DNA from: an uncultured Gemmatimonadota bacterium
Lineage (GTDB): Bacteria; JAAXHH01
Assembly (NCBI GenBank): GCA_951812955.1
Contig: OX638340.1
Coordinates: forward strand, 1,760,001 to 1,824,000
Direction of reading: 5' to 3'
Length of the DNA stretch: 64,000 nucleotides
Position 1 is the first letter of the stretch. Every line of letters starts with the position of its first letter. Shown here piece after piece: positions 1 through 64,000 of the stretch. The notes below the pieces were generated by a model. The model did not search any database. It had not been told where the DNA came from and saw nothing but the letters and a program-made list of their open reading frames with translations. Position numbers and translations under genes: made by a program.

Positions 1-479
1 CGACCGCCGGTCTCGGCGATATCCTTGTAGGACACTCCCGATTTCAGCAGGGCAATAACCGCCTTGGCATTGACCAGCGAGATGTTCTGTTCAAGGCCTT
101 CCCTGAGGCGGTTTCGCCAGTATTCCGCGTCGCCCGATTGATCCCGGGAACCCGATACCCAGACATCGCCGTTACGGGTCTCGACGGCGTACACCGGCAC
201 GTCGTCCGCGAAGAGATCAAAGGTACAGCCGCTCTCAAGGTCGAAGTCCGCATGGTGCCAGTGGCAGGTCAGAATGCCGTCCTTGATCGTGCCGCGATGC
301 AGCGGAAAACCCATGTGGGGACAGCGGTTGTCCACGGCGTGCACCTGCCCGTCGTCATGATGGAACACGGCGATCGGTCCGTCGTTGCCGCTGACGACGA
401 TGCTCCCCTTCTCCTTCAGTTCATCCACCGATGCGACCCGGATCGGGTCACGCAAGGCCGTCTTCGAGGTGCCGTTCAT
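1..479 (-). CDS. Rieske [2Fe-2S] domain protein, 5' portion; the gene runs off the window start
   Basis: Minus-strand translation from ATG at 479 (GAGGAG RBS just upstream) gives MNGTSKTALRDP...HAVDNRCPHMGFPLHRG...LTCHWHHADFDL. This is the CXH...CXXH Rieske motif. Absent from the ORF track because no stop codon lies inside the window. Confidence 0.6.
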   Translation of the reverse strand, partial: MNGTSKTALRDPIRVASVDELKEKGSIVVSGNDGPIAVFHHDDGQVHAVDNRCPHMGFPLHRGTIKDGILTCHWHHADFDLESGCTFDLFADDVPVYAVETRNGDVWVSGSRDQSGDAEYWRNRLREGLEQNISLVNAKAVIALLKSGVSYKDIAETGG

Positions 480-649
480 GATGATTCTCCTCAGGCTGCG
501 ATTCGATGATTGTACGTTGTATCATAACAAAATATAGGTGCTGCTATTCAATTTATGTATACAAACCAATAAGTCAATAATATTATTTATAAAATATATT
601 TAATTATTATTGTTCCCATTTTTAAATTACACTTTATAATACGAGGAGA

Positions 650-1321
650 TTGCACCAACGTACGGGACAGTCGCTTAATTCGCGGAGCATGACCATGCCA
701 CAACGGGAAGGCGCCACCCGCCGCCAGATTCTGGAGTTGCTCAAACGACGGGGCGACATGACGGCCGGGCAACTCGCCGAAGAAATTGGGATCACTTCCA
801 TGGGCGTTCGCCAACACCTGAGCGGCCTTGAGCGCGACGACCTGGTCGAGACGCGGGTCGTGCGGCAGGACCGCGGCCGGCCGGCGCACTACTTCGGCCT
901 GACGAATGAGGCGGAGCACCTTTTCCCGGCTCGATACGGCCAACTCGCGGTGGAACTGCTCGAACAGATTGCCGAAATCGACGGACCGGAGAAGGCAGAC
1001 AACCTCTTCGCGCTTCGTACGGAGCGTCTCGAGCAGGCCTACAAAGAAGAGATGGCCGGGCAACCCCTGGCGGATCGGGTGCGCGTCCTCGGCGAAATCC
1101 GGGACCGGGAGGGATACATGGCCGAATCCCATCCGGAAGGTGATGAGTACGTCCTGGTGGAACACCACTGCCCGATCTACGAAATTGCCCGCCGTTTCCC
1201 CCGGGTCTGCCAGCTCGAACAGGAGTTGTTCGAACGAACGCTGGATGCCGGAGTCCGCAGGGACGAACACAAGATACTCGGCGACAACCGGTGCCGTTAC
1301 CTGGTCCGAAAGCGCGATTGA
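650..1321 (+). CDS. Winged-helix transcriptional regulator (ArsR/MarR-like N-terminal HTH) with a Cys-containing C-terminal domain
   Basis: N-terminal RRQILELLKRRGDMTAGQLAEEIGITSMGVRQHLSGLERDDLVE reads as a winged-helix HTH. C-terminal HHCPIYE/PRVCQLE/NRCRY Cys motifs. Start uncertain: TTG at 650 or ATG at 689 (MTMPQ). Confidence 0.5.
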   Translation: MHQRTGQSLNSRSMTMPQREGATRRQILELLKRRGDMTAGQLAEEIGITSMGVRQHLSGLERDDLVETRVVRQDRGRPAHYFGLTNEAEHLFPARYGQLAVELLEQIAEIDGPEKADNLFALRTERLEQAYKEEMAGQPLADRVRVLGEIRDREGYMAESHPEGDEYVLVEHHCPIYEIARRFPRVCQLEQELFERTLDAGVRRDEHKILGDNRCRYLVRKRD

Positions 1322-1415
1322 CGGCGAGCGAACGGCACCTGGTAAAAAATGAGATCGGCGGCCGGCTACCGGCTTGCCTGTATGGTCCGAAAGCGCGATT
1401 GACGGCCGGCTACCG
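1300..1415. repeat. Direct repeat: the 23-bp 3' end of the regulator gene (ggtccgaaagcgcgattgacggc, 1304-1326) recurs exactly at 1384-1406; ggccggctaccg also occurs twice
   Basis: Read directly from the sequence. Copy 1 includes the TGA stop of the 650..1321 CDS. Confidence 0.7.
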
Positions 1416-1441
1416 ACCTGGCTGGATGCAGGGCGTTTCCC

Positions 1442-2467
1442 ATGAGCAAACCACGAATCTGGTACCTGCCGACGCCGTCTCACACTGCCGGCGTCTTCAA
1501 GGATGAAACCTACCGGCGATTGCTGGCGAGTTTCGACGTGGTAGTGAACGAAACCGACCGCGCGATGACCGCCGGCGAGGTGGAAGAAGGGATAGCCGGC
1601 TTTGACGGACTCGTCACCGGATGGGGCGTCATGCCGATCAGCGGGACAGCCCTGGAGCGGGCCGATCGATTGAAGTTCGTCGTGCACTCCGCCGGATCGG
1701 TCAAATACCTATTCACCTCCGAGATGGTCGCCGGCCACTTGGCGCCCAGGGGAATCCGTGTCGTCAGCGCGCGGGGTGCCATCGCCCTGAATGTGGCGGA
1801 ACACGCGGTCGGCGCACTGATCATGATGAGCCGCCGGTGGGTCCACGATGCACTCAACATTCGGAATCGGGGCATGTGGCGGGATCCGGACAAGAACTGG
1901 TCTAACCAGTTTTTACGGGGCTCCGTGGTGGGTATCGTGAGCGCCAGCATGGTGGGTCGGGAGGTGATCCGGCTTCTCCAGCCCTTCAACGTCCGCATCC
2001 TCGTTTTCGATCCTTACCTGAGCGATTGGGACGCCGGCCGCATGAACGTGGAACGAGTGGACATGGACACGCTGTTCGAGACATCGGACATGGTTACCAT
2101 CCACGCGCCGTCAATCCCGGAGACGGAACGCATGATCGGCGCGGAACAGCTTCGGCTCCTGCGCGACGACGCCGTCCTGGTCAATACCTCGCGGGGATCC
2201 GTCCTGGACCACGACGCGCTGTACGAAGAAGCCAGGACCGGCAGAATCCAGGTCCAGCTGGACGTGACCACCCCTGAACCCCTGCCGCCCGATCACAGAT
2301 TGCGCGGCCTCCCCAACGTGGTCATCACGCCCCACAGCTCGGGAACCGGCGCTTACGGCCACCTCGAGATCGGCGAGATAACGCTGAGCGCGCTGGAGCA
2401 CATTTTCTCGGGACGGGAACCGGTGCCGGGCGAGGTGGACCTGGCGTGCTGGGCGCAGATTGCGTAG
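1442..2467 (+). CDS. D-isomer-specific 2-hydroxyacid dehydrogenase family protein (NAD-binding)
   Basis: Family-typical layout: NAD-binding Rossmann segment (VGIVSASMVGREV...VFDPY), VNTSRG and HAP/ITPHSSG catalytic-region motifs, 341 aa. Confidence 0.75.
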   Translation: MSKPRIWYLPTPSHTAGVFKDETYRRLLASFDVVVNETDRAMTAGEVEEGIAGFDGLVTGWGVMPISGTALERADRLKFVVHSAGSVKYLFTSEMVAGHLAPRGIRVVSARGAIALNVAEHAVGALIMMSRRWVHDALNIRNRGMWRDPDKNWSNQFLRGSVVGIVSASMVGREVIRLLQPFNVRILVFDPYLSDWDAGRMNVERVDMDTLFETSDMVTIHAPSIPETERMIGAEQLRLLRDDAVLVNTSRGSVLDHDALYEEARTGRIQVQLDVTTPEPLPPDHRLRGLPNVVITPHSSGTGAYGHLEIGEITLSALEHIFSGREPVPGEVDLACWAQIA

Positions 2468-2551
2468 GGTGGGCTAGAGGTGGTCAGACAAAGTCACTAT
2501 AATGAATCTGTACGGCTCTATAAATAAACCGTCAATTCACGCTATTGTACT

Positions 2552-2983
2552 TTACTTGGAATTGAGCGCGAAGCGTGACAGCATCTCACAAATCTTTTTA
2601 GGCGGCCTGGGCCATGAATATGTGCCTCGTTCCCAAGAAAGTGTTTCAAAAGTTTCTGGCGATGCCTCTTCCACAATACGCATTAATTCATCATGCAGAA
2701 TCAGGTGCCAGATATCGCCTATCCTGAAACACATGTGCAGGTTCTTTCCAATGTACTTCCTGTCAACTAACATGCGTCCCTTGAGTTGAACTTTCAGGGT
2801 TTGATCACCATCTTTGTGATATGCCAAAAAATCAGCACCTTGCCAGTCGTCTGACAACTTGATACAGTTGAAGCCGTAATCAGCAAGTTTACTTGCTACT
2901 TTGTGGAAGTTGTATATCTCCTTCTGCTTGCTATTCAGTTCATCATAGTTAATTCTATCCAGTTTCATGCATCGTTTCTCCAT
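2552..2983 (-). CDS. Hypothetical protein on an AT-rich single-gene insertion; possible small PD-(D/E)xK-like fold
   Basis: ORF lies in a ~520-bp low-GC patch (2470-2990) flanked by high-GC genes. Weak D...D...VQLK pattern (GADFLAY...GDQTLKVQLKGR). No confident family. Confidence 0.35.
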   Translation of the reverse strand: MEKRCMKLDRINYDELNSKQKEIYNFHKVASKLADYGFNCIKLSDDWQGADFLAYHKDGDQTLKVQLKGRMLVDRKYIGKNLHMCFRIGDIWHLILHDELMRIVEEASPETFETLSWERGTYSWPRPPKKICEMLSRFALNSK

Positions 2984-3867
2984 AGTTGCACCCGCCGCCG
3001 CGCCGCACCCACCGTATTCTCCATCAACATGGCCACGGTCATGGGACCGACTCCCCCGATGCGGGGCGTGATCCAGCCGGCGACTTCCGCCACATCGTCA
3101 TCCACGTCGCTCAGGAGCTTCTTGCCCCTCCGGGTGATGCCCGCGGCTACTACGGCCGCGCCGGGTTTCACCATGTCTTTCTTGATCAGTCCGGGCGAAC
3201 CCGCGGCGGCTACGATGATATCGGCTTCGCGCAGGTGGGCGGCCATGTCGGGCACGGCCGAATGCAGTACCGTAACCGCCGCGTTGCAGTTGGGCCTTTT
3301 TAACGACAGCAGCAGGGCCAACGGGCGGCCGATGGTCAGTCCACGGCCGACGATTGCCACGTTTTTCCCTTCAATGGGTACACCGTAATGGACCAGTAAG
3401 GCGAGGATGCCGTTGGGCGTACAGGGCAGGGGACCCGGCTTGCCGATCACCAGCCGGCCCAGGTTGATGGGATTGAGTCCGTCCGCGTCCTTGTCCGGCG
3501 CCACGGAGAGCAGCGCTTCGTCCTCGTCGAGCCAATCCGGCAGCGGGATCTGCACGAGGATGGCGTCGACCTCCGGATCTTCGTTCAAGCGGCCGATATT
3601 CTGTAGCAGTTCCTCTTGCGAAGTGGATGCGGGCAGGTGGGTATGGATACTCCAAATGCCGATCTCCTCACACGCCCGGTGCTTCATGGAGATATAGGTC
3701 GCGCTGGGCCCGTCGTCTCCGACCAGGATCGTCGCCAGACCCGGCGTGATCCCCTGCTCGCGCATTTCGGCCGTTTCTTTCGCGAGCCTGGCCTGTATTT
3801 CGTCGGCCAGCTTGCGGCCGCTCATGATGACCGGGCCTTTGCCGGAACTCATTGGCTTACCTTTCAT
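2965..3867 (-). CDS. folD: Bifunctional methylenetetrahydrofolate dehydrogenase/cyclohydrolase FolD
   Basis: Full-length match to the FolD pattern (ILVGDDGPSATYISMKHRACEEIGI, NAAVTVLHS, GGVGPMTVAMLMENTV). True start is probably an internal Met (3852 or 3825). Confidence 0.9.
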   Translation of the reverse strand: MKGKPMSSGKGPVIMSGRKLADEIQARLAKETAEMREQGITPGLATILVGDDGPSATYISMKHRACEEIGIWSIHTHLPASTSQEELLQNIGRLNEDPEVDAILVQIPLPDWLDEDEALLSVAPDKDADGLNPINLGRLVIGKPGPLPCTPNGILALLVHYGVPIEGKNVAIVGRGLTIGRPLALLLSLKRPNCNAAVTVLHSAVPDMAAHLREADIIVAAAGSPGLIKKDMVKPGAAVVAAGITRRGKKLLSDVDDDVAEVAGWITPRIGGVGPMTVAMLMENTVGAARRRVQLWRNDA

Positions 3868-3924
3868 ACAATCAATCGTATCGCGCCACCAAATTTCGGT
3901 GCGCTGATCGCATCACCCCGGTAG

Positions 3925-5364
3925 TCACTCGATCCCCGCGGCTTTCTTCGCGATATCCATGCACCGCAGCAGGTCGTAACCCCGGAAGATCGTGATCTTC
4001 TGCGCCTCGAGCGAACCCTCGGCATGGATGGCCAACAGTTCATGGTACCCGCCGAAATCCGAAGCCGTCAGATCGCGGATGAGATTGATGGCCTTCATCC
4101 GGTCCATGGTCGGCACGCCCTTGCGGCCGCCCAGGTAGCGCTCCAGGTCGTCCTTCGTCTCGTCGTTGTGCCAGTCCGCTTCAGACGGACCCGTGACCAG
4201 CAGGGCACCGGCGATGTCCTGCACGTCCCGCACGGCCTCGTGATAGTTGTTGGCGAAATGATACTTGGCGATGTTGGTCGTGAGCGTGTCCGGCACCGCG
4301 ATGCCGTCCACCACCTTGCAGTCCATGGCGGCCGCCCGGGTCAGGGCGCGGACCGTCTCGGTGTAGGTAATGAGCCGCGTGGCCTTGTCGCGGATGTGGC
4401 TCGCCTTCTCCACCCCGTTGTACACGGCAATCAGCGCGGCGGCGCCGATGAAGAGGTCGAGGAGTGGCGGCTTGTAGGACACGGCCGTGAAACGGTGAAA
4501 CTCCACGAAGGCGTTCGCCAGCACCCCGGCGAAATCCCACTCGCCGGCCAGGAATACGCGCTCGTTCGGGACGAACACGTCGTCGAACACGGTCAGGGTC
4601 TCGACCAGGTGGTGTTTCGAACTGACCGGGTGATGATAGGTACTCTCTCCCGAGAACCCGAAGGGACTGGCGATGAGCCGGACGCCCGGCGTGTTGACGG
4701 GTACGGAAAACGCCACGGCATAGTCCTGGTCTTCCTCTGAAATCGCCCGGGTTGGCAGCACGATCACGTCGTCCACGTAGGCGGTGCCCGTTGTATGGGC
4801 CTTGGCGCCCCGGACCACGATACCATCGGGCCGGCGCTCCACGATGCGCACGTAGTAGTCGGGATGGGTCTGCTGGGAGGGCAGGCGGCTGCGGTCTCCT
4901 TTGGCGTCCGTCTGCGCCACGGCCAGGCTCAGGTCGCGGTCGCGGCATGCGGCATGGTAGTTCTTCACGCGTTCCAGATAGTTGGTGCCATGCTTCTCGT
5001 CGATCTGCCGCGCGACGAGCCGCAGGGAAAACAGGGCGTCCGTGCCGATCTCCTTGATGAGCAGCACCACGCCGCTGCCCTCGCGGGTGCTCGTCTCGAT
5101 CATTTCCCGTCGCTTCAACAGGTCTTCCGTATTGGCCGGCGGGATGAAGTAACGGCTGACGCGTTCGCCCGTCTCGGGACAAATCACCGTGAACAGGTCC
5201 CTGTGGGCCTCGTCTTCGGCGAGTTGGTAGTCAAGGGCCGTGTGCTCAGCGCCTGCGCGCAATTCCGGGTGCTCCATGAGATCCGGCACCCGCTCGCCGC
5301 GAAAGTAGATCGTCCTGCCGTCCCGCAAACCTTCCAGATATTCTGAAGCCGTTCTCAGACCCAT
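3925..5364 (-). CDS. 4-hydroxyphenylacetate 3-monooxygenase oxygenase-component (HpaB) family flavin-dependent monooxygenase
   Basis: ~480 aa with HpaB/4-hydroxybutyryl-CoA dehydratase family similarity along its length. ORF trimmed to ATG 5364 (MGLRTASEYL) with a GGAGAG RBS; the upstream 72 codons look like read-through. Confidence 0.7.
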   Translation of the reverse strand: MGLRTASEYLEGLRDGRTIYFRGERVPDLMEHPELRAGAEHTALDYQLAEDEAHRDLFTVICPETGERVSRYFIPPANTEDLLKRREMIETSTREGSGVVLLIKEIGTDALFSLRLVARQIDEKHGTNYLERVKNYHAACRDRDLSLAVAQTDAKGDRSRLPSQQTHPDYYVRIVERRPDGIVVRGAKAHTTGTAYVDDVIVLPTRAISEEDQDYAVAFSVPVNTPGVRLIASPFGFSGESTYHHPVSSKHHLVETLTVFDDVFVPNERVFLAGEWDFAGVLANAFVEFHRFTAVSYKPPLLDLFIGAAALIAVYNGVEKASHIRDKATRLITYTETVRALTRAAAMDCKVVDGIAVPDTLTTNIAKYHFANNYHEAVRDVQDIAGALLVTGPSEADWHNDETKDDLERYLGGRKGVPTMDRMKAINLIRDLTASDFGGYHELLAIHAEGSLEAQKITIFRGYDLLRCMDIAKKAAGIE

Positions 5365-5528
5365 ATCACTCTCCGAATGCTGGTTTACAACAATGACTTT
5401 TTGTCCGCGGCGCCAGGTCCCTGTCGACACTTCGGCGCGTATCCAGCGGCGATTCCACCGCCAGGCCGCCGTCCATCCTCCATCGATCGTCAGCTCTTCT
5501 AAGTGTTTCCATCGGCGATTTCGAATCG

Positions 5529-6278
5529 CTACGTCGCCGTCCAACCTCCGTCGGCCGATAAAACGGCACCCGTTGTCCATGCGGCCTCGTCCGAAGCCAG
5601 ATGCAAAATCGCGCGGGCAATCTCGTCAGGCGTGCCGAATCGGCCCATGGGATGGCGTTTCTTCAACCGGTCGTACAGGGTGGTATGATCCCGCACAGAT
5701 CTGTTCATAGGCGTGTGTACCCAGCCTGGGGCCACGGAATTGACCCGTATGCCGCGGTCGGCGTATTCGACGGCCAGGACGCGCGTCAGCTGGTCGAGGC
5801 CCGCCTTGGAAGCGCCATAGGCCGCCGCTCCCTTCATGCCCGTTTGCCCAAGGACGGAGCTGACATTGACAATACTCCCGGAGCCCTGGGCAATCATGCC
5901 TGGCAGTACCGCCCGGATGAGACGGAACGCACCGGAAAGATTGGTCCCGATGGTCTCGTCCCAGAGTTCGTCACTGATCTCATCGGCCCTCGTCAACGTC
6001 GACGTGCCCGCATTGTTCACCAGCACGTCGATACGGCCGAAAGCGGCCGTCGTTTCTTTGGCCATGCGCCGGCAATCTTCCGTTTTGGCCACATCCCCGG
6101 ACACGGCCACTACGCGTCCGCCGGCGGCCTTTATTGCGGCAACAACTTCATCGAGCGGCGCCTTCCGACGGCCCGTGACGCAGACCGCGGCGCCTTCCTC
6201 GGCGAAGAGGCGGGCCGTGGCGGCCCCGATCCCCGTACCGCCACCGGTAATAAGCGCGACACGATCTTTCATCCTCAC
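5529..6278 (-). CDS. SDR family NAD(P)-dependent oxidoreductase
   Basis: TGGGTGIG glycine-rich motif, NNAG motif, catalytic YGASK; 249 aa. Confidence 0.85.
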   Translation of the reverse strand: MRMKDRVALITGGGTGIGAATARLFAEEGAAVCVTGRRKAPLDEVVAAIKAAGGRVVAVSGDVAKTEDCRRMAKETTAAFGRIDVLVNNAGTSTLTRADEISDELWDETIGTNLSGAFRLIRAVLPGMIAQGSGSIVNVSSVLGQTGMKGAAAYGASKAGLDQLTRVLAVEYADRGIRVNSVAPGWVHTPMNRSVRDHTTLYDRLKKRHPMGRFGTPDEIARAILHLASDEAAWTTGAVLSADGGWTAT

Positions 6279-7138
6279 GGCCGGCTCTCCTCGAGAAACT
6301 TCTCGACCGGCGCGCCGTCGGTACGCGCACCTTCGATCAGTTCACTACCGGTTAACGCACCCTCTCCAAATATGACAGGAAATGTCTCTCCGGTTTTAAC
6401 CGCATGCGTAGCGGCATCCATGTAAGCAATACTGAAGGCCCGCCGCGGCTTGCCTGTCGGGTTCCGCGCCGAGCGGTGCAGGAGCAGGTTGTTCAGGAGG
6501 ATGGCCTCGCCCGCCTCGGCTTCCATGTGGATGCAATCTTCGTCCCTTGCGTACCTGGCCTGATCGGCTTCGGAAGGGAAGTGCATTTCATTGATGACCC
6601 CGTGTTTATGGCTGCCAGGCACCACCTGCATGCAGCCGTTTTCGACCGTCGCCGCATCGAGGGCGGTCCAGATCGTCACCTCCGGGTTCGAATCCAGCCC
6701 CCAACCGATGCCGACGTCCTGGTGCCAGGGTAGATGGGTGCCATGCTCGGCCGGTTTGTTCATGAACATGGCGCGGAAAATGGAGACGTTGGGACCGATG
6801 AGGGCCTCCGTAATCTCTCGAAATACCGGGTGCTGCATATACCCCAGGAATAGCGGATCCAGTTGCAGGTCGTCGATGCGCCGATATGCGAGTGTCCCTT
6901 CGCTTTCCTCGAAGGTCCTGGTCGGCAGTTTGCCGTATTCGCCCGTGGTCGTATCGCGCTGCATGGGCATGCCTTCGTACCGGACATTCCCCAGCATAAT
7001 TTCATCAATGCGGTCGCACATCGCCTGTAAATGGCCGCTTGAAGCTACCTGACCAAGGCGCAGGTAGCCGTCTTCGGCAAACCGTGCCACCTCCCTCATG
7101 CCGAACTGATGAATGGACATTGGCTCCTCCTTCTGCAT
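6275..7138 (-). CDS. Phytanoyl-CoA dioxygenase (PhyH) family Fe(II)/2OG oxygenase
   Basis: WHQD (H-x-D facial-triad motif) and overall PhyH-like length and sequence. 4-bp overlap with the downstream SDR gene suggests an operon. Confidence 0.7.
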   Translation of the reverse strand: MQKEEPMSIHQFGMREVARFAEDGYLRLGQVASSGHLQAMCDRIDEIMLGNVRYEGMPMQRDTTTGEYGKLPTRTFEESEGTLAYRRIDDLQLDPLFLGYMQHPVFREITEALIGPNVSIFRAMFMNKPAEHGTHLPWHQDVGIGWGLDSNPEVTIWTALDAATVENGCMQVVPGSHKHGVINEMHFPSEADQARYARDEDCIHMEAEAGEAILLNNLLLHRSARNPTGKPRRAFSIAYMDAATHAVKTGETFPVIFGEGALTGSELIEGARTDGAPVEKFLEESRP

Positions 7139-7153
7139 CGCATCGATGGATCG

Positions 7154-7954
7154 CTACAGCACCCCGGCGAAACGAAAGAAGTTTTCCAGGATCTTCCGGC
7201 CGTGGGGATAGACATCCACATAGTATTCCGGATGGAACTGCGTGCCGTACAAAGGCCGCTCCCTGTGCTTTATCGCCTGGATCCGGCAGTTTTCGTTCGA
7301 CGCGATGAGGTCGAAATCCGGCGGCACCGTCTTCATCTCCGCATAGTGCGACTGCCGCACGATCACCGGATCGGGCAACTCATCGAACAGCGGATCCGGT
7401 TGCATCACGGTCACCGGGTGGAATCCCTCTTCGCAGAAATAGCCCAGGGCATCGGGATTGGGATCGAGAACGTCCGGTTCGCCCGGCAGCAGCGGCCGCA
7501 TCATCTCGTCCTCGAGCTGCGTCAGGTTTCGAAAGCCATTGTTGAACATGAACCCCATAAGTTGGTGGCTAGCGCACAGTCCCATGGTGGGCACGTCCGC
7601 CATCGCATTCATCGTATCTTCGAAGCCATAGAATGCATCGGGCTTGAAATGCTGGAAAAAGGTACCGCAACCGCTGAGCAAAATGGCCCGGGGATTCAAC
7701 GGCTTCACGATATCGGGCGTCATCTGCTCCTGGTGCAGCATCAGGCAGGGCTGCCCGGAAACGTCTTCGAGCCGCCGTTTCAACCAGAAATCCCGACCGT
7801 CTTTATTATAGGATTCCGGCGTCCCTATGCGAATCCAGATGATCAATTGACCCTCACGCGGTCCTCGCGCTTCAAGCCCTGCGGCCTTGTCAAAACGTGG
7901 TTTGAGGCTTACCGGATTGGTAATGCAGGATAAATAAACGAGGGGAAATTGCAA
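7154..7954 (-). CDS. Class I glutamine amidotransferase-like protein
   Basis: LLSGCGT, MGLCASHQL (G-x-C-x-G nucleophile elbow), QFHPE (His/Glu of the triad). N-terminal beta strand LIIWIRIGTPES. Start uncertain (TTG at 7954 per the ORF track). Confidence 0.6.
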   Translation of the reverse strand: MQFPLVYLSCITNPVSLKPRFDKAAGLEARGPREGQLIIWIRIGTPESYNKDGRDFWLKRRLEDVSGQPCLMLHQEQMTPDIVKPLNPRAILLSGCGTFFQHFKPDAFYGFEDTMNAMADVPTMGLCASHQLMGFMFNNGFRNLTQLEDEMMRPLLPGEPDVLDPNPDALGYFCEEGFHPVTVMQPDPLFDELPDPVIVRQSHYAEMKTVPPDFDLIASNENCRIQAIKHRERPLYGTQFHPEYYVDVYPHGRKILENFFRFAGVL

Positions 7955-8121
7955 GGCATTTCACCGTTCCCGTACATCGTCGGCGCAACCCTCCTGAACG
8001 TATTCCCGCGACCCGACACATTCCTCCGACCCCGGGAATATACCCTTGCTTTTCGCACCTTCCTATTTACTATGCATGGGATATCGTCCTACCAAACCAC
8101 TATACAAGCAAGGATTATGCG

Positions 8122-9054
8122 ATGATTGTCATGGCTACGAACAATGGCGACGTGGGCATCCGGCAGGCGGTGGCCGCGCTCAAGGAAGGAAAGACCGCGG
8201 TGGACGCCATCGAAATCGGCATTCGGGAGGTGGAGGTGCACCGGCCGGACCGAAGCGTGGGGCTCCACGGCTATCCCAATATCCTCGGCTATCCCCAGCT
8301 GGACGCGCTCATCATGGATGGACGCACCCGCGACGTGGGAGCCGTAGGCGCGGTGACGGGCTACGATCATCCGATCTCGATCGCCCGCTGCGTAATGGAA
8401 AAGCTGATCCACGTGTTTCTCGTTGCCGACGGCGCGGAGCGGTTCGCCAGCGAAATGGGCTTTGATAAAAGCACCTACGTGGATCCCGAAATGCCCGAGA
8501 TTTACGCGAAGCACGTGCGCGAGCAACTGGGGATCGACGATCCCGATGAAATTCAGCACACAAAGGAGCTTTGGAAGCTCAGCCACCTGGCCGTCGATCC
8601 GCAGAAGGCCGGGGGCACGACCAACTTCATCGCGCAGGACGGCAAGGGCGACATCTGCGTGGGCGTGAGCACGAGCGGCTGGGGGTGGAAGTACCCAGGC
8701 CGCCTTGGGGATTCCCCGGTCATCAGCGCGGGCGGTTTCGCGGACAATCGCTACGGCGCCGCAGCGTGCACGGGCACCGGCGAACTGGCTATCCGGACCG
8801 GCGCTGCGAGGAATGTGGTGACTTACATGAAGATGGGCATGTCCCTGGAGGAGGCCACGGCCGAGGGGCTGCGCGACATGAACGAGCTCGATTCCCAGCG
8901 CGTGGGCGGCGTACAGATCATCTCCCTGGACGCCAGCGGCGCCCATATGGCAGGCACCACCTCAGACCGGAAGGGCAGCCACGTTTTCATGACGGCCGAC
9001 ATGGACGAGCCGGAATTCGTCGACGGCATCTCGGTGCCGTACGAGGGCTCGTAG
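8122..9054 (+). CDS. Ntn-hydrolase asparaginase family protein (isoaspartyl peptidase / glycosylasparaginase-like)
   Basis: GGTTNF... nucleophile-Thr region, DICVGVSTSGWGWKYPGRLGDSPVISAGGFADNRYGAAACTGTGE; typical ~310-aa plant-type asparaginase architecture. Confidence 0.8.
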   Translation: MIVMATNNGDVGIRQAVAALKEGKTAVDAIEIGIREVEVHRPDRSVGLHGYPNILGYPQLDALIMDGRTRDVGAVGAVTGYDHPISIARCVMEKLIHVFLVADGAERFASEMGFDKSTYVDPEMPEIYAKHVREQLGIDDPDEIQHTKELWKLSHLAVDPQKAGGTTNFIAQDGKGDICVGVSTSGWGWKYPGRLGDSPVISAGGFADNRYGAAACTGTGELAIRTGAARNVVTYMKMGMSLEEATAEGLRDMNELDSQRVGGVQIISLDASGAHMAGTTSDRKGSHVFMTADMDEPEFVDGISVPYEGS

Positions 9055-9130
9055 AAGGCATCTCTGTACCGCGTCAAATCGTAGAGCGTTCAGAAAAGGC
9101 ATCTCGGTACTATTCGAAAGCTCGTAAATA
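9025..9130. repeat. Degenerate tandem echoes of the asparaginase gene 3' end (three ~30-bp units, each ending tcgtag or tcgtaaatag)
   Basis: ggcatctcggtgccgtacgagggctcgtag (CDS end), then aaggcatctctgtaccgcgtcaaatcgtag, then aaaaggcatctcggtactattcgaaagctcgtaaatag. Confidence 0.6.
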
Positions 9131-9234
9131 GAATCGGACGCGGTTGAACGGCGCGGTCAATCGGACGCCAAATTGGACGAAGACGATCGGAGTGTCGGCC
9201 GCGGAATCAAACGCGGCCAAACGGAGCAGCCCAG

Positions 9235-9966
9235 ATGAATCTTGAGAATGCCATAGCCCATCTCGACGAACACGGTTACGTCGTGCTCAGGAAGGCGTTG
9301 ACCCCGGAAAAGGCTGATGACTTGCGTAATCGCTCGGCTGAGTGTGTTGCGTCGGAAAAGGCCGATGGGGAACACGTCTACTTCGACGGACAGGCGCAGC
9401 GGGTGTGGAATCTGGTCAACAAGGGCCGTATTTTCGAGGAGATGATCCAGCTGCCCCAGGTACTTGCGCTCCACGAACACCTGCTCGGTGACGATTGCAT
9501 TCTGAGTAGTTTTACCGTCAATCTCATCGGCCCGGGCGCCCCTGCAGGCGGCCTGCACGTAGACTTTCCGCTGGGACGATTTCCGCAGCCCGCGCCGCCC
9601 TTCGCCTTCTGCTCCAACACGATATTCGTGCTCGACGACTTCACGTCCGAGAACGGAGCCACGCAGATCGTCCCGGGCAGCTACAAGCGCGGCACCCCGC
9701 CCGAACCGGAAAAGGAGTACGACGACGTCATCCAGCTGGACGCCCGCAAGGGCGACATCGTCATCATCCACGGCGCGACATGGCACAGCAGCGGCGCCAA
9801 TCGCACCGAGCAGGAACGGATGATCCTGCTGGGGTTTTTCTGCCGCTCGTTCATGAAGCCGCAACAGGATCAGTTCAGGCTGGCGAGCCCCGAGGTCGTC
9901 GAACGGGCGACACCAACCCTGAAACGATTGCTGGGATTCGAATCGCAGTCGGGATTGCGGAATTGA
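9235..9966 (+). CDS. Phytanoyl-CoA dioxygenase (PhyH) family protein
   Basis: GGLHVDFP (H-x-D), downstream His in IIHGATWHSSGAN, PhyH-like N-terminus (HGYVVLRKAL). Confidence 0.7.
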   Translation: MNLENAIAHLDEHGYVVLRKALTPEKADDLRNRSAECVASEKADGEHVYFDGQAQRVWNLVNKGRIFEEMIQLPQVLALHEHLLGDDCILSSFTVNLIGPGAPAGGLHVDFPLGRFPQPAPPFAFCSNTIFVLDDFTSENGATQIVPGSYKRGTPPEPEKEYDDVIQLDARKGDIVIIHGATWHSSGANRTEQERMILLGFFCRSFMKPQQDQFRLASPEVVERATPTLKRLLGFESQSGLRN

Positions 9967-10071
9967 GCGTAAGAGCGGAACCGAGCGGAAGAGCGTAATT
10001 GATTCTGCTATCTGCTTGTCGAATGGTTCGAAACTCAAACTTCCCCTTCATATCAGAGAGAAAGAGACCAT

Positions 10072-10830
10072 ATGGCTGACACCCCTTCCCCGGACATCGT
10101 CCCCAAGACCTACACCTGTTACCGGGCCTGCGGCCCCATCGCGATCGACGGAAAGTTGAGCGATCCGTCCTGGATCCGCGCGCCGCGCACCGACCTCTTC
10201 GTCGACATAGAGGGGGACCTCAAGCCCATTCCGCGGTTCGGCACGCGCGCCATGATGCTGTGGGACGACGAGTACTTCTACGTAGCGGCGGACATGGAGG
10301 AGCCGGACGTGTGGGGCACGCTGACCAAGCGCGATTCGGTCATCTGCAACGACAACGACTTCGAGGTCTTCATCGATCCCGACTCCGACACCAACCACTA
10401 CATGGAATTCGAGATCAACCCCCTGAATGCCGCCTGGGACCTCTACCTGCCGAAGCCCTACAGCAAGGGCGGCCAGGCGGATCACGACTGGGATTTCGTG
10501 GGTGTGCAACACGCCGTCCACATCGACGGCACCGTCAACTGTTCCCACGACGTGGACCGCGGCTGGTCCACCGAGATTGCCTTCCCCTGGACCAGCATGG
10601 CCGAATACGCCGGTGTCGACTGCCCACCGAAAACCGGGGATTCCTGGCGAGTCAACTTCTCGCGTGTCGAATGGGAATACGAACGGTATAAGGACGGCTA
10701 TCTGCGCAAAGAGGGCGTTCCGTGCGACAACTGGGTCTGGTCACCGCAAGGCGTGATCAACATGCACGTCCCCGAGATGTGGGGGCACGTCGTTTTCTCG
10801 GATACGGTGGTGGGTACGAAGGAGATGTAG
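10072..10830 (+). CDS. CBM9-like (carbohydrate-binding family 9-like / DOMON-like) domain protein
   Basis: WDDEYFYVAADMEEPDVW...DSVICNDNDFEVFIDPDSD...YMEFEINPLN matches the CBM9-like pattern (LW.D..LYVA...D... then DsVEvFiD). Confidence 0.55.
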   Translation: MADTPSPDIVPKTYTCYRACGPIAIDGKLSDPSWIRAPRTDLFVDIEGDLKPIPRFGTRAMMLWDDEYFYVAADMEEPDVWGTLTKRDSVICNDNDFEVFIDPDSDTNHYMEFEINPLNAAWDLYLPKPYSKGGQADHDWDFVGVQHAVHIDGTVNCSHDVDRGWSTEIAFPWTSMAEYAGVDCPPKTGDSWRVNFSRVEWEYERYKDGYLRKEGVPCDNWVWSPQGVINMHVPEMWGHVVFSDTVVGTKEM

Positions 10831-10836
10831 CCAGGC

Positions 10837-11283
10837 GTGAATACTTATAGCCACACCCAGTTCGGAACAGTCAACGTCGTCATCGTTATCGCCATCCTGC
10901 CGTTGGTCTTACTGCCTGCATGGCTGGCCGGAGCAGCCCCCATAGCCGGGCTGATCCTGATCCTCCTCCTGGGGATCCTAGTGCTGTTCTACAACCTGAC
11001 CGTCACAATCGATGACGCGCATCTTCGCATCCGCTTCGGGATCGGCATAATCCGCAAGAGGTTCCCCCTCGACCAGATCGACACTTGCCGACCGGTCAGA
11101 AATTCCTGGCTTTATGGGTGGGGAATCCGGCTAACGCATCGAGGCTGGCTTTACAACGTATCGGGACTGGAGGCAGTGGAACTGAAGATGAAGAGCGGTA
11201 AGACCTGTCGCATCGGGACGGACGAGCCCGCGGCACTGGCTGCCGCCATCAAGGAGAGGTTGGACAACCTGAGACCTGCGTAG
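10837..11283 (+). CDS. Hypothetical membrane protein (two N-terminal TM helices, C-terminal PH-like segment)
   Basis: GTG start; hydrophobic N-terminus VNVVIVIAILPLVLLPAWLAGAAPIAGLILILLLGILVLF. Last backbone gene before the low-GC island. Confidence 0.5.
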   Translation: MNTYSHTQFGTVNVVIVIAILPLVLLPAWLAGAAPIAGLILILLLGILVLFYNLTVTIDDAHLRIRFGIGIIRKRFPLDQIDTCRPVRNSWLYGWGIRLTHRGWLYNVSGLEAVELKMKSGKTCRIGTDEPAALAAAIKERLDNLRPA

Positions 11284-11322
11284 AAATAAGATCCTGACCA
11301 GGCGGATCCAGGGATCATCGGA

Positions 11323-11357
11323 CTTATATCTTCGGTCTTATATCTTCGGTCTTAAAT
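11323..11357. repeat. Tandem 14-bp repeat (cttatatcttcggt x2 plus partial copy) at the left edge of the low-GC island
   Basis: Read directly: cttatatcttcggt at 11323-11336 and 11337-11350, then cttaaat. Confidence 0.8.
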
Positions 11358-11395
11358 TTCTCGTCGATTTAAGAGTAAACCCGATATGCCCAGAC

Positions 11396-11566
11396 CTACT
11401 GCTTTTCTCGCAACATAGCCTTGATTTCAGACACCTCGGATTCGATGTTTTTCAAGCTGCCTTTGATTTCAGTTACAAGGGCGTTTGTTTCGGCCCACAG
11501 ATCTGGAATCTTGCCGAATACATTTGCTTGCTGACCAACCTTTTTTGATAACCAGTTCATCGGCAT
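11396..11566 (-). CDS. Small hypothetical protein (56 aa, predicted helical/coiled-coil)
   Basis: Not in the ORF track (<60 aa). ATG at 11566 preceded by an AAAGAGG RBS. Translation MPMNWLSKKVGQQANVFGKIPDLWAETNALVTEIKGSLKNIESEVSEIKAMLREKQ; stop TAG at 11396-11398. Confidence 0.35.
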   Translation of the reverse strand: MPMNWLSKKVGQQANVFGKIPDLWAETNALVTEIKGSLKNIESEVSEIKAMLREKQ

Positions 11567-11948
11567 CCTCTTTCATTTTCGAAATGTCTTAACGGGTGGC
11601 CGTGTTATTGAGTCCTTCCCATCTATCCGTCCTAACACTGCTATTTCGATACTATTGCGTTTTACAGGCCGAAGTAAAGAAGATCCTGAACTCATCTGAT
11701 GAATCAGCGGATTTCTGCCTTTGTCATTTCTGATTCTCCAGGTGTTCTTCCGTTTTCTGGTTCACTCGTTTGATCACGTAACCTTGAAATCGGTGGCGCA
11801 AATTCCGTGAATGTATAACCTCACTAGAATACAGTGGACTAGAAGCGAGATTTCTCGTGTTTTTATCAGAATTGTGAGTAAATGTTAACATTGAAAAACT
11901 AGGTTCCTTTATCTTTCTCCTCCCTTTATAACACAACTGAACGTTCGA

Positions 11949-11986
11949 GAATTACCCATACACAGGTGAATTACCCATACACAGGT
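11949..11986. repeat. Perfect 19-bp tandem direct repeat (gaattacccatacacaggt x2) ending 30 bp upstream of the hsdR ATG; candidate operator or promoter element
   Basis: Read directly: 11949-11967 and 11968-11986 are identical. Confidence 0.8.
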
Positions 11987-12015
11987 ATAGATCAAAAGCA
12001 AAACGGATATACAGC

Positions 12016-14781
12016 ATGCAGAGCGCCAACCAAACACCTGAACAGAAGGCACGAGACATCATCGACGTCAGGCTGGAACGCGCTGGCTGGAACTTACAGT
12101 CGAAGAACGAGATCGACTTCAGCGCTGGTCGCGGTATTGCCGTTCGCGAGTATCCGACAGACATAGGCCCCGCGGATTACGTCCTTTTTGTCGACAAGAA
12201 ACCAACCGGCGTGGTTGAGGCCAAACCTGCCACGCAGGGTCAAAATATCACGACTGTCGAGGAGCAGTCATCTGGTTATGCCAATGCCAACCTCAAGTGG
12301 GTAGACAACAAAGAGCCACTCCCCTTTGTCTACGAATCTACCGGCGAGCTCACGAGGTTCACCGACAGTCGCGACCCGAATCCTCGCTCACGAGAAGTGT
12401 TCAGCTTCCATCGGCCAGAGACCATGGCGAACTGGCTCAGCCAGTCCAATCCACTGCGTGAGCGGCTCCAGGGGCTGCCGGAATTGGATGTCAAAGGACT
12501 CAGGGCGTGCCAGATAAACGCCATCGAGAACCTTGAAACATCCTTCAAAAAGGACCACCCTCGCGCCCTCATTCAGATGGCTACCGGCTCCGGTAAAACC
12601 TACACAGCCATTACCTCGATCTACCGACTGCTCAAGCACGCTGACGCCAGGCGAGTCCTCTTCCTTGTAGACACCAGAAACCTCGGCGAACAGGCCGAAC
12701 AGGAATTCATGGCCTACGTGCCCGGTGACGACAACCGCAAGTTCACCGAGCTGTACAACGTCCAGCGCCTCAAATCGTCCTACGTCGCCAACGACAGCCA
12801 GGTCTGCATCAGCACGATCCAGCGTATGTATTCGATTCTGAGGGACGAGGAACTGGATGACGCTACAGAGCAAATCAACCCGGCGGAAATGGTGCAGCCC
12901 AAAAAACCAGTGCCGGTTGCCTATAACGAGAAGATCCCACCGGAGTTCTTCGACTTCATCATCATCGACGAATGCCACCGCTCGATTTACAACCTGTGGC
13001 GGCAAGTCCTCGAGTATTTTGATGCCTATCTCATCGGCCTGACTGCTACGCCGGACAACCGAACCTATGGATTCTTCCGAAAGAACGTGGTCAGTGAATA
13101 CCCACATGAGGAAGCCGTCGCCGACGGCGTAAACGTCGGCAACGAAGTCTATGTCATCGACACGGAAAGGACAAAGCACGGCGGAAGACTCAAGGCGGAG
13201 CAGCAAGTTGAAAAACGCGAGCGCCTGACGCGGCTCAAACGCTGGGAGATTCAGGACGAGGACGTCACCTACACCGCCAAGGAACTCGACCGGTCCGTCG
13301 TCAACCCCGACCAGATCCGCACCGTCATCCGCACTTTCCGTGACAAACTGCCTGAGATATTCCCGGGCCGCGCCGAAGTCCCGAAGACGCTCGTTTTTGC
13401 AAAGACCGACAGCCATGCCGACGACGTCATCCAGACCGTGCGCGAAGAATTCGGCGAAAGTAACGAGTTCTGCAAGAAGGTCACTTACAAAACCGAAGAA
13501 GACCCGAAATCCGTCCTCGCCCAGTTCCGCAACGACTACTATCCGCGCATCGCGGTAACCGTGGATATGATCGCCACGGGTACCGACGTAAAGCCGCTCG
13601 AATGCCTGCTCTTCATGCGTGACGTGAGGAGCCGTAACTATTTCGAGCAGATGAAAGGTCGTGGCACCCGCACCCTCGACCATGACGATCTCAGACAGGT
13701 CTCGCCCTCCGCCGCCAGCGGAAAGACCCACTACGTGATCGTGGACACCGTAGGGGTCACGAAATCGCTCAAGACCGCCAGCCAGCCGCTCGTCACCAAG
13801 CCCTCCGTGCCACTCAGGGACCTCCTCATGGGGGTGATGATGGGCGCATGCGATGAAGACACGGTGAGTTCGCTCGCCGGGCGCCTCGCGCGGCTTGATC
13901 AACAACTCGATTCCGCCGATAAAGAGCGGATCAAGAAGCAAGCCGGCGGTATCGAACTCACTCAAATCGTTGGCGATCTACTTGCCGCCATCGACCCTGA
14001 TCGCATTCAGGAAAAGGCGCATGGAATCGAACCCGTGCCCGACGGTGTTGAACCACCACCTGCCGTTTGCGAGAAGGCCCGGGAGCAGCTGGTCCATGAC
14101 GCAGCCGACGTGTTCAACGGCGAACTGGTCGAATTGATCGACTCGATACGTCGCGACAAGGATCAGACGATCGACCATGACAGCTTGGACAAGGTAACCC
14201 GCGCCGAATGGGAAGGCGACACGCGCGAGAACGCCGAAGCCATAGCGCAGGACTTCCGGCAGTATCTCGAAGCGAATCGCGATGAGATCGAAGCGCTGAC
14301 CATCTTCTTCGCCCAACCGCACCGTCGCCGGGAGTTGACGTACGCCATGATTCGTGAAGTCTTCGATAGACTGAAGAGCGACCAGCCTCGACTGGTCCCA
14401 TTACGGGTCTGGCAGGCCTATGTTCTGCTCGACGAATACAAAGGCGGTCAGCCAATCAGCGAACTGACTGCGCTTGTAGCGTTGATTCGCCGTGCCTGTG
14501 GCATCGATGGAAAGCTTTCGCCCTATTCGGAAACCGTGCGCCGGAATTTCCGGGACTGGATCATGAAGCGACACAGCGGTAGCGGAGAGAAGTTCAACGA
14601 CGAGCAGATGGACTGGCTGCGAATGATCCGCGAACACATCATCACTTCGTTTCATCTTGAACGCGATGATCTGGATTTAGCACCATTCGATAGCAGGGGT
14701 GGAATGGGGCAGATGTACAAGCTCTTCGGTGACCAGATGGATGAATTGATTGGCGAGTTGAATGAGATACTGGCGGCGTAA
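12016..14781 (+). CDS. hsdR: Type I restriction enzyme R subunit (HsdR)
   Basis: 921 aa. N-terminal PD-(D/E)xK nuclease (ADYVLF...VVEAKP), helicase motif I MATGSGKTYTA, motif II FIIIDECHRS, typical HsdR length. Confidence 0.9.
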   Translation: MQSANQTPEQKARDIIDVRLERAGWNLQSKNEIDFSAGRGIAVREYPTDIGPADYVLFVDKKPTGVVEAKPATQGQNITTVEEQSSGYANANLKWVDNKEPLPFVYESTGELTRFTDSRDPNPRSREVFSFHRPETMANWLSQSNPLRERLQGLPELDVKGLRACQINAIENLETSFKKDHPRALIQMATGSGKTYTAITSIYRLLKHADARRVLFLVDTRNLGEQAEQEFMAYVPGDDNRKFTELYNVQRLKSSYVANDSQVCISTIQRMYSILRDEELDDATEQINPAEMVQPKKPVPVAYNEKIPPEFFDFIIIDECHRSIYNLWRQVLEYFDAYLIGLTATPDNRTYGFFRKNVVSEYPHEEAVADGVNVGNEVYVIDTERTKHGGRLKAEQQVEKRERLTRLKRWEIQDEDVTYTAKELDRSVVNPDQIRTVIRTFRDKLPEIFPGRAEVPKTLVFAKTDSHADDVIQTVREEFGESNEFCKKVTYKTEEDPKSVLAQFRNDYYPRIAVTVDMIATGTDVKPLECLLFMRDVRSRNYFEQMKGRGTRTLDHDDLRQVSPSAASGKTHYVIVDTVGVTKSLKTASQPLVTKPSVPLRDLLMGVMMGACDEDTVSSLAGRLARLDQQLDSADKERIKKQAGGIELTQIVGDLLAAIDPDRIQEKAHGIEPVPDGVEPPPAVCEKAREQLVHDAADVFNGELVELIDSIRRDKDQTIDHDSLDKVTRAEWEGDTRENAEAIAQDFRQYLEANRDEIEALTIFFAQPHRRRELTYAMIREVFDRLKSDQPRLVPLRVWQAYVLLDEYKGGQPISELTALVALIRRACGIDGKLSPYSETVRRNFRDWIMKRHSGSGEKFNDEQMDWLRMIREHIITSFHLERDDLDLAPFDSRGGMGQMYKLFGDQMDELIGELNEILAA

Positions 14782-14928
14782 GTCGGTCTTTTGCCAGGCT
14801 TCTTACTGCTGCTCCCTTCTGCCGCACTACTTTACATATTGACCATTATCTTTACATCATGTAGTTTTTCTTGGTATATTATAGCAAGTAAAGAAATTCA
14901 ATAATACTCCAACAATTGATCTGCATCA

Positions 14929-15177
14929 TTGGAGCGTATCGTGCCCAAAGTCAGCGCCAAGCGACAGATAACGCTTCCGGCTGATCAGTGCCGTCTGGTC
15001 GGTATCGAGCCAGGCGACGAGTGCCAGAGTTTCGTGGCCGATGGCCGCATTACCATAGTCCGCCAGGAGCCCGGCAGCGCCTGGGGATGTCTGTCGCATC
15101 TCGAAGGGGATCAGACGGTTTCAGACGAGGAGTCGCGCCAGAACGCCATGGAGAGAAAGCGGGACCAAACGCCTTGA
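14929..15177 (+). CDS. vapB: AbrB/SpoVT-family antitoxin (VapB-like)
   Basis: SAKRQITLPADQCRLVGIEPGDE swapped-hairpin motif. Start more likely GTG at 14941 (GGAGCG RBS) than TTG at 14929. Stop overlaps the PIN gene start (TTGA). Confidence 0.65.
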   Translation: MERIVPKVSAKRQITLPADQCRLVGIEPGDECQSFVADGRITIVRQEPGSAWGCLSHLEGDQTVSDEESRQNAMERKRDQTP

Positions 15178-15575
15178 TCGCAATCGACACCAATGTCCTG
15201 CTGCGCTATCTCCTGAAAGATGATGAGGCGCAGGCTGAACGGGCGCGTAGCGTTATCGAGTGCGGCGAGCGCGTGCTCATTACGGACGTGGTACTGGCGG
15301 AAACGGTATGGACGTTAGCCGGCCGCAGATATCGCGCGAGCCGGACCGATCTGATCGATCTGGTCAACAAACTGCTGCAAGATGCCAACCTGTGCTTTGA
15401 GGATGACGAAGTGGTCTGGAGCGCCCTGCAGGCCTTTCGCAGGACGGAGGCGGACTTCGCCGACGCCCTGATCGTGTGCAAGGCCAGAAAGACGGTCCCC
15501 GCCGGCGACGAGTTGAGCGCGGTTTACACCTTCGATGATACCGCCTTGCAGTTGCCCGGTACCGCAGAGCCGTAG
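15174..15575 (+). CDS. vapC: PIN-domain toxin (VapC-like)
   Basis: TTG start overlapping the vapB stop. LIAIDTNVLLRYLL (first acidic residue of the PIN fold), later TDVVLAE, ~133 aa. Confidence 0.7.
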   Translation: MIAIDTNVLLRYLLKDDEAQAERARSVIECGERVLITDVVLAETVWTLAGRRYRASRTDLIDLVNKLLQDANLCFEDDEVVWSALQAFRRTEADFADALIVCKARKTVPAGDELSAVYTFDDTALQLPGTAEP

Positions 15576-15689
15576 CGCGTGTCTGGTGTATCGGCGCACG
15601 GGAAGTATGCCGGTATCTTTGTGAGTAGATGGATGAAGTTACTGATGAGTTGAATGAGGCGTTGGTGGCGTCTTTGACGGACTGATTTT

Positions 15690-17231
15690 GTGAATACTAT
15701 GATTCCAAATGGATGGGCCCATACATCGCTTGAAGCGGTGTGTCAGGTTCTCGATTCTAAGCGTATACCGTTAAATAACAGCGAACGTTCTCGACGTATC
15801 GCTGGTAAGTCCGCTGATGATCTTTACCCCTACTACGGCGCTACAGGTCAAGTCGGTGTAATTGACGATTTTATCTTTGATGGAGAACATGTTTTATTGG
15901 GCGAAGACGGTGCCCCATTTAATGATCCTTTCAAGGTAAAATCTTATCTGGTAGATGGGAAATTCTGGGTCAACAATCATGCTCATATTCTCAAATCAGC
16001 TATCCCAAACAGATATCTATGCCACTATCTCAATCAGATTGACTATTCTGGCTATGTAACAGGAACGACAAGACTGAAGCTTACTCAGACCGCATTAAAG
16101 CGAATTCCTGTTCTTGTTGCTCCCAAAGCCGAACAACACCGCATCGTCGCCAAAATCGAGGAACTGTTTTCCAAACTGGACAAGGGCATTGAGAGCCTGA
16201 AGGCGGCGAGGGCAAAGCTCGATGTCTATCGTCAGGCCGTGCTCAAGCACGCCTTCGAAGGCAAGCTCACGGCCCAGTGGCGCGAAGAGAACAAGGACAA
16301 GCTTGAGACACCCGAGCAATTACTCTCACGCATCAAAAAAGAGCGGGAAGCACGTTATAATAGGCAACTGCAGGAGTGGAAGGACGCCGTCAAGAAATGG
16401 GTGGAAGGCGGTAAGTCAGGAAAGAAGCCGACGAAACCTCCGAAGTTGGAGGAAATACCACACTTATCGATAACCGAAACAGTAACTCTTCCACCCCTCC
16501 CCGCTAATTGGGCTTATTTACACTTGGGGCTTGTGATCGACGAGCCCAAGTACGGTAGTTCGAAGAAATGTAACTACGACTACAAAGGCACAGGGGTTTT
16601 GAGAATACCTAATATCGTCCGAGGTGCAGTCGACACGTCCGATCTCAAAGGGACTCACTTCGAAGAGGACGAGAAACGCGCCTACGGTTTGAGGAGTGGT
16701 GAAATTCTCGTGATCCGATCAAACGGAAGTATCTCCGTAGTAGGTAGGTGCGCTCTAATCTCAAAAGCAGAAGAGCAGTATCTGTACGCTGGTTACCTTA
16801 TCCGCCTACGTAGTAACTTGACCGCGTTGCATCCCGAGTACCTTGTAGCTCTACTGTCAAGCCATCTGTTACGAACTCAAATCGAGCACAAAGCAAAATC
16901 GACTAGCGGTGTCAACAACATAAATTCGGGTGAAATCCAATCGCTCATCGTCCCTTTGTGCAGTCTCAGTGAGCAGGAAATAGTAGTCGAACGACTGTCT
17001 GCAAGTCTATCCTCGATTGACGCTATCAAGGGTGAGATCGACAATCAGCTACTACAAACCGAAGCCCTGCACCAATCCATCCTCAAGAAAGCATTCTCGG
17101 GCCAGCTCGTCCCGCAAGACCCGAATGACGAGCCCGCGTCAATTCTGCTTGAGCGCATCAATGGCGTAAAAGCTGCACTATCTCAAAACAACACACAGAG
17201 AAGACGTAGACACGAGAAGGCAACGGCATGA
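15690..17231 (+). CDS. hsdS: Type I restriction-modification specificity subunit (HsdS), two target-recognition domains
   Basis: Two variable TRDs separated by conserved helical spacers (PKAEQHRIVAKIEELFSKLD and SLSEQEIVVERLSASLSSID) and C-terminal AFSGQL. Lower GC within the TRDs. Confidence 0.9.
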   Translation: MNTMIPNGWAHTSLEAVCQVLDSKRIPLNNSERSRRIAGKSADDLYPYYGATGQVGVIDDFIFDGEHVLLGEDGAPFNDPFKVKSYLVDGKFWVNNHAHILKSAIPNRYLCHYLNQIDYSGYVTGTTRLKLTQTALKRIPVLVAPKAEQHRIVAKIEELFSKLDKGIESLKAARAKLDVYRQAVLKHAFEGKLTAQWREENKDKLETPEQLLSRIKKEREARYNRQLQEWKDAVKKWVEGGKSGKKPTKPPKLEEIPHLSITETVTLPPLPANWAYLHLGLVIDEPKYGSSKKCNYDYKGTGVLRIPNIVRGAVDTSDLKGTHFEEDEKRAYGLRSGEILVIRSNGSISVVGRCALISKAEEQYLYAGYLIRLRSNLTALHPEYLVALLSSHLLRTQIEHKAKSTSGVNNINSGEIQSLIVPLCSLSEQEIVVERLSASLSSIDAIKGEIDNQLLQTEALHQSILKKAFSGQLVPQDPNDEPASILLERINGVKAALSQNNTQRRRRHEKATA

Positions 17232-17983
17232 CCGGCAAACTTGCCATCAACATCGATAACCTGCTGCGCCAGCGTGCCATCGAAGAGGCGCTGGTGAACG
17301 CCATCGACCATCGCTCATACGAGGAGCGGGAGCCGGTTGAAGTTCGGATCACCCGCGATGAGTTGCTGGTCCTGAGTTATCCCGGGGCGGACCGCTCCAT
17401 CCGTATGGACGACTTCAAGCAGGGGCAGGCCGTGAGCAGGCGCTACCGGAACCGGCGAATTGGTGAGTTTCTGAAGGAACTCGACCTCGCCGAGGCCTGC
17501 TCAACCGGGGTGCCGAAGATTTTCACGGCCATGCAGCAGAACGGCTCACCGGAACCCATCTTCGAAAGCGACGAGAACCGGACCTGGTTTCGCGTGCGCC
17601 TGCCGGTGCATGAACGGGCATTACTTGCCACGACCGACCAGGATACCATACATGATACCCAACATGATAACTCATTGATAAATAAAAGGAAAAGTCACGG
17701 TACCCAACACGGTACCCAACATGATACCCAACATGATATCGACCAAGTCGAGCAACTGGTGGCTGTGCTCACTGGAGAGATGAGCCGAGCTAGTATCCAG
17801 GCAGGATTGGAACTCAAAGATCGGCCCCATTTCATCGAATCGTATCTAAAGCCTGCCCTGGAGGCCAAGTTGATTGAAATGACCCTCCCGGACAAACCCA
17901 CCAGTCGCCACCAGCGCTATCGCCTAACTGCCGCTGGAAAGGCTTTAGCTGAGCAAATCAAACGAGAGAACACCGCCAAATGA
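17228..17983 (+). CDS. HATPase_c_4 (RecG-like C-terminal / Schlafen-like ATPase core) plus C-terminal winged-HTH protein, lacking the usual N-terminal AlbA_2 domain
   Basis: VNAIDHRSYEEREPVEVRITRDELLVLSYPGA...SRRYRNRRIGEFLKELDLAEACSTGVPKIFTAMQQNGSPEPIFESDENRTWFRVRLP matches the HATPase_c_4 pattern. 4-bp overlap with hsdS stop and hsdM start. Internal TQHD low-complexity repeats (17641-17738). Confidence 0.6.
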   Translation: MTGKLAINIDNLLRQRAIEEALVNAIDHRSYEEREPVEVRITRDELLVLSYPGADRSIRMDDFKQGQAVSRRYRNRRIGEFLKELDLAEACSTGVPKIFTAMQQNGSPEPIFESDENRTWFRVRLPVHERALLATTDQDTIHDTQHDNSLINKRKSHGTQHGTQHDTQHDIDQVEQLVAVLTGEMSRASIQAGLELKDRPHFIESYLKPALEAKLIEMTLPDKPTSRHQRYRLTAAGKALAEQIKRENTAK

Positions 17984-19467
17984 ACACCGCTCCCATCGTA
18001 TCCAAAGTCTGGAGTTTCTGCAACACCCTGCGCGACGACGGGGTGAGCTATGGCGATTACCTGGAACAACTCACCTATCTGATATTTCTGAAGATGGCAG
18101 ACGAGTACGCCAAACCGCCGTACAGTCGGGACGTCGGCATCCCGGTCGAATTCAACTGGCAGAGCCTGAGATCGAAGAACGGCGCGGAACTCGAAGGCCA
18201 CTACGTCGCGCTGCTTCGAGCCTTCGGCACCAGGACGGGCATGCTGGGCCAAGTCTTTACCAGGGCCCAGAACAAGATCCAGGATCCGGCAAAGCTGTTC
18301 CGCCTCATCGCCATGGTGGACGACACCGAATGGGTCACCATGGGCGCCGACATAAAAGGGGATATCTACGAAGGGCTCCTGGAGAAGAACGCCGAAGATA
18401 CCAAGACCGGCGCGGGCCAGTATTTCACGCCGCGTGCTCTCATCCGGGCCATGGTCGAGTGCGTACGGCCCGAACCGGGAATGCTCATCGCTGACCCGGC
18501 CTGCGGTACGGGCGGTTTCTTTCTCGCTGCATACGACTTCATCACCAACCAGGACAATTTCAGGTTAGACAAGGATCAAAAAGCGTTCCTGAAACACGAG
18601 GCGTTTCACGGCAATGAAATCGTCCCCAATACACGCCGTCTTTGCCTGATGAACATGTTCCTGCACAATATCGGTGAAATCGACGGCGGCGTCCCGATAT
18701 CGCCCAACGACGCGCTGGTGGCCGATGCCGGCAAGCGTTACGACTATGTGCTGGCGAATCCGCCCTTCGGCAAGAAAAGTTCCATGAGTTTCACGAACGA
18801 GGAAGGCGAACAGGAAACCGACGACCTGACCTACAACCGGCAGGATTTCTGGGCGACGACCTCGAACAAACAGCTGAATTTCGTGCAGCACATCCGCACG
18901 ATGCTCAAGACCACCGGCCGCGCTGCTGTCGTCGTTCCCGACAATGTACTGTTCGAAGGCGGGGCCGGTGAGACGATCCGCAAAAAGCTGCTGGACAACA
19001 CGGACTTGCACACCATCCTGCGCCTGCCGACGGGCGTGTTCTACGCGCAGGGCGTCAAGGCCAATGTGATCTTCTTCGACAATCACGAAGCCAGCCCGAA
19101 TCCCTGGACGAAGCAGGTCTGGTACTACGACTACCGCACCAATATCCACCATACGCTGAAGAAGAAACCACTGCGCTTCGAGGACCTGTCGGATTTCATC
19201 AACTGCTACAACCCGCAGAATCGCCACCAGCGCAAGGCGACCTGGGACGAAAACGATGCACCGGAAGGCCGTTGGAGGAGTTACAGCTACGAGGAGATAA
19301 TCGCGCGCGACAAGACCAGTCTCGACATCTTCTGGCTCAAGGACAAAAGCCTGACGGACCTGGACAACCTGCCCGAACCTGATGACCTTGCCGAAGAGAT
19401 CATAGAGAACCTGGAGGCAGGTCTCAACAGCTTTCGCGAGGTGCTGGCTGGATTGGGGAGGCAGTAG
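17980..19467 (+). CDS. hsdM: Type I restriction-modification DNA methyltransferase subunit (HsdM), N6-adenine
   Basis: Motif I DPACGTGGFFL, motif IV NPPFG, N-terminal HsdM_N-like region, 495 aa. Confidence 0.92.
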   Translation: MNTAPIVSKVWSFCNTLRDDGVSYGDYLEQLTYLIFLKMADEYAKPPYSRDVGIPVEFNWQSLRSKNGAELEGHYVALLRAFGTRTGMLGQVFTRAQNKIQDPAKLFRLIAMVDDTEWVTMGADIKGDIYEGLLEKNAEDTKTGAGQYFTPRALIRAMVECVRPEPGMLIADPACGTGGFFLAAYDFITNQDNFRLDKDQKAFLKHEAFHGNEIVPNTRRLCLMNMFLHNIGEIDGGVPISPNDALVADAGKRYDYVLANPPFGKKSSMSFTNEEGEQETDDLTYNRQDFWATTSNKQLNFVQHIRTMLKTTGRAAVVVPDNVLFEGGAGETIRKKLLDNTDLHTILRLPTGVFYAQGVKANVIFFDNHEASPNPWTKQVWYYDYRTNIHHTLKKKPLRFEDLSDFINCYNPQNRHQRKATWDENDAPEGRWRSYSYEEIIARDKTSLDIFWLKDKSLTDLDNLPEPDDLAEEIIENLEAGLNSFREVLAGLGRQ

Positions 19468-19608
19468 GCGGTAGATGAACTTGTTAGGGACTCACTTACC
19501 GCGTATTACGATTATGTTCCGTTTATTTTCACTGTATTGAAGTTACTCCGAAAAACCAGTTAGGTTCGATTCATTTTCCATCGCAAGTATGTAAATCACT
19601 GAATTACT

Positions 19609-21777
19609 ATGAATAGTAACTGCAAAACTGAAGTTCGATCCGAATCTGAAATAGTCACCGATTTAGAGAGTTTGAGCCAGGAAAAAGGGTACATCTATTC
19701 CTTCTGTCGAATGGTTGATGAATACCTGTGGTTGAAACCCAGCGAACCCGAAATCCCTGATTGGCACAGTCAATTAAACATACGTGAGTTAACTTTCTTA
19801 TTAGGGTTAATGGTCAAGTATCAATTGACCATATCTGATTCTCCGACTGAACGGGAGTCTGACCTACATATCGATAAGACCAATGAGTTGTTTCATGAAC
19901 TTCATCAAACTCATGCTTTTCCGAAAACAAAGGAAGTAAACGCCGCCCAAGTGAACTTAGAAGATTGGGAATCGGGGTTGAAAAACACCTATACCGACTG
20001 GATCAAAAGCGGTAAAGGTATCGTCGAGCCGGTTTTTTATGGTGAAGAAGGTGCATACGATTTCCAGTTCCTCAAAATGGCAGCATGGAGGTACAAACTT
20101 GATAATCAGTGGATAAAGTCGAACATAGGTATGGATGTTGATACTTTAACTGATATCGCAGGTAAGATTAAACGACTTACCGAATATCGCGCCAATGATG
20201 TAACCAGGACGTCAGACTTCAGAGATTCATGCTTTCGGTTGATATCAGTCTTCTTAATTAAGCCAGATGGCGTTCCTGGCGCTAATAGAGAAGAAATCGA
20301 AGTCTTTCTTGAAACCTTTTCTGTTGAACCACGGGACGGAGTTAATCAGAACCTTAACACGATTGGTGAATACAACACGGCAGACTCGCACCCCATTATT
20401 AAGATTAACAATGAACTTTATTTCATTCCCATCTACTACAACCTAGCAAAATCCATCTACGAGAACCCCTTCTACTGGATTCTCAAAGACAGTGATTACA
20501 GACAAACAGGACTTCAGAACAGGGGTGATGTTACAGAAGAAATAGTATTCGAACTGTTACGACGAGTTTTTGGTATAGACAACGTTTTTCGCAGGGTAAA
20601 AATAAAACGTGGAAACAGAGACATAACGGATATCGACGTTCTTGCAGTATGTGGGAGTAAAGCTGTCATTGTACAGGTGAAATCTAAGAGACTTACGGTG
20701 CTGTCGAAAGGTGGTGATGGCAAGAGCATAGAGAAGGATTTCAAACAAGCTGTTCAGGATGCTTACACCCAAGCGTTATTGTCGAGAAACTTCCTGCTAG
20801 AGACAGATGAAACACTGACGGTTAATGAAGAAAGGCTAATGCAGGTCAAAGGGAACATCGATGATGCCTATATAATCTGCGCTACTGGTGATCATTATCC
20901 TGCAATTACTATTCAGACAAAGTCATACCTCAAAAAGAAGGCAACCGACCCTTACCCAGTTGTACTAAGCGTTTTTGACCTTGATACTATATCGTTTTAC
21001 CTCAGAGAACCGTATGATTTCATATACTACGTTCGTCAACGCACTATACATGCGGGTCACTTCGAGGCTGATTCAGAAATGGCCTTTCTTGGTTTTCATC
21101 TAAACAAAAAACTATTTCCCACAGATGGATATGATATCACGATTATCCCACAATATTATGCATATCTCATCGATATTAGTTTTCCAGTCCTAAAGGGTGA
21201 GCATCCTATTTCGGATGCAGCATACAAGGTATTCCACAAGTGGAAAAACAACGATTTTGATGAGCTAGTTAATGAAATCAAAGTTAGAAATACCGGTCAT
21301 CCACAACTGACAGATTTGATTTTCTTTTTGTTCGATTTAGCAGGATCAGTAGCCGACAAGATTTTCGAAATCTTCGGCGAAATCAAACGAACCACTCGTG
21401 GTGACCTAAAGCCTCACGATGCTACAATTCCAATAGACCAAGCCGGGAAAGGTATAACACTGTTCTGCTACCCTTCGACGTTAGAACTTAGTGAGACAAT
21501 AATCCAAGATCAGTTTCGAGGCTTTGCAGCTGCTCGGAAATACAAAAGCAAAGCTAATGAATGGTTAGCGCTCGCATCATCCGCACAAAGTTCAAATCTG
21601 TTTGACTGTCTCTGGTATAGTAAAGAAGTATGGTGTTATGATGAGAGTTTCGAGCGTCTATCAAAACACATGATTAAACAAGGACATCCCATTCGTACTG
21701 ACGGACGGAAAATAGGTAGAAATTCACCCTGCCCTTGTGGAAGTGGATTGAAGTTTAAAAAGTGCCACGGAAAATAA
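19609..21777 (+). CDS. Large hypothetical protein with a NERD-like PD-(D/E)xK nuclease core and C-terminal SEC-C zinc-binding motif; candidate defence nuclease
   Basis: 722 aa, very AT-rich. Central EEIVFELLRRVFG...RDITDIDVLAVCGSKAVIVQVKSKR fits E...D-x-D...Q-x-K as in the NERD consensus (EIDHIVI...GIFVIETKN). The extreme C-terminus NSPCPCGSGLKFKKCHGK is a SEC-C motif. Confidence 0.5.
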   Translation: MNSNCKTEVRSESEIVTDLESLSQEKGYIYSFCRMVDEYLWLKPSEPEIPDWHSQLNIRELTFLLGLMVKYQLTISDSPTERESDLHIDKTNELFHELHQTHAFPKTKEVNAAQVNLEDWESGLKNTYTDWIKSGKGIVEPVFYGEEGAYDFQFLKMAAWRYKLDNQWIKSNIGMDVDTLTDIAGKIKRLTEYRANDVTRTSDFRDSCFRLISVFLIKPDGVPGANREEIEVFLETFSVEPRDGVNQNLNTIGEYNTADSHPIIKINNELYFIPIYYNLAKSIYENPFYWILKDSDYRQTGLQNRGDVTEEIVFELLRRVFGIDNVFRRVKIKRGNRDITDIDVLAVCGSKAVIVQVKSKRLTVLSKGGDGKSIEKDFKQAVQDAYTQALLSRNFLLETDETLTVNEERLMQVKGNIDDAYIICATGDHYPAITIQTKSYLKKKATDPYPVVLSVFDLDTISFYLREPYDFIYYVRQRTIHAGHFEADSEMAFLGFHLNKKLFPTDGYDITIIPQYYAYLIDISFPVLKGEHPISDAAYKVFHKWKNNDFDELVNEIKVRNTGHPQLTDLIFFLFDLAGSVADKIFEIFGEIKRTTRGDLKPHDATIPIDQAGKGITLFCYPSTLELSETIIQDQFRGFAAARKYKSKANEWLALASSAQSSNLFDCLWYSKEVWCYDESFERLSKHMIKQGHPIRTDGRKIGRNSPCPCGSGLKFKKCHGK

Positions 21778-21847
21778 CATCCGATCCTGAAACTTGATCT
21801 TGCAAGGGTCTGTCACGGAAAGGTTCGGTCATAGAGTATTAAGCTTA

Positions 21848-22918
21848 TTATTCTTCTTGTTCTTCGGGATATGGGAGGACTGGGGCTGTTGTCCAGCCTT
21901 CACGTTCAGGTGAATTATGTCCTGTACATATAGTTCTGCCCTCTGTCGAAACTACTTTCGCCCCACGGTGTATACAAGCCCGAATAACTGCTTTTCTAGG
22001 GTGATCCTCGTCTTCTTTAGACGCACTTATAATTGCGTTAAAATGTTCGTTTCCCTCTTCTTGCTTCTCTGGCAGTCGCTTACCCAGCAATCTGTCAAGT
22101 ATCTCCGTTGATAAATTGCGTCGTGATCCGTGGTGCGGGACCTGAAAATGGTCAATTCCTGGAAGTGTCAGTCCTACTGATGGCGCATAATCCAGTGCCT
22201 CGGTAAGTGCACCTCGTCCTGCATCCGCAGTCAGTAATACCTTTTTCTCGCAAAGATTAGCATACTGGATCACACTCATCTCATTTTCAAAGCTAGTTTC
22301 TTCCGGTGAAAACGTTTCTTCACCCCATGCAGATCTTATAAACGAAACAACACTTTTTACGAAAGCACGTCCATGTCCTAACAATGATTGAGCTGTCCCT
22401 TCCGGAGTTCTATCGGATTCAACAATGAGATTCAGATACCTTTCTTTTGATGGTGCAAGGACCGTGAACTCTCCGATTTGTTCTCCTTGAAATGGTGCCA
22501 ATATCGGTATCTCTCGTGCCTTAGCAATCTCTTCAAGTTCGGCAATGTTTGGGTATATTTCCTTTAGCCTACGAACCAGATTCTCCACATTTGTAAAACG
22601 AGCAAACCGGTCAATTAACTCATCTGCATATAGCCATGGTCGTAACATCCACAACTCTGAGACGCTAAATGCTTCGAGGACTTTTCGTAGCCCGCCTGTA
22701 TGGTCGCCATCGGAATGACTGGCTATAACGGCATCAATCGTGCTAGGGTCATCATAATACTTTTTGATATGCTCAATTACAATGTCTCCAGAATCCTGAA
22801 ATCCTCCATCAGTTACGTGAACTCTCTTGACACCAGCTATGGAATACCGAAGTGGTATTGCATCCCCGCTCTTGCTTGACTTTACGTCAAGGAAATCAAT
22901 TTCAAAAAAGTATGACAT
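21848..22918 (-). CDS. MBL-fold metallo-hydrolase, ComEC-like lactamase domain
   Basis: ASHSDGDHTGG (HxHxDH metal-binding motif). N-terminus FFEIDFLDVKSSKSGDAI resembles the start of the ComEC/Rec2 lactamase domain (FLDVGQGDA). Later HFQVPHHGS. AT-rich. Confidence 0.6.
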   Translation of the reverse strand: MSYFFEIDFLDVKSSKSGDAIPLRYSIAGVKRVHVTDGGFQDSGDIVIEHIKKYYDDPSTIDAVIASHSDGDHTGGLRKVLEAFSVSELWMLRPWLYADELIDRFARFTNVENLVRRLKEIYPNIAELEEIAKAREIPILAPFQGEQIGEFTVLAPSKERYLNLIVESDRTPEGTAQSLLGHGRAFVKSVVSFIRSAWGEETFSPEETSFENEMSVIQYANLCEKKVLLTADAGRGALTEALDYAPSVGLTLPGIDHFQVPHHGSRRNLSTEILDRLLGKRLPEKQEEGNEHFNAIISASKEDEDHPRKAVIRACIHRGAKVVSTEGRTICTGHNSPEREGWTTAPVLPYPEEQEE

Positions 22919-22921
22919 ATG

Positions 22922-23422
22922 CTACTCTTGCTCCTTGATTTTAGCGTTTCTTACGCGCTTAGCTACATATTGAGTCTGTTTTCTATAAGAGAATAAAAAT
23001 ATCAACAATAACCCCGCCAAAATTATTAAAACTATTTCATCATCACTTATAGACCACAAATGCTTCAACTCGTCAAAGATTTTGAGGAAAACTAACACAA
23101 TCACTAGCGAACTCAGCGTACGATACATGTTGTTCTGTTCTGACAAGACCTCGATCTTTGAATCCACTTCTACTGCTTCCAGATAATCCTTGTAGTCTGC
23201 GAACCGAACAAATTTGATCTTTTTGAGTAGGGGTTCCAATATCAACGATCCAATCCTGCTAATGACCAACCCTGCCATGTAGTATATAAACACTCCTATG
23301 ATCCAGTCCTTATGGACTAATGAAAATGAGGTGATTTGTTCTCCCAGACCAGCAAATAGAACTCCAGGAAGTAGATAGTTAAAAATGTTATATGACGACA
23401 GCTTTTCAATTACAGTTTTCAT
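22922..23422 (-). CDS. Small hydrophobic membrane protein (about 4 TM segments), translationally coupled to the MBL gene
   Basis: Hydrophobic stretches (IFNYLLPGVLFAGL; WIIGVFIYYMAGLVISRIGSLIL; LSSLVIVLVFLKIF; IVLIILAGLLLIFLF). Stop is 3 bp from the MBL gene start. Confidence 0.5.
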   Translation of the reverse strand: MKTVIEKLSSYNIFNYLLPGVLFAGLGEQITSFSLVHKDWIIGVFIYYMAGLVISRIGSLILEPLLKKIKFVRFADYKDYLEAVEVDSKIEVLSEQNNMYRTLSSLVIVLVFLKIFDELKHLWSISDDEIVLIILAGLLLIFLFSYRKQTQYVAKRVRNAKIKEQE

Positions 23423-24268
23423 CAGGTTTGCCTTTTTGTTTTATTGCCTAAAACATCCTCCATAACAACAAAATCTAATGTACACAACTAATCGTCGTAC
23501 TAGCTAGTAAGTGAAACTTCCACTCCTATCCTGCTTTAAAATGGTATGTCAACACCAGAAGTGATTTTTGTACAGCACCTAATTGGGTAGTGATATGTTT
23601 TTAAATCTCGTTGAATGTAACCCTAATGTATCGACAAATCCCGATTATTTACAAGTAATTAACCCGTAGATTGCCTCTTTAAACAGATTGACATGGGAGG
23701 TTCTACATGGTAACCTGAACACGTCAACGATTCCAATTCGGCTCGAGCCGGGTATTCTGCTGAATATAGAACCCACAAAGGTAGATTTGCAAAACCTCCC
23801 GCAATCTTTAGGTGGAGCGTTGACACTGCCCGTCACCAACAAACAGATTGGTGCTAAAGCTGGGGTTCGCCATGAGGGTTTTCGGTACCATAGTACTGTG
23901 GGTGTTAGCACTGTAGGAACTTAGATGTTCATAGTTGCCATGTTTTATTCCAATTCGGTTTCCTAGGAGCTAGAGCAGGACAATCTCGATTTAGTAGCAA
24001 AGGAACATCAGGTCTCTGTTTTGGAGAATACCCTTGAGAAGTTGAGGGCTCAAACCAACTTGGTGGATGAACTGACGGCCGTTCAGATAGAAAACATCAA
24101 ACTGATGGATAAGTTGATCAAAGCGAACAACGACTAGATTAATATGGTAAACAAGCATTTCATAAAGCATAGGTACCGTCCCATTGACCGGGGAGGGTTA
24201 GATTGCAACTAAGTCTTAGGATTGGTCGCCAGAGACTGAACGGTTCGGTGCCCTGATTGCGTGGTTGA

Positions 24269-24400
24269 ATGGTCAAGTTCGAGGAAATTGACAAGCAGTT
24301 CGACCGGGTGGATGTACCACTGGACGTGCTGGTGCTGAACATGCGTGAACTCAGAACCGATGTGACAGATGGTCTTAGAAAACACGCAATAGAAAGATAG
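24269..24400 (+). CDS. Small hypothetical ORF (43 aa)
   Basis: MVKFEEIDKQFDRVDVPLDVLVLNMRELRTDVTDGLRKHAIER; weak RBS; first of a same-strand series of short ORFs. Confidence 0.2.
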   Translation: MVKFEEIDKQFDRVDVPLDVLVLNMRELRTDVTDGLRKHAIER

Positions 24401-24413
24401 GAGGGAGTGAAGA

Positions 24414-24566
24414 ATGGAAAATGACGGACAACTGGAACAGATTATCGAACTGTTGATGGACTTAAATTCCCACATGGCAGACCTTAAAGAACTCATCAAG
24501 GTTTCAAACAATCAACTGGATATCATCAAAAGTTACTTGGACAGCATAGATCGTAATTCAGCATAG
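24414..24566 (+). CDS. Small hypothetical protein (50 aa), helical
   Basis: AGGAGGGAG RBS 6 nt upstream. MENDGQLEQIIELLMDLNSHMADLKELIKVSNNQLDIIKSYLDSIDRNSA. Confidence 0.3.
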   Translation: MENDGQLEQIIELLMDLNSHMADLKELIKVSNNQLDIIKSYLDSIDRNSA

Positions 24567-24574
24567 GAGTCAAT

Positions 24575-24751
24575 ATGTCGTTGGGAGGATATACGTATAT
24601 AGCGGACACTGAGACATTGAAATCAAACTACGAGTTATTGCAGAAAAGCCTTATTCAACTTATCAACGAGACGAATAGTGCTGAAATAATGCTCAAGGCG
24701 ATTTCGTTAATGATCGAACTAGATTCCACCTATACCAAGGGAAATAGGTGA
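24575..24751 (+). CDS. Small hypothetical protein (58 aa)
   Basis: AGGAG RBS. MSLGGYTYIADTETLKSNYELLQKSLIQLINETNSAEIMLKAISLMIELDSTYTKGNR. Starts 9 nt after the previous stop. Confidence 0.3.
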   Translation: MSLGGYTYIADTETLKSNYELLQKSLIQLINETNSAEIMLKAISLMIELDSTYTKGNR

Positions 24752-24761
24752 AGGGGTCTTT

Positions 24762-24878
24762 ATGCCCACAGGACCGAAGGGCGAGAAGCGGCCTCGTGAC
24801 TTCGTCGGATCGGTCATTACAGTCGGCAAGATCACCACTGGTTTAATAGAAGAGACCAGAGTAAGCCCTGCCAAGTAA
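24762..24878 (+). CDS. Small hypothetical ORF (38 aa)
   Basis: GAAGGGG RBS. MPTGPKGEKRPRDFVGSVITVGKITTGLIEETRVSPAK. Confidence 0.2.
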   Translation: MPTGPKGEKRPRDFVGSVITVGKITTGLIEETRVSPAK

Positions 24879-24995
24879 AATGCCGGAACTAGGCCAGGTC
24901 GATACGACTGACCGCGTCATGCCGGACCGAGATCGGCTGGTATGCCGGCGAATGTGCGGTGGGGAGGTCAAAGTACCAGATAGCGGAGGATTGAC

Positions 24996-25151
24996 ATGAA
25001 GCAACTGGAGCAGAAGGATATTAAGATCGCATTGGATAGGCTCAATGCCGAAATAGAACAAAAGCAACGCACGGTGGACCATTATCAAGGTGAATTGGAT
25101 AGCCTTAAAAACGTTGCGGAGCTTTTGGAGTCTCTTCTGGGATCACAGTAA
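24996..25151 (+). CDS. Small hypothetical protein (51 aa), coiled-coil-like
   Basis: GGAGGA RBS. MKQLEQKDIKIALDRLNAEIEQKQRTVDHYQGELDSLKNVAELLESLLGSQ. Confidence 0.3.
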   Translation: MKQLEQKDIKIALDRLNAEIEQKQRTVDHYQGELDSLKNVAELLESLLGSQ

Positions 25152-25453
25152 ACTGATACTGGTGGAAGTCAGTATGGATTTTGGAAGAATTTAAGATCGT
25201 ACTCGAAATCGTAAGGACATTGCTTGGCCCATGATTGAAAGGAGGTCATGATGGACAGGTACAAAGGAATGTATCCGATTCCAATAAATAGAGAAATCAT
25301 TGAGACCAAGAGGAAGCATTGGGAAGTCCTTCTATAAGCAGACCGAGTTCTCGAACAGGCTTCCAAGCAAATTGGTCTCGACACGTCCGAAGAAACATAT
25401 TAAAAATAAGAGAAATGCTTAACACAACGGGTTGGTTTCGTTATACTTAGTAT

Positions 25454-26191
25454 ATGAAAAGGATCATCCGAGACAAGCTACTGTTAATGCTGAACATGCT
25501 GTTAGAAGTGTCTTCGATAAGTTCTATCGCTAGGATCGTCGGGGTCAACTACATCACCGTTCAGAAACTCATGCTGGATTCCGTTCAGGTGTGCAAAATC
25601 TTCCACCATAAAACCGTAATGGATGAAGACGCCAAGCAAATACAATGCGACAAATATGGAACTTCGTTTAGAACAAGGTCCAATGCGGTCTGGACGTAGA
25701 CGGCCATCCGGCAAGACACCAAGTTTATTCTGGCTTTCAAGGACGGAGACAGAACCAACGAAACCGCCAAGACGCTATTCGACGATCTGATGACGCGGCT
25801 GCGAAACAAGATGTGGATCCGGACGGACAGGCTTCCTTCCTACTCAGGGGCGATATGGGACTCGTTTTTCGTGTCTGCCACACATCAATTAGCGGGCGCC
25901 GCCGCAGTCTAATACTCCAACATAGAGCGCCAGAATCTCAACATGCACATGGGAGTGTGAAGGTACACCCGAGCGACCGATGCGTTCTCTAAGAAGATCG
26001 ACTATCTATACAACCTGCTCTCATTGTACTTCGTCTTCTACAACTTTATCCGAAAGCATCTGCTACTTGGCATGACTCTCGCTCAGGGAATCGGCCTTTC
26101 TGGTGAAACCCGCGACCTGGGTAAGATACTTGATGTGGTGGACGAAGCAGCCCCACTTCCGAACAGGCCGAAGACGTACAGAAAGTGCTAG
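25454..26191 (+). mobile_element. Decayed IS1-family transposase (InsA-like HTH ORF plus frameshifted InsB-like C-terminal fragments), IS remnant
   Basis: 25454..25699 encodes an InsA-like HTH (SISSIARIVGVNYITVQKLM, cf. IS1 InsA ...ATARIMGVGLNTILRHL). Downstream frames give ...KTLFDDLMTRLRNKMWIRTDRLPSYSGAI... and ...ERQNLNMHMGV*RYTRATDAFSKKIDYLYNLLSLYFVFYNFIRKHLLLGMTLAQG..., the conserved IS1-family transposase C-terminus. Reading frame is broken by stops and shifts. Confidence 0.6.
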
Positions 26192-26235
26192 GAACATCAT
26201 TCATTCTTTTGTCACAAGGAGTATTCACTGTGGAT

Positions 26236-26550
26236 ATGCGTAAACTTACGGTTAAAATATCTGATCCCAATGAGGAAGATTCATCGGGGTTTTTAGTTGA
26301 GGCTGTACCGATTGGGGCAAGCCTCGTCTTGACATCAGTAGGATACATCAGATTGAGGGCAGTGAGTGAAAGAACGGATGTATACGGTCTCGCTATTTTG
26401 GAGTTAATTCCTTCTGCAAAGTTGAATGGCTTGTATTACAGGATCAATATCTCTGACGGTAGCGCGAGTTACTCACGCTTTATCATAATGCCGAACGAAG
26501 ACGTCAATCTGCATGATTTAATGTTGTATGAAGAGATGCCGGAAGGCTGA
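26236..26550 (+). CDS. Hypothetical protein (about 104 aa)
   Basis: ORF 26185..26550, probably starting at ATG 26236 or GTG 26230 behind an AAGGAG RBS. No recognisable family. Confidence 0.3.
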   Translation: MRKLTVKISDPNEEDSSGFLVEAVPIGASLVLTSVGYIRLRAVSERTDVYGLAILELIPSAKLNGLYYRINISDGSASYSRFIIMPNEDVNLHDLMLYEEMPEG

Positions 26551-26756
26551 AGGCTAAATTACCGATAACATACAATCCTTAGTACTACCTTAATTGAATG
26601 ATAGCGGTACCTAGAGTTGCTTGTAATCGGGCTCTCACAATCTCGTTTAAAAATTGGTCAACAATCAATGTGCTCTTAACACAGTGCAATTATACACCGC
26701 ACGTTCATCGAGAAACCACATTACTTGATACAACCTCGACTACACGATAAGGCTTT

Positions 26757-27539
26757 TTACTCACACCCCACCCCCACCTCGATCCCGATCGGGCAGTGAT
26801 CCGAACCCATGACGTCCGGCATGATCCACGCGTTGGAGACGGAAGGCATCAGGTCTTCGGTCACGTAGAAGTAATCGATCCGCCAGCCCACATTCCGCTT
26901 TCTCGCTCCGGACATGAGGTGCCACCAGGTATAGTTATCCGGTCCCTCGTCGTATTGCCTGAAGGTATCTACGTACCCCTGTTCGACGATCTTGTCGATC
27001 CAAGCGCGCTCCTTGGGGAGGAACCCGGATATTTTCACGTTGTCCTTGGGGCGGGCGAGGTCGATTTCCCTGTGGGCGGTGTTCACGTCGCCGCAGATGA
27101 CGAGCTTCTTGCCGTCCGCACGCAGCGATTCCCAATGGGCCAGGATGGCCGCGTAGAAATCCATCTTGTACTTCAGCCTTGTCGCATTCTGCTTGCCGTT
27201 CGGAAAATAGACGTTGAACAGCGTGAAATCGGGGTATTCCAGAACCAGTGTCCGGCCTTCGGAATCGAAACGCTCCTCGCCGAATCCCTTGTGCACGCTG
27301 ATGGGCTCGTGGCGTGAGTAGACACCGACTCCGCTGTATCCCTTCTTCTCCGCTTCAGACCAGTAACTTGTGTATCCGTCGACGTCCGTAATCTTGGCAT
27401 CCAGTTGCGATTCCTGGGACTTGGTCTCCTGGATACACAGGATATCGGGTGCCTCGCCCTGCAACCATTCTATGAATCCCTTTTTCGCCACCGCCCTGAC
27501 CCCGTTCACGTTCCAGCTCAACAGTTTCCATGAAGACAT
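26757..27539 (-). CDS. xth: Exodeoxyribonuclease III (Xth), AP endonuclease
   Basis: LLSWNVNGVRA, ILCIQETK, C-terminal SDHCPIGIEV; 260 aa. GC returns to backbone level. First gene right of the island. Confidence 0.92.
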   Translation of the reverse strand: MSSWKLLSWNVNGVRAVAKKGFIEWLQGEAPDILCIQETKSQESQLDAKITDVDGYTSYWSEAEKKGYSGVGVYSRHEPISVHKGFGEERFDSEGRTLVLEYPDFTLFNVYFPNGKQNATRLKYKMDFYAAILAHWESLRADGKKLVICGDVNTAHREIDLARPKDNVKISGFLPKERAWIDKIVEQGYVDTFRQYDEGPDNYTWWHLMSGARKRNVGWRIDYFYVTEDLMPSVSNAWIMPDVMGSDHCPIGIEVGVGCE

Positions 27540-27590
27540 GAATTACACCTTTCCTGGTTAAATCGTAAGTTGGTATGATCCAGTGCTCGG

Positions 27591-29849
27591 TCACAACTGG
27601 CCGGTTTCATCGTCCTTCTGGTCTTCGTTCTCTTGACCATTCAACACCTGCCCATCCGCATCCCGTCCGCTGGTTTCCCGAACCTTCCGGATCACAAACT
27701 CGACGTCCGAGATGCCGGTCTGCTCGATCCGGTCGCCTCTCGCACGGTGGCTGCGTATGGAGAATTCCTCCGCCTTGCGGTAATCCCGGGTCTCGCGCTG
27801 GGACTCGCTTTCCCTGATGATCAACACGATCTCCGGATCGGCTTCCGCCGTGAAAGCCAGCAACTCCGAATCACCCGGCACGAGTTCGTAGAGCTGGTTG
27901 ATCCGGCAGCGATCCATGGCGCAGCGCTTGATGCAGGCGAATCCTTCGAGATCGTGATAGGCGACCGTGAAAACGCGGCCCGGTTCCTCCATGGCGCAGT
28001 ACAGGATATCGAGGTCGACGTACATTTTGTCAAGGGTATTGTGGACGCCCGCGACGCCCCCGGAGCGTACGATCACGACCCGGTCGTAGAGGGAGACATT
28101 GAAGAGTGGCTGGCCGCTCTCGATGGTATAGCCCATGTACCCGGTTTCGGTGTCGTAACGGAGCACCAGGTCCCGGACCGCGGCATCGCGCTCGTCGATG
28201 GGCGTGAAGGGTTTGACCTCCGATCGGCGGGGATGTTCGTCGCGATAGCCGCGTATGAGTTGTTCCAGGAAATCGATCGCGAAGTCCGTCAGGTGATGCA
28301 AGTTGTGGAGCACGGTCTGGAGTTGGCCTTCGATCTCCCGCATCTCTGCCTCCGCCCGGTCGATGCCGTAACGGGTGATGCGATAAATCGGAATGTCCAG
28401 CAGCCGGTCCAGGTCCTCTTTCGTCAGGTTGTCGGCCGTAATCATGTCTTCCACGGCGGCCATGCGCCGCGTCGCGGTCATTTCGTGCCGTATCGCCGAC
28501 ATCAGCGACCTCACCAGGCGTCGATACTCCTCGGGACCATGGCCGATCGCGTCCAGGTTCCGGGCGATCATCTCGCGGCTCGGGCCGTAGTGTTCGAAGG
28601 CCAGGCTGCGGTACACGGTCGTCAGCAGGCTGCGGGCCGCATCGCGGATCTCGGGCGGTGCATCGGATAATTCGTTCATGCCCCGGTCCACCGCGCGAGC
28701 CGTGGTCGAAACCGGGCTGTACTTCGCGATGGCCTCGCGCACGGCGGTGTATACGCCCTCGATGTCCTCGACGTTCTCGATATCCTTGTACACCCGGTTT
28801 TCGATGAATACCTGTTCGAGCCTCCGGGCCCGGAGCCTTGCGCGCAGGTCTCTTTCCTCGATCTTCAGTTCCGCTTCCAGGATCTCCAGCAGCCGGTCCG
28901 TGCTGTGCCGGATCATGTCAGACACGGTCATCACGCGGGGATGGCCGTTGCTGATAACAAGCAGATTAGCGGCGATGGATACCTCGCAGGACGTGAAGGC
29001 GTACAGGCCCCGCAGGATGTCTCCGGTTTCCGCGCCAGGGTCGGTCCGGATCTCGATCTCCACGTCGCCGGTGGTGTAGTCGGTCAATCCCTTTACCGCG
29101 ATGCGCTTCGAACGAGCCGCCTCCTCGATAGATTTCATCAGGCTTTCTGTCGTTTCGCCGAAGGGCAGCGCACGGACCATGACCACGCCATCGTCCCGGG
29201 GCTCCAGCCGCGCGCGGGTATACACGCGCCCGTTTCCGTCTTCATATTCGCCCACATCCATGAGCCCACCGGTGGGGAAGTCTGGGTAGAGATGGAAGGG
29301 CTCCCCCTTGAGGCAGGACACCTGGGCTTCCATGACCTCGATGGGGTTGTGGGGCAGGATGCGGGTGGACATGCCCACGGCGATGCCTTCGGCGCCGAGG
29401 ATGAGCGCCACCGGGATCTTGGCCGGGAAGACCACCGGTTCGCGGGCGCGGCCGTCGTAGGAATCCACGTACTCCGTGATCTCCGGGCTGAGCAGCACCT
29501 CCCGGGCGAGTGGCGTCAACCGGCATTCGATGTAACGCGCCGCCGAGGCCTGCCCGCCCGTGAGCACCGACCCGAAATTGCCCTGCTTGTCGATGAAGAG
29601 GTCCTTGTTGGCCAGCGACACCAGCGCGCCGAATATGGATTGGTCGCCGTGAGGATGGAACTGCATCGTCTGGCCGACGACGTTGGCCACCTTGTGGTAC
29701 TTGCCGTCGTCGATCTCGAATAGGGTGTGGAGGATGCGGCGCTGAACGGGCTTCAGGCCGTCGTCGATTTCCGGAATCGCCCGGTTCTTGACGACGTAGG
29801 TGGCGTATTCGAGGAAATAGCGGTCGTATAGGGTTTCTACATCAGCCAA
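27591..29849 (-). CDS. parC: DNA topoisomerase IV subunit A-like (GyrA/ParC family)
   Basis: AIPEIDDGLKPVQRRILHTL and NVVGQTMQFHPHGDQSIFGALV at the N-terminus, active-site Tyr region ARYIECRLT, 752 aa, no obvious GyrA-box. Acidic C-terminal tail. Confidence 0.75.
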   Translation of the reverse strand: MADVETLYDRYFLEYATYVVKNRAIPEIDDGLKPVQRRILHTLFEIDDGKYHKVANVVGQTMQFHPHGDQSIFGALVSLANKDLFIDKQGNFGSVLTGGQASAARYIECRLTPLAREVLLSPEITEYVDSYDGRAREPVVFPAKIPVALILGAEGIAVGMSTRILPHNPIEVMEAQVSCLKGEPFHLYPDFPTGGLMDVGEYEDGNGRVYTRARLEPRDDGVVMVRALPFGETTESLMKSIEEAARSKRIAVKGLTDYTTGDVEIEIRTDPGAETGDILRGLYAFTSCEVSIAANLLVISNGHPRVMTVSDMIRHSTDRLLEILEAELKIEERDLRARLRARRLEQVFIENRVYKDIENVEDIEGVYTAVREAIAKYSPVSTTARAVDRGMNELSDAPPEIRDAARSLLTTVYRSLAFEHYGPSREMIARNLDAIGHGPEEYRRLVRSLMSAIRHEMTATRRMAAVEDMITADNLTKEDLDRLLDIPIYRITRYGIDRAEAEMREIEGQLQTVLHNLHHLTDFAIDFLEQLIRGYRDEHPRRSEVKPFTPIDERDAAVRDLVLRYDTETGYMGYTIESGQPLFNVSLYDRVVIVRSGGVAGVHNTLDKMYVDLDILYCAMEEPGRVFTVAYHDLEGFACIKRCAMDRCRINQLYELVPGDSELLAFTAEADPEIVLIIRESESQRETRDYRKAEEFSIRSHRARGDRIEQTGISDVEFVIRKVRETSGRDADGQVLNGQENEDQKDDETGQL

Positions 29850-30179
29850 GATCAGGCCCCTGTAGAGGTACGGACGCGTATCGAATTCCGATCGAATGCG
29901 AGCCGGAATCTGTACAGGCGCCAGCTGGAAACCGTACAGGCGCGGACCAGATTCCGGTGGAATAAAACAATCGCTGTATTGAACTTATACGTTTAAGTGC
30001 CGAAATACAATACATTTGTAGTGTGTCGCTCTTACACTTCAAGCTCGTTTTCACATTGCCCGGCGGTTCCATTCACATGCATAATGGACGAGGATATACG
30101 TGGGATATACCCCACCTGACCGACAAACCTGTCAATCCAGCCAACCACCGGCCGCGGCGAACCAAGGAGCGAAATTCCC

Positions 30180-32039
30180 ATGCCTTCACCCTGGGAACGA
30201 ATCGAAGAGAAGATTTACCGATTTCAGGATAGCTGCATCGTTTACGCCGTCGAGGGCACGGAAGGCGTCGTGCTCGTAAACGCCGGTACGGGCCTGGCCG
30301 CGGACCATCTCGACGAAATCGCACGGGGCAGGCCGGTAACGGTACTCCTCACCCATCATTTCCGGGACCACACGGACGGCGCCATTCGGCTCCATGGAAA
30401 GGGAGCGCGGATACTCGGTCCGTACTGGGACCAGGAGTACCTCGTCGATCCCGAACAGCACTTCAGGGAACGCCAGCAATGGAACTCGTACGACAACCGG
30501 TGGGACCGCTTCTCGCCCGTCCGGCCCGTGCCCGTCGACGCCTGGATGATGGATTGTGAAACGCGCGATATCGCGGGGCGGTTGTGGGAGGTCGTACCCA
30601 CGCCGGGTATGACCAACGGCGCGAGCAGCTACATGGTCACAGTCGATGGCAGGCGAATTGGATTTGTCGGCGAGGTGATCTGCGGGACCGGGAAGACGAC
30701 CCGGCTGGCACCGCTGCAGTACAACTACAACGACTACACGGGGGCATGGAATCTGTACCACGCGGCCAATCGGCTGCTCGAGACGGGGGCGGACCGGCTG
30801 CTCCCGAGCCTGGGAGATCCGGTGGATGATCCGGCCACCGCCATCGCGGCCTTCAAGGCCAACCTCCGGCGCCTCGAAGAGATTTCTCCCGGGGTGGCAG
30901 GACCACTGGAAGATCCGGACGAGGACGATATCGAAGAAGTGCTGCCCCACCTGTACCGGTCGAAATACGCCGGCGCGGAGACCCATTTCGTGCTGAGCGA
31001 CACGGGCAAGATCATGTCCATCGACTACGGCTACAACCTGAAGACCGGTTTCCAGCCAGGTAAATCCCACGTATCCAATCGCCGCCCGATCCTGCACGGT
31101 ATCAGCGGGCTCAGGAAGCGCTTCGGGATCGACCGAATCGACGCGACACTCGTCTCCCATTTCCACGACGACCACGTCAACGGGATCCCTATGCTCCAGC
31201 GTCTCTACGGGACGGAAGTCCTGGCGGGCGAACAGTTCAGCGACCTGCTCGTAAACCCGGTCAAGTACGACCGGCCCTGCCTCTGGCACGAGCCCATCAA
31301 CGTGTCGCGGCACATCCCCAACGAAACGACGGTCCACTGGGAGAACATCCCCATCACGCTGTATCCCATGTCCGGCCATACCCGCTTCGCCACGATGATC
31401 TGCATGGAGATCGACGGTACGCGCGTGGTCCACACCGGCGACCAGGCCTTCTTCGACGCGGAGGGTGGGGTGGGCTACCAGCCCGGCGCGCGCATGTTCA
31501 CCAACCACGTGTACAAGAATGGTCTCGACCTCGGATGCTACAAAAGTTTCCTGGAGGACCTCAAACGGTTCGAGCCGGAACTGGTCATCACGGGTCACAC
31601 CCGGCCGTACCGCACGTCCCCCGAATGGTACGCGGAGATCAACCGTGCCGCGGAAGCCTTTGACGATGTGCACCGCACGCTCATGCTGCTGGAAGACGAC
31701 GAGGCTCATTTCGGCGCCGAGTCCCAGGGCGGCAAGCTGGTTCCCTACCGCGTCCACGCGCCGGAGGGCGGCCCCATCGAATTTAGCGGTTGGGTACTCA
31801 ATCCGTTCCCGACGGAACAACCGGCGCGCATACGACTCGTGGGTCCTGAAGGCTGGCAGAGCGAGACGGTCACACTGTCCCTGGGTCCGCGGGAACAGAA
31901 GGATATACACCTCGTGCTGCACGTTCCTGAAGGTACCCGGTGCCGGCGGCAACCCGTGGCGCTGAACCTGACCGTAGGGGGCCGGCCCTTCGGGCAGGTG
32001 ACCGAAGCCCTGGTGACGGTGGGCATGCCGAAGTGGTGA
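30180..32039 (+). CDS. MBL-fold metallo-hydrolase with two tandem MBL domains
   Basis: Two His-cluster metal motifs, LLTHHFRDHTDG and LVSHFHDDHVNG; 619 aa. Confidence 0.7.
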   Translation: MPSPWERIEEKIYRFQDSCIVYAVEGTEGVVLVNAGTGLAADHLDEIARGRPVTVLLTHHFRDHTDGAIRLHGKGARILGPYWDQEYLVDPEQHFRERQQWNSYDNRWDRFSPVRPVPVDAWMMDCETRDIAGRLWEVVPTPGMTNGASSYMVTVDGRRIGFVGEVICGTGKTTRLAPLQYNYNDYTGAWNLYHAANRLLETGADRLLPSLGDPVDDPATAIAAFKANLRRLEEISPGVAGPLEDPDEDDIEEVLPHLYRSKYAGAETHFVLSDTGKIMSIDYGYNLKTGFQPGKSHVSNRRPILHGISGLRKRFGIDRIDATLVSHFHDDHVNGIPMLQRLYGTEVLAGEQFSDLLVNPVKYDRPCLWHEPINVSRHIPNETTVHWENIPITLYPMSGHTRFATMICMEIDGTRVVHTGDQAFFDAEGGVGYQPGARMFTNHVYKNGLDLGCYKSFLEDLKRFEPELVITGHTRPYRTSPEWYAEINRAAEAFDDVHRTLMLLEDDEAHFGAESQGGKLVPYRVHAPEGGPIEFSGWVLNPFPTEQPARIRLVGPEGWQSETVTLSLGPREQKDIHLVLHVPEGTRCRRQPVALNLTVGGRPFGQVTEALVTVGMPKW

Positions 32040-32117
32040 AGCAGTCGAAGTAGATGCCCTGTTTTACTTAAATATTTGAACCTTAAGATAAAGTTAATCA
32101 ATAGAAAGGGAACTTCC

Positions 32118-33200
32118 ATGATCGGACAGACCAGCCTGGCATCGCTGCCTTCGCTGCGATCCTATGAAAGTCACCGCATATCCAGCTGGAACCACTCCGG
32201 CGAAAATGCCGACAGCTGGCGGATCGAGGCCGGTGAAAAACGCGTGATTGGCGAAATCAACGGCCCGGGCTGCATCAAGCACCTCTGGATGACGCTGGGT
32301 CTCCAGGCGGAGGACTATTGCCGCCGTATCGTGCTGCGCATGTACTGGGACGGATGCGCCGAACCGAGCGTGGAATGTCCTATCGGCGATTTCTTCGGCC
32401 TGGGGCACGGCATGCGGAAGGATTTCATCACCGCGCCTCTGCAGATGAGCCCGCAGGATGGGAAAGGCTTCAACTCGTGGTGGCCCATGCCCTTCAGGGA
32501 GAAGGCCGTGCTGGAGGTGGAGAACCAGGGCGACGAAGGATACAATCACTATTTCTACATCGACTACGAGACCTATCCCACGGTAGAAGCAGTGGCGGAC
32601 CAGGCGTATTTCCACGTGCAATGGCGCCGGGAAGTCAATACGAGGGGTTGGGCCTACGAGGAAGGGTTGAAGCCGGCCGAGTACCGGAACGATCCGCGCT
32701 GGTATAATAAAAGCGACAGCGAAAACTACGTCATGTGCGACATCGAAGGAGACGGAATCTATTGCGGCGCACACCTGGACATCGACTGCTTCCAGCGCAA
32801 TCCGAACGACTGGTACGGCGAGGGCGACGACATGATGTTCATCGACGGCGAGGCGTGGCCGCCTTCGCTCCACGGGACCGGTACGGAGGACTGGTACCAC
32901 TGCGCCTACTGTCCGACTGAAGAGTACAACGCGCCCTATCACGGCATCATTCTATACAGCGGCACCGACGCATGGCGGTGGAAGGGCAAGAACACGGTCT
33001 ATCGCTACCACATCGAGGATCCGATCCGGTTTCGTGAGAGCTTCCGCATTTCCATCGAACACGGACATGCAAACAAGCTGAGCAACGACTACGCCAGCAC
33101 GGCCTATTACTACCTGTCCGAACCGCGGCGCGGTGGCCCAGCCCTTTTGCCGGTCGAAGCGAGGTTGCCTCGGCCGGACGAGGCGAAATACGGCGGGTGA
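32118..33200 (+). CDS. DUF2961/GH172-like protein (paralog 1 of a tandem pair)
   Basis: Trimmed to ATG 32118 (MIGQTSLASLP), which matches the start of paralog 2. Motifs DWYGEGDDMMFIDGE and HGTGTEDWYH. Family assignment is tentative. Confidence 0.5.
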   Translation: MIGQTSLASLPSLRSYESHRISSWNHSGENADSWRIEAGEKRVIGEINGPGCIKHLWMTLGLQAEDYCRRIVLRMYWDGCAEPSVECPIGDFFGLGHGMRKDFITAPLQMSPQDGKGFNSWWPMPFREKAVLEVENQGDEGYNHYFYIDYETYPTVEAVADQAYFHVQWRREVNTRGWAYEEGLKPAEYRNDPRWYNKSDSENYVMCDIEGDGIYCGAHLDIDCFQRNPNDWYGEGDDMMFIDGEAWPPSLHGTGTEDWYHCAYCPTEEYNAPYHGIILYSGTDAWRWKGKNTVYRYHIEDPIRFRESFRISIEHGHANKLSNDYASTAYYYLSEPRRGGPALLPVEARLPRPDEAKYGG

Positions 33201-33310
33201 CCGACAGTTCGCGGCAGTTTGCGCGTCCGAATAAAGTGAAATACGGAGAATGACCGGCGATCAGCACGGTAAAATCAAGGTCCGCCATTGCAGTCCACAA
33301 GGGAGGAATC

Positions 33311-34390
33311 ATGATCGGCCAGACCAGCCTGGCGTCGCTGCCAACGCTTCGCACCTACGAAAGCCACCGGATTTCAAGCTGGGAAGAGAACGGGGCCAAT
33401 ACCGACGCCTGGCGGATCGAGGCCGGCGAGAAACGCGTCATCGGGCAGATCGATGGGCCGGGGTGCATAAAGCATATCTGGATGACACTCGGTATTCCCG
33501 CGGAAGACTACTGCCGCCGTATCGTGCTGCGCGTTTACTGGGACGGGGCCGCGGAACCGAGCGTGGAATGTCCCATCGGCGATTTCTTCGGACTCGGCCA
33601 CGGCATGCGCAAGGATTTCATCACCGCGCCGCTCCAGATGAGTCCGCAGGACGGAAAGGGATTCAACTCCTGGTGGCCCATGCCGTTTATGGAAAAGGCC
33701 GTTATCGAGATAGAAAACCAGGGCGACGAAGGCTACTTTCACTACTTCTACATCGACTACGAAACGTATCCCACCGTTGACGCGGTGGCCGATCAGGCGT
33801 ATTTTCACGTGCAGTGGCGCAGGGAAGCCGATACGAAGGGATGGGCCTTCGAAGAAGAGCTCAATCCCGACGTATATCGCAACGACCCTCGCTGGCTGAA
33901 TACGAGCGACAGCGAGAACTATGTCATCTGCGACGTCGAGGGCGACGGTATATACTGCGGAGCCCACCTGGACATCGACTGCTTTCAGCGCAACCCGAAC
34001 GACTGGTACGGCGAAGGCGATGACATGATGTTCATCGACGGCGAGTCGTGGCCGCCCTCGTTGCACGGGACCGGCACCGAAGACTGGTATCACGGTGCAT
34101 ATGGCCCGACGACGGAATTCCAGGCGCCCTATCACGGGATCATTCTCTACAGCGGAAACCCCAACTGGAGGTTCAAAGGCAAGAACACCGTCTACCGGTA
34201 TCATATCGAAGATCCGATCCGGTTTAAAAAGAGTTTCCGCATGTCCATCGAACACGGGCACGCGAACAAGCTGAGTAACGATTACGCCAGCACGGCCTAC
34301 TACTACCTCTCCGCGCCACGGCAAGGCGGCCCGGTTCTCTTGCCGGTCGAAGAACGCCTCCCGCGGCCTGACGAACAGCAGTACGGTTGA
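33311..34390 (+). CDS. DUF2961/GH172-like protein (paralog 2)
   Basis: Alignable end to end with paralog 1 (MIGQTSLASLP..., VECPIGDFFGLGHGMRKDFITAPLQMSPQDGKGFNSWWPMPF identical). Confidence 0.5.
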   Translation: MIGQTSLASLPTLRTYESHRISSWEENGANTDAWRIEAGEKRVIGQIDGPGCIKHIWMTLGIPAEDYCRRIVLRVYWDGAAEPSVECPIGDFFGLGHGMRKDFITAPLQMSPQDGKGFNSWWPMPFMEKAVIEIENQGDEGYFHYFYIDYETYPTVDAVADQAYFHVQWRREADTKGWAFEEELNPDVYRNDPRWLNTSDSENYVICDVEGDGIYCGAHLDIDCFQRNPNDWYGEGDDMMFIDGESWPPSLHGTGTEDWYHGAYGPTTEFQAPYHGIILYSGNPNWRFKGKNTVYRYHIEDPIRFKKSFRMSIEHGHANKLSNDYASTAYYYLSAPRQGGPVLLPVEERLPRPDEQQYG

Positions 34391-34455
34391 CGGTAAATCG
34401 ACACCAGGCCGAAAGGCTGGCCAATCAACACGGCTAACGGCAACCAGTACAATAA

Positions 34456-35322
34456 ATGGAGGACCCCATGCTACCCCAGGAGCAGGTTGAATTCTACCAT
34501 GAGAATGGTTACCTGACCGTTGATAAAGTGCTTTCGGACGCCGAGGTCGTGGATCTGCAACGGGTGACCGACGAATTCGTCGAAAAATCCGCCGCTTTCA
34601 CCGAACACACGGACTTGTACGATCTCGAGCCCAATCATACTCCGCACGATCCGAAGGTGCGCCGTTTGAAGAGCCCGATCGAGCACCACGACGTATACAT
34701 GCGCACGATCAAGCACGACGGGATCCTCGACATCGTGGCGCAGTTGGTCGGCGACGGTATTCGAACCAACGGCAACAAGCTGAACATGAAGTCCGCTGAT
34801 TACGGCAGCCCGGTGGAATGGCACCAGGACTGGGCCTTCTACCCCCATACCAACGACGATATCCTGGCCGTGGGCGTCTGCATCGACGAAATGAACGAAG
34901 CGAACGGTGCCCTGCTGGTCATACCCGGTTCGCACAAGGGTCCGACCTACGACCACCACCAGCACGGCCGGTTCTGCGGCGCCGTGACCGATTCGGATTT
35001 CATTCCCGAAAACGTCGTGGCCCTGGAAGTTCCGGCGGGCGGCATCTCGATCCACCACGTGCGGACCCTGCACGGCTCGGCGCCCAACTATTCCGGCGCG
35101 CCCCGACGCCTGCTCCTGTTTCAATACGCTGCCGCCGATGCCTGGCCATTGTCCGGCGCGGGCGACTGGGATGCCTTCAACGGAAACCTGCTCCGGGGAG
35201 AACCGACCAACGAACCGCGCATGGCCGACCTGCCCGTCCGCATGCCCTTGCCCGGGGCTGAACGCGGGGGTTCCATATACGAGAACCAGTCGGTCCTCGA
35301 GAACAAGACCTGGGCCCGGTAG
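34456..35322 (+). CDS. Phytanoyl-CoA dioxygenase (PhyH) family protein
   Basis: EWHQDWAFYP (H-x-D), later HHVRTLHGSAPN; PhyH-like N-terminus (QVEFYHENGYLTVDKVLS). Confidence 0.75.
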   Translation: MEDPMLPQEQVEFYHENGYLTVDKVLSDAEVVDLQRVTDEFVEKSAAFTEHTDLYDLEPNHTPHDPKVRRLKSPIEHHDVYMRTIKHDGILDIVAQLVGDGIRTNGNKLNMKSADYGSPVEWHQDWAFYPHTNDDILAVGVCIDEMNEANGALLVIPGSHKGPTYDHHQHGRFCGAVTDSDFIPENVVALEVPAGGISIHHVRTLHGSAPNYSGAPRRLLLFQYAAADAWPLSGAGDWDAFNGNLLRGEPTNEPRMADLPVRMPLPGAERGGSIYENQSVLENKTWAR

Positions 35323-35365
35323 AACCTGGGCATGGGGTACGCGGCCCAATAAAGGACGCTGAGCG

Positions 35366-35863
35366 GTGAACGACTCGGCCCAAAGTGACGCGGATCACGT
35401 GAAACACACGGATCGCACGGATCGAACCGATCGAGCGGATCGAATGGGCCAAAACGACCAGACCGGTCACCATCATCCCATCTTGTTCTTCGACGGCGTG
35501 TGCGGCCTGTGCAACGGTTTCGTAGATCTGTTACTGAAGGCAGATACCCAGGATCGGTTCAGATTCTCGCCATTACAGGGTGAAACCGCGCATCGCATGC
35601 TGGGGCCGCAGGATCATGCAGGCGGCCCCCATTCCTTCGTTTACCTGGAAAACGACCATATCCACGAGCAGTCTAACGCGGTTTTACTCGCCCTGAGCCG
35701 ATTGGGCGGAGCCTGGCGGCTGCTCGACCTGCTTTACATATTTCCTCGTCCATTTCGGGATTTCGTCTACCGCATCGTTGCGCGAAACCGGTACCGCTGG
35801 TTTGGCAGGCACGACGAGTGCCGCATACCCGCGCCGGAAGAGCGAGAACGGTTTCTGCTGTGA
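35366..35863 (+). CDS. Thiol-disulfide oxidoreductase DCC family protein (DUF393)
   Basis: ILFFDGVCGLCNGFVDLLLKAD is the DCC-family CxxC signature. Start probably internal (about 35444). The N-terminal extension carries TDRTDRTDRADR from 9-nt tandem repeats. Confidence 0.65.
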   Translation: MNDSAQSDADHVKHTDRTDRTDRADRMGQNDQTGHHHPILFFDGVCGLCNGFVDLLLKADTQDRFRFSPLQGETAHRMLGPQDHAGGPHSFVYLENDHIHEQSNAVLLALSRLGGAWRLLDLLYIFPRPFRDFVYRIVARNRYRWFGRHDECRIPAPEERERFLL

Positions 35864-35941
35864 CGAGTGGTATAGGTTTTTTAACCGAGAACAGCCGGCT
35901 CGGTCATCACACACCAGGCCATCCTACAAATCTATTTCACC

Positions 35942-36811
35942 ATGACGGCGAGATTCACGTCCGATAACCATCCCTTCATAACGCCCGATCTGGTCAACGC
36001 GCTACCGAGCAAGCCCGCTGACGTCCGTTCTTCGTACGGTCAGGCGCTATCTCAGTTCGGCGAACTGCGCTTACCGAAGGGTGACGGTCCCCATCCTGTG
36101 GCGACCGTCCTGCACGGCGGATGCTGGCTGTCGCTTTATGCCGACCTGCATAACGCGGACGCGCTGGCAGACGCGCTGAGAGACGAGGGCATAGCGACCT
36201 GGAACGTTGAGTACCGATGCGTGGACCAGGACGGCGGTGGATGGCCAGGGACATTTCTCGACGCAGGGCGGGCGACGGACCACCTTCGGACGCTTGCCGC
36301 CGACCACGACCTCGATCTGGACCGTGTGATCACGCTGGGCCACTCGGCGGGCGGTCACCTGGCGCTGTGGACGGCCGCGCGCCACAGGTTGCCGCGAAAC
36401 AGCCCGCTCTGGACCGCCGATCCTTTGCCGCTCCGAGGCGCCGTGGTCCTGGCGGGTCCTGGAGATCTTAAAAGTTTTACGCCCCATGCAGATGCGGAAT
36501 GCCGGCAGGGCGTCGTGTCGGAACTGCTTGGCGGATCGGGCGTATCACTGGACGAGATGGAAGAAAGGTATCTATGCGGATCACCTGCTGAATTGCTGCC
36601 TCTTGGCCTGCGGCAGATCCTGATCAGCGCGGAACACGACTGGGTCGTGCCGCCCGATCTGGGAGAAGCTTACGCGGAGACCGCGCGGGATGCTGGAGAC
36701 GATATCGAACACCTGGTCGTTCCGGACGCCGGTCACCATGAGTTCATGGTTCCGGGTTCTGTGACCTGGCCGGCCGTACTTGGGGCGGTACGGACATTGC
36801 TTGAAACCTGA
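35942..36811 (+). CDS. Alpha/beta hydrolase (esterase/lipase-like, HGG plus GxSxG)
   Basis: HGGCW oxyanion-hole motif, GHSAGGHLAL nucleophile elbow, C-terminal DAGHHEF. Confidence 0.7.
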   Translation: MTARFTSDNHPFITPDLVNALPSKPADVRSSYGQALSQFGELRLPKGDGPHPVATVLHGGCWLSLYADLHNADALADALRDEGIATWNVEYRCVDQDGGGWPGTFLDAGRATDHLRTLAADHDLDLDRVITLGHSAGGHLALWTAARHRLPRNSPLWTADPLPLRGAVVLAGPGDLKSFTPHADAECRQGVVSELLGGSGVSLDEMEERYLCGSPAELLPLGLRQILISAEHDWVVPPDLGEAYAETARDAGDDIEHLVVPDAGHHEFMVPGSVTWPAVLGAVRTLLET

Positions 36812-37015
36812 GTAGGCGTGGCGCAAGATGGCGTGGTGCATGACGGACCAGCCGGAGGACTGCTGGAGAAAGCTGTGAGGGCCCGGCTGAAGGAGTTGGA
36901 GGCTTCGGCCGAATATCCTGGTCGCCCACGTCTTTACGAACGACCTCTACGAACGACCCGAATGACCCGAACCACCTCTTCGAACGTCACTACGAACTAC
37001 CTCAACGTACGAACC

Positions 37016-37468
37016 CTACTCATCCAGACTCAGCGTCCAGTTATTCCACTTGCGATCCGGAGATGCGCCCAGGGACCGGTAGAAGTACTCGGCGGCGGTG
37101 TTCCCGGTCATGACCGTCCAAATCACTTCGGCCGCATTCATGGATTTGGCATGCGCTGTGACCGCCTCCACCAAGGCCTTTCCGGCTCCCAGGCTTCGCG
37201 CGGTCTCATCGACATACAGCTCTTTGAGCACGAGCTTGGGCCGCAGGGTGTAGGTCCATTGAATCGGAAAGGTCACTACCATCCCGACAAGATTATCGTC
37301 GTGTTCGGCTACAAACGCGGTGAATAAGCGCTCGTCTCCAAAACCATGCTCGAGAATACTCTCCCGCGTCACGGCGAACTCATCGATGTATTCCTCGTAT
37401 TTCGCCAGACCGATCATGAGTTCGAGCAGTCGGTCGGTATCTTCAGGAACAGCCAGTCTTACGAGCAT
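37016..37468 (-). CDS. GNAT family N-acetyltransferase
   Basis: 150 aa; LVGMVVTFP...LYVDETARSLGAGKALVEAV (GNAT motif A R/Q-x-x-G-x-G/A). Confidence 0.75.
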   Translation of the reverse strand: MLVRLAVPEDTDRLLELMIGLAKYEEYIDEFAVTRESILEHGFGDERLFTAFVAEHDDNLVGMVVTFPIQWTYTLRPKLVLKELYVDETARSLGAGKALVEAVTAHAKSMNAAEVIWTVMTGNTAAEYFYRSLGASPDRKWNNWTLSLDE

Positions 37469-37548
37469 TTAGTAGAGTCCGTATTTGAGGTTTAGACCAT
37501 CCGACGCAGCGGGATCATACGCGGGCAGCCGCCAAGTCCATTCGATGA

Positions 37549-38667
37549 TCAATTCGCAGACTCACGCCCCTGATCGGCCAGCACGTCCCGCAGCGTAGTG
37601 AGAAAAGCGTCATTCTCTTCCGGCAGCCCGATGGTTACCCGCATGCCCCGTTCCAGCATAGGGTAACGGCTGACGTCACGGATGAGCACGCCCCGGTCGA
37701 TCAGTCCGTGGAAGATTTCGTCGACCGGCCGTTCCGCCTCGAACAAAACAAAGTTGGCATGGGAGGGATAGGGTCGGATGCCTGGAAGGTTCAGCAGAGC
37801 CTGGAAGACCCGTTGTCTTTCTGATTGGATTATCGCCGCCCGTTCTTCGATCAAAGTCTCCTGGGCGATCAGCTTGCGCGCGGCAATCAGGGAAATGATG
37901 TTGACGTTGTACGGAAGCTCGACCTTCTCGATTTCCCGTGTCAGCGCCTGATCGGCGACCAGGTATCCCAGGCGGAGTCCAGCGGCGCCGAGGGCTTTCG
38001 AAAAGGTGCGGGTAATGACAATGTTCGGATAATCTGAAATCAGTTCGACGCAGGATACGCCGCCGAATTCGTAGTAGGCCTCGTCCACGACGACCAGGCC
38101 ATCAGTTTCCTCCGCGATCCGCGCCGTGTCCGCCGGTGAAATCATGGATCCGGTCGGGTTGTTCGGAGAGCACAGCACGACCAGTCTGACTTCGGGATGG
38201 GCACTTTCTTCCACCAACCGGTCGACATCGAAGCTCATATCGGCCTTGAGGTATACGGTCCGGATATCTGCACCCGCAATCCTGCCCATGAGTGCGTAGA
38301 GCGTAAAGGTCGGCGCCGGCAGAACGACCCGATCACCCGTAGCAATCGTTGCCTGGAAAACTGCCTGGATCAGTTCGTTCGAACCATTGCCGATAAGGAC
38401 GTACCCGGGACCCAGCCCGTGCCGCTTGCCGATGGACTCCTTGACCTCGCCGGGAACGAATCCCGGATACCGACCCCAGTTTGCGGCCAGGGCCTCGTCC
38501 ACGATCTCCCGCTTGAGATCCTCGGGAACGTCGAAGGGGCATTCGTTCTGGTTGAGTTTGACCGGACAGTCGGGCTGGACCAGGGTGTAGCCGGACATGG
38601 CGCGGACCGCCGCCTTCACACTCCGGACAGCGGCATTGCGTGGCTTTTCATCCATCGGAGCGGCCAC
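37549..38667 (-). CDS. hisC: Histidinol-phosphate aminotransferase HisC
   Basis: Class II aminotransferase. LNQNECP, VVLCSPNNPTG, PLP-Lys motif RTFSKALGAAGLRLGY; 372 aa; immediately downstream of hisG. Confidence 0.88.
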   Translation of the reverse strand: MAAPMDEKPRNAAVRSVKAAVRAMSGYTLVQPDCPVKLNQNECPFDVPEDLKREIVDEALAANWGRYPGFVPGEVKESIGKRHGLGPGYVLIGNGSNELIQAVFQATIATGDRVVLPAPTFTLYALMGRIAGADIRTVYLKADMSFDVDRLVEESAHPEVRLVVLCSPNNPTGSMISPADTARIAEETDGLVVVDEAYYEFGGVSCVELISDYPNIVITRTFSKALGAAGLRLGYLVADQALTREIEKVELPYNVNIISLIAARKLIAQETLIEERAAIIQSERQRVFQALLNLPGIRPYPSHANFVLFEAERPVDEIFHGLIDRGVLIRDVSRYPMLERGMRVTIGLPEENDAFLTTLRDVLADQGRESAN

Positions 38668-38671
38668 CCTT

Positions 38672-39541
38672 TTAGTAAATCACCTTGTTGAGCGGGTATT
38701 CCACCAGGCCATGAGCGCCGGCCCGTTTGAGCGCCGGAACCAACTGGCGTATGGTGTGTTCCTCGATCATCACTTCGATGGCGACCCACTCTTCATCGGC
38801 CAGGGGGGACACAGTGGGGTTCTGCAGGGCGGGCAACAGCGCCGTTACCGCGGCCAGATCCGCTCGTCTGACGTTCATTTTCAGGCCGACCATTTCCTCG
38901 GCGAGCATGGCACCCTTGAGCAACAGGGCGATGTTTTCGATCTTGCGCCGCTTGTCCGGGTCTTCCCAGCTCTTCTTGTTCGCTATGAGCCGGTTGGTGG
39001 ATATCAACAACGTGTCGAGGACGCGTAACTTGTTGGCTCTGATCGAACCGCCGGTCTCGGTGATTTCGACAATCGCATCCGCCAGTTCCGGGGCCTTGGC
39101 TTCCGTCGCGCCCCAGGAGAATTCCACTTTCGCGCTAACGCCGTGTTTTTGCAGGTAGCTCTCGGTGATATTGACGACTTCCGTGGCGACCCGCTTGCCT
39201 TCGAGGTCCTGGACACTACGTATATCCGAAGACTCCGGTACGGCCAGCACCCACCGCAGCGGCCGCCGAGTATGCTTGGCATAGACCAGTTCCGCCACCT
39301 CCACCACGTCCGCCCCGGTCTCCACGATCCAGTCCTTGCCTGTAAGACCCGCGTCGAAGACCTCATCCTCGACGTACCGGCCGATCTCCTGGGCCCGGAT
39401 CAACATGATCTCCAGTTCTTCGTCGTCCACCCAGGGTGAGTAGGACCGGCTGCTGACCGTGCAATGAAACCCCGCCTTGCGCATGAGTTCAAAGGTGGAT
39501 TCCTGCAGGCTTCCCTTGGGCAGCGCCAGTTTGATCAGCAT
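38672..39541 (-). CDS. hisG: ATP phosphoribosyltransferase HisG (long form)
   Basis: Trimmed to [12 protein letters not shown] (classic HisG N-terminus); HisG C-terminal regulatory domain present. 4-bp gap to hisC. Confidence 0.85.
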
Positions 39542-39951
39542 TTTCTTATACTCCTCGTGACTCTTGTAGGGATCGAGGTCTTTTGTCACCTTAACGATTT
39601 TTACAGTGCATTCTCTTTCTGATCTAACTTGATACTCTAGCACACTCGACTAATTACCTTCGAGTTTCCCTCGAAGATCCTACCATCAGATAAACCGCCT
39701 GAAAATAACACGACCCTACAAAATTGTCCAATCCTATTGATAACCGCACCCCGAAGGCTTCGAAGAGCAAAGCAGCACGGCGTCGAGTTTTGTATTGATA
39801 AATCGACTACATAGTGAGTCAGCACCAGTATATGCACCGCGCCAGAGTAGACCAGGCACGGATATTATATCCCTTTCCGTTTAACGGCATTCGTTATATA
39901 TAGTATAGTGATACGTACTTTCGCAGATCGAGAAACCTGGGAGAGCTTACC

Positions 39952-40272
39952 ATGCGTAACCAGAAACTGGCTCCTGTGCATCCCGGTGAGATTTTGCTAG
40001 AGGAGTTTCTCAAGCCAATGAACCTGAGCCAGAACCGCCTTGCGCTTTCCATCGGTGTACCGCCACGACGCATCAACGAAATCGTACTGGGAAAACGAGG
40101 CATAACCGCGGATACGGCCCTCAGGCTGGCTCGCTACTTCGGCATGTCGCCACAGTTTTGGATGGGCATTCAGATGGATTATGCGCTCGACGTTGCCGAA
40201 GATGAACTCTCAGATCGTCTGACGACTGAGGTTCGGCCACATCCAGCAACTAAGCAAGCCGCATCCTCCTGA
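39952..40272 (+). CDS. higA: HigA-family antitoxin (XRE-type HTH), orphan; no higB upstream
   Basis: HPGEILLEEFLKPMNLSQNRLALSIGVPPRRINEIVLGKRGITADTALRLARYFGMSPQFWMGIQMDYAL is a near-textbook HigA. Three-frame reading of the 300 bp upstream shows no RelE/HigB-like ORF. Confidence 0.75.
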   Translation: MRNQKLAPVHPGEILLEEFLKPMNLSQNRLALSIGVPPRRINEIVLGKRGITADTALRLARYFGMSPQFWMGIQMDYALDVAEDELSDRLTTEVRPHPATKQAASS

Positions 40273-40362
40273 GTGCTTGTACCCGGGATGATTAATCTCG
40301 AAAACGGGAGCCATCCTTTATCTCGGAATCAAAATGGGACGATTATACAGACATGAAGATTC

Positions 40363-40935
40363 ATGGGACCTGAAAAGAACAACACCAATACGGGACGGTC
40401 ATCCTCCCGGCCTCCCCTCGGTTTAAAAAGGGGCAAACTTTGTCTCTCACCCTACCGCTCCGAATGGCCCGCACTGTTCGAATCTGAGAAGAAGTTCATC
40501 GCATCTGCAATAAGAGATCACGTTAAGGAAATTCAGCACGTCGGCAGCACGTCGATACCGGGCATGCCCGCCAAGCCCATACTGGACTTAGGGATCGCAG
40601 TTGACGAGTTTGAAAACGCGCGGACGTGCATCGAACCGCTTACGGATATCGGTTACTTATTTAGAGGCGAACACGGAATCCCCCGAAGGCATTATTTCAC
40701 CAGGGGCGATCCGACGACCCATCACATCCACCTGGTGGAGGAATCCAGTGACGAATGGACGAAGCTGATCCGTTTCAGGGACCTCCTGAGGGCAGATCCC
40801 AAAACGTCTGAAGATTACCGTAACCTGAAACTCGACCTGTGGGAGAGACTTCCAGGTGACCGCAAAGCCTACCAGGCCGCCAAGGCTGCCTTTATAGGGA
40901 AGGTCTTACAGCGGACAGACAAGAAAAAAGACTGA
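40363..40935 (+). CDS. GrpB family protein (UPF0157, nucleotidyltransferase-like fold)
   Basis: VGSTSIPGMPAKPILDLGIAV... matches GrpB. N-terminal start uncertain. Confidence 0.6.
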   Translation: MGPEKNNTNTGRSSSRPPLGLKRGKLCLSPYRSEWPALFESEKKFIASAIRDHVKEIQHVGSTSIPGMPAKPILDLGIAVDEFENARTCIEPLTDIGYLFRGEHGIPRRHYFTRGDPTTHHIHLVEESSDEWTKLIRFRDLLRADPKTSEDYRNLKLDLWERLPGDRKAYQAAKAAFIGKVLQRTDKKKD

Positions 40936-40973
40936 ATATTCGGTCACGCTGGTACTGTATTGAGCGACACTGC

Positions 40974-41573
40974 ATGGACACGAATAAGAAGATTGCCACG
41001 ATATTCGATATCGACGGTACACTGGTCGAAACTGCTGGTTTCGAAGATGAGCTATACATTGCCATGGTCAGGGACGTTCTTGGTGATGTCCGGATCCGCG
41101 AAGACTGGAGTACTTACAGGCATGTAACCGATATCGGTGTTCTGCGACAGGTGATGGAAGAGAACCAGATCCATGACGAGAGCAGAATCCAGGAAGTTCG
41201 TGCGAAGTTTGGAAAAACCGTGAGTCAGTACCTTCATGACGGAGGTGAATGCCTTCCAATCAACGGAGCCATTGGTCTTGTCGATATGCTCCTCTCTTCA
41301 AACCAATATGCGATTGGCATCGCCACAGGAGGTTGGGGACATACCGCCAAAATGAAACTGAACCATGCGGGATTTAACCTGCAGGACGTAGCCATGACTT
41401 CCAGCGACGATAGTGAAGAGCGTGTTACGATCATGCGGAAGTGTATAGACGCGCTTGGGGAATCATACCGTCGAATCGTTTACGTAGGCGACGCCGAGTG
41501 GGATGTTATTGCGACGCGGAAACTCGGATGGCAATTCATTGGAGTCGGAACACGACTGAAGGGAAAACGTTAA
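40974..41573 (+). CDS. HAD family hydrolase
   Basis: Motif I FDIDGTLVET; C-terminal YVGDAEWDV (motif IV). Confidence 0.75.
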   Translation: MDTNKKIATIFDIDGTLVETAGFEDELYIAMVRDVLGDVRIREDWSTYRHVTDIGVLRQVMEENQIHDESRIQEVRAKFGKTVSQYLHDGGECLPINGAIGLVDMLLSSNQYAIGIATGGWGHTAKMKLNHAGFNLQDVAMTSSDDSEERVTIMRKCIDALGESYRRIVYVGDAEWDVIATRKLGWQFIGVGTRLKGKR

Positions 41574-41695
41574 AACTGGGTCGAAGACCTTGCACATCAT
41601 GACACGTTTTTGAAAATGCTCCATGCTTAGAAGGGGTATATCTATCTCTTGTACCGGATCCAGTCTGAATCAAACTCTAAAGGGGCTGGAGAATA

Positions 41696-42667
41696 TCAAA
41701 GCAATCCAGCGCTACCGAGCCGTGTCCGCAGTCCTGCGATACCGTTCTCTACAAGTTCCGGTCTTCCTTCCTCCACCCCGTAGATAACCTCGTGACAGGA
41801 TGCCATCCAGGTGTAGGTCCGAAGCCTCCGCTCGTACTGTTCGTCCAAAGCTAGCCTGTAGCTGTCTCGAACCCTTTTAACGGCCTCCGTGCCATAAGTG
41901 ACATAGATACCGACGAAATCGATCGCGGGATCGCCGACCGTCGCGTCCTCGAAGTCAATCAGCCCATTCACAGTCACCCCGTCTTCATTCATCAGAATAT
42001 GCTCGCAACCCAGGTCGCAGTGCACCAGGGCGACATCCTTCAGTGTCGCGAGTTCGTAGTCGAGAAACCGGTCGAATCCGCGTTCTACCGCGTTGAGCGT
42101 GCTTTCTTCCGTGTCCCCGTCGGTGGATACAAGTAGTGGTAATACGTTGGTACGGACTTCTTCTCTCAGCGCGGAATAGCGTTGCCGCCACGTATCGACC
42201 GTGGGCTTCACGGCGCAGGCCTTGGCGACCAGCGATGTGGGTATGTCATGCAGCGAGGAAAGTGCCGCCCCTATGGACCCGGCTGTTTCCACGGATTGTT
42301 TATGACCGGGAGATGGTCGAGCAGACAGGGCCCGGCCGGGAATCCGCCGGTACCCCGCATAGGGCTGGCCGTTCCAACATCCTGCATGCTCGAAACGTGG
42401 TACGGCGAAGTCAACCCGGGAGGCAACAATGGGCAGTACCGCCCGCTCTTTTTGAAGGTTCTCAGCGACCACACTGTTCCTGGGAAAACGAAAGATCCAG
42501 CCGGGTTCGACAGCGGAGGACTCGACTTGCTCACCATGGTCATCCGGTTCGACTTCGAATGTCCAGTAAGACCAGCCTCCAGTGATGGGCTGGATTCGAC
42601 CCTGGTTTATGCTGAGATTGACGAGCAGATTTTCAACATCCCGGGTTGTCACAATAGGGTACTGCAA
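41696..42667 (-). CDS. Aminoglycoside phosphotransferase (APH) family protein kinase-like enzyme
   Basis: LVHCDLGCEHILM (Brenner motif) and LIDFEDATVGD (DFG-equivalent). Confidence 0.7.
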   Translation of the reverse strand: MQYPIVTTRDVENLLVNLSINQGRIQPITGGWSYWTFEVEPDDHGEQVESSAVEPGWIFRFPRNSVVAENLQKERAVLPIVASRVDFAVPRFEHAGCWNGQPYAGYRRIPGRALSARPSPGHKQSVETAGSIGAALSSLHDIPTSLVAKACAVKPTVDTWRQRYSALREEVRTNVLPLLVSTDGDTEESTLNAVERGFDRFLDYELATLKDVALVHCDLGCEHILMNEDGVTVNGLIDFEDATVGDPAIDFVGIYVTYGTEAVKRVRDSYRLALDEQYERRLRTYTWMASCHEVIYGVEEGRPELVENGIAGLRTRLGSAGLL

Positions 42668-42786
42668 TGATTGATTCTCCTCACAAATGATCAGAGACGT
42701 ACCGGTAACTGTGTCAGTCGTGATCTTTGTGGACTGCGCAACGGACAGCCGCGGATCTCAAGCGATGAAGCGCTCATTCACGTCAG

Positions 42787-44049
42787 CTAGAGTTTGTAAC
42801 AGCCGGCATTGATTTGACGAGTACCGCCTATCGACCCTTCATCCTCTGCACCAGAATCTTCGTTATCAACTTCCTCCGCCGCGTTAACGTCAACTACGCC
42901 CTCATTCACCATCATCCTCGCTTCCACCGCGCCTTTCTGATCCGGGTTGCAACTTATCACGCCCCAGTTGTAAACTCCCGCGAGATGATCATACAGGACC
43001 TGGGCCTCGACATCTTCTTCGATGGTAACGACGCCGGTATTGTACAATGTGGCGGTCCCTTCGAGAAAGTCGAATCGAGACTTCTGGAGCGTAACCGTGG
43101 TTTGCACGACCCACAGCGTCCCATCATAGAACACCACCCTGGTTTTCAGTGTGTCGCATTTTCTGGACAGGACTTCACTCAGGCTATCCGGGCACAGGAC
43201 CGTACCGATGCATATGAGACCGGCGAGGGCTCTGTCCAGTGAATCCTGATCTACTTCCTCGTGTATGGTGACGTTTTCGGTTGCGAAGATGCTCCTGTCC
43301 TTCCATGTCCGTATGTTTGTGGAGTTCAGAGACAGCTCGTGTTCCACGATCACAAAGCCCTCAGGAATCGCCCAGGTCAGCGGTGTGCCGGCCCTGGGAT
43401 CGAACCTGGATGCCAGCGTGGACAGGTTTTTCTCGCAGCAGAAGACTTTTCCCCTGACGTTGAGTGTCTTGATTTTTTGATCGATCAGTTTATCCGGCAC
43501 GGCCTGCACGATCTGCAGATCACCCGTGATGACCATGTCCGAGTCGTTGGCCATCGAAGCAAGGTAGACTTCATCCAGCAGGAGGTCGCCGACTACCAGA
43601 CGGGCGGAAGACCGGTAAGATGAATGACTTCCCGGGTTTTCCGTCAACCTGTTCATGATCGCTCCGGCTACGTGTTCAGGATAGAGGATGCTCCCTGAAT
43701 TGAGGATTCCGAACCACGAACTTTCCACGTCTTCAGCCTTGACATCAGGTTCCAGGATTATGCTGCCCGAGTTCATGATGAATAGCGGGGCTCCTTCGCC
43801 AGAGAGCGCTTCCCGGCCCATGACCTCCCTCGAATGAACGGTCATCAGTCTGACCTCTGTAGGAACTTCGATAACACTTCCCATATTGATGGTAAACATG
43901 GTCATAAGAGGCCTGGTTGCAGCGGATACCAGTACGTTCCCGGCGTTGACCTGCTTGATCCTCGATGCCGTCTGTTCCGTTGTTTCACGCATGTCCAGTG
44001 TACCGCAATTGATGCTGACCGAACGGGGGGTGCTTTTTTCGAGATTCAT
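42787..44049 (-). CDS. Hypothetical repeat-containing protein (possible beta-helix, DUF4097/bactofilin-like), co-oriented downstream of the ECF sigma factor
   Basis: 420 aa, no TM helix. Recurring short hydrophobic/Gly/Ser units (INMGSVIEV, IMNSGSIILEP, ILNSGSILYPE). Acidic tail. Confidence 0.3.
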   Translation of the reverse strand: MNLEKSTPRSVSINCGTLDMRETTEQTASRIKQVNAGNVLVSAATRPLMTMFTINMGSVIEVPTEVRLMTVHSREVMGREALSGEGAPLFIMNSGSIILEPDVKAEDVESSWFGILNSGSILYPEHVAGAIMNRLTENPGSHSSYRSSARLVVGDLLLDEVYLASMANDSDMVITGDLQIVQAVPDKLIDQKIKTLNVRGKVFCCEKNLSTLASRFDPRAGTPLTWAIPEGFVIVEHELSLNSTNIRTWKDRSIFATENVTIHEEVDQDSLDRALAGLICIGTVLCPDSLSEVLSRKCDTLKTRVVFYDGTLWVVQTTVTLQKSRFDFLEGTATLYNTGVVTIEEDVEAQVLYDHLAGVYNWGVISCNPDQKGAVEARMMVNEGVVDVNAAEEVDNEDSGAEDEGSIGGTRQINAGCYKL

Positions 44050-44144
44050 GGTTTTTCTCCTGTCTTATGTAGTGCATCCAAAGTCGAGACTGGGTGATTG
44101 AGATCGTAAGACTATACATCCTGGTCCTATACTGGTTTATGTGA

Positions 44145-44654
44145 TTAAGTGAGAAGGGATATCCCCGTGCGCAGTTTTTTTATCGCGGCATGCAGCCTGA
44201 AGCGGACGGTCGCAGCCGGGACCCCCGTCAGTTCTGCGATTTCCCTGCTAGTGAGACCTAAAACGAAGCGCATATGAAAGAGATCGCGGTGTTTCTCCGG
44301 CACGTGCTTCATGATTTCCGGCATGTTGGCCATCACGCCGGAACGATCATCCGGTCCGGATTCCCATCCTACGGTATTGCTCGACTCTTCCTGTAAGAGT
44401 TGAAGCCACTTGTGGAGGAACACCGCTTCTCTCTGCCTTGCACGTGTCTTGTCGACGAACAGGTTGCCCATGGTCCGATACAACCAGGCACGCCTCTGGT
44501 GGGGCGAAAGGGATCCCAGCAGTCCAAGGTGCTTCATGGCACGAATGAACGTCTCCTGTAAGAGGTCGTTCGCGTGGTCATTGTCCCTGGTCAGATGACG
44601 GGCATGTGCCGAAAGCGATGATGCGTATGTCCCATATAGATCATCTACGGTCAT
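44145..44654 (-). CDS. RNA polymerase sigma-70 factor, ECF subfamily
   Basis: Region 2 (LLQETFIRAMKHL...WLYRTMGNLFVDKTR) and region 4 HTH (LTSREIAELTGVPAATVRFRLHAAIKKLR); 169 aa. Confidence 0.85.
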   Translation of the reverse strand: MTVDDLYGTYASSLSAHARHLTRDNDHANDLLQETFIRAMKHLGLLGSLSPHQRRAWLYRTMGNLFVDKTRARQREAVFLHKWLQLLQEESSNTVGWESGPDDRSGVMANMPEIMKHVPEKHRDLFHMRFVLGLTSREIAELTGVPAATVRFRLHAAIKKLRTGISLLT

Positions 44655-44804
44655 GCCTTGATCCGATCATTGTTTACCGGGATCTCGAATGAGCACCTGT
44701 TCATATGTAGGACGAATTAAGTAGGAGGGCTGTTTGAAAAAAGTCAGGGCACAAATACAATCTGGCATGTTGATATAGCATGGCTCCGGGGCTGGGATGC
44801 TATT

Positions 44805-45098
44805 ATGATAAGATCGTTCCGCAGAAACGGCACTGAGGATATCTTGAGTGGACGGGATACACGTGCGGCGCGCTCCACATGCCCGTCCTCACCGTGGTCC
44901 GTTGTAGTACGGAAACTCGAGCAGTTAGATTCGGTCGATAGACTACGCGACCTGAATAGCCCACCAGGCAATCGTCTCCAGGTCCTGCGGGGTGCGCGTT
45001 CAGGTCAATACAGCATTCGAATTAACATCCAATACCGCATTTGCTTCGTTTGGTTGGATGCTGGTCCTCGAGATGTCGAAATCATCGACTATCACTAA
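44805..45098 (+). CDS. higB: HigB toxin (RelE/ParE superfamily, plasmid-maintenance killer protein)
   Basis: MIRSFRRNGTEDIL...LRGARSGQYSIRINIQYRICFVWLDAGPRDVEIIDYH matches the HigB family end to end. Confidence 0.8.
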   Translation: MIRSFRRNGTEDILSGRDTRAARSTCPSSPWSVVVRKLEQLDSVDRLRDLNSPPGNRLQVLRGARSGQYSIRINIQYRICFVWLDAGPRDVEIIDYH

Positions 45099-45120
45099 AC
45101 TGAGTTGCGAGGTGTCCCCT

Positions 45121-45435
45121 ATGGTACTTGTTCCTACAGATCGTATTCCAACCCACCCGGGTGAGATGCTGCTGGAGGAGTTCCTGATTCCGATGAAGTT
45201 GACACAGCGCGAGTTGGCTGAAGCCCTTCACGTACCATACCAGCGCGTGAACGAATTGGTTAACGGCCGACGAGGTATTACACCAAGCACGGCGCTGCGG
45301 CTGGGCAAATACTTCGATGTAACGCCCTCGTTCTGGCTTAACCTTCAGCTCCGTTGGGATCTTTATCATGCCATGCGGTCAGAGGCCCGGGATTTGGAAG
45401 CGATCGAGCCTCGTGGCATTGGCGTCGAAGTATAA
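45121..45435 (+). CDS. higA: HigA antitoxin (XRE-type HTH), paralog of the orphan higA at 39952
   Basis: Trimmed to ATG 45121 (MVLVPTDRIPTHPGEMLLEEFLIPMKLTQRELAEALHVPYQRVNELVNGRRGITPSTALRLGKYFDVTPSFWLNLQ), 23 bp after the higB stop. Confidence 0.8.
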   Translation: MVLVPTDRIPTHPGEMLLEEFLIPMKLTQRELAEALHVPYQRVNELVNGRRGITPSTALRLGKYFDVTPSFWLNLQLRWDLYHAMRSEARDLEAIEPRGIGVEV

Positions 45436-45548
45436 ACGACAGACGGGAAGTGGCGCATATGATTCGCTTGTCGGCGACGAAGGTATTGTAGTCTCCTCGT
45501 CTACAAACACCTTCTCGATCGGCATATTGAAAACTCTGGAGATCTTCA

Positions 45549-46259
45549 ATGCCAAGGACAGGCGACTTGAACATCTCCGCAATTTCCTTCGATGTGGACG
45601 CGACGCTGATCGACACGGATCGGGTCATCATGCGATCGATGCAGTCCGTTCGTGATGAGTTGATTCTGTGTGTACCTGGCGGGCGGGCTCAGGACCTTTC
45701 GGTAGAGCAGATGTGGTATATCCGTGACCAGGTGGAAAAGGGATTTACGGGTAACCTGAGAGACTACGACGAAATACGGAAAAGGTCTTTCATCAAGATG
45801 CTTGATCATGTCGGACACACCGGGCCTGATATCTCGACGCGTCTCAATGAAGTATACCTGAAACACCGTTACGAAGAAATCGAACCGTACGGGGATGTGG
45901 TACCCGCGCTCAATGCCCTTGGCCCGCATTTCAAACTGGGTCTACTTTCGAACGGTAACAACTACCCGGAGTACTTCGGACTCGCGGAACGTTTCGACTT
46001 TGCCATATTCGCTCAGGACATCGGTATAGAAAAGCCGGATCCGAGGACCTTTCAGATCGCGGCGCGTAGGGCGGGTTGTGATCTGGACCAGCTGTTACAC
46101 GTGGGAGATTCGCTTGAAACAGACGTCGAAGGCGCGCAGGCTGTCGGAGTACGCGCGGTATGGCTGAACAGGGAGGGGAAACCAAACGACTCTGGAATTA
46201 AGCCGGATTATGAAATCGCATTACTGACCGAACTGCCTGCGTTACTGGGGATAGACTGA
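45549..46259 (+). CDS. HAD family hydrolase
   Basis: Motif I FDVDATLIDT; LLSNGNNYP; HVGDSLETDVEGAQAVG. Confidence 0.7.
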   Translation: MPRTGDLNISAISFDVDATLIDTDRVIMRSMQSVRDELILCVPGGRAQDLSVEQMWYIRDQVEKGFTGNLRDYDEIRKRSFIKMLDHVGHTGPDISTRLNEVYLKHRYEEIEPYGDVVPALNALGPHFKLGLLSNGNNYPEYFGLAERFDFAIFAQDIGIEKPDPRTFQIAARRAGCDLDQLLHVGDSLETDVEGAQAVGVRAVWLNREGKPNDSGIKPDYEIALLTELPALLGID

Positions 46260-46302
46260 ATGACTGCACCCTCACTGAATGACTGTCCCCTCTTGGTATG
46301 AT

Positions 46303-46788
46303 CTACTCCAGTCTCCGAAACCCCAGCCGCTCTCCGGCGAATCCCTCCCGCCAGACGCTCGTACATGCCTCAACCATCTCATCCAGGTTTTCTGTTACTT
46401 CGCCGAAACGATTGCCCGGAACCAGTCCCATGTTGGGCGATAAGATCAAATTGTCCCGTCCGTAGAAGATCGCGAGATCGACCAGGCCCTTGCTATAGGA
46501 AACCTCGCGCAACGATGGAACATTCACCGCGCCAGGTGGAAAGTAGAAGTAGAGCAGATCGCCTGTGAACGGTGTAATCGTTGGATTTTCCATACCAGGC
46601 TCGCTTGGAGCGAAGGGTGGAACGAGAGCAAATACTTCGTTGCTCGCGTATTTGGCATGAAAGGCATCGCCCTCCTGCGGCAGCGCGTTCCACACCGCCT
46701 CGCACGTCTTCGGTGCAAGGTCGTCCAGCATCCGCGCGACACAGCTTACGCCGCGTTTTTTCAAGGTCACTTCAATAAACCGATCCAT
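46303..46788 (-). CDS. DUF3830-like (cyclophilin-like fold) family protein
   Basis: N-terminus MDRFIEVTLKKRGVSCVARMLDDLAPKTCEAVWNALP is characteristic of this family as I recall it; 161 aa. Confidence 0.4.
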   Translation of the reverse strand: MDRFIEVTLKKRGVSCVARMLDDLAPKTCEAVWNALPQEGDAFHAKYASNEVFALVPPFAPSEPGMENPTITPFTGDLLYFYFPPGAVNVPSLREVSYSKGLVDLAIFYGRDNLILSPNMGLVPGNRFGEVTENLDEMVEACTSVWREGFAGERLGFRRLE

Positions 46789-46899
46789 GTTGAACTCCTT
46801 GATTCTCAGTCAGTTCCAAGTCAGAAAACGAGCCGGTTGTGAAATCCCGCGAGGTTTACCCCGCGGATAACGGTCCGGCCGAAACCGGCGGCATTCGCG

Positions 46900-47625
46900 T
46901 CAGGCAACAATCATCAAAAGTCGCCCCAAACCGGACTGCGGTGTCAATCGATCCGCAAGGCGCATGGCTTCCCACATGGTCACCTGGTTCGCCGTCAGCA
47001 CCGTTTTCCCGACTGCAGCCTCGAGTTCGGGCAGGAAACCAGCGGTATGCAACGCGGTGTCGGGAATGAGCACAGTCTCCGCGTCCGGATGATCGTTGGC
47101 GCGCGCAAAACGCAGCACCTTGTCACGTTCGATCAGCGCGACCTCGTCACCCGACCAGGCACCGAGGCACCCCATTTTTACTACTTCGATGCCACCTGTT
47201 TCCAAAAAAGCGAGGAAGGCGTTTGACAGGGCCTCGGGGTAGGTCGAGGCAACGGCAACCCGCTTCAGTCCGAGCGCCTTTCCGGCGCTGAGGAACGCCA
47301 GCGATGTGCTCGAAGCCGGTACGCCGAGCGCATCCTCCAGCTCCTGTGCCTGGCGGCGCGCTCCCTCCACGCCAAAGGCAAAACTCCCGCTTGTACATGC
47401 CCACAGGCATACGTCGATATTATGCGGACGTAATTCCTTCGCTCCTGCCAACAGGTACTCCCGGCTGCCGGTGACCCGGCTCTCGTCGATACGATGCAGG
47501 TTTGGACTGCCGGTATGAACAACCTGAACCTCGACCGCAGGCTTCAGCGCGGCAGCAAGACGAGGGTAGTCGTCCTCCGCGGAATGAAGGGGGTAGAGTA
47601 TACCGACTTTCAGCTTGTTATTCAT
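46900..47625 (-). CDS. Asp/Glu/hydantoin racemase family protein (maleate isomerase / arylmalonate decarboxylase-like)
   Basis: Two-Cys family layout (CLWACTSGSF... and ...TALHTAGFL), 241 aa. Confidence 0.6.
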   Translation of the reverse strand: MNNKLKVGILYPLHSAEDDYPRLAAALKPAVEVQVVHTGSPNLHRIDESRVTGSREYLLAGAKELRPHNIDVCLWACTSGSFAFGVEGARRQAQELEDALGVPASSTSLAFLSAGKALGLKRVAVASTYPEALSNAFLAFLETGGIEVVKMGCLGAWSGDEVALIERDKVLRFARANDHPDAETVLIPDTALHTAGFLPELEAAVGKTVLTANQVTMWEAMRLADRLTPQSGLGRLLMIVA

Positions 47626-47778
47626 CCGTCTCGGTACCTCGTGCGAACCATATACGCATACGCTCTCGGCTCAAACCATTGCGGTCCGTCGCACTAGCCT
47701 ATACAGTTCGAAGCATGAGCCGTTGTAGTTCGTCGCGCAGTCCGTTACGCCTCCGAGCACGATTCCCCGCGCACGCCG

Positions 47779-48522
47779 TTATGGTTCGTCGCTCAAATAG
47801 TCATAAACAATCCGCGCATACCCCTCGGAATAGCTGCTCTCCATGTGGTAGGCATCGCCGTATTCCAGCGGCGTGAGCGGAGCGAGGTCGCACCGCGGGG
47901 AAGCGCCAAGGTCGATCGTACCCCGCCCCTTCGCGACGGAGTGGACTTCAACATCCTGGGCTGTTTCGCTGCAATCGATCAGCTGTTTGACGGCCGGCCC
48001 CGGACCGTCTGCCCTTGGAATAACCTTTAACCGCCAGGCCGGGGTAAGAGAAGGCATCGCTTCGCCCGGTGCATCCTTTTCCATGCTGGTATTTATACGC
48101 AATACGGGTTCACCACCATATGTGGTCTCCGTCACCATGCACCGGTCAACTTGCGTCACCTGCAACCCCGCGTACACTTTCGGCGTCCCGTAAATCTCCC
48201 TGCCCGCGGCGATACCGGCGGGGCCGTTATGAAAAACATGGGAACAGTAGAACCCGGTCTGATTCCTGAAGTGGCACTTCATAACGATAAAAGATTCCTG
48301 GAAGGGGCCGTAATTCTCGCAAATCGGTATATCCAATCCAGAGGCCACGCACAGCCCATCCTCCGCTGCTACCAATGGTTCCGGGAGAAAGCCCTGAACC
48401 GCGGCGGGCGCTGCGTGGAAGAACACGAATTGAAACCGGACGTTTCGATAGACCGCCGGCAGCGGTGGATAAAATGGGTTGTCAGGTGGAATGTTCCAGC
48501 CTTCGTCGTGTTTGAGTCCCAT
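47779..48522 (-). CDS. Acetoacetate decarboxylase (ADC) family protein
   Basis: Trimmed to MGLKHDEGW. N-terminal pattern PPDNPFYPPLPAVYRNVRFQFVFF...FLPEPL mirrors the ADC family N-terminus (P..P.Y...NRE...YRTD...PEPL). Confidence 0.55.
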   Translation of the reverse strand: MGLKHDEGWNIPPDNPFYPPLPAVYRNVRFQFVFFHAAPAAVQGFLPEPLVAAEDGLCVASGLDIPICENYGPFQESFIVMKCHFRNQTGFYCSHVFHNGPAGIAAGREIYGTPKVYAGLQVTQVDRCMVTETTYGGEPVLRINTSMEKDAPGEAMPSLTPAWRLKVIPRADGPGPAVKQLIDCSETAQDVEVHSVAKGRGTIDLGASPRCDLAPLTPLEYGDAYHMESSYSEGYARIVYDYLSDEP

Positions 48523-48739
48523 AATTAGATCTCTTGATTTCGGGGCCTGTGATGTACGCCTTAGACCAACGACGCTCTCGAGGGCCACGATTGAGGTGCG
48601 TCACTAAACAATTTCTGCCCGTCTGCTTTGTGTTTCATGATGCCAATCGGACCATGCATCTTGTCATTAACTTAATTGCCTCCCATATTAGGTAAAGGCT
48701 GGAATCACCATTATTCATATCGTAGATCCCGAATAGGAG

Positions 48740-50248
48740 ATGCGGAGCAGGTTCCCTGACCGCAGAGACGCAACCATGGCCAATTCAACGCCCAACATCA
48801 TCTACATCCTCGCGGACGACATGGGATACGGCGACATGGGGTGCAACAACCCCGATTCGAAGATCCCGACGCCCAACCTGGACCTGCTCGCCGAGGAAGG
48901 CATGCGGTTCACCGACGCCCACGCCCCGTCGAGCGTGTGCACGCCTAGCCGCTACGCCCTGCTGACCGGCCGCTACGCCTGGCGCACGCCTTTGAAGAAC
49001 AGCGTCCTTTGGCCCTACGATCCACCCCTGATCGAGCCCGGCCGGCTCACCGCGGCGGAGATGCTTCGCGGGCAGGGATACCGTACCGCCTGTATCGGAA
49101 AGTGGCATCTGGGCTGGGAGTGGACCACTCTGGACGGAAAGCCGGCTCACGAAGGCACGGCGGTGGGCAGGCCGGACCGTGAACTGCGGGAGGAACGGGA
49201 ACGTCAGGTCGATTTCGGCAAGCCCATGCGCGGAGGGCCAGTCGATTGCGGTTTCGACACGTATTTCGGCGTGGACGTCCCGAATTTCCCGCCCTACACC
49301 TGGTTTGAACAGGACCGCCTCGCCGGGGAGCCGACCGTACCCAAGCCCGATGAGATGTTCGGTTGGCCCGGAATCATGAAACAGGGCTGGACGCTCGAGG
49401 AGATGATTCCTGCATTCGTTCGCCGCGTGGTCAACTACATCCAAACATCCGGTCCCGATCCATTCTTTCTCTACTTTCCGCTCACTTCGCCCCACACGCC
49501 CATCGTGCCCAATACGCCGTTTAAAGGCCGCAGCGGCTCAGGACTTTACGGCGACTTCGTGTGCGAAGTGGACTGGGTCGTGGGCCAGGTCATGGCCGCG
49601 CTGGAACGCAAGGGCATTGCCGACGACACCTTGCTGGTCTTCACGAGCGATAATGGCCCGGAGTGCGCCCCCGCTGCGGACGGCGGAAGCTACGAACATG
49701 CACGGATCCACGGCCACTACAGCATGGGGGACCTGCGCGGCGTCAAGCGCGATACCTGGGAAGGCGGGCACCGCGTCCCCTTCCTCGCCCGGTGGCCGGA
49801 CGCGACACCCGCCGGCACGGTCTGCGACCAGCTTACCATCCTGGGAGATTTCATGGCGACCTGCGCGGAGTTGACCGGCGTCGATCTGCAGGAGGACGAA
49901 GGCGAAGACAGCGTGAGCATGCTTCCGCTGCTTCAGGGGGAAACCGGCGCTCCGGTGCGGGACTTCGCCATTCACCACAGTTGCCACGGGAAATTCGCCA
50001 TACGAAAAGGAAGTTGGGTATTTCTCGATTCCCAAAATGGGGACGACAACCGCGAACCCGATTGGTTCAAGGAAGAACGAGGCTACACCGCCCACGAATT
50101 CCCCGGCGAACTCTACAACCTCGAGGACGACATCTCGGAGCGGGTAAACAGGTATGGCGACCATCCGGATCTTGTCCGGGAGATGTCGCAGATGCTGGAA
50201 CGGGTGAAGTCGGAAGACATCTCGGAGAGGCCGTCGCCCACGGTGTGA
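48740..50248 (+). CDS. Arylsulfatase (Cys-type sulfatase family), apparently without a signal peptide
   Basis: SVCTPSRYALLTGRY (C-x-P-x-R formylglycine motif), ILADDMGYGD, GKWHLG. Likely start ATG 48776 (MANSTPNIIY). No hydrophobic leader. Confidence 0.85.
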   Translation: MRSRFPDRRDATMANSTPNIIYILADDMGYGDMGCNNPDSKIPTPNLDLLAEEGMRFTDAHAPSSVCTPSRYALLTGRYAWRTPLKNSVLWPYDPPLIEPGRLTAAEMLRGQGYRTACIGKWHLGWEWTTLDGKPAHEGTAVGRPDRELREERERQVDFGKPMRGGPVDCGFDTYFGVDVPNFPPYTWFEQDRLAGEPTVPKPDEMFGWPGIMKQGWTLEEMIPAFVRRVVNYIQTSGPDPFFLYFPLTSPHTPIVPNTPFKGRSGSGLYGDFVCEVDWVVGQVMAALERKGIADDTLLVFTSDNGPECAPAADGGSYEHARIHGHYSMGDLRGVKRDTWEGGHRVPFLARWPDATPAGTVCDQLTILGDFMATCAELTGVDLQEDEGEDSVSMLPLLQGETGAPVRDFAIHHSCHGKFAIRKGSWVFLDSQNGDDNREPDWFKEERGYTAHEFPGELYNLEDDISERVNRYGDHPDLVREMSQMLERVKSEDISERPSPTV

Positions 50249-50309
50249 TTAGTGATTCTGCCCCGAATGGCTGTGCAACGTATGTCGTACTTCCGGACTG
50301 AGTCAATCA

Positions 50310-50738
50310 TTGAGTGATTCAGGATACCCCGAGCCCACCGCCGGCGCACTGATTCAGGATCCGGAGGGCAGGATCCTGCTGCTCAAGTCCCACAAGTTCA
50401 AAGACCGGTACACCATACCCGGTGGGCATATCGAACTCGGGGAGACTGCGGAGGAGGCACTGCGAAGAGAGATTCGGGAAGAAACCGGGCTCGAGATCTA
50501 TGACGTGGAGTTCCTGCTCTATCAGGATTTTGTTTTTGACGACTCCTTCTGGAAGAAAAAGCACTTTATATTCCTGGATTTCGCCTGCAGGACCGACTGT
50601 ACTGAAGTAGAGCTAAACGAAGAAGCGCAGGATTACATCTGGTCGACCCCGGAAGACGCCCTGACGCTTCCGATTGACCGGTACACGGCCAGGGCTATCG
50701 AGGCCCTGGTGGCCAGGCGGAGTTCGAACGGGAAATGA
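50310..50738 (+). CDS. NUDIX hydrolase
   Basis: Nudix box GGHIELGETAEEALRREIREETGL. Confidence 0.85.
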   Translation: MSDSGYPEPTAGALIQDPEGRILLLKSHKFKDRYTIPGGHIELGETAEEALRREIREETGLEIYDVEFLLYQDFVFDDSFWKKKHFIFLDFACRTDCTEVELNEEAQDYIWSTPEDALTLPIDRYTARAIEALVARRSSNGK

Positions 50739-51385
50739 TTCGCTGTGTCCTCTTTGATCTGGATGGTACGCTGATCGATACCTGGAACCTCTACGTCCGG
50801 ACCATGGAGCGCACCCTCGAAGAGATCGACCACAAGAAAATCCCCGTTGACCAACTTGCGACGCTGCGGCTGAACTCCGAGCCACGGCTGCTGGGTCATT
50901 TCGTTCCACAGGACGAGGTGGGTAGCGCTCATCAGCGGTTTCTGGCGAACTACCATGCCCTTCATGCGTCTTGCTTCGGCGGAGTCTACCCGGGTGTTCA
51001 CGCGCTGTTGACATCCCTTCGAAATCGCGGTATCAGGACGGGGATCGTCACCGGAAAAAGCCGGGGTGCCTGGGAGATCACCCGACAGCACGTCCGGTTG
51101 GGTGACTTCGATACCCTGGTTTTCGATGACGATGTCTCTTTGCCCAAACCGGATTGCGAGGGGATCGTAAAAGCGATGGCCGACCTGGACGTCCCGCCAT
51201 CGGTGACGGTATACGTTGGTGATTCCCTGGATGACCTGAAAGCCGCGGACCGAGCGGGAGTCGGTTTTATTGGTGCAGGATGGTCGAAGACCGCTACGGA
51301 TATCGAGGCTTTCGAGCAGGCCGCCGCCGAGATCGGTCCGTATAACGGTTTGGACCATCCCGGCGAGGTTGAGCGGTTTTTGTAG
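50735..51385 (+). CDS. HAD family hydrolase (phosphoglycolate phosphatase-like)
   Basis: Motif I LFDLDGTLIDT, VTGKSR, YVGDSLDDLKAADRAG. 4-bp overlap with the NUDIX gene. Confidence 0.8.
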   Translation: MIRCVLFDLDGTLIDTWNLYVRTMERTLEEIDHKKIPVDQLATLRLNSEPRLLGHFVPQDEVGSAHQRFLANYHALHASCFGGVYPGVHALLTSLRNRGIRTGIVTGKSRGAWEITRQHVRLGDFDTLVFDDDVSLPKPDCEGIVKAMADLDVPPSVTVYVGDSLDDLKAADRAGVGFIGAGWSKTATDIEAFEQAAAEIGPYNGLDHPGEVERFL

Positions 51386-51403
51386 ATTCTGTTAAGCGGC
51401 GCC

Positions 51404-52303
51404 ATGGCAGAGGAGATCATCGTAGGAGGCGACCGCGACGGATCAGACCTTGGTGGAGGACCCATGCCGGACTATAACTACCATTTCCATCGCGATGATC
51501 TCAAGGCGGCCCTTGCGTGCCTGGATGAATACGGATTCTGCGTCATCCGGCAACTGATCGACCGGGAAATGGTCGCCGCGCTGAAGGAATCCATCGATCG
51601 GCAGCTGGACCCGGAAGGCGATCTGGCGCCGGCTTCCAACCGGTATCACATGGCCTTCGCCGAAGACAGCGAGCCTGTCTGGGACCTGGTCGAGAACCCG
51701 GATTACAAGCGGTTCATTCACACCGTGCACGGCACAACCGACCTTTGCCTGCATCGCTCCGCGGCCATACTGCGCACGCCGGGCGAGGGAATGGGCCGCT
51801 GGCACCAGGATCACCGGGGGCACATCGCCAGGCCGCAGCACGCCAACGACGTGCTGAACCGGTTTCCCATTCCGAGCGGCGCCTGGCTCTATCTCAATGG
51901 AAGCCATCCCGATCGCAGCGGCATCGCGGTCATCGAGAAATCCCACCATTTGGAGTGGGAAGGCCCCGAGGGTTACATCATGGGACCGAATCGCAGTGGT
52001 ATATATCCGGAGGGCGGTACCCCGGAAACTCCCTACGACGGCATGGCCGTGCCCGGGTGCGTCCCGGTCGTGGCAGATCCCGGGGACCTGATCTGCTTCG
52101 CCGCACTCACCTGGCACGCCAACATGGCCACTCGCGAACGGCGATACTCCTGCGGAATCGGGTTCCGCCCCAAGACCTGGCGCATTGACGCGCCCTGGCC
52201 ATTGCCCGATTCGGCCTTGGCCCTGGCTGAAAGACTCCCCGATCACCTCAAGCATTTTACCGAAGGTTACACGGGGTTTGACGGGGAGTGGAGGGCGGAG
52301 TGA
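51404..52303 (+). CDS. Phytanoyl-CoA dioxygenase (PhyH) family protein
   Basis: RWHQDHRG (H-x-D) and later LTWHANMA His. Likely start MPDYNYHFHRDDL at 51464. Confidence 0.7.
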   Translation: MAEEIIVGGDRDGSDLGGGPMPDYNYHFHRDDLKAALACLDEYGFCVIRQLIDREMVAALKESIDRQLDPEGDLAPASNRYHMAFAEDSEPVWDLVENPDYKRFIHTVHGTTDLCLHRSAAILRTPGEGMGRWHQDHRGHIARPQHANDVLNRFPIPSGAWLYLNGSHPDRSGIAVIEKSHHLEWEGPEGYIMGPNRSGIYPEGGTPETPYDGMAVPGCVPVVADPGDLICFAALTWHANMATRERRYSCGIGFRPKTWRIDAPWPLPDSALALAERLPDHLKHFTEGYTGFDGEWRAE

Positions 52304-52361
52304 CTCGGCGGAATGGCGTTATTACGTGTACACGCACAAACCAACCTGAGTAAGTCTACCG

Positions 52362-53057
52362 TTGATTTCAACTTTGTTCTTAGATGTCGGAGAGACCATT
52401 CTGGACGCCGAGGCGCAGCAAGACGCATTGACGGAAGTGCACAGAATGGTACTGAACGACTCTGGTTTTTCGTTGACGCAGGATGAATATAGACTGCTGT
52501 ACGAGGAGAAAATCCGGTCTTTCGTCCCCAGTGCAATGCACGCGATTACCTGGCACTTTGCTAGTCCGGACCATACCCTGCATAACGAGATCACCCGCGA
52601 GATTCGTGCGCACTATGGTGAAATCAGGAAAATAGGATGCCAACTCTATCCCGGAGTGGCCGAACTGCTTGAAAAGTTGGCGGATGGTTATTCGCTCGGA
52701 CTTGCCGCAAACGCTCCCGCTTCGGTCACGGACATCCTTGATGATTTAGGAGTGCTGTGCTGGTTCAGCCATACGGACGTATCCGGGAGTATCGGTATCA
52801 AGAAGCCGGACCATCGGTTCTTTGAAACCATCCTTACGCATGCAGACACGCGAGCGTCCGAAGCAATCATGATCGGCGACCGACTCGACAACGACATTAT
52901 ACCGGCCAGGCGTATCGGCATGAAGACGATCTGGGTACGATGGGGCCGCTATAGTATCTTGGAACCCCGCACTCCGGATGAAATCCCCGATAAGACCGTT
53001 ACCGACGTGCGGGAGGTACTGGACGCGGTAACCATGTTAAATTCGAGGTTATGGTAA
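52362..53057 (+). CDS. HAD-like hydrolase (degenerate motif I)
   Basis: TTG start per the ORF track. LFLDVGETIL replaces the usual DxD; motifs III/IV look HAD-like (GIKKPD; IGDRLDNDI). Confidence 0.5.
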   Translation: MISTLFLDVGETILDAEAQQDALTEVHRMVLNDSGFSLTQDEYRLLYEEKIRSFVPSAMHAITWHFASPDHTLHNEITREIRAHYGEIRKIGCQLYPGVAELLEKLADGYSLGLAANAPASVTDILDDLGVLCWFSHTDVSGSIGIKKPDHRFFETILTHADTRASEAIMIGDRLDNDIIPARRIGMKTIWVRWGRYSILEPRTPDEIPDKTVTDVREVLDAVTMLNSRLW

Positions 53058-53155
53058 CTATTCCGACATATAGAAATAGGAATTGAATTGATGTTTGGAA
53101 TCAGACAGTACAGTGGTTACTATAGATAAGGAAACTCTCGAAAGTTGGCGTATTT

Positions 53156-53356
53156 ATGAAGAAGACTGATACAGACAGATTCCGCCCTGAGTACTGCCGT
53201 GTAGATCTCGGTTCGGGCGTCCGGGGAAAGTACCTGAAGTCCTTCCAATCTGGAACTAACCTGGTATTGCTACATCCTGATGTAGCAAAGGCATTCCCCA
53301 CCGACGAGTCCGTAAACGCAGCTCTTCGTTCTTTAATGGACCAGGCGAAGGTATAG
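53156..53356 (+). CDS. BrnA-like / DUF4415-type antitoxin (orphan) on a low-GC patch
   Basis: RFRPEYCRVDLGSGVRGKYLKSF and LVLLHPDVAKAFPTDESVNAALRSL resemble the DUF4415/BrnA antitoxin pattern (EYDFS.A.RGK...LDPDV...F......N..LR). No BrnT-like ORF adjacent. Confidence 0.4.
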   Translation: MKKTDTDRFRPEYCRVDLGSGVRGKYLKSFQSGTNLVLLHPDVAKAFPTDESVNAALRSLMDQAKV

Positions 53357-53610
53357 GCAGACTCTAAAGAGTTTGTTGAAACCTCTAGCTGGTTGCGCTG
53401 TTCTTCCCCTCAACAACTCGCTTTGCTCTAACTGAACCCCGGTAATCGTCCTCTTGGGCTAGACCAGTACCGATTCTCCGGTCATAGACGCAGAATCCAC
53501 AGGTTCTTTCAGCGTGCGGTTCCTGTTGTTGCATATCTTGTTCAACGCGATATCTCGCGACTCGTGTTTAGGATACTGAAAGAACGAAAAGCGCAACGGA
53601 CTCTTAAGTA

Positions 53611-54333
53611 ATGAAAATCGCCATTTTGACTGATGTTCACGGAAACCTGCCGGCGCTAAAAGCAACTCTACGAGCCATCAGTCGAGAGGGTTGCGATGCA
53701 ATCTACCATACCGGAGACTGCATCGGAATTGGTCCGTATCCCGCGGAATGCCTGGATTTAATCCTGAACACACCACGTATGGTTCCGGTCATGGGCAATC
53801 ATGACGCCTGGTTCGCCTACGGCCTTCCCGATCCTCAACCCTCCTGGATGAGTGATGGCGAGGTGAGACATCAGCAATGGGTTCATTCCTGCCTCGATTC
53901 CTCGCTGCGAACCGTAGTCGGCGAATGGCCGTACCTGATACAGGAAGTATTCGAAGGCATCCGCGTGTCGTTCCTCCACTACGGCCTCAATGAATCAGGA
54001 CGGAACTTTGCGAAGTTCCACCAGGAACCCGAACCTGCCGATCTGGCTGAAATGTACGGTAGTCTGAATTCGGATTTGGTGTTTTACGGTCACCACCATT
54101 CAAATTCAGACATGGTGAGTAAAGCCAGGTATGTAAACCCGGGATCGCTGGGTTGTCATACCGAGGCAGTGGCGCGATTTGCAGTGCTTGTATGTCGAGC
54201 GTCGCGATATGAACTGGAAGTCCGCAGCATTTCATATGATGACAACGCTCTTTTTCGTGAATTCGAGAAACGCAAAGTTCCCGAGAGAGAGTTTTTAATC
54301 CGCGCCTTTTTCGGCGATAGATACCCGTTGTGA
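53611..54333 (+). CDS. Metallophosphoesterase (calcineurin-like phosphoesterase, YfcE-like)
   Basis: DVHGN, GDCIGIGP, GNHD, GHHH motifs. Confidence 0.85.
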   Translation: MKIAILTDVHGNLPALKATLRAISREGCDAIYHTGDCIGIGPYPAECLDLILNTPRMVPVMGNHDAWFAYGLPDPQPSWMSDGEVRHQQWVHSCLDSSLRTVVGEWPYLIQEVFEGIRVSFLHYGLNESGRNFAKFHQEPEPADLAEMYGSLNSDLVFYGHHHSNSDMVSKARYVNPGSLGCHTEAVARFAVLVCRASRYELEVRSISYDDNALFREFEKRKVPEREFLIRAFFGDRYPL

Positions 54334-54341
54334 GATGACTG

Positions 54342-55145
54342 GTGAAAATCAGTGACCTACCAGATCCCGTACGCGCACGCCTGAGAGGCTACTCGTCCGA
54401 CGGCCAAAACCTCCGAACCGAATCCTGCTCGGACGTGAATCTCTACACGCACAGGTTGGGGCGGAGGCCAGGCCTTATCCTGAAGACGAGAGACGTCCGG
54501 GTAAGGCCACAGGAACCGGACCTGCTGGCGGAAACCGTGGCTCTGACCTGGTTGCGGGAAAAACTCCCCGTGCCTGAATGCCGGTGTTTTCACGTAGAAG
54601 GCGATAAGCAATACCTGCTCATGACGCTTATGGAAGGCGTCACGGGTATTCATCCGGAAGCACTCGAAGATCCAGCGCATCTCATTCGGGAATTCGCGGA
54701 AGGCCTGCAGGCAGTACATGCGCTGGATATCGCTTCCTCTCCCCTGGATTGGCGCATGTCGCGATTCATTCCCTGGGCGGAAGGGTTGATTGAAAGCGGC
54801 ACGTTGGACGAGGACATCCCTGAAGGAAAGACCCGAACCTTTCTTTTTGAAAAGTTATCTGATATAAAGGAGGCGGTGCCGGGGGAGGAAGATCTCGTCT
54901 TTACTCACGGCGATTACTGTCTGCCCAACGTCATGTTTCAGGATGGCGGGCTGAACGGCTACATCGACGTGGGTTACGCCGGGGTCGGCGACCGGTACCT
55001 GGATCTCGTGGCGGCCCGCGGAACGATCCATCGGAACCTGGGGGAAGAGTGGATCGAACCGTTCTTCCAGGCATATGGTCTCGAGGAACCTGACCCGGCA
55101 AAACTGCATGCGTATCAAAAAGTGCATGATTGGGGAGACTGGTAG
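54342..55145 (+). CDS. APH(3')-like aminoglycoside/small-molecule phosphotransferase
   Basis: THGDYCLPNVMF and IDVGYAGVGDRYLDL closely match the APH(3') catalytic and DFG-like motifs (HGDFCLPN; IDCGRLGVADRYQDL). Confidence 0.75.
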   Translation: MKISDLPDPVRARLRGYSSDGQNLRTESCSDVNLYTHRLGRRPGLILKTRDVRVRPQEPDLLAETVALTWLREKLPVPECRCFHVEGDKQYLLMTLMEGVTGIHPEALEDPAHLIREFAEGLQAVHALDIASSPLDWRMSRFIPWAEGLIESGTLDEDIPEGKTRTFLFEKLSDIKEAVPGEEDLVFTHGDYCLPNVMFQDGGLNGYIDVGYAGVGDRYLDLVAARGTIHRNLGEEWIEPFFQAYGLEEPDPAKLHAYQKVHDWGDW

Positions 55146-55201
55146 CTTCGGCCGACTCGCTGATTGATTCACCAGTATCTGTAACCAACACGGAGTAGGG
55201 A

Positions 55202-56002
55202 TTGTACCGCAATCCACCCAGACTGTTGCAATATCAGGAAACATACGCAGCCCGCTTCAAGCAACGAAGCATGGCAGATTCGTATGAGCTCAGGCCTCCT
55301 TATCCGAATGAAACCTTCTCTATACTCCTGGGGTTGCTTGCGGAGCCGAAAGGTCGAGTACTTGACGTTGGGTGCGGTACCGGGAGAATAGCACGTTCAC
55401 TCGTCGATCACGTAGCGGGTGTGGACGCGGTCGACTTCTCCGGCGAGATGATCCGCGTGGGCAAATCGCTGGACAGGGGCGGCCACCCGAACCTGAACTG
55501 GCTCCATGGTCGAGTCGAAGAGGTTGAGCTGAAACCGGGTTACACTCTAGTGACCGCCGGAGCCAGCATCCATTGGATGGACTGGAACGTGGTTTTTCCG
55601 AGATTCGACGAGGTACTAAAGGCGGATGGATACGTCGCGATCATAGAAGGAGATCGTCCCTTTGATTCGCCGTGGGGTGAAGCAGAGCGCGAACTGATTC
55701 GACAGTATTCCACCAATCTACATTATCAGCAGATAGACCTGATCAAGGAACTTGTAGACCGAAACCACCTGCTTCCGGTTGGAGACCGGAGGACGGTGCC
55801 GGTCAACTTCTCCCAAACCGTGGCTGACTACGTTGAGTCCTTTCATTCGAGAGAGAGTATGTCCAGGGAACACATGGGTGACGGCAATGCGAAGGAATTC
55901 GACGCCGAGTTGTCCCGTATCCTGGCGGATTTCGCAGAAAATCAGGAGATGCTCCACTTCCAGTTGCAGACTAGAGTCGTCTGGGGCAGACCAATACCAT
56001 AG
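55202..56002 (+). CDS. Class I SAM-dependent methyltransferase
   Basis: VLDVGCGTGR (motif I). Confidence 0.75.
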   Translation: MYRNPPRLLQYQETYAARFKQRSMADSYELRPPYPNETFSILLGLLAEPKGRVLDVGCGTGRIARSLVDHVAGVDAVDFSGEMIRVGKSLDRGGHPNLNWLHGRVEEVELKPGYTLVTAGASIHWMDWNVVFPRFDEVLKADGYVAIIEGDRPFDSPWGEAERELIRQYSTNLHYQQIDLIKELVDRNHLLPVGDRRTVPVNFSQTVADYVESFHSRESMSREHMGDGNAKEFDAELSRILADFAENQEMLHFQLQTRVVWGRPIP

Positions 56003-56019
56003 AAAGATGAAAGACCCCC

Positions 56020-56853
56020 ATGAACATCCCCCACGCCGAAGTCGAGACCCTCCTTCGTGAGGCAGCCGATCAGATCGTCATGCCGCTGTGGAAAAACCTC
56101 GGCGAGGAGGATGTGACCGAGAAAAGTGAGGGTGATCTGGCGACGATCGCGGATACACGGTGCGAGGCGTTCCTGGCATCTCATCTGCCCGGGTTGATCG
56201 GCGGCTCGCTGGTGCTCGGAGAAGAGAGTGTCCACGAAGACCCGGGCCTGTTGTCCGCGCTGCATACGGATGCGCCTGTCTGGGTCATCGACCCCCTGGA
56301 TGGAACGCGATATTTCGCGGCAGGCCAATCGCAATTCGCCATCATGGTCTGCCTCATCCATTCGGGTGTGACCATCGGCGCATGGATTCTCAATCCGCTG
56401 GATGGCATCCTGACGAGCGCGGAGAGGGGGTGCGGAACCTACCAAGGAAGTAAGCGCCTGTCCGTGGATCCTTCTCGCCTTCCTCTGGAACGTGCTCGGG
56501 GCGTGGCGATGACGTGGTACCTCCCGGACTCCCTGAAGCCCACCGCCGATGCCGCGTCAGATACCTTTCTGTTCATCGAACGCACCCGGTGCGCCGGTTA
56601 TAATTATCCTTCGTTCGCGAAGAGCGAACTACATTTCCTTTTCTTCTATCGCACCCTGGTCTGGGATCATGCACCGGGCGTCCTGATCGCGCAGGAGGCG
56701 GGCGGCTTCGTTCGAAGACTTGACGGTACCGAATATTCACCGGCGGATGACCGCAAGGGCTACTGTGTGCTACGAACAGGGAAATGTGGGCGTTTATACA
56801 AAAGAGGCTGGTTCCGAGTATTTCGGTTGTCCGTTCAGATTAGTGCGTTGTGA
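56020..56853 (+). CDS. Inositol monophosphatase / CysQ family phosphatase
   Basis: WVIDPLDGTRYF (DPxDGT) and WDHAPG (WD-x-AAG-like). C-terminal 30 aa look atypical. Confidence 0.7.
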   Translation: MNIPHAEVETLLREAADQIVMPLWKNLGEEDVTEKSEGDLATIADTRCEAFLASHLPGLIGGSLVLGEESVHEDPGLLSALHTDAPVWVIDPLDGTRYFAAGQSQFAIMVCLIHSGVTIGAWILNPLDGILTSAERGCGTYQGSKRLSVDPSRLPLERARGVAMTWYLPDSLKPTADAASDTFLFIERTRCAGYNYPSFAKSELHFLFFYRTLVWDHAPGVLIAQEAGGFVRRLDGTEYSPADDRKGYCVLRTGKCGRLYKRGWFRVFRLSVQISAL

Positions 56854-56969
56854 ACCAATATCCATGGGATTACGTGATGTTTTTGATTCCGGCGCGGGAG
56901 AACCGGCACAGGTGTCATAGGAACAGACCCTCGGTCTAGAATTGTCAGTCACGAATCGGGAGGCGCGGG

Positions 56970-57452
56970 ATGAACAACAGCGACACGTGCATAACATGCG
57001 AAATGACGGCGCGAAGAAGGCAGGGGCAGGCGCCGCTCTGGGATCACATCTATCAGACCGAGTTCTGGGACGTCGTGCATGCATACAACTCGGCTCTGCC
57101 CGGGTGGTTGGTGTTGGTGGTGCAGCGTCACATCGAATCGCTCGACGAACTTACTGAGCAGGAAGCCGCTGAATTGGGCCACCTGATTCGCCGTGTCTCG
57201 CTGTCAATGAAGAGCGTAATCGGATGTATGAAAACATACGTCATACAATTCTCCGAGGCCAGACAACACCCGCATGTGCATTTCCATATCGTACCACGAA
57301 TGGCTGATCAACCGCCCGAGCGGCGAAGTACTGGAATCATGGGCTATCGGGGGGTCTCTAGGGAGGAGCGAATCAGTGAAGGCCGAATGAATGAAATCGG
57401 TGCTGAGATCAGAAGCCATCTGTCTTCACAGAGCCATGAACTTCCATTCTAG
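56970..57452 (+). CDS. HIT family (histidine triad) protein
   Basis: HVHFHIVPR histidine-triad motif; N-terminal CxxC-like CITCEM. Confidence 0.8.
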   Translation: MNNSDTCITCEMTARRRQGQAPLWDHIYQTEFWDVVHAYNSALPGWLVLVVQRHIESLDELTEQEAAELGHLIRRVSLSMKSVIGCMKTYVIQFSEARQHPHVHFHIVPRMADQPPERRSTGIMGYRGVSREERISEGRMNEIGAEIRSHLSSQSHELPF

Positions 57453-57744
57453 TTCTTCGAGATGTCACTCCAGCCTGACGTCGAAGCGCCCGATTCTCTG
57501 CGGTTCCGACTGCTGTGAGCCACCACTTCCGCGCTGCACGTTCATGCTCCAGACTGCCAGTTTCGTCATCGTTCACTTCCCTCAGCGTTAATCGGCGCAT
57601 CGAATTGACCCGGTGGGTTTCGCTGGGTACGCCCTAGCCGTCCTTGAGGCTGGCGACCAAAAGACCGAGGATCTTTCCCGGGACCGTGACTCGGCTACGA
57701 CCGGCCACGGAGCCGCGCCAACGCCCAACACGATGTCAATAATT

Positions 57745-57773
57745 CTTGACATGCAAGGTGATGTCTAGTAATT
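57745..57773 (+). promoter_or_regulatory. Sigma-70-like promoter (TTGACA-17-TAATTT) with an overlapping inverted repeat gacat-N8-atgtc upstream of the membrane-protein/XRE pair
   Basis: ttgacatgcaaggtgatgtctagtaattt read directly. AT-rich intergenic region about 50 bp upstream of ATG 57825; GGGAGA RBS. Confidence 0.4.
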
Positions 57774-57824
57774 TTTACAACATGTCAACTATATTAGTCA
57801 TTTTATCAGAATTGGGAGACTCTC

Positions 57825-58244
57825 ATGGATATGTCCTTTGAAGAGAAGAGCGTCTGGATTCAACTCTTCAGTCTCGTCGTCGGCCTGGGCGGCTACCTGG
57901 TAGTCGCCGGCCTAATGCTGTCGAACGGAGTCAGTGCTTTGCCGCCCTTCGTGCCGGTCTTTGCCGTGGCGGTCGTCCTCATCGTGGCCGTCAATATCGC
58001 AGGACACGTCGTCGCGGCGATCACCAACCGGTCGGACGAGGCCGACGAGCGCGATCGGCTTATCGGCTGTCGCGCAGAGAGCGGGTCGTCGTGGATCCTG
58101 GGCGTCGGAGTCATTGGCGCGATCCTGTCGCTGATCCTGTCGGTCGGCGGCGTCTGGGTGGCGCACCTGCTCCTCATCTCGCTGTTCGGTTCCGAGGTGA
58201 CTAAGGATGTGTTGCAGATAGCCTACTACCGTCGGGGGATCTGA
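57825..58244 (+). CDS. Small integral membrane protein (DUF2178-like), partner of the XRE regulator
   Basis: Four hydrophobic helices; the gene abuts an XRE-type HTH gene (2-bp gap), a common arrangement. Confidence 0.55.
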   Translation: MDMSFEEKSVWIQLFSLVVGLGGYLVVAGLMLSNGVSALPPFVPVFAVAVVLIVAVNIAGHVVAAITNRSDEADERDRLIGCRAESGSSWILGVGVIGAILSLILSVGGVWVAHLLLISLFGSEVTKDVLQIAYYRRGI

Positions 58245-58246
58245 AC

Positions 58247-58492
58247 GTGACTCAGTCGGGGATTAGCATCCGCAACCAGATCCGGACCCTGCGGTTCCAC
58301 CACGGCGAGATGACGCAGCAGAAACTCGCCGACCAGGTCGGCGTCACCCGGCAGACGGTAAACGCGATCGAGGGTGGCAAGTATTCGCCATCGCTCGAGG
58401 TCGCGTTTCGGATTGCCCACGTGTTCGGCAAGCCGCTCGAAGAAGTGTTTCAGTACGTCGCAGCGTCCCGGGTGACGGCGACAAACTCGTGA
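58247..58492 (+). CDS. XRE family helix-turn-helix transcriptional regulator
   Basis: MTQQKLADQVGVTRQTVNAIEGGKYSPSLEVAFRIAHVFGKPLEEVF is a canonical HTH_XRE domain. Confidence 0.85.
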   Translation: MTQSGISIRNQIRTLRFHHGEMTQQKLADQVGVTRQTVNAIEGGKYSPSLEVAFRIAHVFGKPLEEVFQYVAASRVTATNS

Positions 58493-58698
58493 GGCCGCAG
58501 GGAGGGTACAGCGGACCTTTGTGCTGTCTGTCGATATAATCGAAACCATTTAGTCGTACCGGCTTCGGCCGATGGTGAAGCCAGACAGGATGCGCTGCCG
58601 CTTGCCGATTTAGAGTCAGGCTAAGCACTGGCGTGGTTTACGCGGCCCCGCAACAACCACGGGGCCGCGATGGACCTGTTCACGATCCGAGTCAATCC

Positions 58699-59475
58699 TT
58701 ACCTCGCAGTTTGGATCGTCCGGACCGTTCCTGTGAAAAGGGACGGCGGATCTAGCCGCCATACGCGGGACTCGTCCGCGACCTTTATCAGGTGGGTATA
58801 TGTTCCGTCCTCTGAATCCAATACCTCTTCAGACCGGTGAGCGGGATCGGGGGTTAGCCCAGGGTATTCTCCCATAGATTCGGACGGCGCTGAATGCCGG
58901 GTGGACGCATCATACACCAGCGTAAGGTTGAAGAACTCCGGTTTGCTTTCCGATTTACCGTCACTGGCGTAGATAACAGCCGGCAGTACGGGAACGGTAC
59001 CGGTGTTACCGTAGACGGATGCAAACTCGGACGGCGCTACGTTTCCGTGAGGCAGAATGAGGAATCGATTACCGTCCCGCGTAATCTGAAGCAGGGCTTC
59101 CTCGGGCGATCGAATGCCCAGCTTTCCGGGAATTGCTATGCCGAAACGGTAAGTTAGGAGGTCTTCCTCATAGTCTGTCGCCGGCTCTCCCTCAAATTCC
59201 AGGATAGCCCCGGGCCCTCCGGGGAACAGGACGACGCGGGAACGATCATCGAACGGACTGCTCACAACCGGAGGGTGGTTGGGGCCGTGATGCACCAGTT
59301 TAACCACTGATTTCGGGTTGAAATCGACCGGTACCGATTGCGCATGCTGCGCCGGTTCGGTCGACTGCTCAGGTGGTGTCGACTGCACTGGACTGGAGAA
59401 ACCGATCCAGACGATCACGAACGTCACCGCGAGTAACGGGGCAAAGAAGTAGTTAGTCAGGATAGACCGTGACAT
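58699..59475 (-). CDS. Secreted/membrane-anchored protein with a cadherin-like domain (short paralog)
   Basis: Trimmed to ATG 59475 (AAGGAG RBS). Signal-anchor MSRSILTNYFFAPLLAVTFVIVWIGF. The region HHGPNHPPV...EGEPATDYEEDLLTYRF...AVIYASDGKSESKPEFFNLTLVYDAS is paralogous to the N-terminal domain of the 749-aa neighbour. Confidence 0.5.
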   Translation of the reverse strand: MSRSILTNYFFAPLLAVTFVIVWIGFSSPVQSTPPEQSTEPAQHAQSVPVDFNPKSVVKLVHHGPNHPPVVSSPFDDRSRVVLFPGGPGAILEFEGEPATDYEEDLLTYRFGIAIPGKLGIRSPEEALLQITRDGNRFLILPHGNVAPSEFASVYGNTGTVPVLPAVIYASDGKSESKPEFFNLTLVYDASTRHSAPSESMGEYPGLTPDPAHRSEEVLDSEDGTYTHLIKVADESRVWRLDPPSLFTGTVRTIQTAR

Positions 59476-59512
59476 TGGTAGCTCCTTGTTGAATTGTGAG
59501 TGAGAATCGCCA

Positions 59513-61762
59513 TCACAAACATCCATCGATCCGGTGATCCAAATCATCCGGGAGTCCGTTCTGTTGCAGATCCGCTGCCATGCCGGTTGCAACGGCGTTG
59601 ATGGACCCCTCGGTCAACTGGATGTCACCGCCAGCAACTCCGACACCGTTTGTGTCAAGGTCGTGCAAGCGTACCCTGTACTGAAAGTAGAGCTTATTCG
59701 TACCCGTTCCGTGTGTGTACCGAGCTTCCTTCCGATCCGGGTAGTCCACCTCGAGCCACAAGTACAGTTCGGTTGATGCCATTACCTCGACCGGTTCACT
59801 GAATTCCACTTCAACCTCTATGGTTTCTCCCCTGTCATAGTAGACTTCGTGTAAGGGGGTGGAGGATATCCTCAGGCCTATGATATACGGGAACGTAGGC
59901 TGGTTCCTCAGAATCACCGTCGCGGAGGCCGGAGAATCGGCGGTTACGTTTGATGGGAGATCAGCAAACGTCAACCGGATGGATTCTCCCCTCCCTTCAC
60001 GCTCGTCTGATTCCGAAACCGATACGACCGTGAAGGTCTTTACGGATTCATGAGGCTGAAAGGTTATACCTGGTGGTACGCCGGAGTAGTCTTCGGGCCC
60101 GGCGCCGTTTTCCTCTGTGACGGAGACCGGGACGGTGACCGGCAGGTACAACGGTGGCGGATCCAAGCGCACCTCGATTTCCACGCGGTCTGCGTTTCCA
60201 TCAACGGCGGTGTACTGAGAAGTTCCAAAGTGCACGGTGTGCATGTACTTGCCCGTTTCAACGATCTCAGACCACTCACCGGGGCCCTCTCGATTGTTGC
60301 CGCGGACCTGTACCTCGTAAGCCGCTTCCGTTAGTCCCTCGACTGTTGCGGAATCATTCATCGGCAGGCCGGCTGTATTTTCCGTCCAGGCCGACGTACC
60401 GGCCTCACGGTAACGATAGTCGTAGCCGGTCACCTCGAATCCGGAAGGGAATGGCGCCAGCGTGTCGTTATCCATATAACCCTCTGGCTCTGTCCAGAAG
60501 ATTTTGAACACCGTGTCTCCCGTTTCAGGTGTCCCGTGATACGAAGCGTTTAAGATTCCAGGAGGCGCGGGTACGCCCACGTCCCTGACCCTTATGGCGA
60601 AGTCAAGCACCGATCCGTTGCACCCTGTCGGGTTTCCTTCATTCTCGATGTAATTGATGTTATGCGTGTTTACCGCGCGTAAGCGGTATATGTTGTCCCC
60701 ATCCTCGTCACCCGGCGCTTCGAAGTCCGGAGGCGAATTGAAGGACAATCGCACGGTTCCTGAAGTTGCCCCGGTCTCTGATGCAACGGCAAACAGGTTA
60801 TTGTCCTCGCCCCCTTCCTCGAAACTGTAAAAGCCTGTGAACGTCAGGATCTCGCATCGGATCGTACCAGGCGCGCGGACCAGCCTCCAGTCACGTTGCC
60901 CGGCCGTCACCCCTGTCCACGCGGGGAACGTCCCGCCGGCCGGCTCCGATGTCCCCTCGTACCAATCTATGGGTTCCGGGTACTCCCAGCGCTGATCGCC
61001 CACGTATTCTGCCGGTGCCGAGAACTGGGCTGAGCCGTCGTAGATTATGTCCAGGTTGTACACTTCCGGACTGCTTTCGGCGTTTCCGTCGCTGGCGTAA
61101 ACCGCGGCCGGTAGACCGGAGATGCTGGCGTGCGCACCGTATACCGCGCGGAACTCGGCCGGCGTGATGTCGCCATCCGGAAGGATTTCGAAGTTGTTGC
61201 CCGACCGGGTAATCCGCAACAGGGCCTCTTCCGGTGTCTGGAGGCCGGTCATGCCGAATAGCGCAAAAGCGACACGGTAGGTTAGCTCATCACCATCCGG
61301 GTCGCTCGCCGGTTCTCCCGAAAACTCAACCAGGGCCGCAGGCCCCCTGGGGAAGAGAAGGACCCGGGACTCGTTTGGAATGTGCGAATTCATCACCGGG
61401 GGATGGTTGGACCCGTGATGCCTGGGTTCGAGCGTGAATCGCGGATTGCTGGCGCCGGACGTAACTTCGCCACTCGCAAATCGTGCGGAACCGGCGGCTT
61501 CACCGCTAGCATCGGTAAGCACGCTTTGTACACGGGGATTTCGCGAGGCAAGATCAGGCTGATGCTCTGAAGTCACACCGATCGAATTACCAGCAGCAGT
61601 ATCAGCAGTAACTCTTTGAGTTGGCTGCGCAGGCGGTGTCGCCTTTGCCGACTGCGTTGGTTCCGTCGATCGCATCGGGTTGGAGGATTTCCCACAGGAA
61701 ACCGCGAGCGTGACTGCGAGCATCGTTACTAGTGCGAAGAAATATCTGGTAGGCCATAGCAT
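59513..61762 (-). CDS. Large secreted multidomain surface protein (signal peptide/possible lipoprotein, cadherin-like domain, FN3-like, Calx-beta-like)
   Basis: N-terminus MLWPTRYFFALVTMLAVTLAVSCGKSS. SGEPASDPDGDELTYRV (cadherin-like DxDxDxLTY). YDYRYREAGTSAWTEN...YEVQVRGNNREGPGEWS (FN3-like). VTVPVSVTEENGAGPEDYSGVP...ESDEREGRGESIRLTF (Calx-beta-like). Confidence 0.55.
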   Translation of the reverse strand: MLWPTRYFFALVTMLAVTLAVSCGKSSNPMRSTEPTQSAKATPPAQPTQRVTADTAAGNSIGVTSEHQPDLASRNPRVQSVLTDASGEAAGSARFASGEVTSGASNPRFTLEPRHHGSNHPPVMNSHIPNESRVLLFPRGPAALVEFSGEPASDPDGDELTYRVAFALFGMTGLQTPEEALLRITRSGNNFEILPDGDITPAEFRAVYGAHASISGLPAAVYASDGNAESSPEVYNLDIIYDGSAQFSAPAEYVGDQRWEYPEPIDWYEGTSEPAGGTFPAWTGVTAGQRDWRLVRAPGTIRCEILTFTGFYSFEEGGEDNNLFAVASETGATSGTVRLSFNSPPDFEAPGDEDGDNIYRLRAVNTHNINYIENEGNPTGCNGSVLDFAIRVRDVGVPAPPGILNASYHGTPETGDTVFKIFWTEPEGYMDNDTLAPFPSGFEVTGYDYRYREAGTSAWTENTAGLPMNDSATVEGLTEAAYEVQVRGNNREGPGEWSEIVETGKYMHTVHFGTSQYTAVDGNADRVEIEVRLDPPPLYLPVTVPVSVTEENGAGPEDYSGVPPGITFQPHESVKTFTVVSVSESDEREGRGESIRLTFADLPSNVTADSPASATVILRNQPTFPYIIGLRISSTPLHEVYYDRGETIEVEVEFSEPVEVMASTELYLWLEVDYPDRKEARYTHGTGTNKLYFQYRVRLHDLDTNGVGVAGGDIQLTEGSINAVATGMAADLQQNGLPDDLDHRIDGCL

Positions 61763-62185
61763 AGGTAGCTCCCAAGTTGCTGAGTGAGGGAATTGGGAAG
61801 GAACTACGACTATGAAGGCCGGGAGGGGATCTTGACTGCCAACGTCGGGGAATTAGATCAGATGAAGCGATTTTGCCATGGGAGTCGTTTGTGGTATGTA
61901 TGAATTCAGGTAGGTATGGGAGTATCAGTGCGGTGCCGGGCAGTGAATTGAGGTGATGTCCACAAATTCGGATCAACCTGTCCAGCGACAGTTTGCCCTG
62001 CATGAACGAGAAGCATTTGCCCACCCAGTTACCGACCATGGCCTTTACCTCGCGGACGTGTCGTGACTGACGGCGTCTCTACCCCGTTTAACTAACGTGG
62101 TCGGTCGCGAGTTCCCATGAAACTGTTACATTTGTAAAAGAAACAGTTAACAATTGCAGACCGGGTCGGTAAAATCTGCTGCAAA

Positions 62186-63409
62186 TCAGGAATTTGAAAC
62201 ATTGGGCGGCCGCAACCCGACATATTTGGCCCGCGGCCGAATCAACTGGTCCCTTTCGTACTGCTCGATCGCGTGTCCGATCCAGCCGGCGGTGCGGCCC
62301 AGGGCGAACAGGGCCATGGCGCTTCCTTCGGGCATCTTAAGGACGCGAACCAGCGCCGTAAGGGCCAGGTCGATGTTGTACCTGTCCGGAATGAGCCGGT
62401 GGGTCGTATCGATGATTTCACGGGCAAGCTGCAGATCCTTCGAACCCGGAAATCGATCTTCCAGCTTGTGCAACAGCAGGCTCGCTCTCGGGTCCTCGCC
62501 GCGGTAAACGGCGTGCCCGAACCCTGGAATCTTCTCGCCAAGCCGCAGCCGGTGGGCGATCGCCAGTTCAGTGCTACCGGCCGATTCCACCTCTTGGAAC
62601 AGCGATTCGACGCGCTCGCTGGCCGCGCCGTGCTTATAGCCGCGCAGTGCGGCGAGTCCCGCGCAGACCGCGCTATAGGGCGTCGTACCTGCCGACGCGG
62701 CGCATCGCACCGTGAAGGTCGATACATTCAACTCGTGATCCGCGAACAGTACCAGCGTCGTATTGATCAACTCCGCCGCGCCATCTATATCCGCGGCCCA
62801 GGCCCTTCGCAAGGCCTGGGCGATCCCGCCCATCGGGTCTACGCCCGTGGCCACCCCCGTCATGAACCAGAGAATCCGCATGCCCGTAGCGGCGACCGCG
62901 TCCCTTCGCAGGTCCAGTGCGGCCAGGTCATCCGCCTCCGCAAGGGGCAGCAATGTTTGAAAGCGTTCGACGGGCTTCAGCGACTTCATTTTCAACCAGG
63001 ATTCCCGAAAATCTCTCTGGTAGGTATTTGAGAAAATCGGAAAGGAGAATCGTTTGTCTCCCGTCCAGATCAGTGCAGCGACGCGCTCAAACGATTCTTT
63101 CGCCGCAAGTATCGTCGCGTCGCGCCCTCTGTAAAACAACCTTTCGTCGGTGATCAGGGTAATGGCCGATTCAAGGATGGGATCTCCTGTATGCAAGGCG
63201 CGCTTGACCGCCCAGCCCGGATTCTGGCGGGCTTTCTTACGGGCCTTCAACCGCTCGATATCTTCACTGCGGTACAAACGCGTCCGCCGGCCGTCTCCGC
63301 TTTCTTCGGATCGGATCATGCCCCGGCTGACGTACGCATATAGTGTCGACGGATTGATGTTCAGTACGGAAGCCGCCTCGGTGGATGTCATGTATCTTCG
63401 GCTGTTCAT
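62186..63409 (-). CDS. Citrate synthase-family protein fused to an N-terminal MerR/excisionase-type HTH domain
   Basis: N-terminus MTSTEAASVLNINPSTLYAYVSRGMI (HTH_17-like). C-terminal GFGHAVYRGEDPRA and the citrate-synthase small/large domain pattern. Confidence 0.7.
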   Translation of the reverse strand: MNSRRYMTSTEAASVLNINPSTLYAYVSRGMIRSEESGDGRRTRLYRSEDIERLKARKKARQNPGWAVKRALHTGDPILESAITLITDERLFYRGRDATILAAKESFERVAALIWTGDKRFSFPIFSNTYQRDFRESWLKMKSLKPVERFQTLLPLAEADDLAALDLRRDAVAATGMRILWFMTGVATGVDPMGGIAQALRRAWAADIDGAAELINTTLVLFADHELNVSTFTVRCAASAGTTPYSAVCAGLAALRGYKHGAASERVESLFQEVESAGSTELAIAHRLRLGEKIPGFGHAVYRGEDPRASLLLHKLEDRFPGSKDLQLAREIIDTTHRLIPDRYNIDLALTALVRVLKMPEGSAMALFALGRTAGWIGHAIEQYERDQLIRPRAKYVGLRPPNVSNS

Positions 63410-63444
63410 GAATTAGTCCTCTCGAAAATGAGCTGTTTGGCGGA

Positions 63445-63520
63445 CTGGGCCCGTGGCGTCACGGACGGGCCTGAGGTGTCAATGGCGGGCGCGTGGCGTC
63501 AATGGCGGGCCCGTGGTGGT
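63445..63520. repeat. GC-rich short direct repeats (cgtggcgtca and tcaatggcgggc, each twice) upstream of the citrate-synthase-like gene, next to an AT-rich palindromic divergent promoter region (63560-63700)
   Basis: Read directly: ...ggcccgtggcgtcacggacgggcctgaggtgtcaatggcgggcgcgtggcgtcaatggcgggcccgtgg... Confidence 0.5.
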
Positions 63521-63706
63521 TCCGGCCGCGGACGGTATGTAAGGTGCGCCGGATTTGCGAGGTGCGCCTTCTATTTATCCCAATTCGAAAATAGATGTTG
63601 ATTGATATTTTAATCAATATTGACAATATATCAAAACGCTTTTTTGTTATATACTGACCGGCCAGAGACGCGCAACGTTCAATCTGACTAGAACAGGAGC
63701 ATTGCT

Positions 63707-64000
63707 TTGCATCATATCGCGGTATTGCCCGGTGACGGGATAGGTCCGGAAATTACTCGAGAAGCGGTAAAAGTACTGAAGGTTGTCGGCAGGTACCACC
63801 ACCTGGATCTTGCCTTCTCCCATCATCTCATAGGAGGAGCTTCGATAGACGCCCGTGGCGATGCGCTTTCTAAAGAGGTAGTTTTACATGCAAGCAAAGT
63901 GACGCGGTCCTTTTCGGCGCGGTGGGCGGCCCCAAATGGGACCACCTCGACATGGCAGACCGGGCGGATCAATCCCTTATTCGTTTAAGGCAGGAACTGG
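63707..64000 (+). CDS. leuB: 3-isopropylmalate dehydrogenase LeuB, 5' part, with an apparent 1-nt frameshift near 63895
   Basis: [24 protein letters not shown] is the LeuB/ICDH N-terminal signature. After ...[11 protein letters not shown] the +1 frame continues [34 protein letters not shown] (conserved LeuB sequence) to the window end. Confidence 0.75.

What the first reader, a model, noticed from the sequence alone, without database searches (positions are those of the whole stretch)
11284..26756. ~15.5-kb low-GC genomic island between a membrane-protein gene and xth, with nested layers of foreign DNA
Base composition drops sharply right after the stop of the 10837..11283 gene and returns to backbone level at the xth stop (26757). 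The island has at least two compositional layers. The type I RM genes are moderately GC-rich. The NERD/SEC-C gene, the MBL + membrane pair, the small-ORF run and the IS1 remnant are much more AT-rich. No integrase, tRNA or obvious flanking direct repeat is visible. Insertion may be old, or mediated by the decayed IS1 at the right end. This is a classic defence-island architecture accumulating by successive insertions.
Basis: seen in the sequence. Interest (0 to 1): 0.6.

Follow-up and report, generated by a model that had tools for sequence, protein, structure and literature searches.

The report
Variable anti-phage defence island beside xth
This is a roughly 15-kb cluster of anti-virus defence genes at a fixed spot next to the DNA-repair gene xth in a sponge-associated Gemmatimonadota bacterium; related genomes have this spot empty or filled with different defence genes, so it is a well-documented but ordinary "defence hotspot".

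Summary
The compositional drop is real. Backbone 1-kb windows have GC 0.577 ± 0.036, and 11284-26756 has GC 0.485. There are two layers. The type I RM block has GC 0.544 and backbone-like tetranucleotide usage. The block 19550-26756 has GC 0.428 and is strongly deviant.

Eleven related loci from sponge-associated Gemmatimonadota refine the picture:
- The first 590 bp (11284-11873) are ancestral low-GC spacer.
- The insert is 11874 to about 26760. It lies in a ~35-nt spacer between a conserved hairpin and the xth stop.
- Four relatives are empty there (0.35-1.4 kb).
- Six carry other cargo: Hma, Hachiman plus an XhoI-like RM, a ubiquitin-like set, or mixtures sharing cassettes with the window.

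The window holds at least five cassettes:
- a type I RM with a nested VapBC, swapped HsdS target-recognition domains (TRDs) and an internally deleted AlbA_2/Fic-like gene;
- a stand-alone NERD/wHTH/SEC-C nuclease;
- the PADLOC candidate PDC-M48;
- a window-specific right slot with small ORFs and an IS1 relic (three in-frame stops).

There is no integrase, tRNA or direct repeat. Island and flank phylogenies disagree: L095 has island genes 92-95% identical to the window but xth only 84.8%, and its xth is 95.6% identical to that of an empty-site genome. The island has therefore been exchanged within the genus, most likely by recombination. Verdict: a new member of a known kind, of moderate-to-low interest.

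The parts
10837..11283 (+). Left flanking core gene: 148-aa membrane protein with no Pfam family. It is conserved in all relatives.
   Evidence: 76-84% nt identity in L001, L003, L082, L083 and L088
11284..11873 (.). Ancestral low-GC spacer (GC 0.427), not part of the insert. It contains a conserved 56-aa coiled-coil gene (11396-11566, minus strand), the decayed remnant of a second small gene (11595-11873), and a conserved hairpin plus T-run (11845-11858) that marks the left edge of the insertion site.
   Evidence: Shared with the empty-site genomes L001 and L003 and with L081 and L090. Hairpin. Motif seen in all relatives.
11874..12015 (+). Left end of the insert and hsdR upstream region. It includes a perfect 19-bp tandem duplication at 11949-11986, which is single-copy in L095.
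   Evidence: Homology with L003 ends at 11873, where L003 is 13 nt from the xth stop. The junction is identical in L095. Repeat D10.
12016..14781 (+). hsdR, the type I restriction subunit (921 aa).
   Evidence: ResIII, EcoEI_R_C, HSDR_N and Helicase_C domains. PADLOC REase_I E 1e-53. 92.7% nt identity to L095 and 87.3% to L094.
14770..15701 (+). VapBC toxin-antitoxin cassette nested in the RM operon. vapB (AbrB-type) is 14941-15177. vapC (PIN) is 15174-15575, with a TTGA start/stop overlap. At 15621-15671 lies a relic of an hsdR 3' end, 76% identical to 14729-14779.
   Evidence: PIN E 6e-11. AbrB TIGR01439 E 7.5e-5. Repeat D2. The cassette occurs without the RM genes in L088, at 81.5% identity. 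Sequence read.
15690..17231 (+). hsdS, the specificity subunit (513 aa, GC 0.483). Only the central and C-terminal conserved regions match L094 and L095, so both target-recognition domains have been swapped.
   Evidence: Methylase_S. PADLOC Specificity_I E 1e-86. blastn matches only at 16107-16430 and from 17064. 41% aa identity to L094 HsdS.
17228..17983 (+). HATPase_c_4 + Fic-like_C protein (251 aa). It is an in-frame internal-deletion derivative of a 543-aa SLFN_AlbA_2-HATPase_c_4-Fic-like_C protein.
   Evidence: Residues 1-19 and 17-251 align to residues 1-19 and 305-543 of the L094 protein.
17980..19467 (+). hsdM, the type I methyltransferase (495 aa).
   Evidence: N6_Mtase E 9e-72. PADLOC MTase_I E 7e-196. 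95.0% nt identity to L095. A relic of its 3' end is present in L091.
19550..21825 (+). NERD/wHTH/SEC-C cassette. The gene is 19609-21777 (722 aa, GC 0.408). It is predicted to be a stand-alone PD-(D/E)xK nuclease and is the most widely shared cassette at this hotspot.
21848..23422 (-). PDC-M48 candidate defence pair: the MBL-fold hydrolase M48B (21848-22918) and the membrane protein M48A (22922-23422).
   Evidence: PADLOC PDC-M48B E 2.6e-166 and PDC-M48A E 9e-63. Shared with L090, L094 and L095. Homologues 65-87% identical occur in Poribacteria, Thioalkalivibrio and Symploca.
23450..26756 (.). Window-specific right slot (GC 0.445). It holds a run of small ORFs (24021-25151) of unproven coding status, the IS1 transposase relic (25454-26191, + strand, 3 in-frame stops), and orf121 (26185-26550) with no family.
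   Evidence: No match in any relative. IS1. No Pfam or PHROG hits for the small ORFs.
26757..27539 (-). Right flanking core gene xth (exodeoxyribonuclease III). Its ancestral stop is replaced, so the protein ends ...EVGVGCE rather than ...EVGVG as in relatives.
   Evidence: Exo_endo_phos E 2e-32. Junction sequences.

Best explanation
The region is the occupied state of a genus-wide, integrase-less defence-island hotspot in sponge-associated Gemmatimonadota. The hotspot is the ~35-nt spacer between the xth stop codon and a conserved hairpin upstream of a small-gene spacer.

In the window it holds about 14.9 kb (11874 to about 26760), made of at least five independently exchangeable cassettes:
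1. A type I RM operon (hsdR-hsdS-hsdM). It has itself been remodelled by insertion of a VapBC cassette, by swapping of both HsdS TRDs, and by an in-frame deletion in an embedded AlbA_2/HATPase_c_4/Fic-like gene.
2. A stand-alone NERD/winged-helix/SEC-C nuclease.
3. The two-gene PADLOC candidate PDC-M48.
4. A fast-turnover slot next to xth that here contains small ORFs, a dead IS1 and an orphan ORF.

Shown: presence and absence of the island, alternative cargo, sharp cassette boundaries, relics, and disagreement between island and flank phylogenies.

Inferred:
- Cargo enters and leaves by homologous recombination. The anchors are the flanking core genes (xth/parC-like on the right, membrane148/CBM9-like on the left) and shared island genes.
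- Illegitimate recombination at intergenic boundaries and occasional IS insertion also contribute.
- Functionally the genes provide layered anti-phage and anti-plasmid immunity: restriction of unmethylated DNA, a toxin-antitoxin module, and nuclease and MBL/membrane effectors.
For: Composition shift and two layers.

Empty sites:
- L082: 354 bp
- L001: about 0.5 kb
- L083: 815 bp
- L003: about 1.4 kb

Alternative cargo at the same junction:
- L002: Hma (HmaA and HmaB, both E=0) plus an AAA_15/21 protein
- L088/L089 and L091: Hachiman, an XhoI-like RM and NERD
- L090: HEPN_AbiU2, NERD, PDC-M48 and a 471-aa protein
- L094: type I RM, PDC-M48 and an E1/Multi_ubiq/M78 set
- L095: same order as the window, but with an IS3 and three other genes in the right slot

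Cassette boundaries fall within tens of nt of stop and start codons.

Relics:
- the last codons of hsdR, and an hsdR-3'-like relic, flank VapBC in L088
- the hsdM 3' end in L091
- the AlbA_2 deletion
- IS1 with 3 in-frame stops

Phylogenetic disagreement:
- Window versus L095: hsdR 92.7, hsdM 95.0, NERD 93.8, M48 93.5% nt, but xth 84.8 and parC-like 88.1.
- L095 xth is 95.6% identical to that of the empty-site L083.
- L094 and L002 are 96.6% identical in parC yet carry unrelated cargo next to xth.

No tRNA or integrase.

Relatives come from sponge metagenomes (LXNJ is from Petrosia ficiformis, MKWU from Aplysina aerophoba, PMC5099237). That paper reports enrichment of defence features in such communities.
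Against: - No recombination tract was mapped directly. The homologous-recombination route is inferred from the lack of mobility genes and from the tree disagreement.
- The flank phylogeny rests on two genes next to the hotspot, xth (774 nt) and parC-like, which may themselves be recombinant.
- The left flank of L095 and L094 and the far end of the L002 island lie outside the DNA retrieved, so an integrase or other mobility gene there cannot be excluded.
- A 10-bp exact inverted repeat (TGTGAGTAAA) sits at both ends of the window's insert (p about 4.5e-4) and could hint at transposition.
- No defence activity has been tested for any gene here. PDC-M48 and the NERD/SEC-C protein are only candidates.
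Confidence: 0.8

Rival explanations
1. A single, recent insertion of one discrete 15-kb mobile element (a genomic island, integrative element or transposon) into this genome. The compositional layers would have been inherited from the donor.
For: The whole block 11874-23428 occurs in the same gene order at 91-95% identity in L095, whose backbone is more distant. So a large part does travel as a unit. A 10-bp exact inverted repeat lies at the two junctions (p about 4.5e-4).
Against: - No integrase, transposase (other than one dead internal IS1), tRNA or target-site duplication.
- The right arm of the inverted repeat is absent from L095, and the left arm differs there by one base.
- Individual cassettes occur separately at the same locus in L088, L090, L091 and L094, with different neighbours.
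- The right slot differs even between the window and L095.
Confidence: 0.08
2. The island is ancestral to the genus. It was gained once, long ago, and the empty sites are independent deletions. On this view it is old resident DNA, not a currently exchanged element.
For: - Shared cassettes differ between most genome pairs by about as much as backbone genes do. Window versus L094: hsdM 91.0 and hsdR 87.3, against parC 91.1 and xth 88.0. Window versus L088: NERD 87.6 against xth 87.1.
- Relics of the type I RM in L088 and L091 show decay from a window-like ancestor.
- IS1 is heavily decayed.
Against: - It requires at least 4 independent clean deletions, including one in L083, whose xth is 95.6% identical to that of island-bearing L095.
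- It cannot explain why L095's island is closest to the window's while its flank is the most distant.
- It cannot explain the unrelated cargo (Hma, Hachiman, the ubiquitin-like set) in closely related backbones (L002, L088, L094 at 92-97%).
- The AT-rich cassettes show no amelioration (GC3 0.35-0.45 against 0.74-0.85).
- Their families occur at 65-87% identity across phyla.
Confidence: 0.1
3. IS1-mediated (composite-transposon-like) delivery of the island or of its AT-rich half.
For: An IS1-family transposase relic lies at 25454-26191, near the right end. L095 carries an intact IS3 in the equivalent slot, so IS elements do land there.
Against: - There is only one copy. It lies about 570 bp inside the right edge, has three in-frame stops, and has altered catalytic-motif residues as read from the translation.
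- No terminal inverted repeats were detected around it.
- It is absent from L090, L094 and L095, which share the neighbouring cassettes.
Confidence: 0.02

Closest known systems
Core defence hotspots flanked by conserved genes, e.g. cDHS1/cDHS2 of Pseudomonas aeruginosa (Johnson et al. 2023, as summarised in PMC12035536), and the defence-island hotspots of E. coli (PMC10121019)
   Same: Fixed flanking core genes. Highly variable defence cargo of 0-15+ kb between related genomes. Several systems co-located, including uncharacterised candidate genes. Empty and occupied alleles in the same clade.
   Different: The taxon and setting differ: uncultured sponge-associated Gemmatimonadota, compared at species-level rather than strain-level divergence (about 85-96% nt). 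The anchor genes are different (xth, and a small-gene spacer plus a membrane protein). In E. coli most occupied hotspots hold recognisable mobile elements (PMC10121019), whereas none is recognisable here.
Type I restriction-modification systems with embedded accessory genes (an EcoEI-like HsdR C-terminal domain)
   Same: HsdR, HsdS and HsdM are complete, with two TRDs in HsdS. TRD replacement between relatives changes the predicted specificity.
   Different: The gene order is hsdR-vapBC-hsdS-(AlbA_2-deleted HATPase_c_4/Fic-like)-hsdM. The VapBC cassette is bracketed by an hsdR 3' end and a relic copy of one.
PADLOC candidate system PDC-M48 (MBL-fold hydrolase plus small membrane protein)
   Same: Both genes give full-length, very strong matches to the PDC-M48A and PDC-M48B models, and they are adjacent and co-oriented.
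   Different: Nothing differs in sequence. The system is only a computational candidate, and no paper in the searched library mentions it.
Single-protein PD-(D/E)xK defence nucleases: Upx (PDB 9wuf; PMC13099982), Shedu SduA, Can2/Card1, and the NERD-domain effector ZwsA (bioRxiv 10.64898/2026.04.06.716636)
   Different: - Sequence identity to these is 9-14%, and no PADLOC model of them is hit.
- It is 722 aa against 1212 aa for Upx.
- It has a C-terminal SEC-C zinc motif.
- The family-invariant motif reads Q-x-K rather than E-x-K.
- Its domain set differs from ZwsA (VHS-DUF647-NERD-S4).

Membership tests
Defence-island hotspot flanked by core genes | The same flanking core genes in related genomes with variable content between them, including empty alleles | tested here: met
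   Eleven related loci were compared. Four are empty, six carry other cargo, and one is cut short. All have the junction at the xth stop.
Defence-island hotspot flanked by core genes | Cargo dominated by known or candidate defence systems | tested here: met
   Window: type I RM, VapBC and PDC-M48. Relatives: Hma, Hachiman, XhoI-like RM, HEPN_AbiU2 and E1-like proteins.
Integrase-borne genomic island, ICE or prophage | A tyrosine or serine recombinase (or relaxase, or phage genes) within the element | tested here: not met
   No such domain in any ORF of 11284-26756 that was scanned, nor in the called genes of L088, L090, L091 or L094.
Integrase-borne genomic island, ICE or prophage | Insertion at a tRNA/tmRNA gene, or flanking direct (att) repeats | tested here: not met
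   ARAGORN found 0 genes in 64 kb. Rfam found 0. The longest direct match between the two junctions is 3 nt.
IS1-family insertion sequence or composite transposon | An intact IS1 transposase with terminal inverted repeats, and two copies bracketing the cargo for a composite transposon | tested here: not met
   Homology is real (NF033558 E 7e-16 but 58.7 bits, below the cutoff of 100; PF03400 30 bits, above 24.1). The frame has 3 in-frame stops, there is only one copy, and no inverted repeats were found around it.
Type I restriction-modification system | HsdR (helicase plus nuclease), HsdM (N6-adenine methyltransferase) and HsdS with two TRDs, encoded together | tested here: met
   All three ORFs are full length compared with L094 and L095. 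Enzymatic activity is not testable here.
VapBC type II toxin-antitoxin | A small DNA-binding antitoxin gene overlapping the start of a downstream PIN-domain toxin gene | tested here: met
   AbrB-type 78-aa ORF at 14941-15177 and PIN ORF at 15174-15575, with a TTGA overlap. L088 and L095 have the same 78+133 aa pair.
PDC-M48 (PADLOC candidate) | Adjacent genes matching both the M48A and M48B models | tested here: met
   E 9e-63 and E 2.6e-166, both full length.
PDC-M48 (PADLOC candidate) | Demonstrated anti-phage activity | not testable with these tools
   No paper found in the library.
Upx single-protein dual-nuclease defence | A protein of about 1200 aa with an atypical N-terminal and a canonical C-terminal PD-(D/E)xK domain joined by a regulatory middle domain (PMC13099982) | tested here: inconclusive

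The most novel reading that the evidence does not exclude
The ~720-aa NERD/winged-helix/SEC-C protein (19609-21777) may represent an unrecognised, widespread, single-gene anti-phage nuclease family.

- It is the most persistent cassette of this hotspot, present in six of the seven occupied loci.
- Homologues at 45-50% identity sit as solitary genes among other defence systems in two unrelated genomes: next to SIR2, Eco57I-like, AAA_15/21 and HigBA genes in L092, and next to TIR and HD genes in L093.
- It has family-invariant D341/D343...Q356-x-K358 residues inside the NERD match (residues 306-396).
- It matches no PADLOC system model apart from its SEC-C tail.
Probability: 0.45. Interest if true: 0.5.

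Novelty: new member of a known kind. Interest (0 to 1): 0.35.

Why it matters
The region gives a clean, multi-genome natural example of how defence islands turn over without any dedicated mobility machinery. It comes from an uncultured, host-associated phylum (sponge Gemmatimonadota) for which no such hotspot came up in the few literature searches run here.

Four features are visible at one locus:
- gene-cassette swapping at sharp intergenic boundaries;
- remodelling inside an RM operon (TRD swap, toxin-antitoxin insertion, domain deletion);
- persistence of strongly AT-rich genes without amelioration;
- movement of the island between species of a genus.

It also points to two testable candidate defence genes, the NERD/SEC-C nuclease and PDC-M48. 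It does not reveal a new kind of system or mechanism.

Tried and rejected
1. Terminal inverted repeat. An exact 10-bp inverted repeat, TGTGAGTAAA, lies at both ends of the insert (about 11872-11881 and 26756-26765). Such a match occurs in only 4.5e-4 of random 30-nt window pairs. However, it does not extend beyond 10 bp. The right arm is missing at the xth junction in L095, and the left arm has a mismatch there, although the left junction is homologous. There is no target-site duplication either. I treat it as probably coincidental.

2. Conserved att-like site downstream of xth. All ten loci diverge exactly at the stop codon and share nothing beyond it. Only the window and L002 have extended xth reading frames.

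3. Exact-match look-ups of window proteins. xth, M48B, HsdM and the 100%-identical P0001 all returned nothing, so the source contig itself could not be retrieved.

4. Coding status of the small-ORF run 24021-25151 and of orf121. There were no significant Pfam, PHROG or NCBIfam hits and no homologue in any relative. The question is unresolved, and they may be decayed or spurious ORFs.

5. Sequence search of the NERD/SEC-C family profile against PDB. It matched only the SEC-C tail.

6. Cluster look-up for organism names. It returned none. The taxon is inferred from the record titles of L001 and L002 (Gemmatimonadota MAGs) and from the sponge metagenome accessions.

7. Literature search for PDC-M48. 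It found nothing.
Full report
**Observation**

A sliding-window profile confirms the compositional anomaly. Backbone 1-kb windows outside 11284-26756 have GC 0.577 ± 0.036, with a minimum of 0.490. The region averages 0.485, and 15 of its 29 windows fall below the backbone minimum.

The drop starts directly after the stop of the 148-aa membrane-protein gene (10837-11283). It ends at xth (26757-27539, GC 0.564).

Two layers are real.
- Segment 11874-19549 has GC 0.544. Its 2-kb windows lie 19-28 from the backbone in tetranucleotide distance, against 15-25 for the backbone itself.
- Segment 19550-26756 has GC 0.428 and distance 35-47.
- GC3 is 0.35-0.45 there, against 0.74-0.85 in the four flanking backbone genes measured.

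**Gene content**

| Coordinates | Strand | Feature |
|---|---|---|
| 12016-14781 | + | hsdR (ResIII, EcoEI_R_C) |
| 14941-15177 / 15174-15575 | + | AbrB-type vapB and PIN vapC |
| 15690-17231 | + | hsdS |
| 17228-17983 | + | 251-aa HATPase_c_4/Fic-like_C protein |
| 17980-19467 | + | hsdM |
| 19609-21777 | + | 722-aa NERD+SEC-C protein |
| 21848-22918 and 22922-23422 | - | MBL-fold + membrane pair = PADLOC PDC-M48B/A (E 2.6e-166 and 9e-63) |
| 24021-25151 | + | run of small ORFs with no family |
| 25454-26191 | + | IS1 transposase relic: one frame with three in-frame stops (NF033558 E 7e-16; PF03400 30 bits) |
| 26185-26550 | + | orphan 121-aa ORF |

There is no tRNA, tmRNA or Rfam family in the whole window. 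No recombinase domain was found in any ORF scanned.

**Relatives and the empty site**

A scan of one genome per species with Xth found three close relatives, and synteny with them identifies the window's lineage. L001 and L002 are titled Gemmatimonadota MAGs. L003 is a complete MAG chromosome titled only "bacterium".

A metagenome scan with the membrane protein added L081-L084. L082 and L083 come from the Petrosia ficiformis sponge metagenome and L084 from Aplysina aerophoba (PMC5099237).

In four relatives the membrane-protein gene and xth are close together:

| Locus | Distance between the two genes |
|---|---|
| L082 | 354 bp |
| L001 | about 0.5 kb |
| L083 | 815 bp |
| L003 | about 1.4 kb |

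What lies between them is AT-rich spacer carrying one to three small coiled-coil/TM genes.

Window 11284-11873 is homologous to that spacer.
- The 56-aa gene at 11396-11566 (minus strand) is conserved in L001, L003 and L081.
- Segment 11595-11873 is a decayed copy of a small gene that is intact in L003.

In L003 the equivalent of window position 11873 lies 13 nt from the xth stop. The inserted DNA is therefore 11874 to about 26760, some 14.9 kb.

A conserved hairpin with a T-run (11845-11858) marks the left edge of the insertion spacer in all relatives. On the right, every genome diverges exactly at the xth stop. The window and L002 have even lost the ancestral stop, so the window's Xth ends ...EVGVGCE.

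**A hotspot with alternative cargo**

- L002 carries unrelated AT-rich DNA downstream of xth: an Hma system (HmaA and HmaB, E=0) plus an AAA_15/21 protein.
- Homologues of the NERD/SEC-C protein and of PDC-M48B led to five more genomes with an occupied hotspot:

| Locus | Content between the spacer and xth |
|---|---|
| L088 / L089 | VapBC, RHH-PIN, 357 aa, NERD, XhoI-like RM, Hachiman HamB/HamA |
| L091 | helicase/MTase/ResIII, 356 aa, NERD, XhoI-like RM, Hachiman |
| L090 | HEPN_AbiU2, NERD, PDC-M48, 471 aa |
| L094 | hsdR, PIN relic, hsdS, full-length 543-aa SLFN_AlbA_2-HATPase_c_4-Fic-like, hsdM, 239 aa, PDC-M48, second M48B-like gene, E1-like/Multi_ubiq/M78 peptidase |
| L095 | same order as the window from hsdR to PDC-M48A, then an intact IS3 and three unrelated genes before xth |

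**Layers defined by comparison rather than composition**

blastn shows sharp cassette boundaries within tens of nucleotides of stop and start codons:
- 14770-15701 (VapBC) is shared with L088, without the RM genes.
- 19550-21825 (NERD) is shared with L088, L090, L091 and L095.
- 21826-23449 (PDC-M48) is shared with L090, L094 and L095.
- 23450-26756 is unique to the window.

The RM operon itself contains nested events.
- VapBC is bracketed by the hsdR 3' end (14729-14779) and a 76%-identical relic of one (15621-15671). The relic, and the last hsdR codons, survive in L088, which has lost hsdR.
- L091 keeps a relic of the hsdM 3' end.
- Only the conserved central and C-terminal parts of hsdS match L094 and L095. 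Both TRDs have been replaced, which accounts for the low GC of hsdS.
- The 251-aa protein is an in-frame deletion derivative lacking residues ~20-304, which include the AlbA_2 domain.

So the GC-richer RM block is not simply an older or newer shell around the AT-rich block. In L095 the two blocks occur together in the same order.

**How it got there**

Pairwise identities show that island and flank histories disagree.

| Comparison | % nt identity |
|---|---|
| Window vs L095, hsdR | 92.7 |
| Window vs L095, hsdM | 95.0 |
| Window vs L095, NERD | 93.8 |
| Window vs L095, PDC-M48 | 93.5 |
| Window vs L095, xth | 84.8 (lowest of the nine relatives compared for this gene) |
| Window vs L095, parC-like | 88.1 |
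| L095 vs L083 (empty site), xth | 95.6 |
| L094 vs L002, parC-like | 96.6 |

L094 and L002 carry unrelated cargo next to xth despite their near-identical parC-like genes. The window's nearest backbone relative, L082, is empty.

This pattern requires exchange of the island or its parts between species of the genus, together with recent gain or loss. Recognisable mobility genes are few: the window has only a dead internal IS1, L095 has an IS3, and none was called in the retrieved parts of the other occupied loci. The most economical route is therefore homologous recombination anchored in flanking core genes and in shared island genes. Illegitimate joins at intergenic boundaries and occasional IS insertion in the xth-proximal slot would add to this. 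That mechanism is inferred, not demonstrated.

I rejected three alternatives.
- A single discrete mobile element: rejected because of the cassette mosaicism. The tempting 10-bp terminal inverted repeat (p about 4.5e-4) is not conserved in L095.
- IS1-mediated delivery: there is one dead internal copy, and it is specific to the window.
- Purely ancestral DNA: it needs at least 4 clean deletions and cannot explain the incongruence.

**The NERD/SEC-C protein**

- An AlphaFold2 model built from 32 homologues is confident (pLDDT 85.5, pTM 0.86).
- The only Foldseek hit at E ≤ 0.001 is Upx (E 9e-5).
- Upx is a 1212-aa dual PD-(D/E)xK single-protein defence (PMC13099982).
- The present family is shorter, shares 9-14% identity with these proteins, ends in a SEC-C zinc motif, and has invariant D341/D343...Q356-x-K358.
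- Homologues at 45-50% identity are solitary genes in other defence islands. L092 has SIR2_2, Eco57I-like, AAA_15/21 and HigBA neighbours. L093 has TIR and HD neighbours.
- It works like a stand-alone defence nuclease, but I do not file it under any named system.

**Comparison with known systems, and verdict**

The architecture is that of core-gene-flanked defence hotspots such as P. aeruginosa cDHS1/2 (PMC12035536) and the E. coli hotspots (PMC10121019).

The differences are these:
- the taxon;
- the anchor genes;
- the apparent absence of carrier mobile elements;
- the species-level depth of the comparison.

It is a new member of a known kind. It needs correction on the left boundary, on equating compositional layers with historical layers, and on the IS1 hypothesis. 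Interest is moderate to low (0.35). The most novel surviving reading is that the NERD/wHTH/SEC-C protein is an unrecognised single-gene defence family (probability about 0.45).

Noticed in passing
window 10830-10837; L003 12623-15583; L081 1508-2593; L088 4640-5599: A second variable spot lies between the CBM9-like gene and the membrane148 gene. The window has a 6-bp spacer. L081 has about 1.1 kb. L088 has a 319-aa gene. L003 has about 3 kb: a 334-aa membrane protein, a DUF2089 regulator and three tandem small coiled-coil/TM genes.
   Followed up: partly
window 11949-11986: A perfect tandem duplication of a 19-bp unit (GAATTACCCATACACAGGT) lies 30 nt upstream of the hsdR start. L095 has a single, diverged copy, so the duplication is recent. 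Whether it affects hsdR expression is unknown.
   Followed up: partly
window ~11872-11881 and ~26756-26765: An exact 10-bp inverted repeat, TGTGAGTAAA, sits at the two ends of the insert. It occurs in only 4.5e-4 of random 30-nt window pairs. It is not conserved at the L095 right junction, and there is no target-site duplication.
   Followed up: yes
window 17633-17750: Imperfect 12-nt periodic repeats (ACCCAACATGAT-like, 4 copies) lie inside the HATPase_c_4/Fic-like_C gene. Their significance is unknown.
   Followed up: no
L003 10887-11582 and 14408-15483; window 11396-11566(-); L001 3002-3187: A lineage-specific family of AT-rich small genes (56-130 aa; coiled coil with or without a C-terminal TM helix; weak CCDC90-like hit, E 0.008) fills the ancestral spacers, sometimes as tandem arrays. 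In L081 the 56-aa gene region carries extra short tandem repeats.
   Followed up: partly
L094 5424-9327: Next to xth, L094 carries an M78 peptidase, a Multi_ubiq protein, a ThiF/E1-like protein and a second, shorter PDC-M48B-like gene (294 aa, PDLC04673 E 1e-132). This looks like a ubiquitin-like conjugation defence module beside PDC-M48.
   Followed up: no
L095 11142-13306: In the closest island relative the NERD/SEC-C gene is split into 310-aa and 312-aa ORFs, and the Fic-like gene is split into 152 + 74 aa. Cassettes therefore decay in place as well as being swapped.
   Followed up: no
window 39500-46500 and 52500-54500: Two further stretches have moderately low GC (0.49-0.55). The first holds GrpB, two HAD hydrolases, an APH-family kinase, a 420-aa protein with no family, an ECF sigma factor and an HTH_3 protein. 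The second holds a HAD hydrolase and a metallophosphoesterase. They were not compared with relatives.
   Followed up: no
window 24762-24999: A locally GC-richer patch (0.50-0.55) lies within the small-ORF run. Its 38-aa ORF begins MPTGPKGEKRP... and runs into stops and frame changes, so it may be the relic of a small gene. No family hit was found.
   Followed up: no
window 32076-34390: Two tandem DUF2961 paralogues (374 and 359 aa) lie downstream of the hotspot. The pair is also duplicated in L002 and L003.
   Followed up: no

Follow-up and report, generated by a model that had tools for sequence, protein, structure and literature searches.

The 64,000-nucleotide window from an uncultured Gemmatimonadota bacterium contains, as the initial annotation had proposed, the genes hsdR, vapB, vapC, hsdS, a gene here called X, and hsdM, all on the plus strand and with the 4-bp overlaps claimed for them. 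hsdR (12016-14781) encodes a full-length type I restriction subunit of 921 aa (REase_I in PADLOC; ResIII 2e-42, EcoEI_R_C 8e-37, HSDR_N, and Helicase_C in Pfam), which aligns to its relatives over residues 1-921 at 58-95% identity and has the domain set of a type I subunit, namely an HSDR_N nuclease N-terminus, an SF2 motor with a visible DECH box, and a C-terminal assembly domain. hsdS (15690-17231) encodes a specificity subunit of 513 aa that matches Specificity_I over its full length (1e-86, PADLOC) and contains two Pfam Methylase_S stretches corresponding to two target-recognition domains (TRDs); compared with relatives, its central and C-terminal parts are conserved and alignable while the TRDs differ. 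hsdM (17980-19467) encodes a methyltransferase subunit of 495 aa (MTase_I, 7e-196 in PADLOC; N6_Mtase 9e-72 and HsdM_N in Pfam) that carries the NPPF motif as LANPPFG, and with the two-TRD HsdS it completes what is expected of a type I system. To judge from sequence, the locus is an intact and complete type I restriction-modification (RM) operon of a widespread family related to EcoKI.

The 908 bp between hsdR and hsdS (14782-15689) were initially described as an AT-rich insert of about 900 bp. Their GC content is 0.556 against a window mean of 0.555, with 0.62 in vapB and 0.60 in vapC, and only the 159-bp spacer upstream of vapB (14782-14940) is AT-rich (GC 0.377). vapB (14941-15177, plus strand) encodes an antitoxin of 78 aa that is likely of the AbrB type, probably AbrB/SpoVT-like. 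The most likely start is GTG at 14941, which has GGAG 6 nt upstream and gives the 78 aa also called in homologues; a TTG at 14929 was set aside. VapB matches TIGR01439 at E 6e-5 with 22.6 bits, below the cut-off of 28.3, and has no Pfam match; hhalign aligns the whole N-terminal domain to AbrB weakly (E 0.003, probability 10%). An AlphaFold (AF2) model has a strand-helix-strand-strand topology, with pLDDT of ~75 over residues 11-40, that we take to be compatible with the AbrB fold, and a Foldseek search gave nothing significant. vapC (15174-15575, plus strand) starts with TTG inside a TTGA overlap with the vapB stop and encodes a PIN-domain toxin of 133 aa (Pfam E 2e-11; 45 bits, with the cut-off at 23.6). 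Residues D5, E43, and D94 of VapC are invariant, even in an unrelated PIN protein, and D120 is conserved within the lineage; VapC is predicted to be an RNase. Its homologues number more than 1600, some of which carry the name VapC family toxin, and a small antitoxin gene directly upstream and overlapping the toxin gene, as here, is called in all relatives. We take the R/S junction to hold an autonomous type II toxin-antitoxin (TA) cassette made up of an AbrB-like antitoxin and a PIN RNase toxin.

Comparison with 80 loci encoding HsdM relatives of 72-94% identity from many phyla places this operon in context. hsdS lies upstream of hsdM on the same strand in 68 of the 80, hsdR lies upstream of hsdS in 60, all loci with enough flank read R, S, M on one strand, and M before S within one system was found in none of the 80. 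A Vibrio plasmid likewise has S before M according to its RefSeq annotation. The gene order, initially regarded as unusual, is therefore the rule in this HsdM family. A 4-bp overlap joins R and S in 40 of the 60 loci, and the gap between S and M is at least 0.4 kb in 50 of the 68, accommodating 0.4-7.8 kb of co-directional defence cargo. In its native layout the family has hsdR, hsdS, and hsdM in this order on a single strand, joined by 4-bp stop/start overlaps, and it tolerates passenger genes at two junctions, R/S and S/M.

Among the closest known systems are the type IA systems (EcoKI, and the 'StySJI M protein' structure 2okc), which have the three subunits in common with the locus; 2okc (447 bits) and EcoKI M (336 bits) are the nearest solved structures to HsdM and match it over its full length. 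Strict type IA membership was considered and set aside, because the best NCBIfam matches do not reach the equivalog cut-offs (404 against 729 for HsdR and PRK11448; 181 against 662 for HsdS and PRK09737), such that the locus is related to EcoKI, as the HsdM score indicates, rather than equivalent to it. Both models are presumably those of E. coli K-12, and the shorter HsdR covers positions 231-1118 of the 1123-position PRK11448 profile. The initial annotation had asked how methylase expression precedes restriction if S comes before M; gene order poses no such problem in type I systems, in which control is post-translational, and in the present family R normally comes first, overlapped by S. 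HsdR is active only within the R2M2S1 complex. For the type IA and IB systems of E. coli this control is exerted by ClpXP, and in P. aeruginosa by Lon-like proteases (PMC12707154; bioRxiv 10.1101/2024.10.21.619520). An EcoKI-like R2M2S1 enzyme with this type of HsdR control is presumed for the locus, whose overlapping R-S-M order differs from that of EcoKI, where R is followed by M-S from a second promoter (PMC12707154).

Gene X (17228-17983, plus strand) was expected to be tightly coupled to its neighbors, and it does share ATGA overlaps with both hsdS and hsdM; what is coupled, however, is a decayed cargo gene. Its 251-aa product derives by in-frame deletion from a 547-aa cargo gene of the SLFN_AlbA_2, HATPase_c_4, and winged-helix type, an origin that the initial annotation had missed. 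Compared with the homologue in locus L081, X has lost 864 bp between 10-bp direct repeats, a total of 288 codons that takes in AlbA_2, leaving a junction at 17276-17285 (GCCATCGAAG). Pfam accordingly finds only HATPase_c_4 and Fic-like_C in X, while the full-length L081 homologue also has SLFN_AlbA_2; X as a full SLFN_AlbA_2/HATPase_c_4/wHTH protein was rejected because the N-terminal AlbA_2 domain is deleted. Across the family, every cargo ORF of 90 aa or more at the S/M junction is co-directional, and the prevailing types are SLFN_AlbA_2/HATPase_c_4 (16-17 ORFs), GmrSD (6), Fic (6), RhuM, HerA+SIR2, PIN, DarT/Macro, and Abi_2. X is a remnant of the commonest passenger of the family whose N-terminal domain was lost in a slippage-type in-frame deletion.

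A second remnant, r2, also absent from the initial annotation, lies directly upstream of hsdS (15616-15685, plus strand). It is a non-coding stretch of ~70 bp corresponding to a second hsdR 3' end, with an in-frame stop 4 nt before the hsdS start, and reads MDEVTDELNEALVASLTD followed by a stop compared with DQMDELIGELNEILAA and a stop at the real HsdR C-terminus. In blastn, hsdR 3' ends from many loci match r2, at up to 100% identity over 28 nt. The same scar is present in four other independent loci, with the same breakpoints in L003, L081, and L082/L083, and is kept in L096 and L098, which lack the RM genes. The R-vapBC-S-(X)-M composite also occurs in L003, L081, L082/L083, and L091. The vapBC tree matches core-gene relationships, and between-clade identities are similar for vapBC (85-90%), CBM9 (85-89%), and xth (86-87%), pointing to shared ancestry and vertical inheritance. 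We suggest that entry of the cassette long ago left a duplicated hsdR 3' end ahead of hsdS, and that within a Gemmatimonadota clade the cassette has been passed on vertically at this chromosomal hotspot ever since. The insertion appears to be old in this ancestral-composite scenario, which rests on about ten loci and includes an outgroup argument (L003, 73% identity) that assumes roughly comparable rates of change.

The fate of the cassette in close relatives is informative about its relation to the operon. Sister Gemmatimonadota genomes have at the same chromosomal site an intact vapBC with stubs of hsdR and hsdS, the RM genes being gone. In four sister lineages hsdR and hsdS-X-hsdM have been deleted on either side of vapBC to different extents: L098 matches the window at 14770-15701, reaching from 12 nt before the end of hsdR to 12 nt into hsdS, L096 at 14827-15709, L095 at 14822-15635, and L092 at 14918-15575. 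In a fifth lineage, L091, an IS element splits hsdS and hsdM is missing nearby. Across nine related genomes, vapBC is the sole component that was never lost. Every comparison, also between members of the RM-less clade, gives it a dN/dS of 0.06-0.29 at dS values up to 1.8 (0.06-0.29 for vapB and 0.10-0.28 for vapC), and each locus examined has both ORFs intact, with lengths of exactly 78 and 133 codons. vapBC is therefore under purifying selection, also in the RM-less sisters, as expected of functional genes. The decaying hsdR remnant that flanks the cassette and the decay of the neighboring X could be read as signs that vapBC is itself a dead insertion scar without function; we strongly disfavor this reading given the intact ORFs, the low dN/dS at considerable dS, and the conservation of the VapC catalytic residues and of the vapBC promoter motif. 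Because the RM-less sisters keep vapBC intact under purifying selection, the cassette is best described, at the level of sequence comparison, as an autonomous and persistent passenger that shows no dependence on the RM genes.

These deletions also bear on the main idea of the initial annotation, that vapBC stabilizes the RM island by post-segregational killing. Addiction is a textbook property of type II TA pairs; TA pairs are moreover frequent in defence islands (PMC5499597), and vapBC was retained in all nine related genomes. However, the cassette has not protected its neighbors, since both flanks were deleted in four lineages and the fifth has a split hsdS and no hsdM nearby. Segregational loss does not apply to a chromosomal locus, and selection would act only against deletions that remove vapBC itself. 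The comparative evidence thus argues against stabilization of the island as an effective function, and we consider it improbable.

The cassette also brings regulatory sequence. A promoter-like site and putative VapB operator lie at 14830-14894 on the plus strand, where the promoter scan scored 10 of 12 plus a TG and where inverted repeats I2 and I3 are found. The -35 element is TTTACA (14851-14856) and the -10 element TATATT with a TG (14875-14880); CTTTACA occurs at 14830 and 14850 and the inverted GTAAAGA at 14888-14894. CTTTACA has only four copies in the 64 kb, two of them in this region. TCTTTAC/GTAAAGA repeats overlapping the promoter-like site are conserved across homologues, and the CTTTAC/GTAAAG motif precedes vapB also in L003, L081, L083, L084, L095, L096, and L098; L084 keeps the promoter/operator motif with no RM genes within 8 kb. 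The repeats are probably the VapB operator, so that the cassette would have its own promoter overlapped by sites for its own antitoxin. Neither 14782-14940 nor 15576-15689 contains a terminator-like site, leaving no barrier to read-through, and transcription from vapBC may thus continue into hsdS. As a side effect, the cassette would probably add an internal, autoregulated promoter upstream of hsdS-X-hsdM. Expression of hsdS itself is uncertain because its overlap with hsdR has been lost and no clear ribosome-binding site is present.

Might the cassette have been retained for this rewiring, with an autoregulated promoter driving hsdS-X-hsdM apart from hsdR and supplying methyltransferase without matching nuclease? 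In favor of this, R and S have lost their native 4-bp overlap to the insertion, the promoter-like site at 14851-14880 is strong, the vapC-hsdS gap has no terminator-like site, and hsdS still has its native upstream sequence in the form of r2. Yet vapBC is kept where no hsdS or hsdM exists to be driven, and most family members manage without any insert. The effect could be real but incidental, and we find it doubtful that rewiring is what maintains the cassette.

A toxic RNase gene in a type I RM cluster has a precedent in PrrC of EcoprrI, an anticodon nuclease that is kept latent by the RM enzyme. PrrC relies on the RM complex and lacks a protein antitoxin. VapC is similar in being a predicted RNase toxin encoded in an RM cluster and differs in having VapB and in persisting without RM genes. 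By analogy to PrrC, VapBC could be an integrated second line of defence guarding the RM system, such that a phage that disables restriction would free the toxin and abort its own infection. The position of vapBC within the operon, between hsdR and hsdS, would fit, as would the predominance of defence genes among the passengers at the S/M junction, the unrelated pair of a small ORF and a PIN gene at the same R/S junction in L040, and the 'several cases' in which Matelska et al. in 2017 reported transcriptional coupling between PIN toxins and type I RM subunits (PMC5499597). Against this, vapBC has its own promoter and putative operator, conserved outside RM contexts; four lineages without hsdR, hsdS, and hsdM have it intact, at a dN/dS of 0.06-0.28, arguing against a PrrC-like dependence of the toxin on the RM complex; and a dedicated protein antitoxin makes masking by Hsd proteins unneeded. 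We therefore regard a guard tied to the RM system as having little probability. vapBC may still act as a second line of defence, though one with no tie to the RM system, since it stays under purifying selection without RM genes; purifying selection is silent on what vapBC does, and a role in abortive infection would give the same signal.

The association of PIN toxins with type I RM operons is thus already in the literature. Like the cases of Matelska et al. (PMC5499597), the locus has a PIN toxin gene, here with an antitoxin gene, on the same strand inside an hsd cluster; what is added here is the conservation of a single arrangement in at least five loci from two phyla, with a diagnostic scar, and RM genes whose subsequent loss can be traced. 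Other defence genes found within type I RM operons are TgvAB of V. cholerae VPI-2, RloF of C. jejuni, and GmrSD homologues, and TgvAB functions without HsdR restriction activity (PMC11411939). The present passengers resemble these in being independent and located between hsd genes, with GmrSD-type genes among the cargo of this family too, but the passenger at the R/S junction is a TA pair instead of a restriction enzyme, and any anti-phage role of it is putative.

Altogether, we consider it likely that the locus is an EcoKI-related R-S-M operon carrying an old, autonomous vapBC cassette at the R/S junction and a decayed X at the S/M junction. As to the physiological role of the pair, we infer that vapBC functions without any need of the RM system and is retained as an addictive element. 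Real as it is, the finding is for the most part ordinary.

More tentatively, and with the odds in our view against it, the R/S junction might be a recombination-based cargo slot in which each cassette lies between direct repeats of the conserved hsdR 3' end. Such repeats bracket vapBC in the window, L003, and L081/L083, and also DUF559 in L073 (a 90-nt repeat, z = 28), the unrelated PIN pair in L040, and an 83-aa ORF in L069. A Campbell-type single crossover of a circle with one repeat would leave this configuration, and the repeats would then serve as portable homology arms. This would fit the observation that the downstream copy in the window is unlike the hsdR end of the window itself, matching other hsdR lineages, as well as the patchy distribution of vapBC among close hsdR relatives. 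If this holds, cargo would be insertable, precisely excisable, and exchangeable between family members whatever the variable hsdS.

The locus is of a known kind, a type I restriction-modification (RM) operon with embedded passengers, among them a PIN toxin-antitoxin (TA) pair. Six consecutive genes, all on the + strand, make up the locus: hsdR (12016-14781, 921 aa), vapB (14941-15177, 78 aa), vapC (15174-15575), hsdS (15690-17231, 513 aa), a gene here called X (17228-17983, 251 aa), and hsdM (17980-19467, 495 aa). The three hsd genes are unambiguous by both Pfam and PADLOC. VapC is a PIN protein by Pfam (45 bits against a cut-off of 23.6) with the PIN acidic residues conserved; its only match among PDB sequences is a marginal one, to PcrIIC1. 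For vapB, the GTG at 14941 is the more likely start, lying behind GGAG and giving the 78-aa size called in all homologues. The fold of VapB is likely AbrB-type. hhalign aligned the N-terminal domain, weakly, with AbrB and MazE sequences, while a single-sequence AlphaFold model (mean pLDDT 60) gave no significant Foldseek match and the PDB sequences gave chance matches only. The gene content and order described in the initial annotation are borne out, as are the TTGA overlap of vapB and vapC and the ATGA overlaps at the hsdS/X and X/hsdM junctions. The exception is the description of the insert of about 900 bp between hsdR and hsdS as AT-rich: this 908-bp stretch has a GC content of 0.556 versus 0.555 for the window, and its AT-rich part is only the 159 bp upstream of vapB (GC 0.377).

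The same annotation had called the arrangement unusual, and this view did not survive comparison with the HsdM family. Scanning one genome per species for HsdM relatives gave more than 590 confirmed matches, and the best 80 loci (72-94% identity, many phyla) were analyzed by tblastn with the window proteins. In 68 of these 80 loci, hsdS precedes hsdM on the same strand, the remaining 12 being short contigs or partial systems, and hsdR is upstream of hsdS in 60; none of the 80 has M before S in one system. R-S-M is thus the family norm, and the RefSeq annotation of a Vibrio campbellii plasmid likewise has S and then M. The nearest solved structures to HsdM are 2okc and EcoKI M, and the RM family is therefore related to EcoKI, in which the gene order differs, being R, M, S (PMC12707154). 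The literature term hsdRSM was set aside as a precedent for the order, as it is used loosely and the direction of transcription is not given. HsdR is functional only within the R2M2S1 complex. Because its control is moreover post-translational (PMC12707154; bioRxiv 10.1101/2024.10.21.619520) and R normally comes first in the family, the gene order does not pose the question, raised initially, of how methylation precedes restriction.

The two junctions of these operons differ in how tightly they are closed. At the R/S junction, 40 of the 60 loci have an overlap of exactly 4 bp and 8 more have the two genes within a few bases of each other, whereas a 4-bp overlap of hsdS and hsdM occurs in only 12 loci and a gap of 0.4-7.8 kb separates the two in 50 of 68. 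Cargo ORFs of at least 90 aa in this gap are all co-directional; among 72 such ORFs, Pfam found SLFN_AlbA_2/HATPase_c_4/Fic-like_C (12-17 ORFs), GmrSD (6), Fic (6), RhuM (3), HerA+SIR2 (3), and PIN (2), with DarT/Macro, Abi_2, HEPN, and reverse transcriptase as further types. Across these related loci (L002-L080), the S/M junction is a hotspot for co-directional and often translationally coupled cargo, the longest insert (up to 7.8 kb) being in L021. Passengers embedded in type I operons have already been documented (PMC11411939), as has the coupling of PIN toxins to type I subunits (PMC5499597). R-S-M order with wedged-in genes is normal for this very widespread family and should not be flagged as an anomaly by annotation pipelines and scans. 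We also observed, at 8724-10476 of the Methylomonas koyamae plasmid pFW12EY (L089), an orphan hsdM that belongs to this family (79.5% identical) and lies 10 nt downstream of an 88-aa gene with the annotation VapC family toxin; no hsdS or hsdR is annotated nearby.

The vapBC insertion at the R/S junction is old and is shared with other genomes. A metagenome scan with VapC returned R-vapB-vapC-S-X-M in the loci L081 and L082/L083, the latter two carrying identical vapBC and probably being one locus, and a Latescibacterota MAG (L003) has R-vapB-vapC-S-M. Aligned with the window, all have a common layout of hsdR stop, CTTTAC/GTAAAG spacer, vapBC, about 40 bp, the remnant of a second hsdR 3' end, and hsdS, and the breakpoints of the remnant are identical throughout. 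In the window, this remnant is the 70 bp directly before hsdS (15616-15685); it reads MDEVTDELNEALVASLTD up to a stop, the true HsdR C-terminus being DQMDELIGELNEILAA up to its stop, and it matches hsdR 3' ends from numerous other loci with up to 100% identity over 28 nt. Indels in L081 and L083 mark it as non-coding. hsdS is only 41-43% identical across the vapBC-bearing loci, so their specificities differ. The spacer contains a promoter-like site at 14851-14880 (TTTACA, 18 nt, TATATT, with TG upstream) overlapped by TCTTTAC/GTAAAGA inverted repeats, and the same CTTTAC/GTAAAG motif precedes vapB in L084, where no hsd gene lies within 8 kb; the control region thus belongs to the cassette itself. 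A search for terminator-like sites found none between hsdR and vapB or between vapC and hsdS. Judged from the sequence, the insertion has broken the native R/S overlap and set a promoter-like element upstream of hsdS-X-hsdM, and it may change the amount of methyltransferase relative to nuclease.

The history of the cassette can be followed in sister genomes. Gemmatimonadetes MAGs supply the closest named members of a set of more than 1600 VapC homologues, and six close homologues are on contigs with the core-gene neighborhood of the window, i.e., asparaginase, PhyH, CBM9, and a 150-aa gene on one side and exonuclease III-like, topoisomerase IV A-like, and MBL-fold genes on the other. One of these loci, L091, is R-vapBC-S, in which an IS element interrupts hsdS and hsdM is missing nearby; at the same site, L092/L094, L095, L096/L097, and L098 carry vapBC and lack all three hsd genes. 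The match of RM-less L098 to the window (14770-15701) runs from the last 12 nt of hsdR through the spacer, vapBC, and the remnant to the first 12 nt of hsdS, and those of L096, L095, and L092 cover 14827-15709, 14822-15635, and 14918-15575, respectively. These hsd stubs in RM-less genomes argue that the ancestor had the composite and that deletions of varying extent later removed the RM genes surrounding vapBC. The divergence of the L003 composite (73%), which exceeds the split between the two vapBC clades, points the same way. The two clades seen for the core genes recur in the vapBC tree, with similar between-clade identities (vapBC 85-90%, CBM9 85-89%, xth 86-87%), and vapBC has therefore been inherited vertically. 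The reverse order of events, in which vapBC was resident and the RM system assembled around it, is rejected because RM-less genomes keep hsdR/hsdS stubs and because the composite and its scar are also present in the more distant L003.

vapB and vapC are intact in all loci examined, with dN/dS of 0.06-0.29, RM-less clade included. By these comparisons, vapBC appears functional and independent of the RM system, and it did not keep its neighbors from being deleted. The suggestion that the TA pair stabilizes the island is therefore weakened, as neighboring RM genes were deleted around vapBC in the sister genomes. A PrrC-like role, with vapBC acting as a guard for the RM system, is unlikely, while a stand-alone role in abortive infection is possible; the reading that fits vapBC best is that of an autonomous, addictive passenger. 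In RM-less L096 (8629-9138) and L098 (8629-9258), a second TA pair, in L098 an RHH antitoxin with a PIN toxin, starts about 100 bp past the hsdS 5' stub, at the former site of hsdS-X-hsdM, so that one TA pair came to lie beside another after RM loss.

Duplicated hsdR ends also accompany unrelated cargo at the R/S junction. In L073 (4616-5102), a 90-nt hsdR 3' repeat (about 90% identical, z = 28) comes after a DUF559 gene; in L040 (7188-7851), an independent pair of a 76-aa protein and a PIN protein is followed by an hsdR remnant abutting hsdS; and in L069 (7098-7602), an 83-aa ORF precedes an hsdR remnant ending in ATGA. Four other R/S insertions have no detectable hsdR repeat, and duplicated hsdS 3' ends bracketing S/M cargo were found, weakly positive, in 2 of 50 loci. 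The hsdR repeats may be kept since the last hsdR codons carry the hsdS translation-start region; alternatively, a circle with one repeat may bring in cargo through a single crossover, the repeats then allowing precise loss and exchange, and the sample of R/S repeats is too small for choosing between these two reasons.

Gene X has a traceable history of its own. Its homologue in L081 has 547 aa with SLFN_AlbA_2, HATPase_c_4, and winged helix domains. Relative to it, the window copy lacks 864 bp (288 codons) in frame, with endpoints exactly between two copies of GCCATCGAAG; the AlbA_2 domain is gone and both 4-bp overlaps are retained, a pattern that would be expected from slippage or microhomology-mediated deletion. 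In L003, the complete system is followed, at 14552-16727, by a second, degenerate copy of the operon end, made up of a C-terminal hsdS fragment, a complete homologue of X (76%), and the first 120 hsdM codons (90%). Similar partial duplications of hsdM or X in L011, L057, and L068 suggest, together with that in L003, frequent recombination at the X/M junction.

The RM locus lies within a variable chromosomal hotspot (about 11284-26750) bordered by a 148-aa gene (10837-11283) and the exonuclease III-like gene (26757-27539). In sister genomes, the hotspot holds DUF2089 genes, a second RHH+PIN pair, or an XhoI-type II RM system with a large helicase. No tRNA gene was found, arguing against a tRNA-linked island boundary; Rfam returned no RNA family in the window, and no integrase domain was found among the neighboring ORFs scanned. 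Megablast of the 7.4-kb locus gave short hsdR fragments only against plasmids and nothing against E. coli genomes. Downstream, the gene at 19609-21777 (+) encodes a 722-aa protein with a C-terminal SEC-C zinc motif and a weak match to the NERD nuclease-related domain (E 4e-5). This gene has a GC content of 0.41 versus 0.555 for the window, and a copy 84% identical is in the hotspot of RM-less L098 (10810-12978). PADLOC found no system for this protein beyond the SEC-C motif, and it may be an uncharacterized defense gene. In the AT-rich region upstream of hsdR, a 56-aa ORF at 11396-11566 (-) matches no Pfam family and is 77% identical to L091 DNA over 209 bp; L091, L092, and L098 have a 60-61-aa gene at this position and strand, with or without RM. 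The 3.3 kb at 23400-26750 have no ORF longer than 121 aa; short ORFs there look, by eye, like transposase fragments, and the region probably consists of the decayed remains of a mobile element at the island's far edge.

The recurrent duplications of hsdR ends hint at a simple route for cargo between RM operons. One clade presents, at one chromosomal site, an intact RM system with its TA pair, a decaying RM system with TA, and four cases in which only TA and small hsd stubs are left, a clean natural experiment whose added value, a traceable TA pair outliving its RM host, is modest. It provides direct comparative evidence that a TA pair can outlast its host defense system without protecting its neighbors from deletion, which bears on the common claim that TA modules stabilize defense islands.

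Follow-up and report, generated by a model that had tools for sequence, protein, structure and literature searches.

The question raised by this locus is whether a gene of only 251 codons, lying between hsdS and hsdM of a type I restriction-modification (R-M) operon, encodes a complete protein of naturally minimal architecture or is an allele of a longer gene that lost part of its coding sequence. The original prediction favoured the former and described an N-terminally truncated ATP-binding protein of the Schlafen type, whose internal repeat tract could act as a contingency locus. The gene was analysed within a 64-kb stretch of DNA, hereafter called the window (Table 1). Its reading frame is entirely open, with 251 codons and neither stop codons nor frameshifts, and the peptides first quoted for it are all present. 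Its ATG shares an ATGA with the TGA of hsdS, as had been reported, and its own TGA shares a second ATGA with the hsdM ATG at 17980.

Table 1. Positions of the type I R-M operon genes in the window and of the elements recognised in the 251-aa gene
Feature	Position	Strand	Evidence
hsdR, type I restriction subunit, 921 aa, apparently intact	12016..14781	+	Pfam ResIII, EcoEI_R_C, HSDR_N, Helicase_C
Toxin-antitoxin pair inserted between hsdR and hsdS	14929..15575	+	
Small AbrB/VapB-like ORF, putative antitoxin	14929..15177	+	Position and sequence
PIN-domain toxin	about 15165..15575	+	Pfam PIN, E 2e-11 over 15165-15572
hsdS, specificity subunit, 513 aa	15690..17231	+	Pfam Methylase_S
Probable remnant of a Schlafen-GHKL-wHTH ('Schlatpase-HTH') gene, 251 aa (relatives about 540 aa)	17228..17983	+	
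Retained start codon and 16 N-terminal codons (MTGKLAINIDNLLRQR)	17228..17275	+	Aligns to full-length residues 1-16 (MTGKLPINIDHLLRQR)
Predicted deletion junction, sole surviving direct-repeat copy GCCATCGAAG (codons A-I-E)	17276..17285	+	
HATPase_c_4 (PF13749) match, aa 36-123	17333..17596	+	Pfam, E 7e-10
Linker of imperfect 12-nt repeats, protein DT(I/Q)H ... GTQH GTQH DTQH D	17642..17738	+	
Fic-like_C winged helix-turn-helix (PF21247), aa 172-234, intact	17741..17929	+	Pfam, E 3e-26
hsdM, methyltransferase subunit, 495 aa	17980..19467	+	Pfam N6_Mtase, HsdM_N

The two Pfam matches within the protein bore out its assignment to the Schlafen-type AlbA_2/HATPase_c_4 family with a C-terminal winged helix-turn-helix (wHTH). 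The PF13749 match spans the last two thirds of the GHKL/Bergerat ATP-binding fold. Just upstream of it, at the junction, lies the N-box with the Mg/phosphate ligands E20 and N24, both still present in the 251-aa protein. The expected AlbA_2 domain had been declared absent, with no room left for it. Consistently, the Pfam profile search detected no AlbA_2/SLFN_AlbA_2 domain (PF04326) in the protein, and tblastn with a full-length relative as query detected no AlbA_2-coding DNA elsewhere in the 64 kb. An ORF at 42787..44049, matched weakly in that search (E 1.1) and devoid of any Pfam domain, was discounted. The NCBIfam scan of the protein gave no meaningful match. PADLOC matched only pAgo and pAgo-associated models, which contain a fused Schlatpase and do not point to an Argonaute system at this locus.

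We then considered the relatives of the gene. In dozens of metagenome-assembled genomes (MAGs) from many phyla, a gene here called X is found between hsdS and hsdM, and the corresponding operons follow the order hsdR-hsdS-X-hsdM, with X as a fourth gene beside the three hsd genes. This is a widely transferred type I R-M operon, recovered across many MAG phyla with protein identities of 75-94%. Among 80 genome loci, hsdM lies directly downstream of X in 48 and hsdS directly upstream in 37, in agreement with the proposal that such genes are passengers of type I R-M operons. Of 83 related loci, approximately 69 have an unbroken homologue that aligns with nearly the entire 540-aa protein of locus L004, and most of these homologues are 512-567 aa long when counted from the conserved start. 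This genome-contig sample gives a better estimate of the intact fraction than the word-index protein search, which favours targets of similar length: queried with a 60-aa junction peptide, it yielded no more than 8 short fragments, and the lack of any full-length protein among the 120 top matches reflects this search bias and not massive decay.

Full-length X, of about 540 aa, is composed of a Schlafen/AlbA_2 RNase domain, a GHKL (PF13749) ATPase, a linker of [D/G]T-x-[Q/H] repeats and a Fic-like_C wHTH. Pfam recognised SLFN_AlbA_2, HATPase_c_4 and Fic-like_C in the full-length homologues, the first at residues 19-148 in both L004 and L010. The sequence EGER[IV]EYK (Ex4ExK) was found in 58 of the 60 full-length proteins. 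Ex4(E/D)xK being the catalytic motif of the Schlafen RNase (PMC13056530), the AlbA_2 domain is to be seen as a putative RNase effector and not as the mere DNA-binding domain of the original prediction. The 251-aa gene can be assigned as an orthologue of X, in the form of a deletion allele, because it shares its position, its overlapping start and stop codons and a high identity at both gene ends.

The alignment with full-length homologues revealed where the missing part had been. The closest relative, L004, is 88% identical over the retained part, and tblastn placed its X protein on the window in two segments: residues 1-19 at 17228-17284 (89% identity) and residues 305-540 at 17276-17980 (88% identity), with an overlap at 17276-17284. 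The first 16-19 residues of the window protein, MTGKLAINIDNLLRQRAIE, thus match the true N-terminus of full-length X. Residues 1-16 also align to the N-terminus of AlbA_2 homologues, after which the alignment jumps to AIEEALVNA. Consistently, all of the 80 genome loci match the window protein only from residue 17 (from residue 11 in one case). L004 has two copies of the 12-nt direct repeat GCGCCATCGAAG, the first at codons 16-20 and the second 864 nt further downstream, and a single copy is left in the window, exactly at the junction. The spacing of 864 nt, which corresponds to 288 codons and is therefore in frame, is shared by 56 of 60 full-length loci. Repeat length is greatest, at 9-12 nt, in the closest relatives of the window allele and of a second deletion allele, described below. 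Since the N-terminal residues are homologous to those of full-length proteins and the junction falls on a direct repeat, we interpret the lesion as an internal deletion and not as an N-terminal truncation. It is very likely indeed, judging from these sequence comparisons, that the 251-aa gene is a decayed allele which arose by in-frame deletion between direct repeats and has lost its RNase. The deletion is best explained by replication slippage or by short-homology recombination between the in-register 10-12-nt repeats (GC)GCCATCGAAG. One repeat encodes the A-I-E within the RNase catalytic motif and the other the A-I-E that starts the GHKL N-box helix, and the event excised 864 nt (288 codons).

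The deletion removed the catalytic Ex4ExK motif together with the whole Schlafen domain: the window protein reads AIEEALVNA, in which the second Glu and the Lys of Ex4(E/D)xK are missing. The nuclease domain and its predicted active site are thus wholly lost. The GHKL fold also appears to be cut. In the P0007 model, helix 1 and two strands precede the N-box, and these are the elements deleted in the window, so that the Bergerat fold would be short of one helix and of two of its seven strands. In AlphaFold2 (AF2) models, the GHKL segment had a pLDDT of 40-50 in the remnant, and it scored about 60-90 in a model that retains the helix and both strands upstream of it. The wHTH exceeded 90 in either model. 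Because of this loss, the ATPase part of the remnant probably does not form a stable, competent domain. The linker and the wHTH are intact. The expectation that the short protein would tell which part of the family is functionally required does not hold for effector activity, since the effector domain itself is lost.

The same junction was found once more. The metagenome contig L084 carries a junction identical to that of the window, and its DNA shares 96% identity with the full-length L028/L011 genes but no more than 89.5% with the window. The window allele, too, is closest to full-length genes, and the same deletion has therefore arisen at least twice. L061 was examined as a third instance. 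It contains a junction-like SYLRDSTLEEALVNA, but homology between the N-terminus and the sequence preceding this element is not convincing, and L061 was counted as a 5' truncation.

The operon around the deletion allele is predicted from its genes to be otherwise intact. HsdR, HsdM and HsdS are all uninterrupted, as judged from their Pfam domains and from full-length alignments to relatives. The window HsdR is 85% identical to that of L004 across residues 6-921, and HsdM is 94% identical. The operon also houses a toxin-antitoxin pair, for which the gap between hsdR and hsdS is too small in most related loci. The Pfam scan returned no match for the small ORF that precedes the PIN-domain gene. 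From its gene content, the R-M system would thus be devoid of its Schlafen backup effector. Being in frame, the deletion keeps both ATGA overlaps, and translation could still pass from hsdS through the remnant to hsdM. Such coupling would avert a polar effect on the methyltransferase, and we infer that the R-M operon, otherwise intact, can bear the lesion because hsdM translation is spared.

To what extent the remnant is still under selection was assessed in several ways. Pairwise dN/dS values between the window gene and its relatives were about 0.15-0.2. On the window branch we counted 12 nonsynonymous against 10-11 synonymous changes, and on the L004 branch 5-6 against 11-15. The window ratio is the higher of the two, but the difference is not significant (p 0.14-0.2), and the window ratio is below the neutral expectation. 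The Tajima relative-rate test was not significant either. Three radical changes, Y27D, R91C and R100T, affect positions that are otherwise more than 95% conserved. Overall, conserved-column deviations, Tajima test, dN/dS and branch counts all trend towards relaxation, none of them significantly, and the deletion may be recent. Because the frame is open, dN/dS is low and the relaxation tests are not significant, the remnant may have some residual function. On balance, it is somewhat probable that no function remains, and the most likely state is a non-functional remnant or, at most, a DNA-binding leftover. The combined reading, namely a deletion allele of X whose RNase is lost and whose remnant is most likely non-functional, is the one we hold with good confidence.

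The best surviving alternative is that of a functional mini-protein, in which the linker and wHTH, perhaps with a partial GHKL domain, still bind DNA or the R-M complex. Such a protein might serve as an operon regulator, as an adaptor or as a dominant-negative that poisons the oligomerisation of an incoming full-length Schlatpase, and the loss of the nuclease would then have been selected and not just tolerated. The open frame, the non-neutral dN/dS and the confidently modelled wHTH agree with this, as does the joining of linker and wHTH to a Fic domain in PDB 4RGL, suggestive of an autonomous module. So does the recurrence of short forms of independent origin in which N-terminus and C-terminal half are both retained (L084/P0086, P0116, P0059 and P0095). 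One of them, P0116, came from two distinct JGI samples and does not lie in an R-M context, an indication that mini forms could persist. However, the other deletion variants break at scattered points, with no clustering at one domain boundary, and these variants came from a search biased towards short targets. Moreover, the window allele stands alone in its cluster, with 1 sequence from 1 contig, and two degenerate junction patterns gave no match in the JGI metagenomes. The GHKL part lacking a helix and two strands is poorly modelled, and the three radical substitutions fall at strongly conserved positions. We therefore regard a functional mini-protein as unlikely. A more elaborate proposal is less probable still. 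According to it, the in-register repeats would provide a recurrent in-frame 'escape hatch' from a costly suicide RNase, with hsdM translation spared, and the GHKL remnant and wHTH would then be kept either to regulate or to protect, in a dominant-negative way, against full-length copies acquired anew.

The original view, a natural N-terminally truncated minimal HATPase_c_4-wHTH architecture with a slippage-prone TQHD contingency locus, is now very improbable. The domain content is as it stated, and AlbA_2 is indeed absent from the window. However, the frame does not begin directly at the HATPase_c_4 segment, given that residues 1-19 match the full-length N-terminus, and the junction lies on a direct repeat. 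As regards the repeats, the imperfect 12-nt units described earlier were recovered by a pattern search allowing up to 2 mismatches, which located ACCCAACATGAT five times within 17645-17737. Two of the copies form one block and three another, and the TRF scores are 42 and 62. Over 64 sequences (the window protein and 63 family members), linkers of different species measure 18-71 aa and contain 1 to 12 tetrapeptide copies, up to 12 perfect DTQQ copies being present in L015; this variation speaks for the contingency reading. However, length changes stay in frame because the unit is 12 nt inside a coding region. With only 2 + 3 imperfect copies and a length of 41 aa, the commonest in the family, an on/off switch was ruled out for this tract, and the TQHD repeat is best read as a family-wide, length-variable linker. 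Lastly, an assembly artefact, in which the genome would hold the full-length gene and the assembler would have collapsed 864 nt, could explain why the short allele is seen on one contig only, but it is the least credible reading: repeats of 10-12 nt fall well short of the length at which part of a 3.8-Mb contig would be collapsed, the two sides of the junction join exactly and in frame, and the same junction occurs on an independent contig from another sample.

Accordingly, the gene should be re-annotated as a deletion allele, devoid of the effector, of an accessory defence gene of the Schlafen-GHKL-wHTH type; it does not represent a new minimal architecture. The allele is a clean natural case of microhomology-mediated in-frame loss of a predicted toxic effector in a translationally coupled type I R-M operon, and it indicates that such an operon can exist without the Schlafen domain. 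Apart from that, it represents ordinary gene decay in a defence island, and the wider X family is the more useful lead, well suited to asking whether R-M-embedded Schlafens act like PrrC. PrrC is an anticodon nuclease encoded in the EcoprrI type I R-M locus, with RloC as a further system of this kind. PrrC is thought to be kept latent by the R-M complex and to be freed when a phage inhibits restriction. Like PrrC, full-length X would be an RNA-targeting suicide effector encoded between type I hsd genes, and a PrrC-like latency is, by analogy, the most plausible working model for X. The two families are unrelated and their likeness is a functional analogy only: X has no PrrC/ABC-ATPase domain, and no PrrC-related match was obtained in the Pfam, NCBIfam and PADLOC scans. 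In the window gene, unlike PrrC, the effector domain is deleted.

Full-length X, for instance that of L004, has the architecture published as 'pSlfn-HisKinase-HTH' (PMC13056530) and 'Schlatpase-HTH' (bioRxiv 10.64898/2026.05.29.728809), judging from its domain order. It also corresponds to the Schlafen RNase with minimal HisK and wHTH that has been described, for BREX loci, as an embedded suicidal effector serving as backup (PMC12839542), and like these systems it sits inside a defence operon. Schlatpase modules are known as stand-alone proteins or fused to type I HsdS in Poribacteria, and their tRNase is activated by GHKL-mediated, ATP-driven oligomerisation (bioRxiv 10.64898/2026.05.29.728809). 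By analogy with characterised Schlafen systems, full-length X would lie latent as a backup to the R-M system and bring about abortive infection by cleaving tRNA. The HisKinase fusions of pSlfn assayed in E. coli gave no defence (PMC13056530). Unlike all these systems, the window allele is without the Schlafen domain, the catalytic motif and the N-terminal GHKL part, and keeps only the 16-19 N-terminal residues, the rest of GHKL, the linker and the wHTH.

Parts of X could also be related to known structures. Residues 270-402 of the L004 protein match DIP2311 of Corynebacterium diphtheriae (PDB 3LMM), which was also the top Foldseek match of the P0007 model (E 2e-6), and residues 19-119 match the AlbA_2 domain of a 'RecG-related' protein (2KYY). 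Both are structural-genomics entries to which no function has been assigned, and the identity is only about 15%. Finally, the C-terminal domain of the window protein corresponds to the Fic-like_C wHTH (PF21247; E 3e-26) of Fic proteins such as Dde_2494 (PDB 4RGL), which is joined there to a Fic AMPylase and in X to Schlafen/GHKL. The alignment of 4RGL with L004 also spans a DQVTDQV repeat just upstream of the wHTH, and the repeat linker and wHTH thus behave as one shared module.

The 251-aa ORF between hsdS and hsdM, hereafter the remnant, derives from a known Schlafen-GHKL-wHTH accessory gene by an in-frame deletion that leaves it effector-dead; the type I R-M operon around it is otherwise intact. 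Its ATG overlaps the hsdS TGA in an ATGA shared at 17228-17231, as originally noted, and its TGA overlaps the hsdM ATG in a second ATGA. A Pfam search recovered the anticipated HATPase_c_4 domain (aa 36-123, E 7e-10) and C-terminal winged HTH (Fic-like_C, aa 172-234, E 3e-26), and found no AlbA_2 domain in the 251-aa protein. The absence of AlbA_2 was borne out by tblastn with the 540-aa protein of L004 (OZ245326.1), the closest full-length relative: residues 1-19 matched 17228-17284, residues 305-540 matched 17276-17980, and there was no further significant match anywhere in the 64-kb window.

Coordinates of the remnant gene, its operon, the downstream tract and related deletion alleles (in the window unless another locus is named)
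Feature	Coordinates	Strand	Remarks
HsdR	12016..14781	+	Pfam ResIII, EcoEI_R_C
PIN-domain toxin and small upstream AbrB/VapB-like ORF	14929-15575		between hsdR and hsdS; inserted toxin-antitoxin pair; PIN by Pfam
hsdS	15690..17231	+	Pfam Methylase_S; upstream of remnant
Remnant gene	17228..17983	+	251-aa ORF
hsdM	17980..19467	+	Pfam N6_Mtase + HsdM_N; downstream of remnant
NERD + SEC-C-motif protein	19609..21777	+	722 aa; low-GC tract
Metallo-beta-lactamase-fold protein	21848..22918	-	356 aa; low-GC tract
Probable membrane protein	22922..23422	-	166 aa; low-GC tract
L084 deletion allele	3261-3911		ENA ERZ26693581, 3x long-read contig
P0002, P0003, P0005, P0018	L001, L002 6001-7308		further deletion form
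P0021, P0028, P0059, P0067, P0095, P0108, P0109, P0120			further deletion forms
P0116	L085, L086		further deletion form

The original observation was correct, but its interpretation as an N-terminal truncation was wrong. In the alignment with full-length homologues, residues 1-16 of the remnant (MTGKLAINIDNLLRQR) match the N-terminus of AlbA_2-containing relatives, MTGKLPINIDHLLRQR-TIEGERIEYKAGWNP..., and the alignment then skips directly to AIEEALVNAI.HRSYEE; the original N-terminus is kept and an internal stretch is missing. A scan with one genome per species yielded 80 loci, in all of which, save one matching from residue 11, the match to the remnant query begins only at residue 17. Together with 3 metagenome contigs these form a set of 83 loci, about 69 of which encode an uninterrupted homologue spanning essentially the whole L004 protein; counted from the conserved start, most are 512-567 aa long. 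The domains of the full-length protein are SLFN_AlbA_2 (19-148), HATPase_c_4 (325-412) and Fic-like_C (461-523). A word-index protein search returned no full-length (~540 aa) relative among the best 120 matches to the 251-aa query, and only fragments below 105 aa with a 60-aa query; this length spectrum reflects search behaviour, not biology.

The 288 deleted codons contain the entire Schlafen domain, including the EGER[IV]EYK motif kept in 58 of 60 full-length proteins. It corresponds to Ex4(E/D)xK, the catalytic motif of prokaryotic Schlafen RNases, whose mutation in RorSlfn5 abolishes toxicity and defence (PMC13056530). Also lost is a stretch of about 155 residues linking AlbA_2 to the N-box. 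In the AF2 model of the related protein P0007 (pLDDT mostly 60-90), this region is retained and forms a helix (111-127) and two strands (130-133 and 142-145) ahead of the N-box helix (149-161); with the segment that follows, they make up the set of helices and about seven strands that a Bergerat fold should have, as described for RzAgo (bioRxiv 10.64898/2026.05.29.728809). The top structural matches of this model were 3LMM and the wHTH of 4RGL. At equal alignment depth, the AF2 model of the remnant protein has a pLDDT of 40-50 over the GHKL segment and above 90 over the wHTH. From these models we infer that the deletion probably runs into the ATPase fold instead of ending at a domain boundary. 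The remnant keeps E20 and N24, the Mg/phosphate ligands.

In L004, the left (CGC GCC ATC GAA GGC) and right (GGC GCC ATC GAA GAG) breakpoints lie in two copies of a 12-nt direct repeat, GCGCCATCGAAG, 864 nt apart and in the same reading frame, and the window holds a single copy, GCCATCGAAG, precisely on the junction (17276-17285). The 864-nt spacing is found in 56 of 60 full-length loci, with an in-register identity of 0-12 nt, longest in L004 (12) and in L028 and L011 (10). The repeat exists because Ile-Glu must be encoded at both sites, one in the RNase active-site motif and the other where the GHKL N-box helix begins. The deletion would have arisen by slippage or short-homology recombination between these repeats. 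An identical junction, R-T-I-E|E-A-L-V-N-A, occurs in protein P0086 of the metagenome contig L084, immediately after its hsdS. The retained L084 DNA is 96% identical to full-length L028, L027 and L011 and only 89.5% to the window, whose own nearest relatives (92-93%) are also full-length; thus the same deletion arose at least twice. The C-terminus of L084 is frameshifted, possibly through a read error at low coverage. That an assembly collapse or error produced the short gene is unlikely, since the same deletion recurring at direct repeats is the mark that slippage or short-homology recombination leaves. This recurrence at conserved in-register repeats is a minor new point in what is otherwise a decayed gene of a known kind.

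The imperfect 12-nt repeats reported in the linker were confirmed: ACCCAACATGAT recurs five times, each copy having at most 2 mismatches, and the copies form two blocks at 17645-17737, a real but modest signal. Length variation is found in relatives: among 64 aligned sequences (the remnant protein and 63 family members), the GHKL-to-wHTH segment ranges from 18 to 71 aa with 1-12 copies of [D/G/E]T-x-[Q/H], and the 41 aa of the remnant is the commonest length. The repeat linker is thus family-wide and elastic in evolution. The proposed slippage-prone contingency locus is not an on/off switch, because 12-nt units preserve the frame. In the Fic protein 4RGL, a DQVTDQV repeat (residues 257-270) stands just ahead of the homologous wHTH, so that repeat linker and wHTH seem to be a module common to different R-M/defence-associated enzymes. 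The linker at locus L015 carries DTQQ twelve times in tandem.

The remnant ORF remains open, and its pairwise dN/dS against relatives is 0.15-0.2, a value pooling pre- and post-deletion time. At 105 columns conserved at 95% or more it shows 4 deviations (Y27D, R91C, R100T, R233L), the other sequences having a mean of 1.2 and a maximum of 4. Polarised nonsynonymous to synonymous counts were 12 : 10-11 on the window branch and 5-6 : 11-15 on the L004 branch (p 0.14-0.2), and a relative-rate test on the remnant was not significant. These substitutions show a trend that may reflect relaxed selection. The allele is plausibly tolerated because, with an in-frame deletion and preserved ATGA overlaps, translation would still reach hsdM; a residual role of the wHTH part is doubtful.

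PrrC sits in the EcoprrI locus and, by analogy, the full-length gene, here X, would most plausibly encode a latent tRNase backing up the R-M system. Its architecture has been published as 'pSlfn-HisKinase-HTH', 19% of prokaryotic Schlafens (PMC13056530), as 'Schlafen RNase + minimal histidine kinase + wHTH', a proposed backup suicidal effector within BREX loci (PMC12839542), and as the 'Schlatpase' supradomain, stand-alone or fused to type I HsdS in Poribacteria (bioRxiv 10.64898/2026.05.29.728809). Of the 80 genome loci, 48 have hsdM directly downstream and 37 have hsdS directly upstream; 28 have both plus hsdR. The hsdR-hsdS-X-hsdM operon occurs in MAGs (L004-L083) labelled as at least 10 different phyla or classes (Latescibacterota, Rhodothermales, Gemmatimonadota, Binatia, Entotheonella, Pseudomonadales, Spirochaetia, Nitrospirales, Chloroflexota and others). 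As HsdM and HsdR are nevertheless 75-94% and 65-88% identical among operon relatives, the operon is evidently horizontally mobile, which implies extensive recent transfer. The names of many host MAGs hint at sponge or marine symbionts.

About 14 of the 83 loci are disrupted by frameshift, 5' truncation or internal deletion. At least 9 further distinct in-frame internal deletions leave the N-terminus in place, and their breakpoints are scattered. In L001, 105 codons (residues 184-288) are missing, with ATCC twice at the junction; P0116 (ERIEF|PYAAIEEA) comes from two JGI samples, with no R-M context in either. Tandem scars, in which a 5' hsdM fragment comes after full-length X and intact hsdM stands last, were seen at about 8700-10200 in L064, L065 and L079 (also L051, L053 and L073). 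The ORF after the hsdM fragment in L065 and L079 is 242-246 aa long; its N-terminus is unrelated, and its C-terminal 180 aa resemble X. These scars suggest cassette replacement by recombination in the highly conserved core of X.

Most related operons leave too little space between hsdR and hsdS for the toxin-antitoxin pair inserted there in the window; L084 carries a PhdYeFM-PIN pair after X. Immediately 3' of hsdM, the tract 19500-26700 has a GC content of 39-47%, against 55-64% in its flanks, and looks like separately acquired defence-island cargo.
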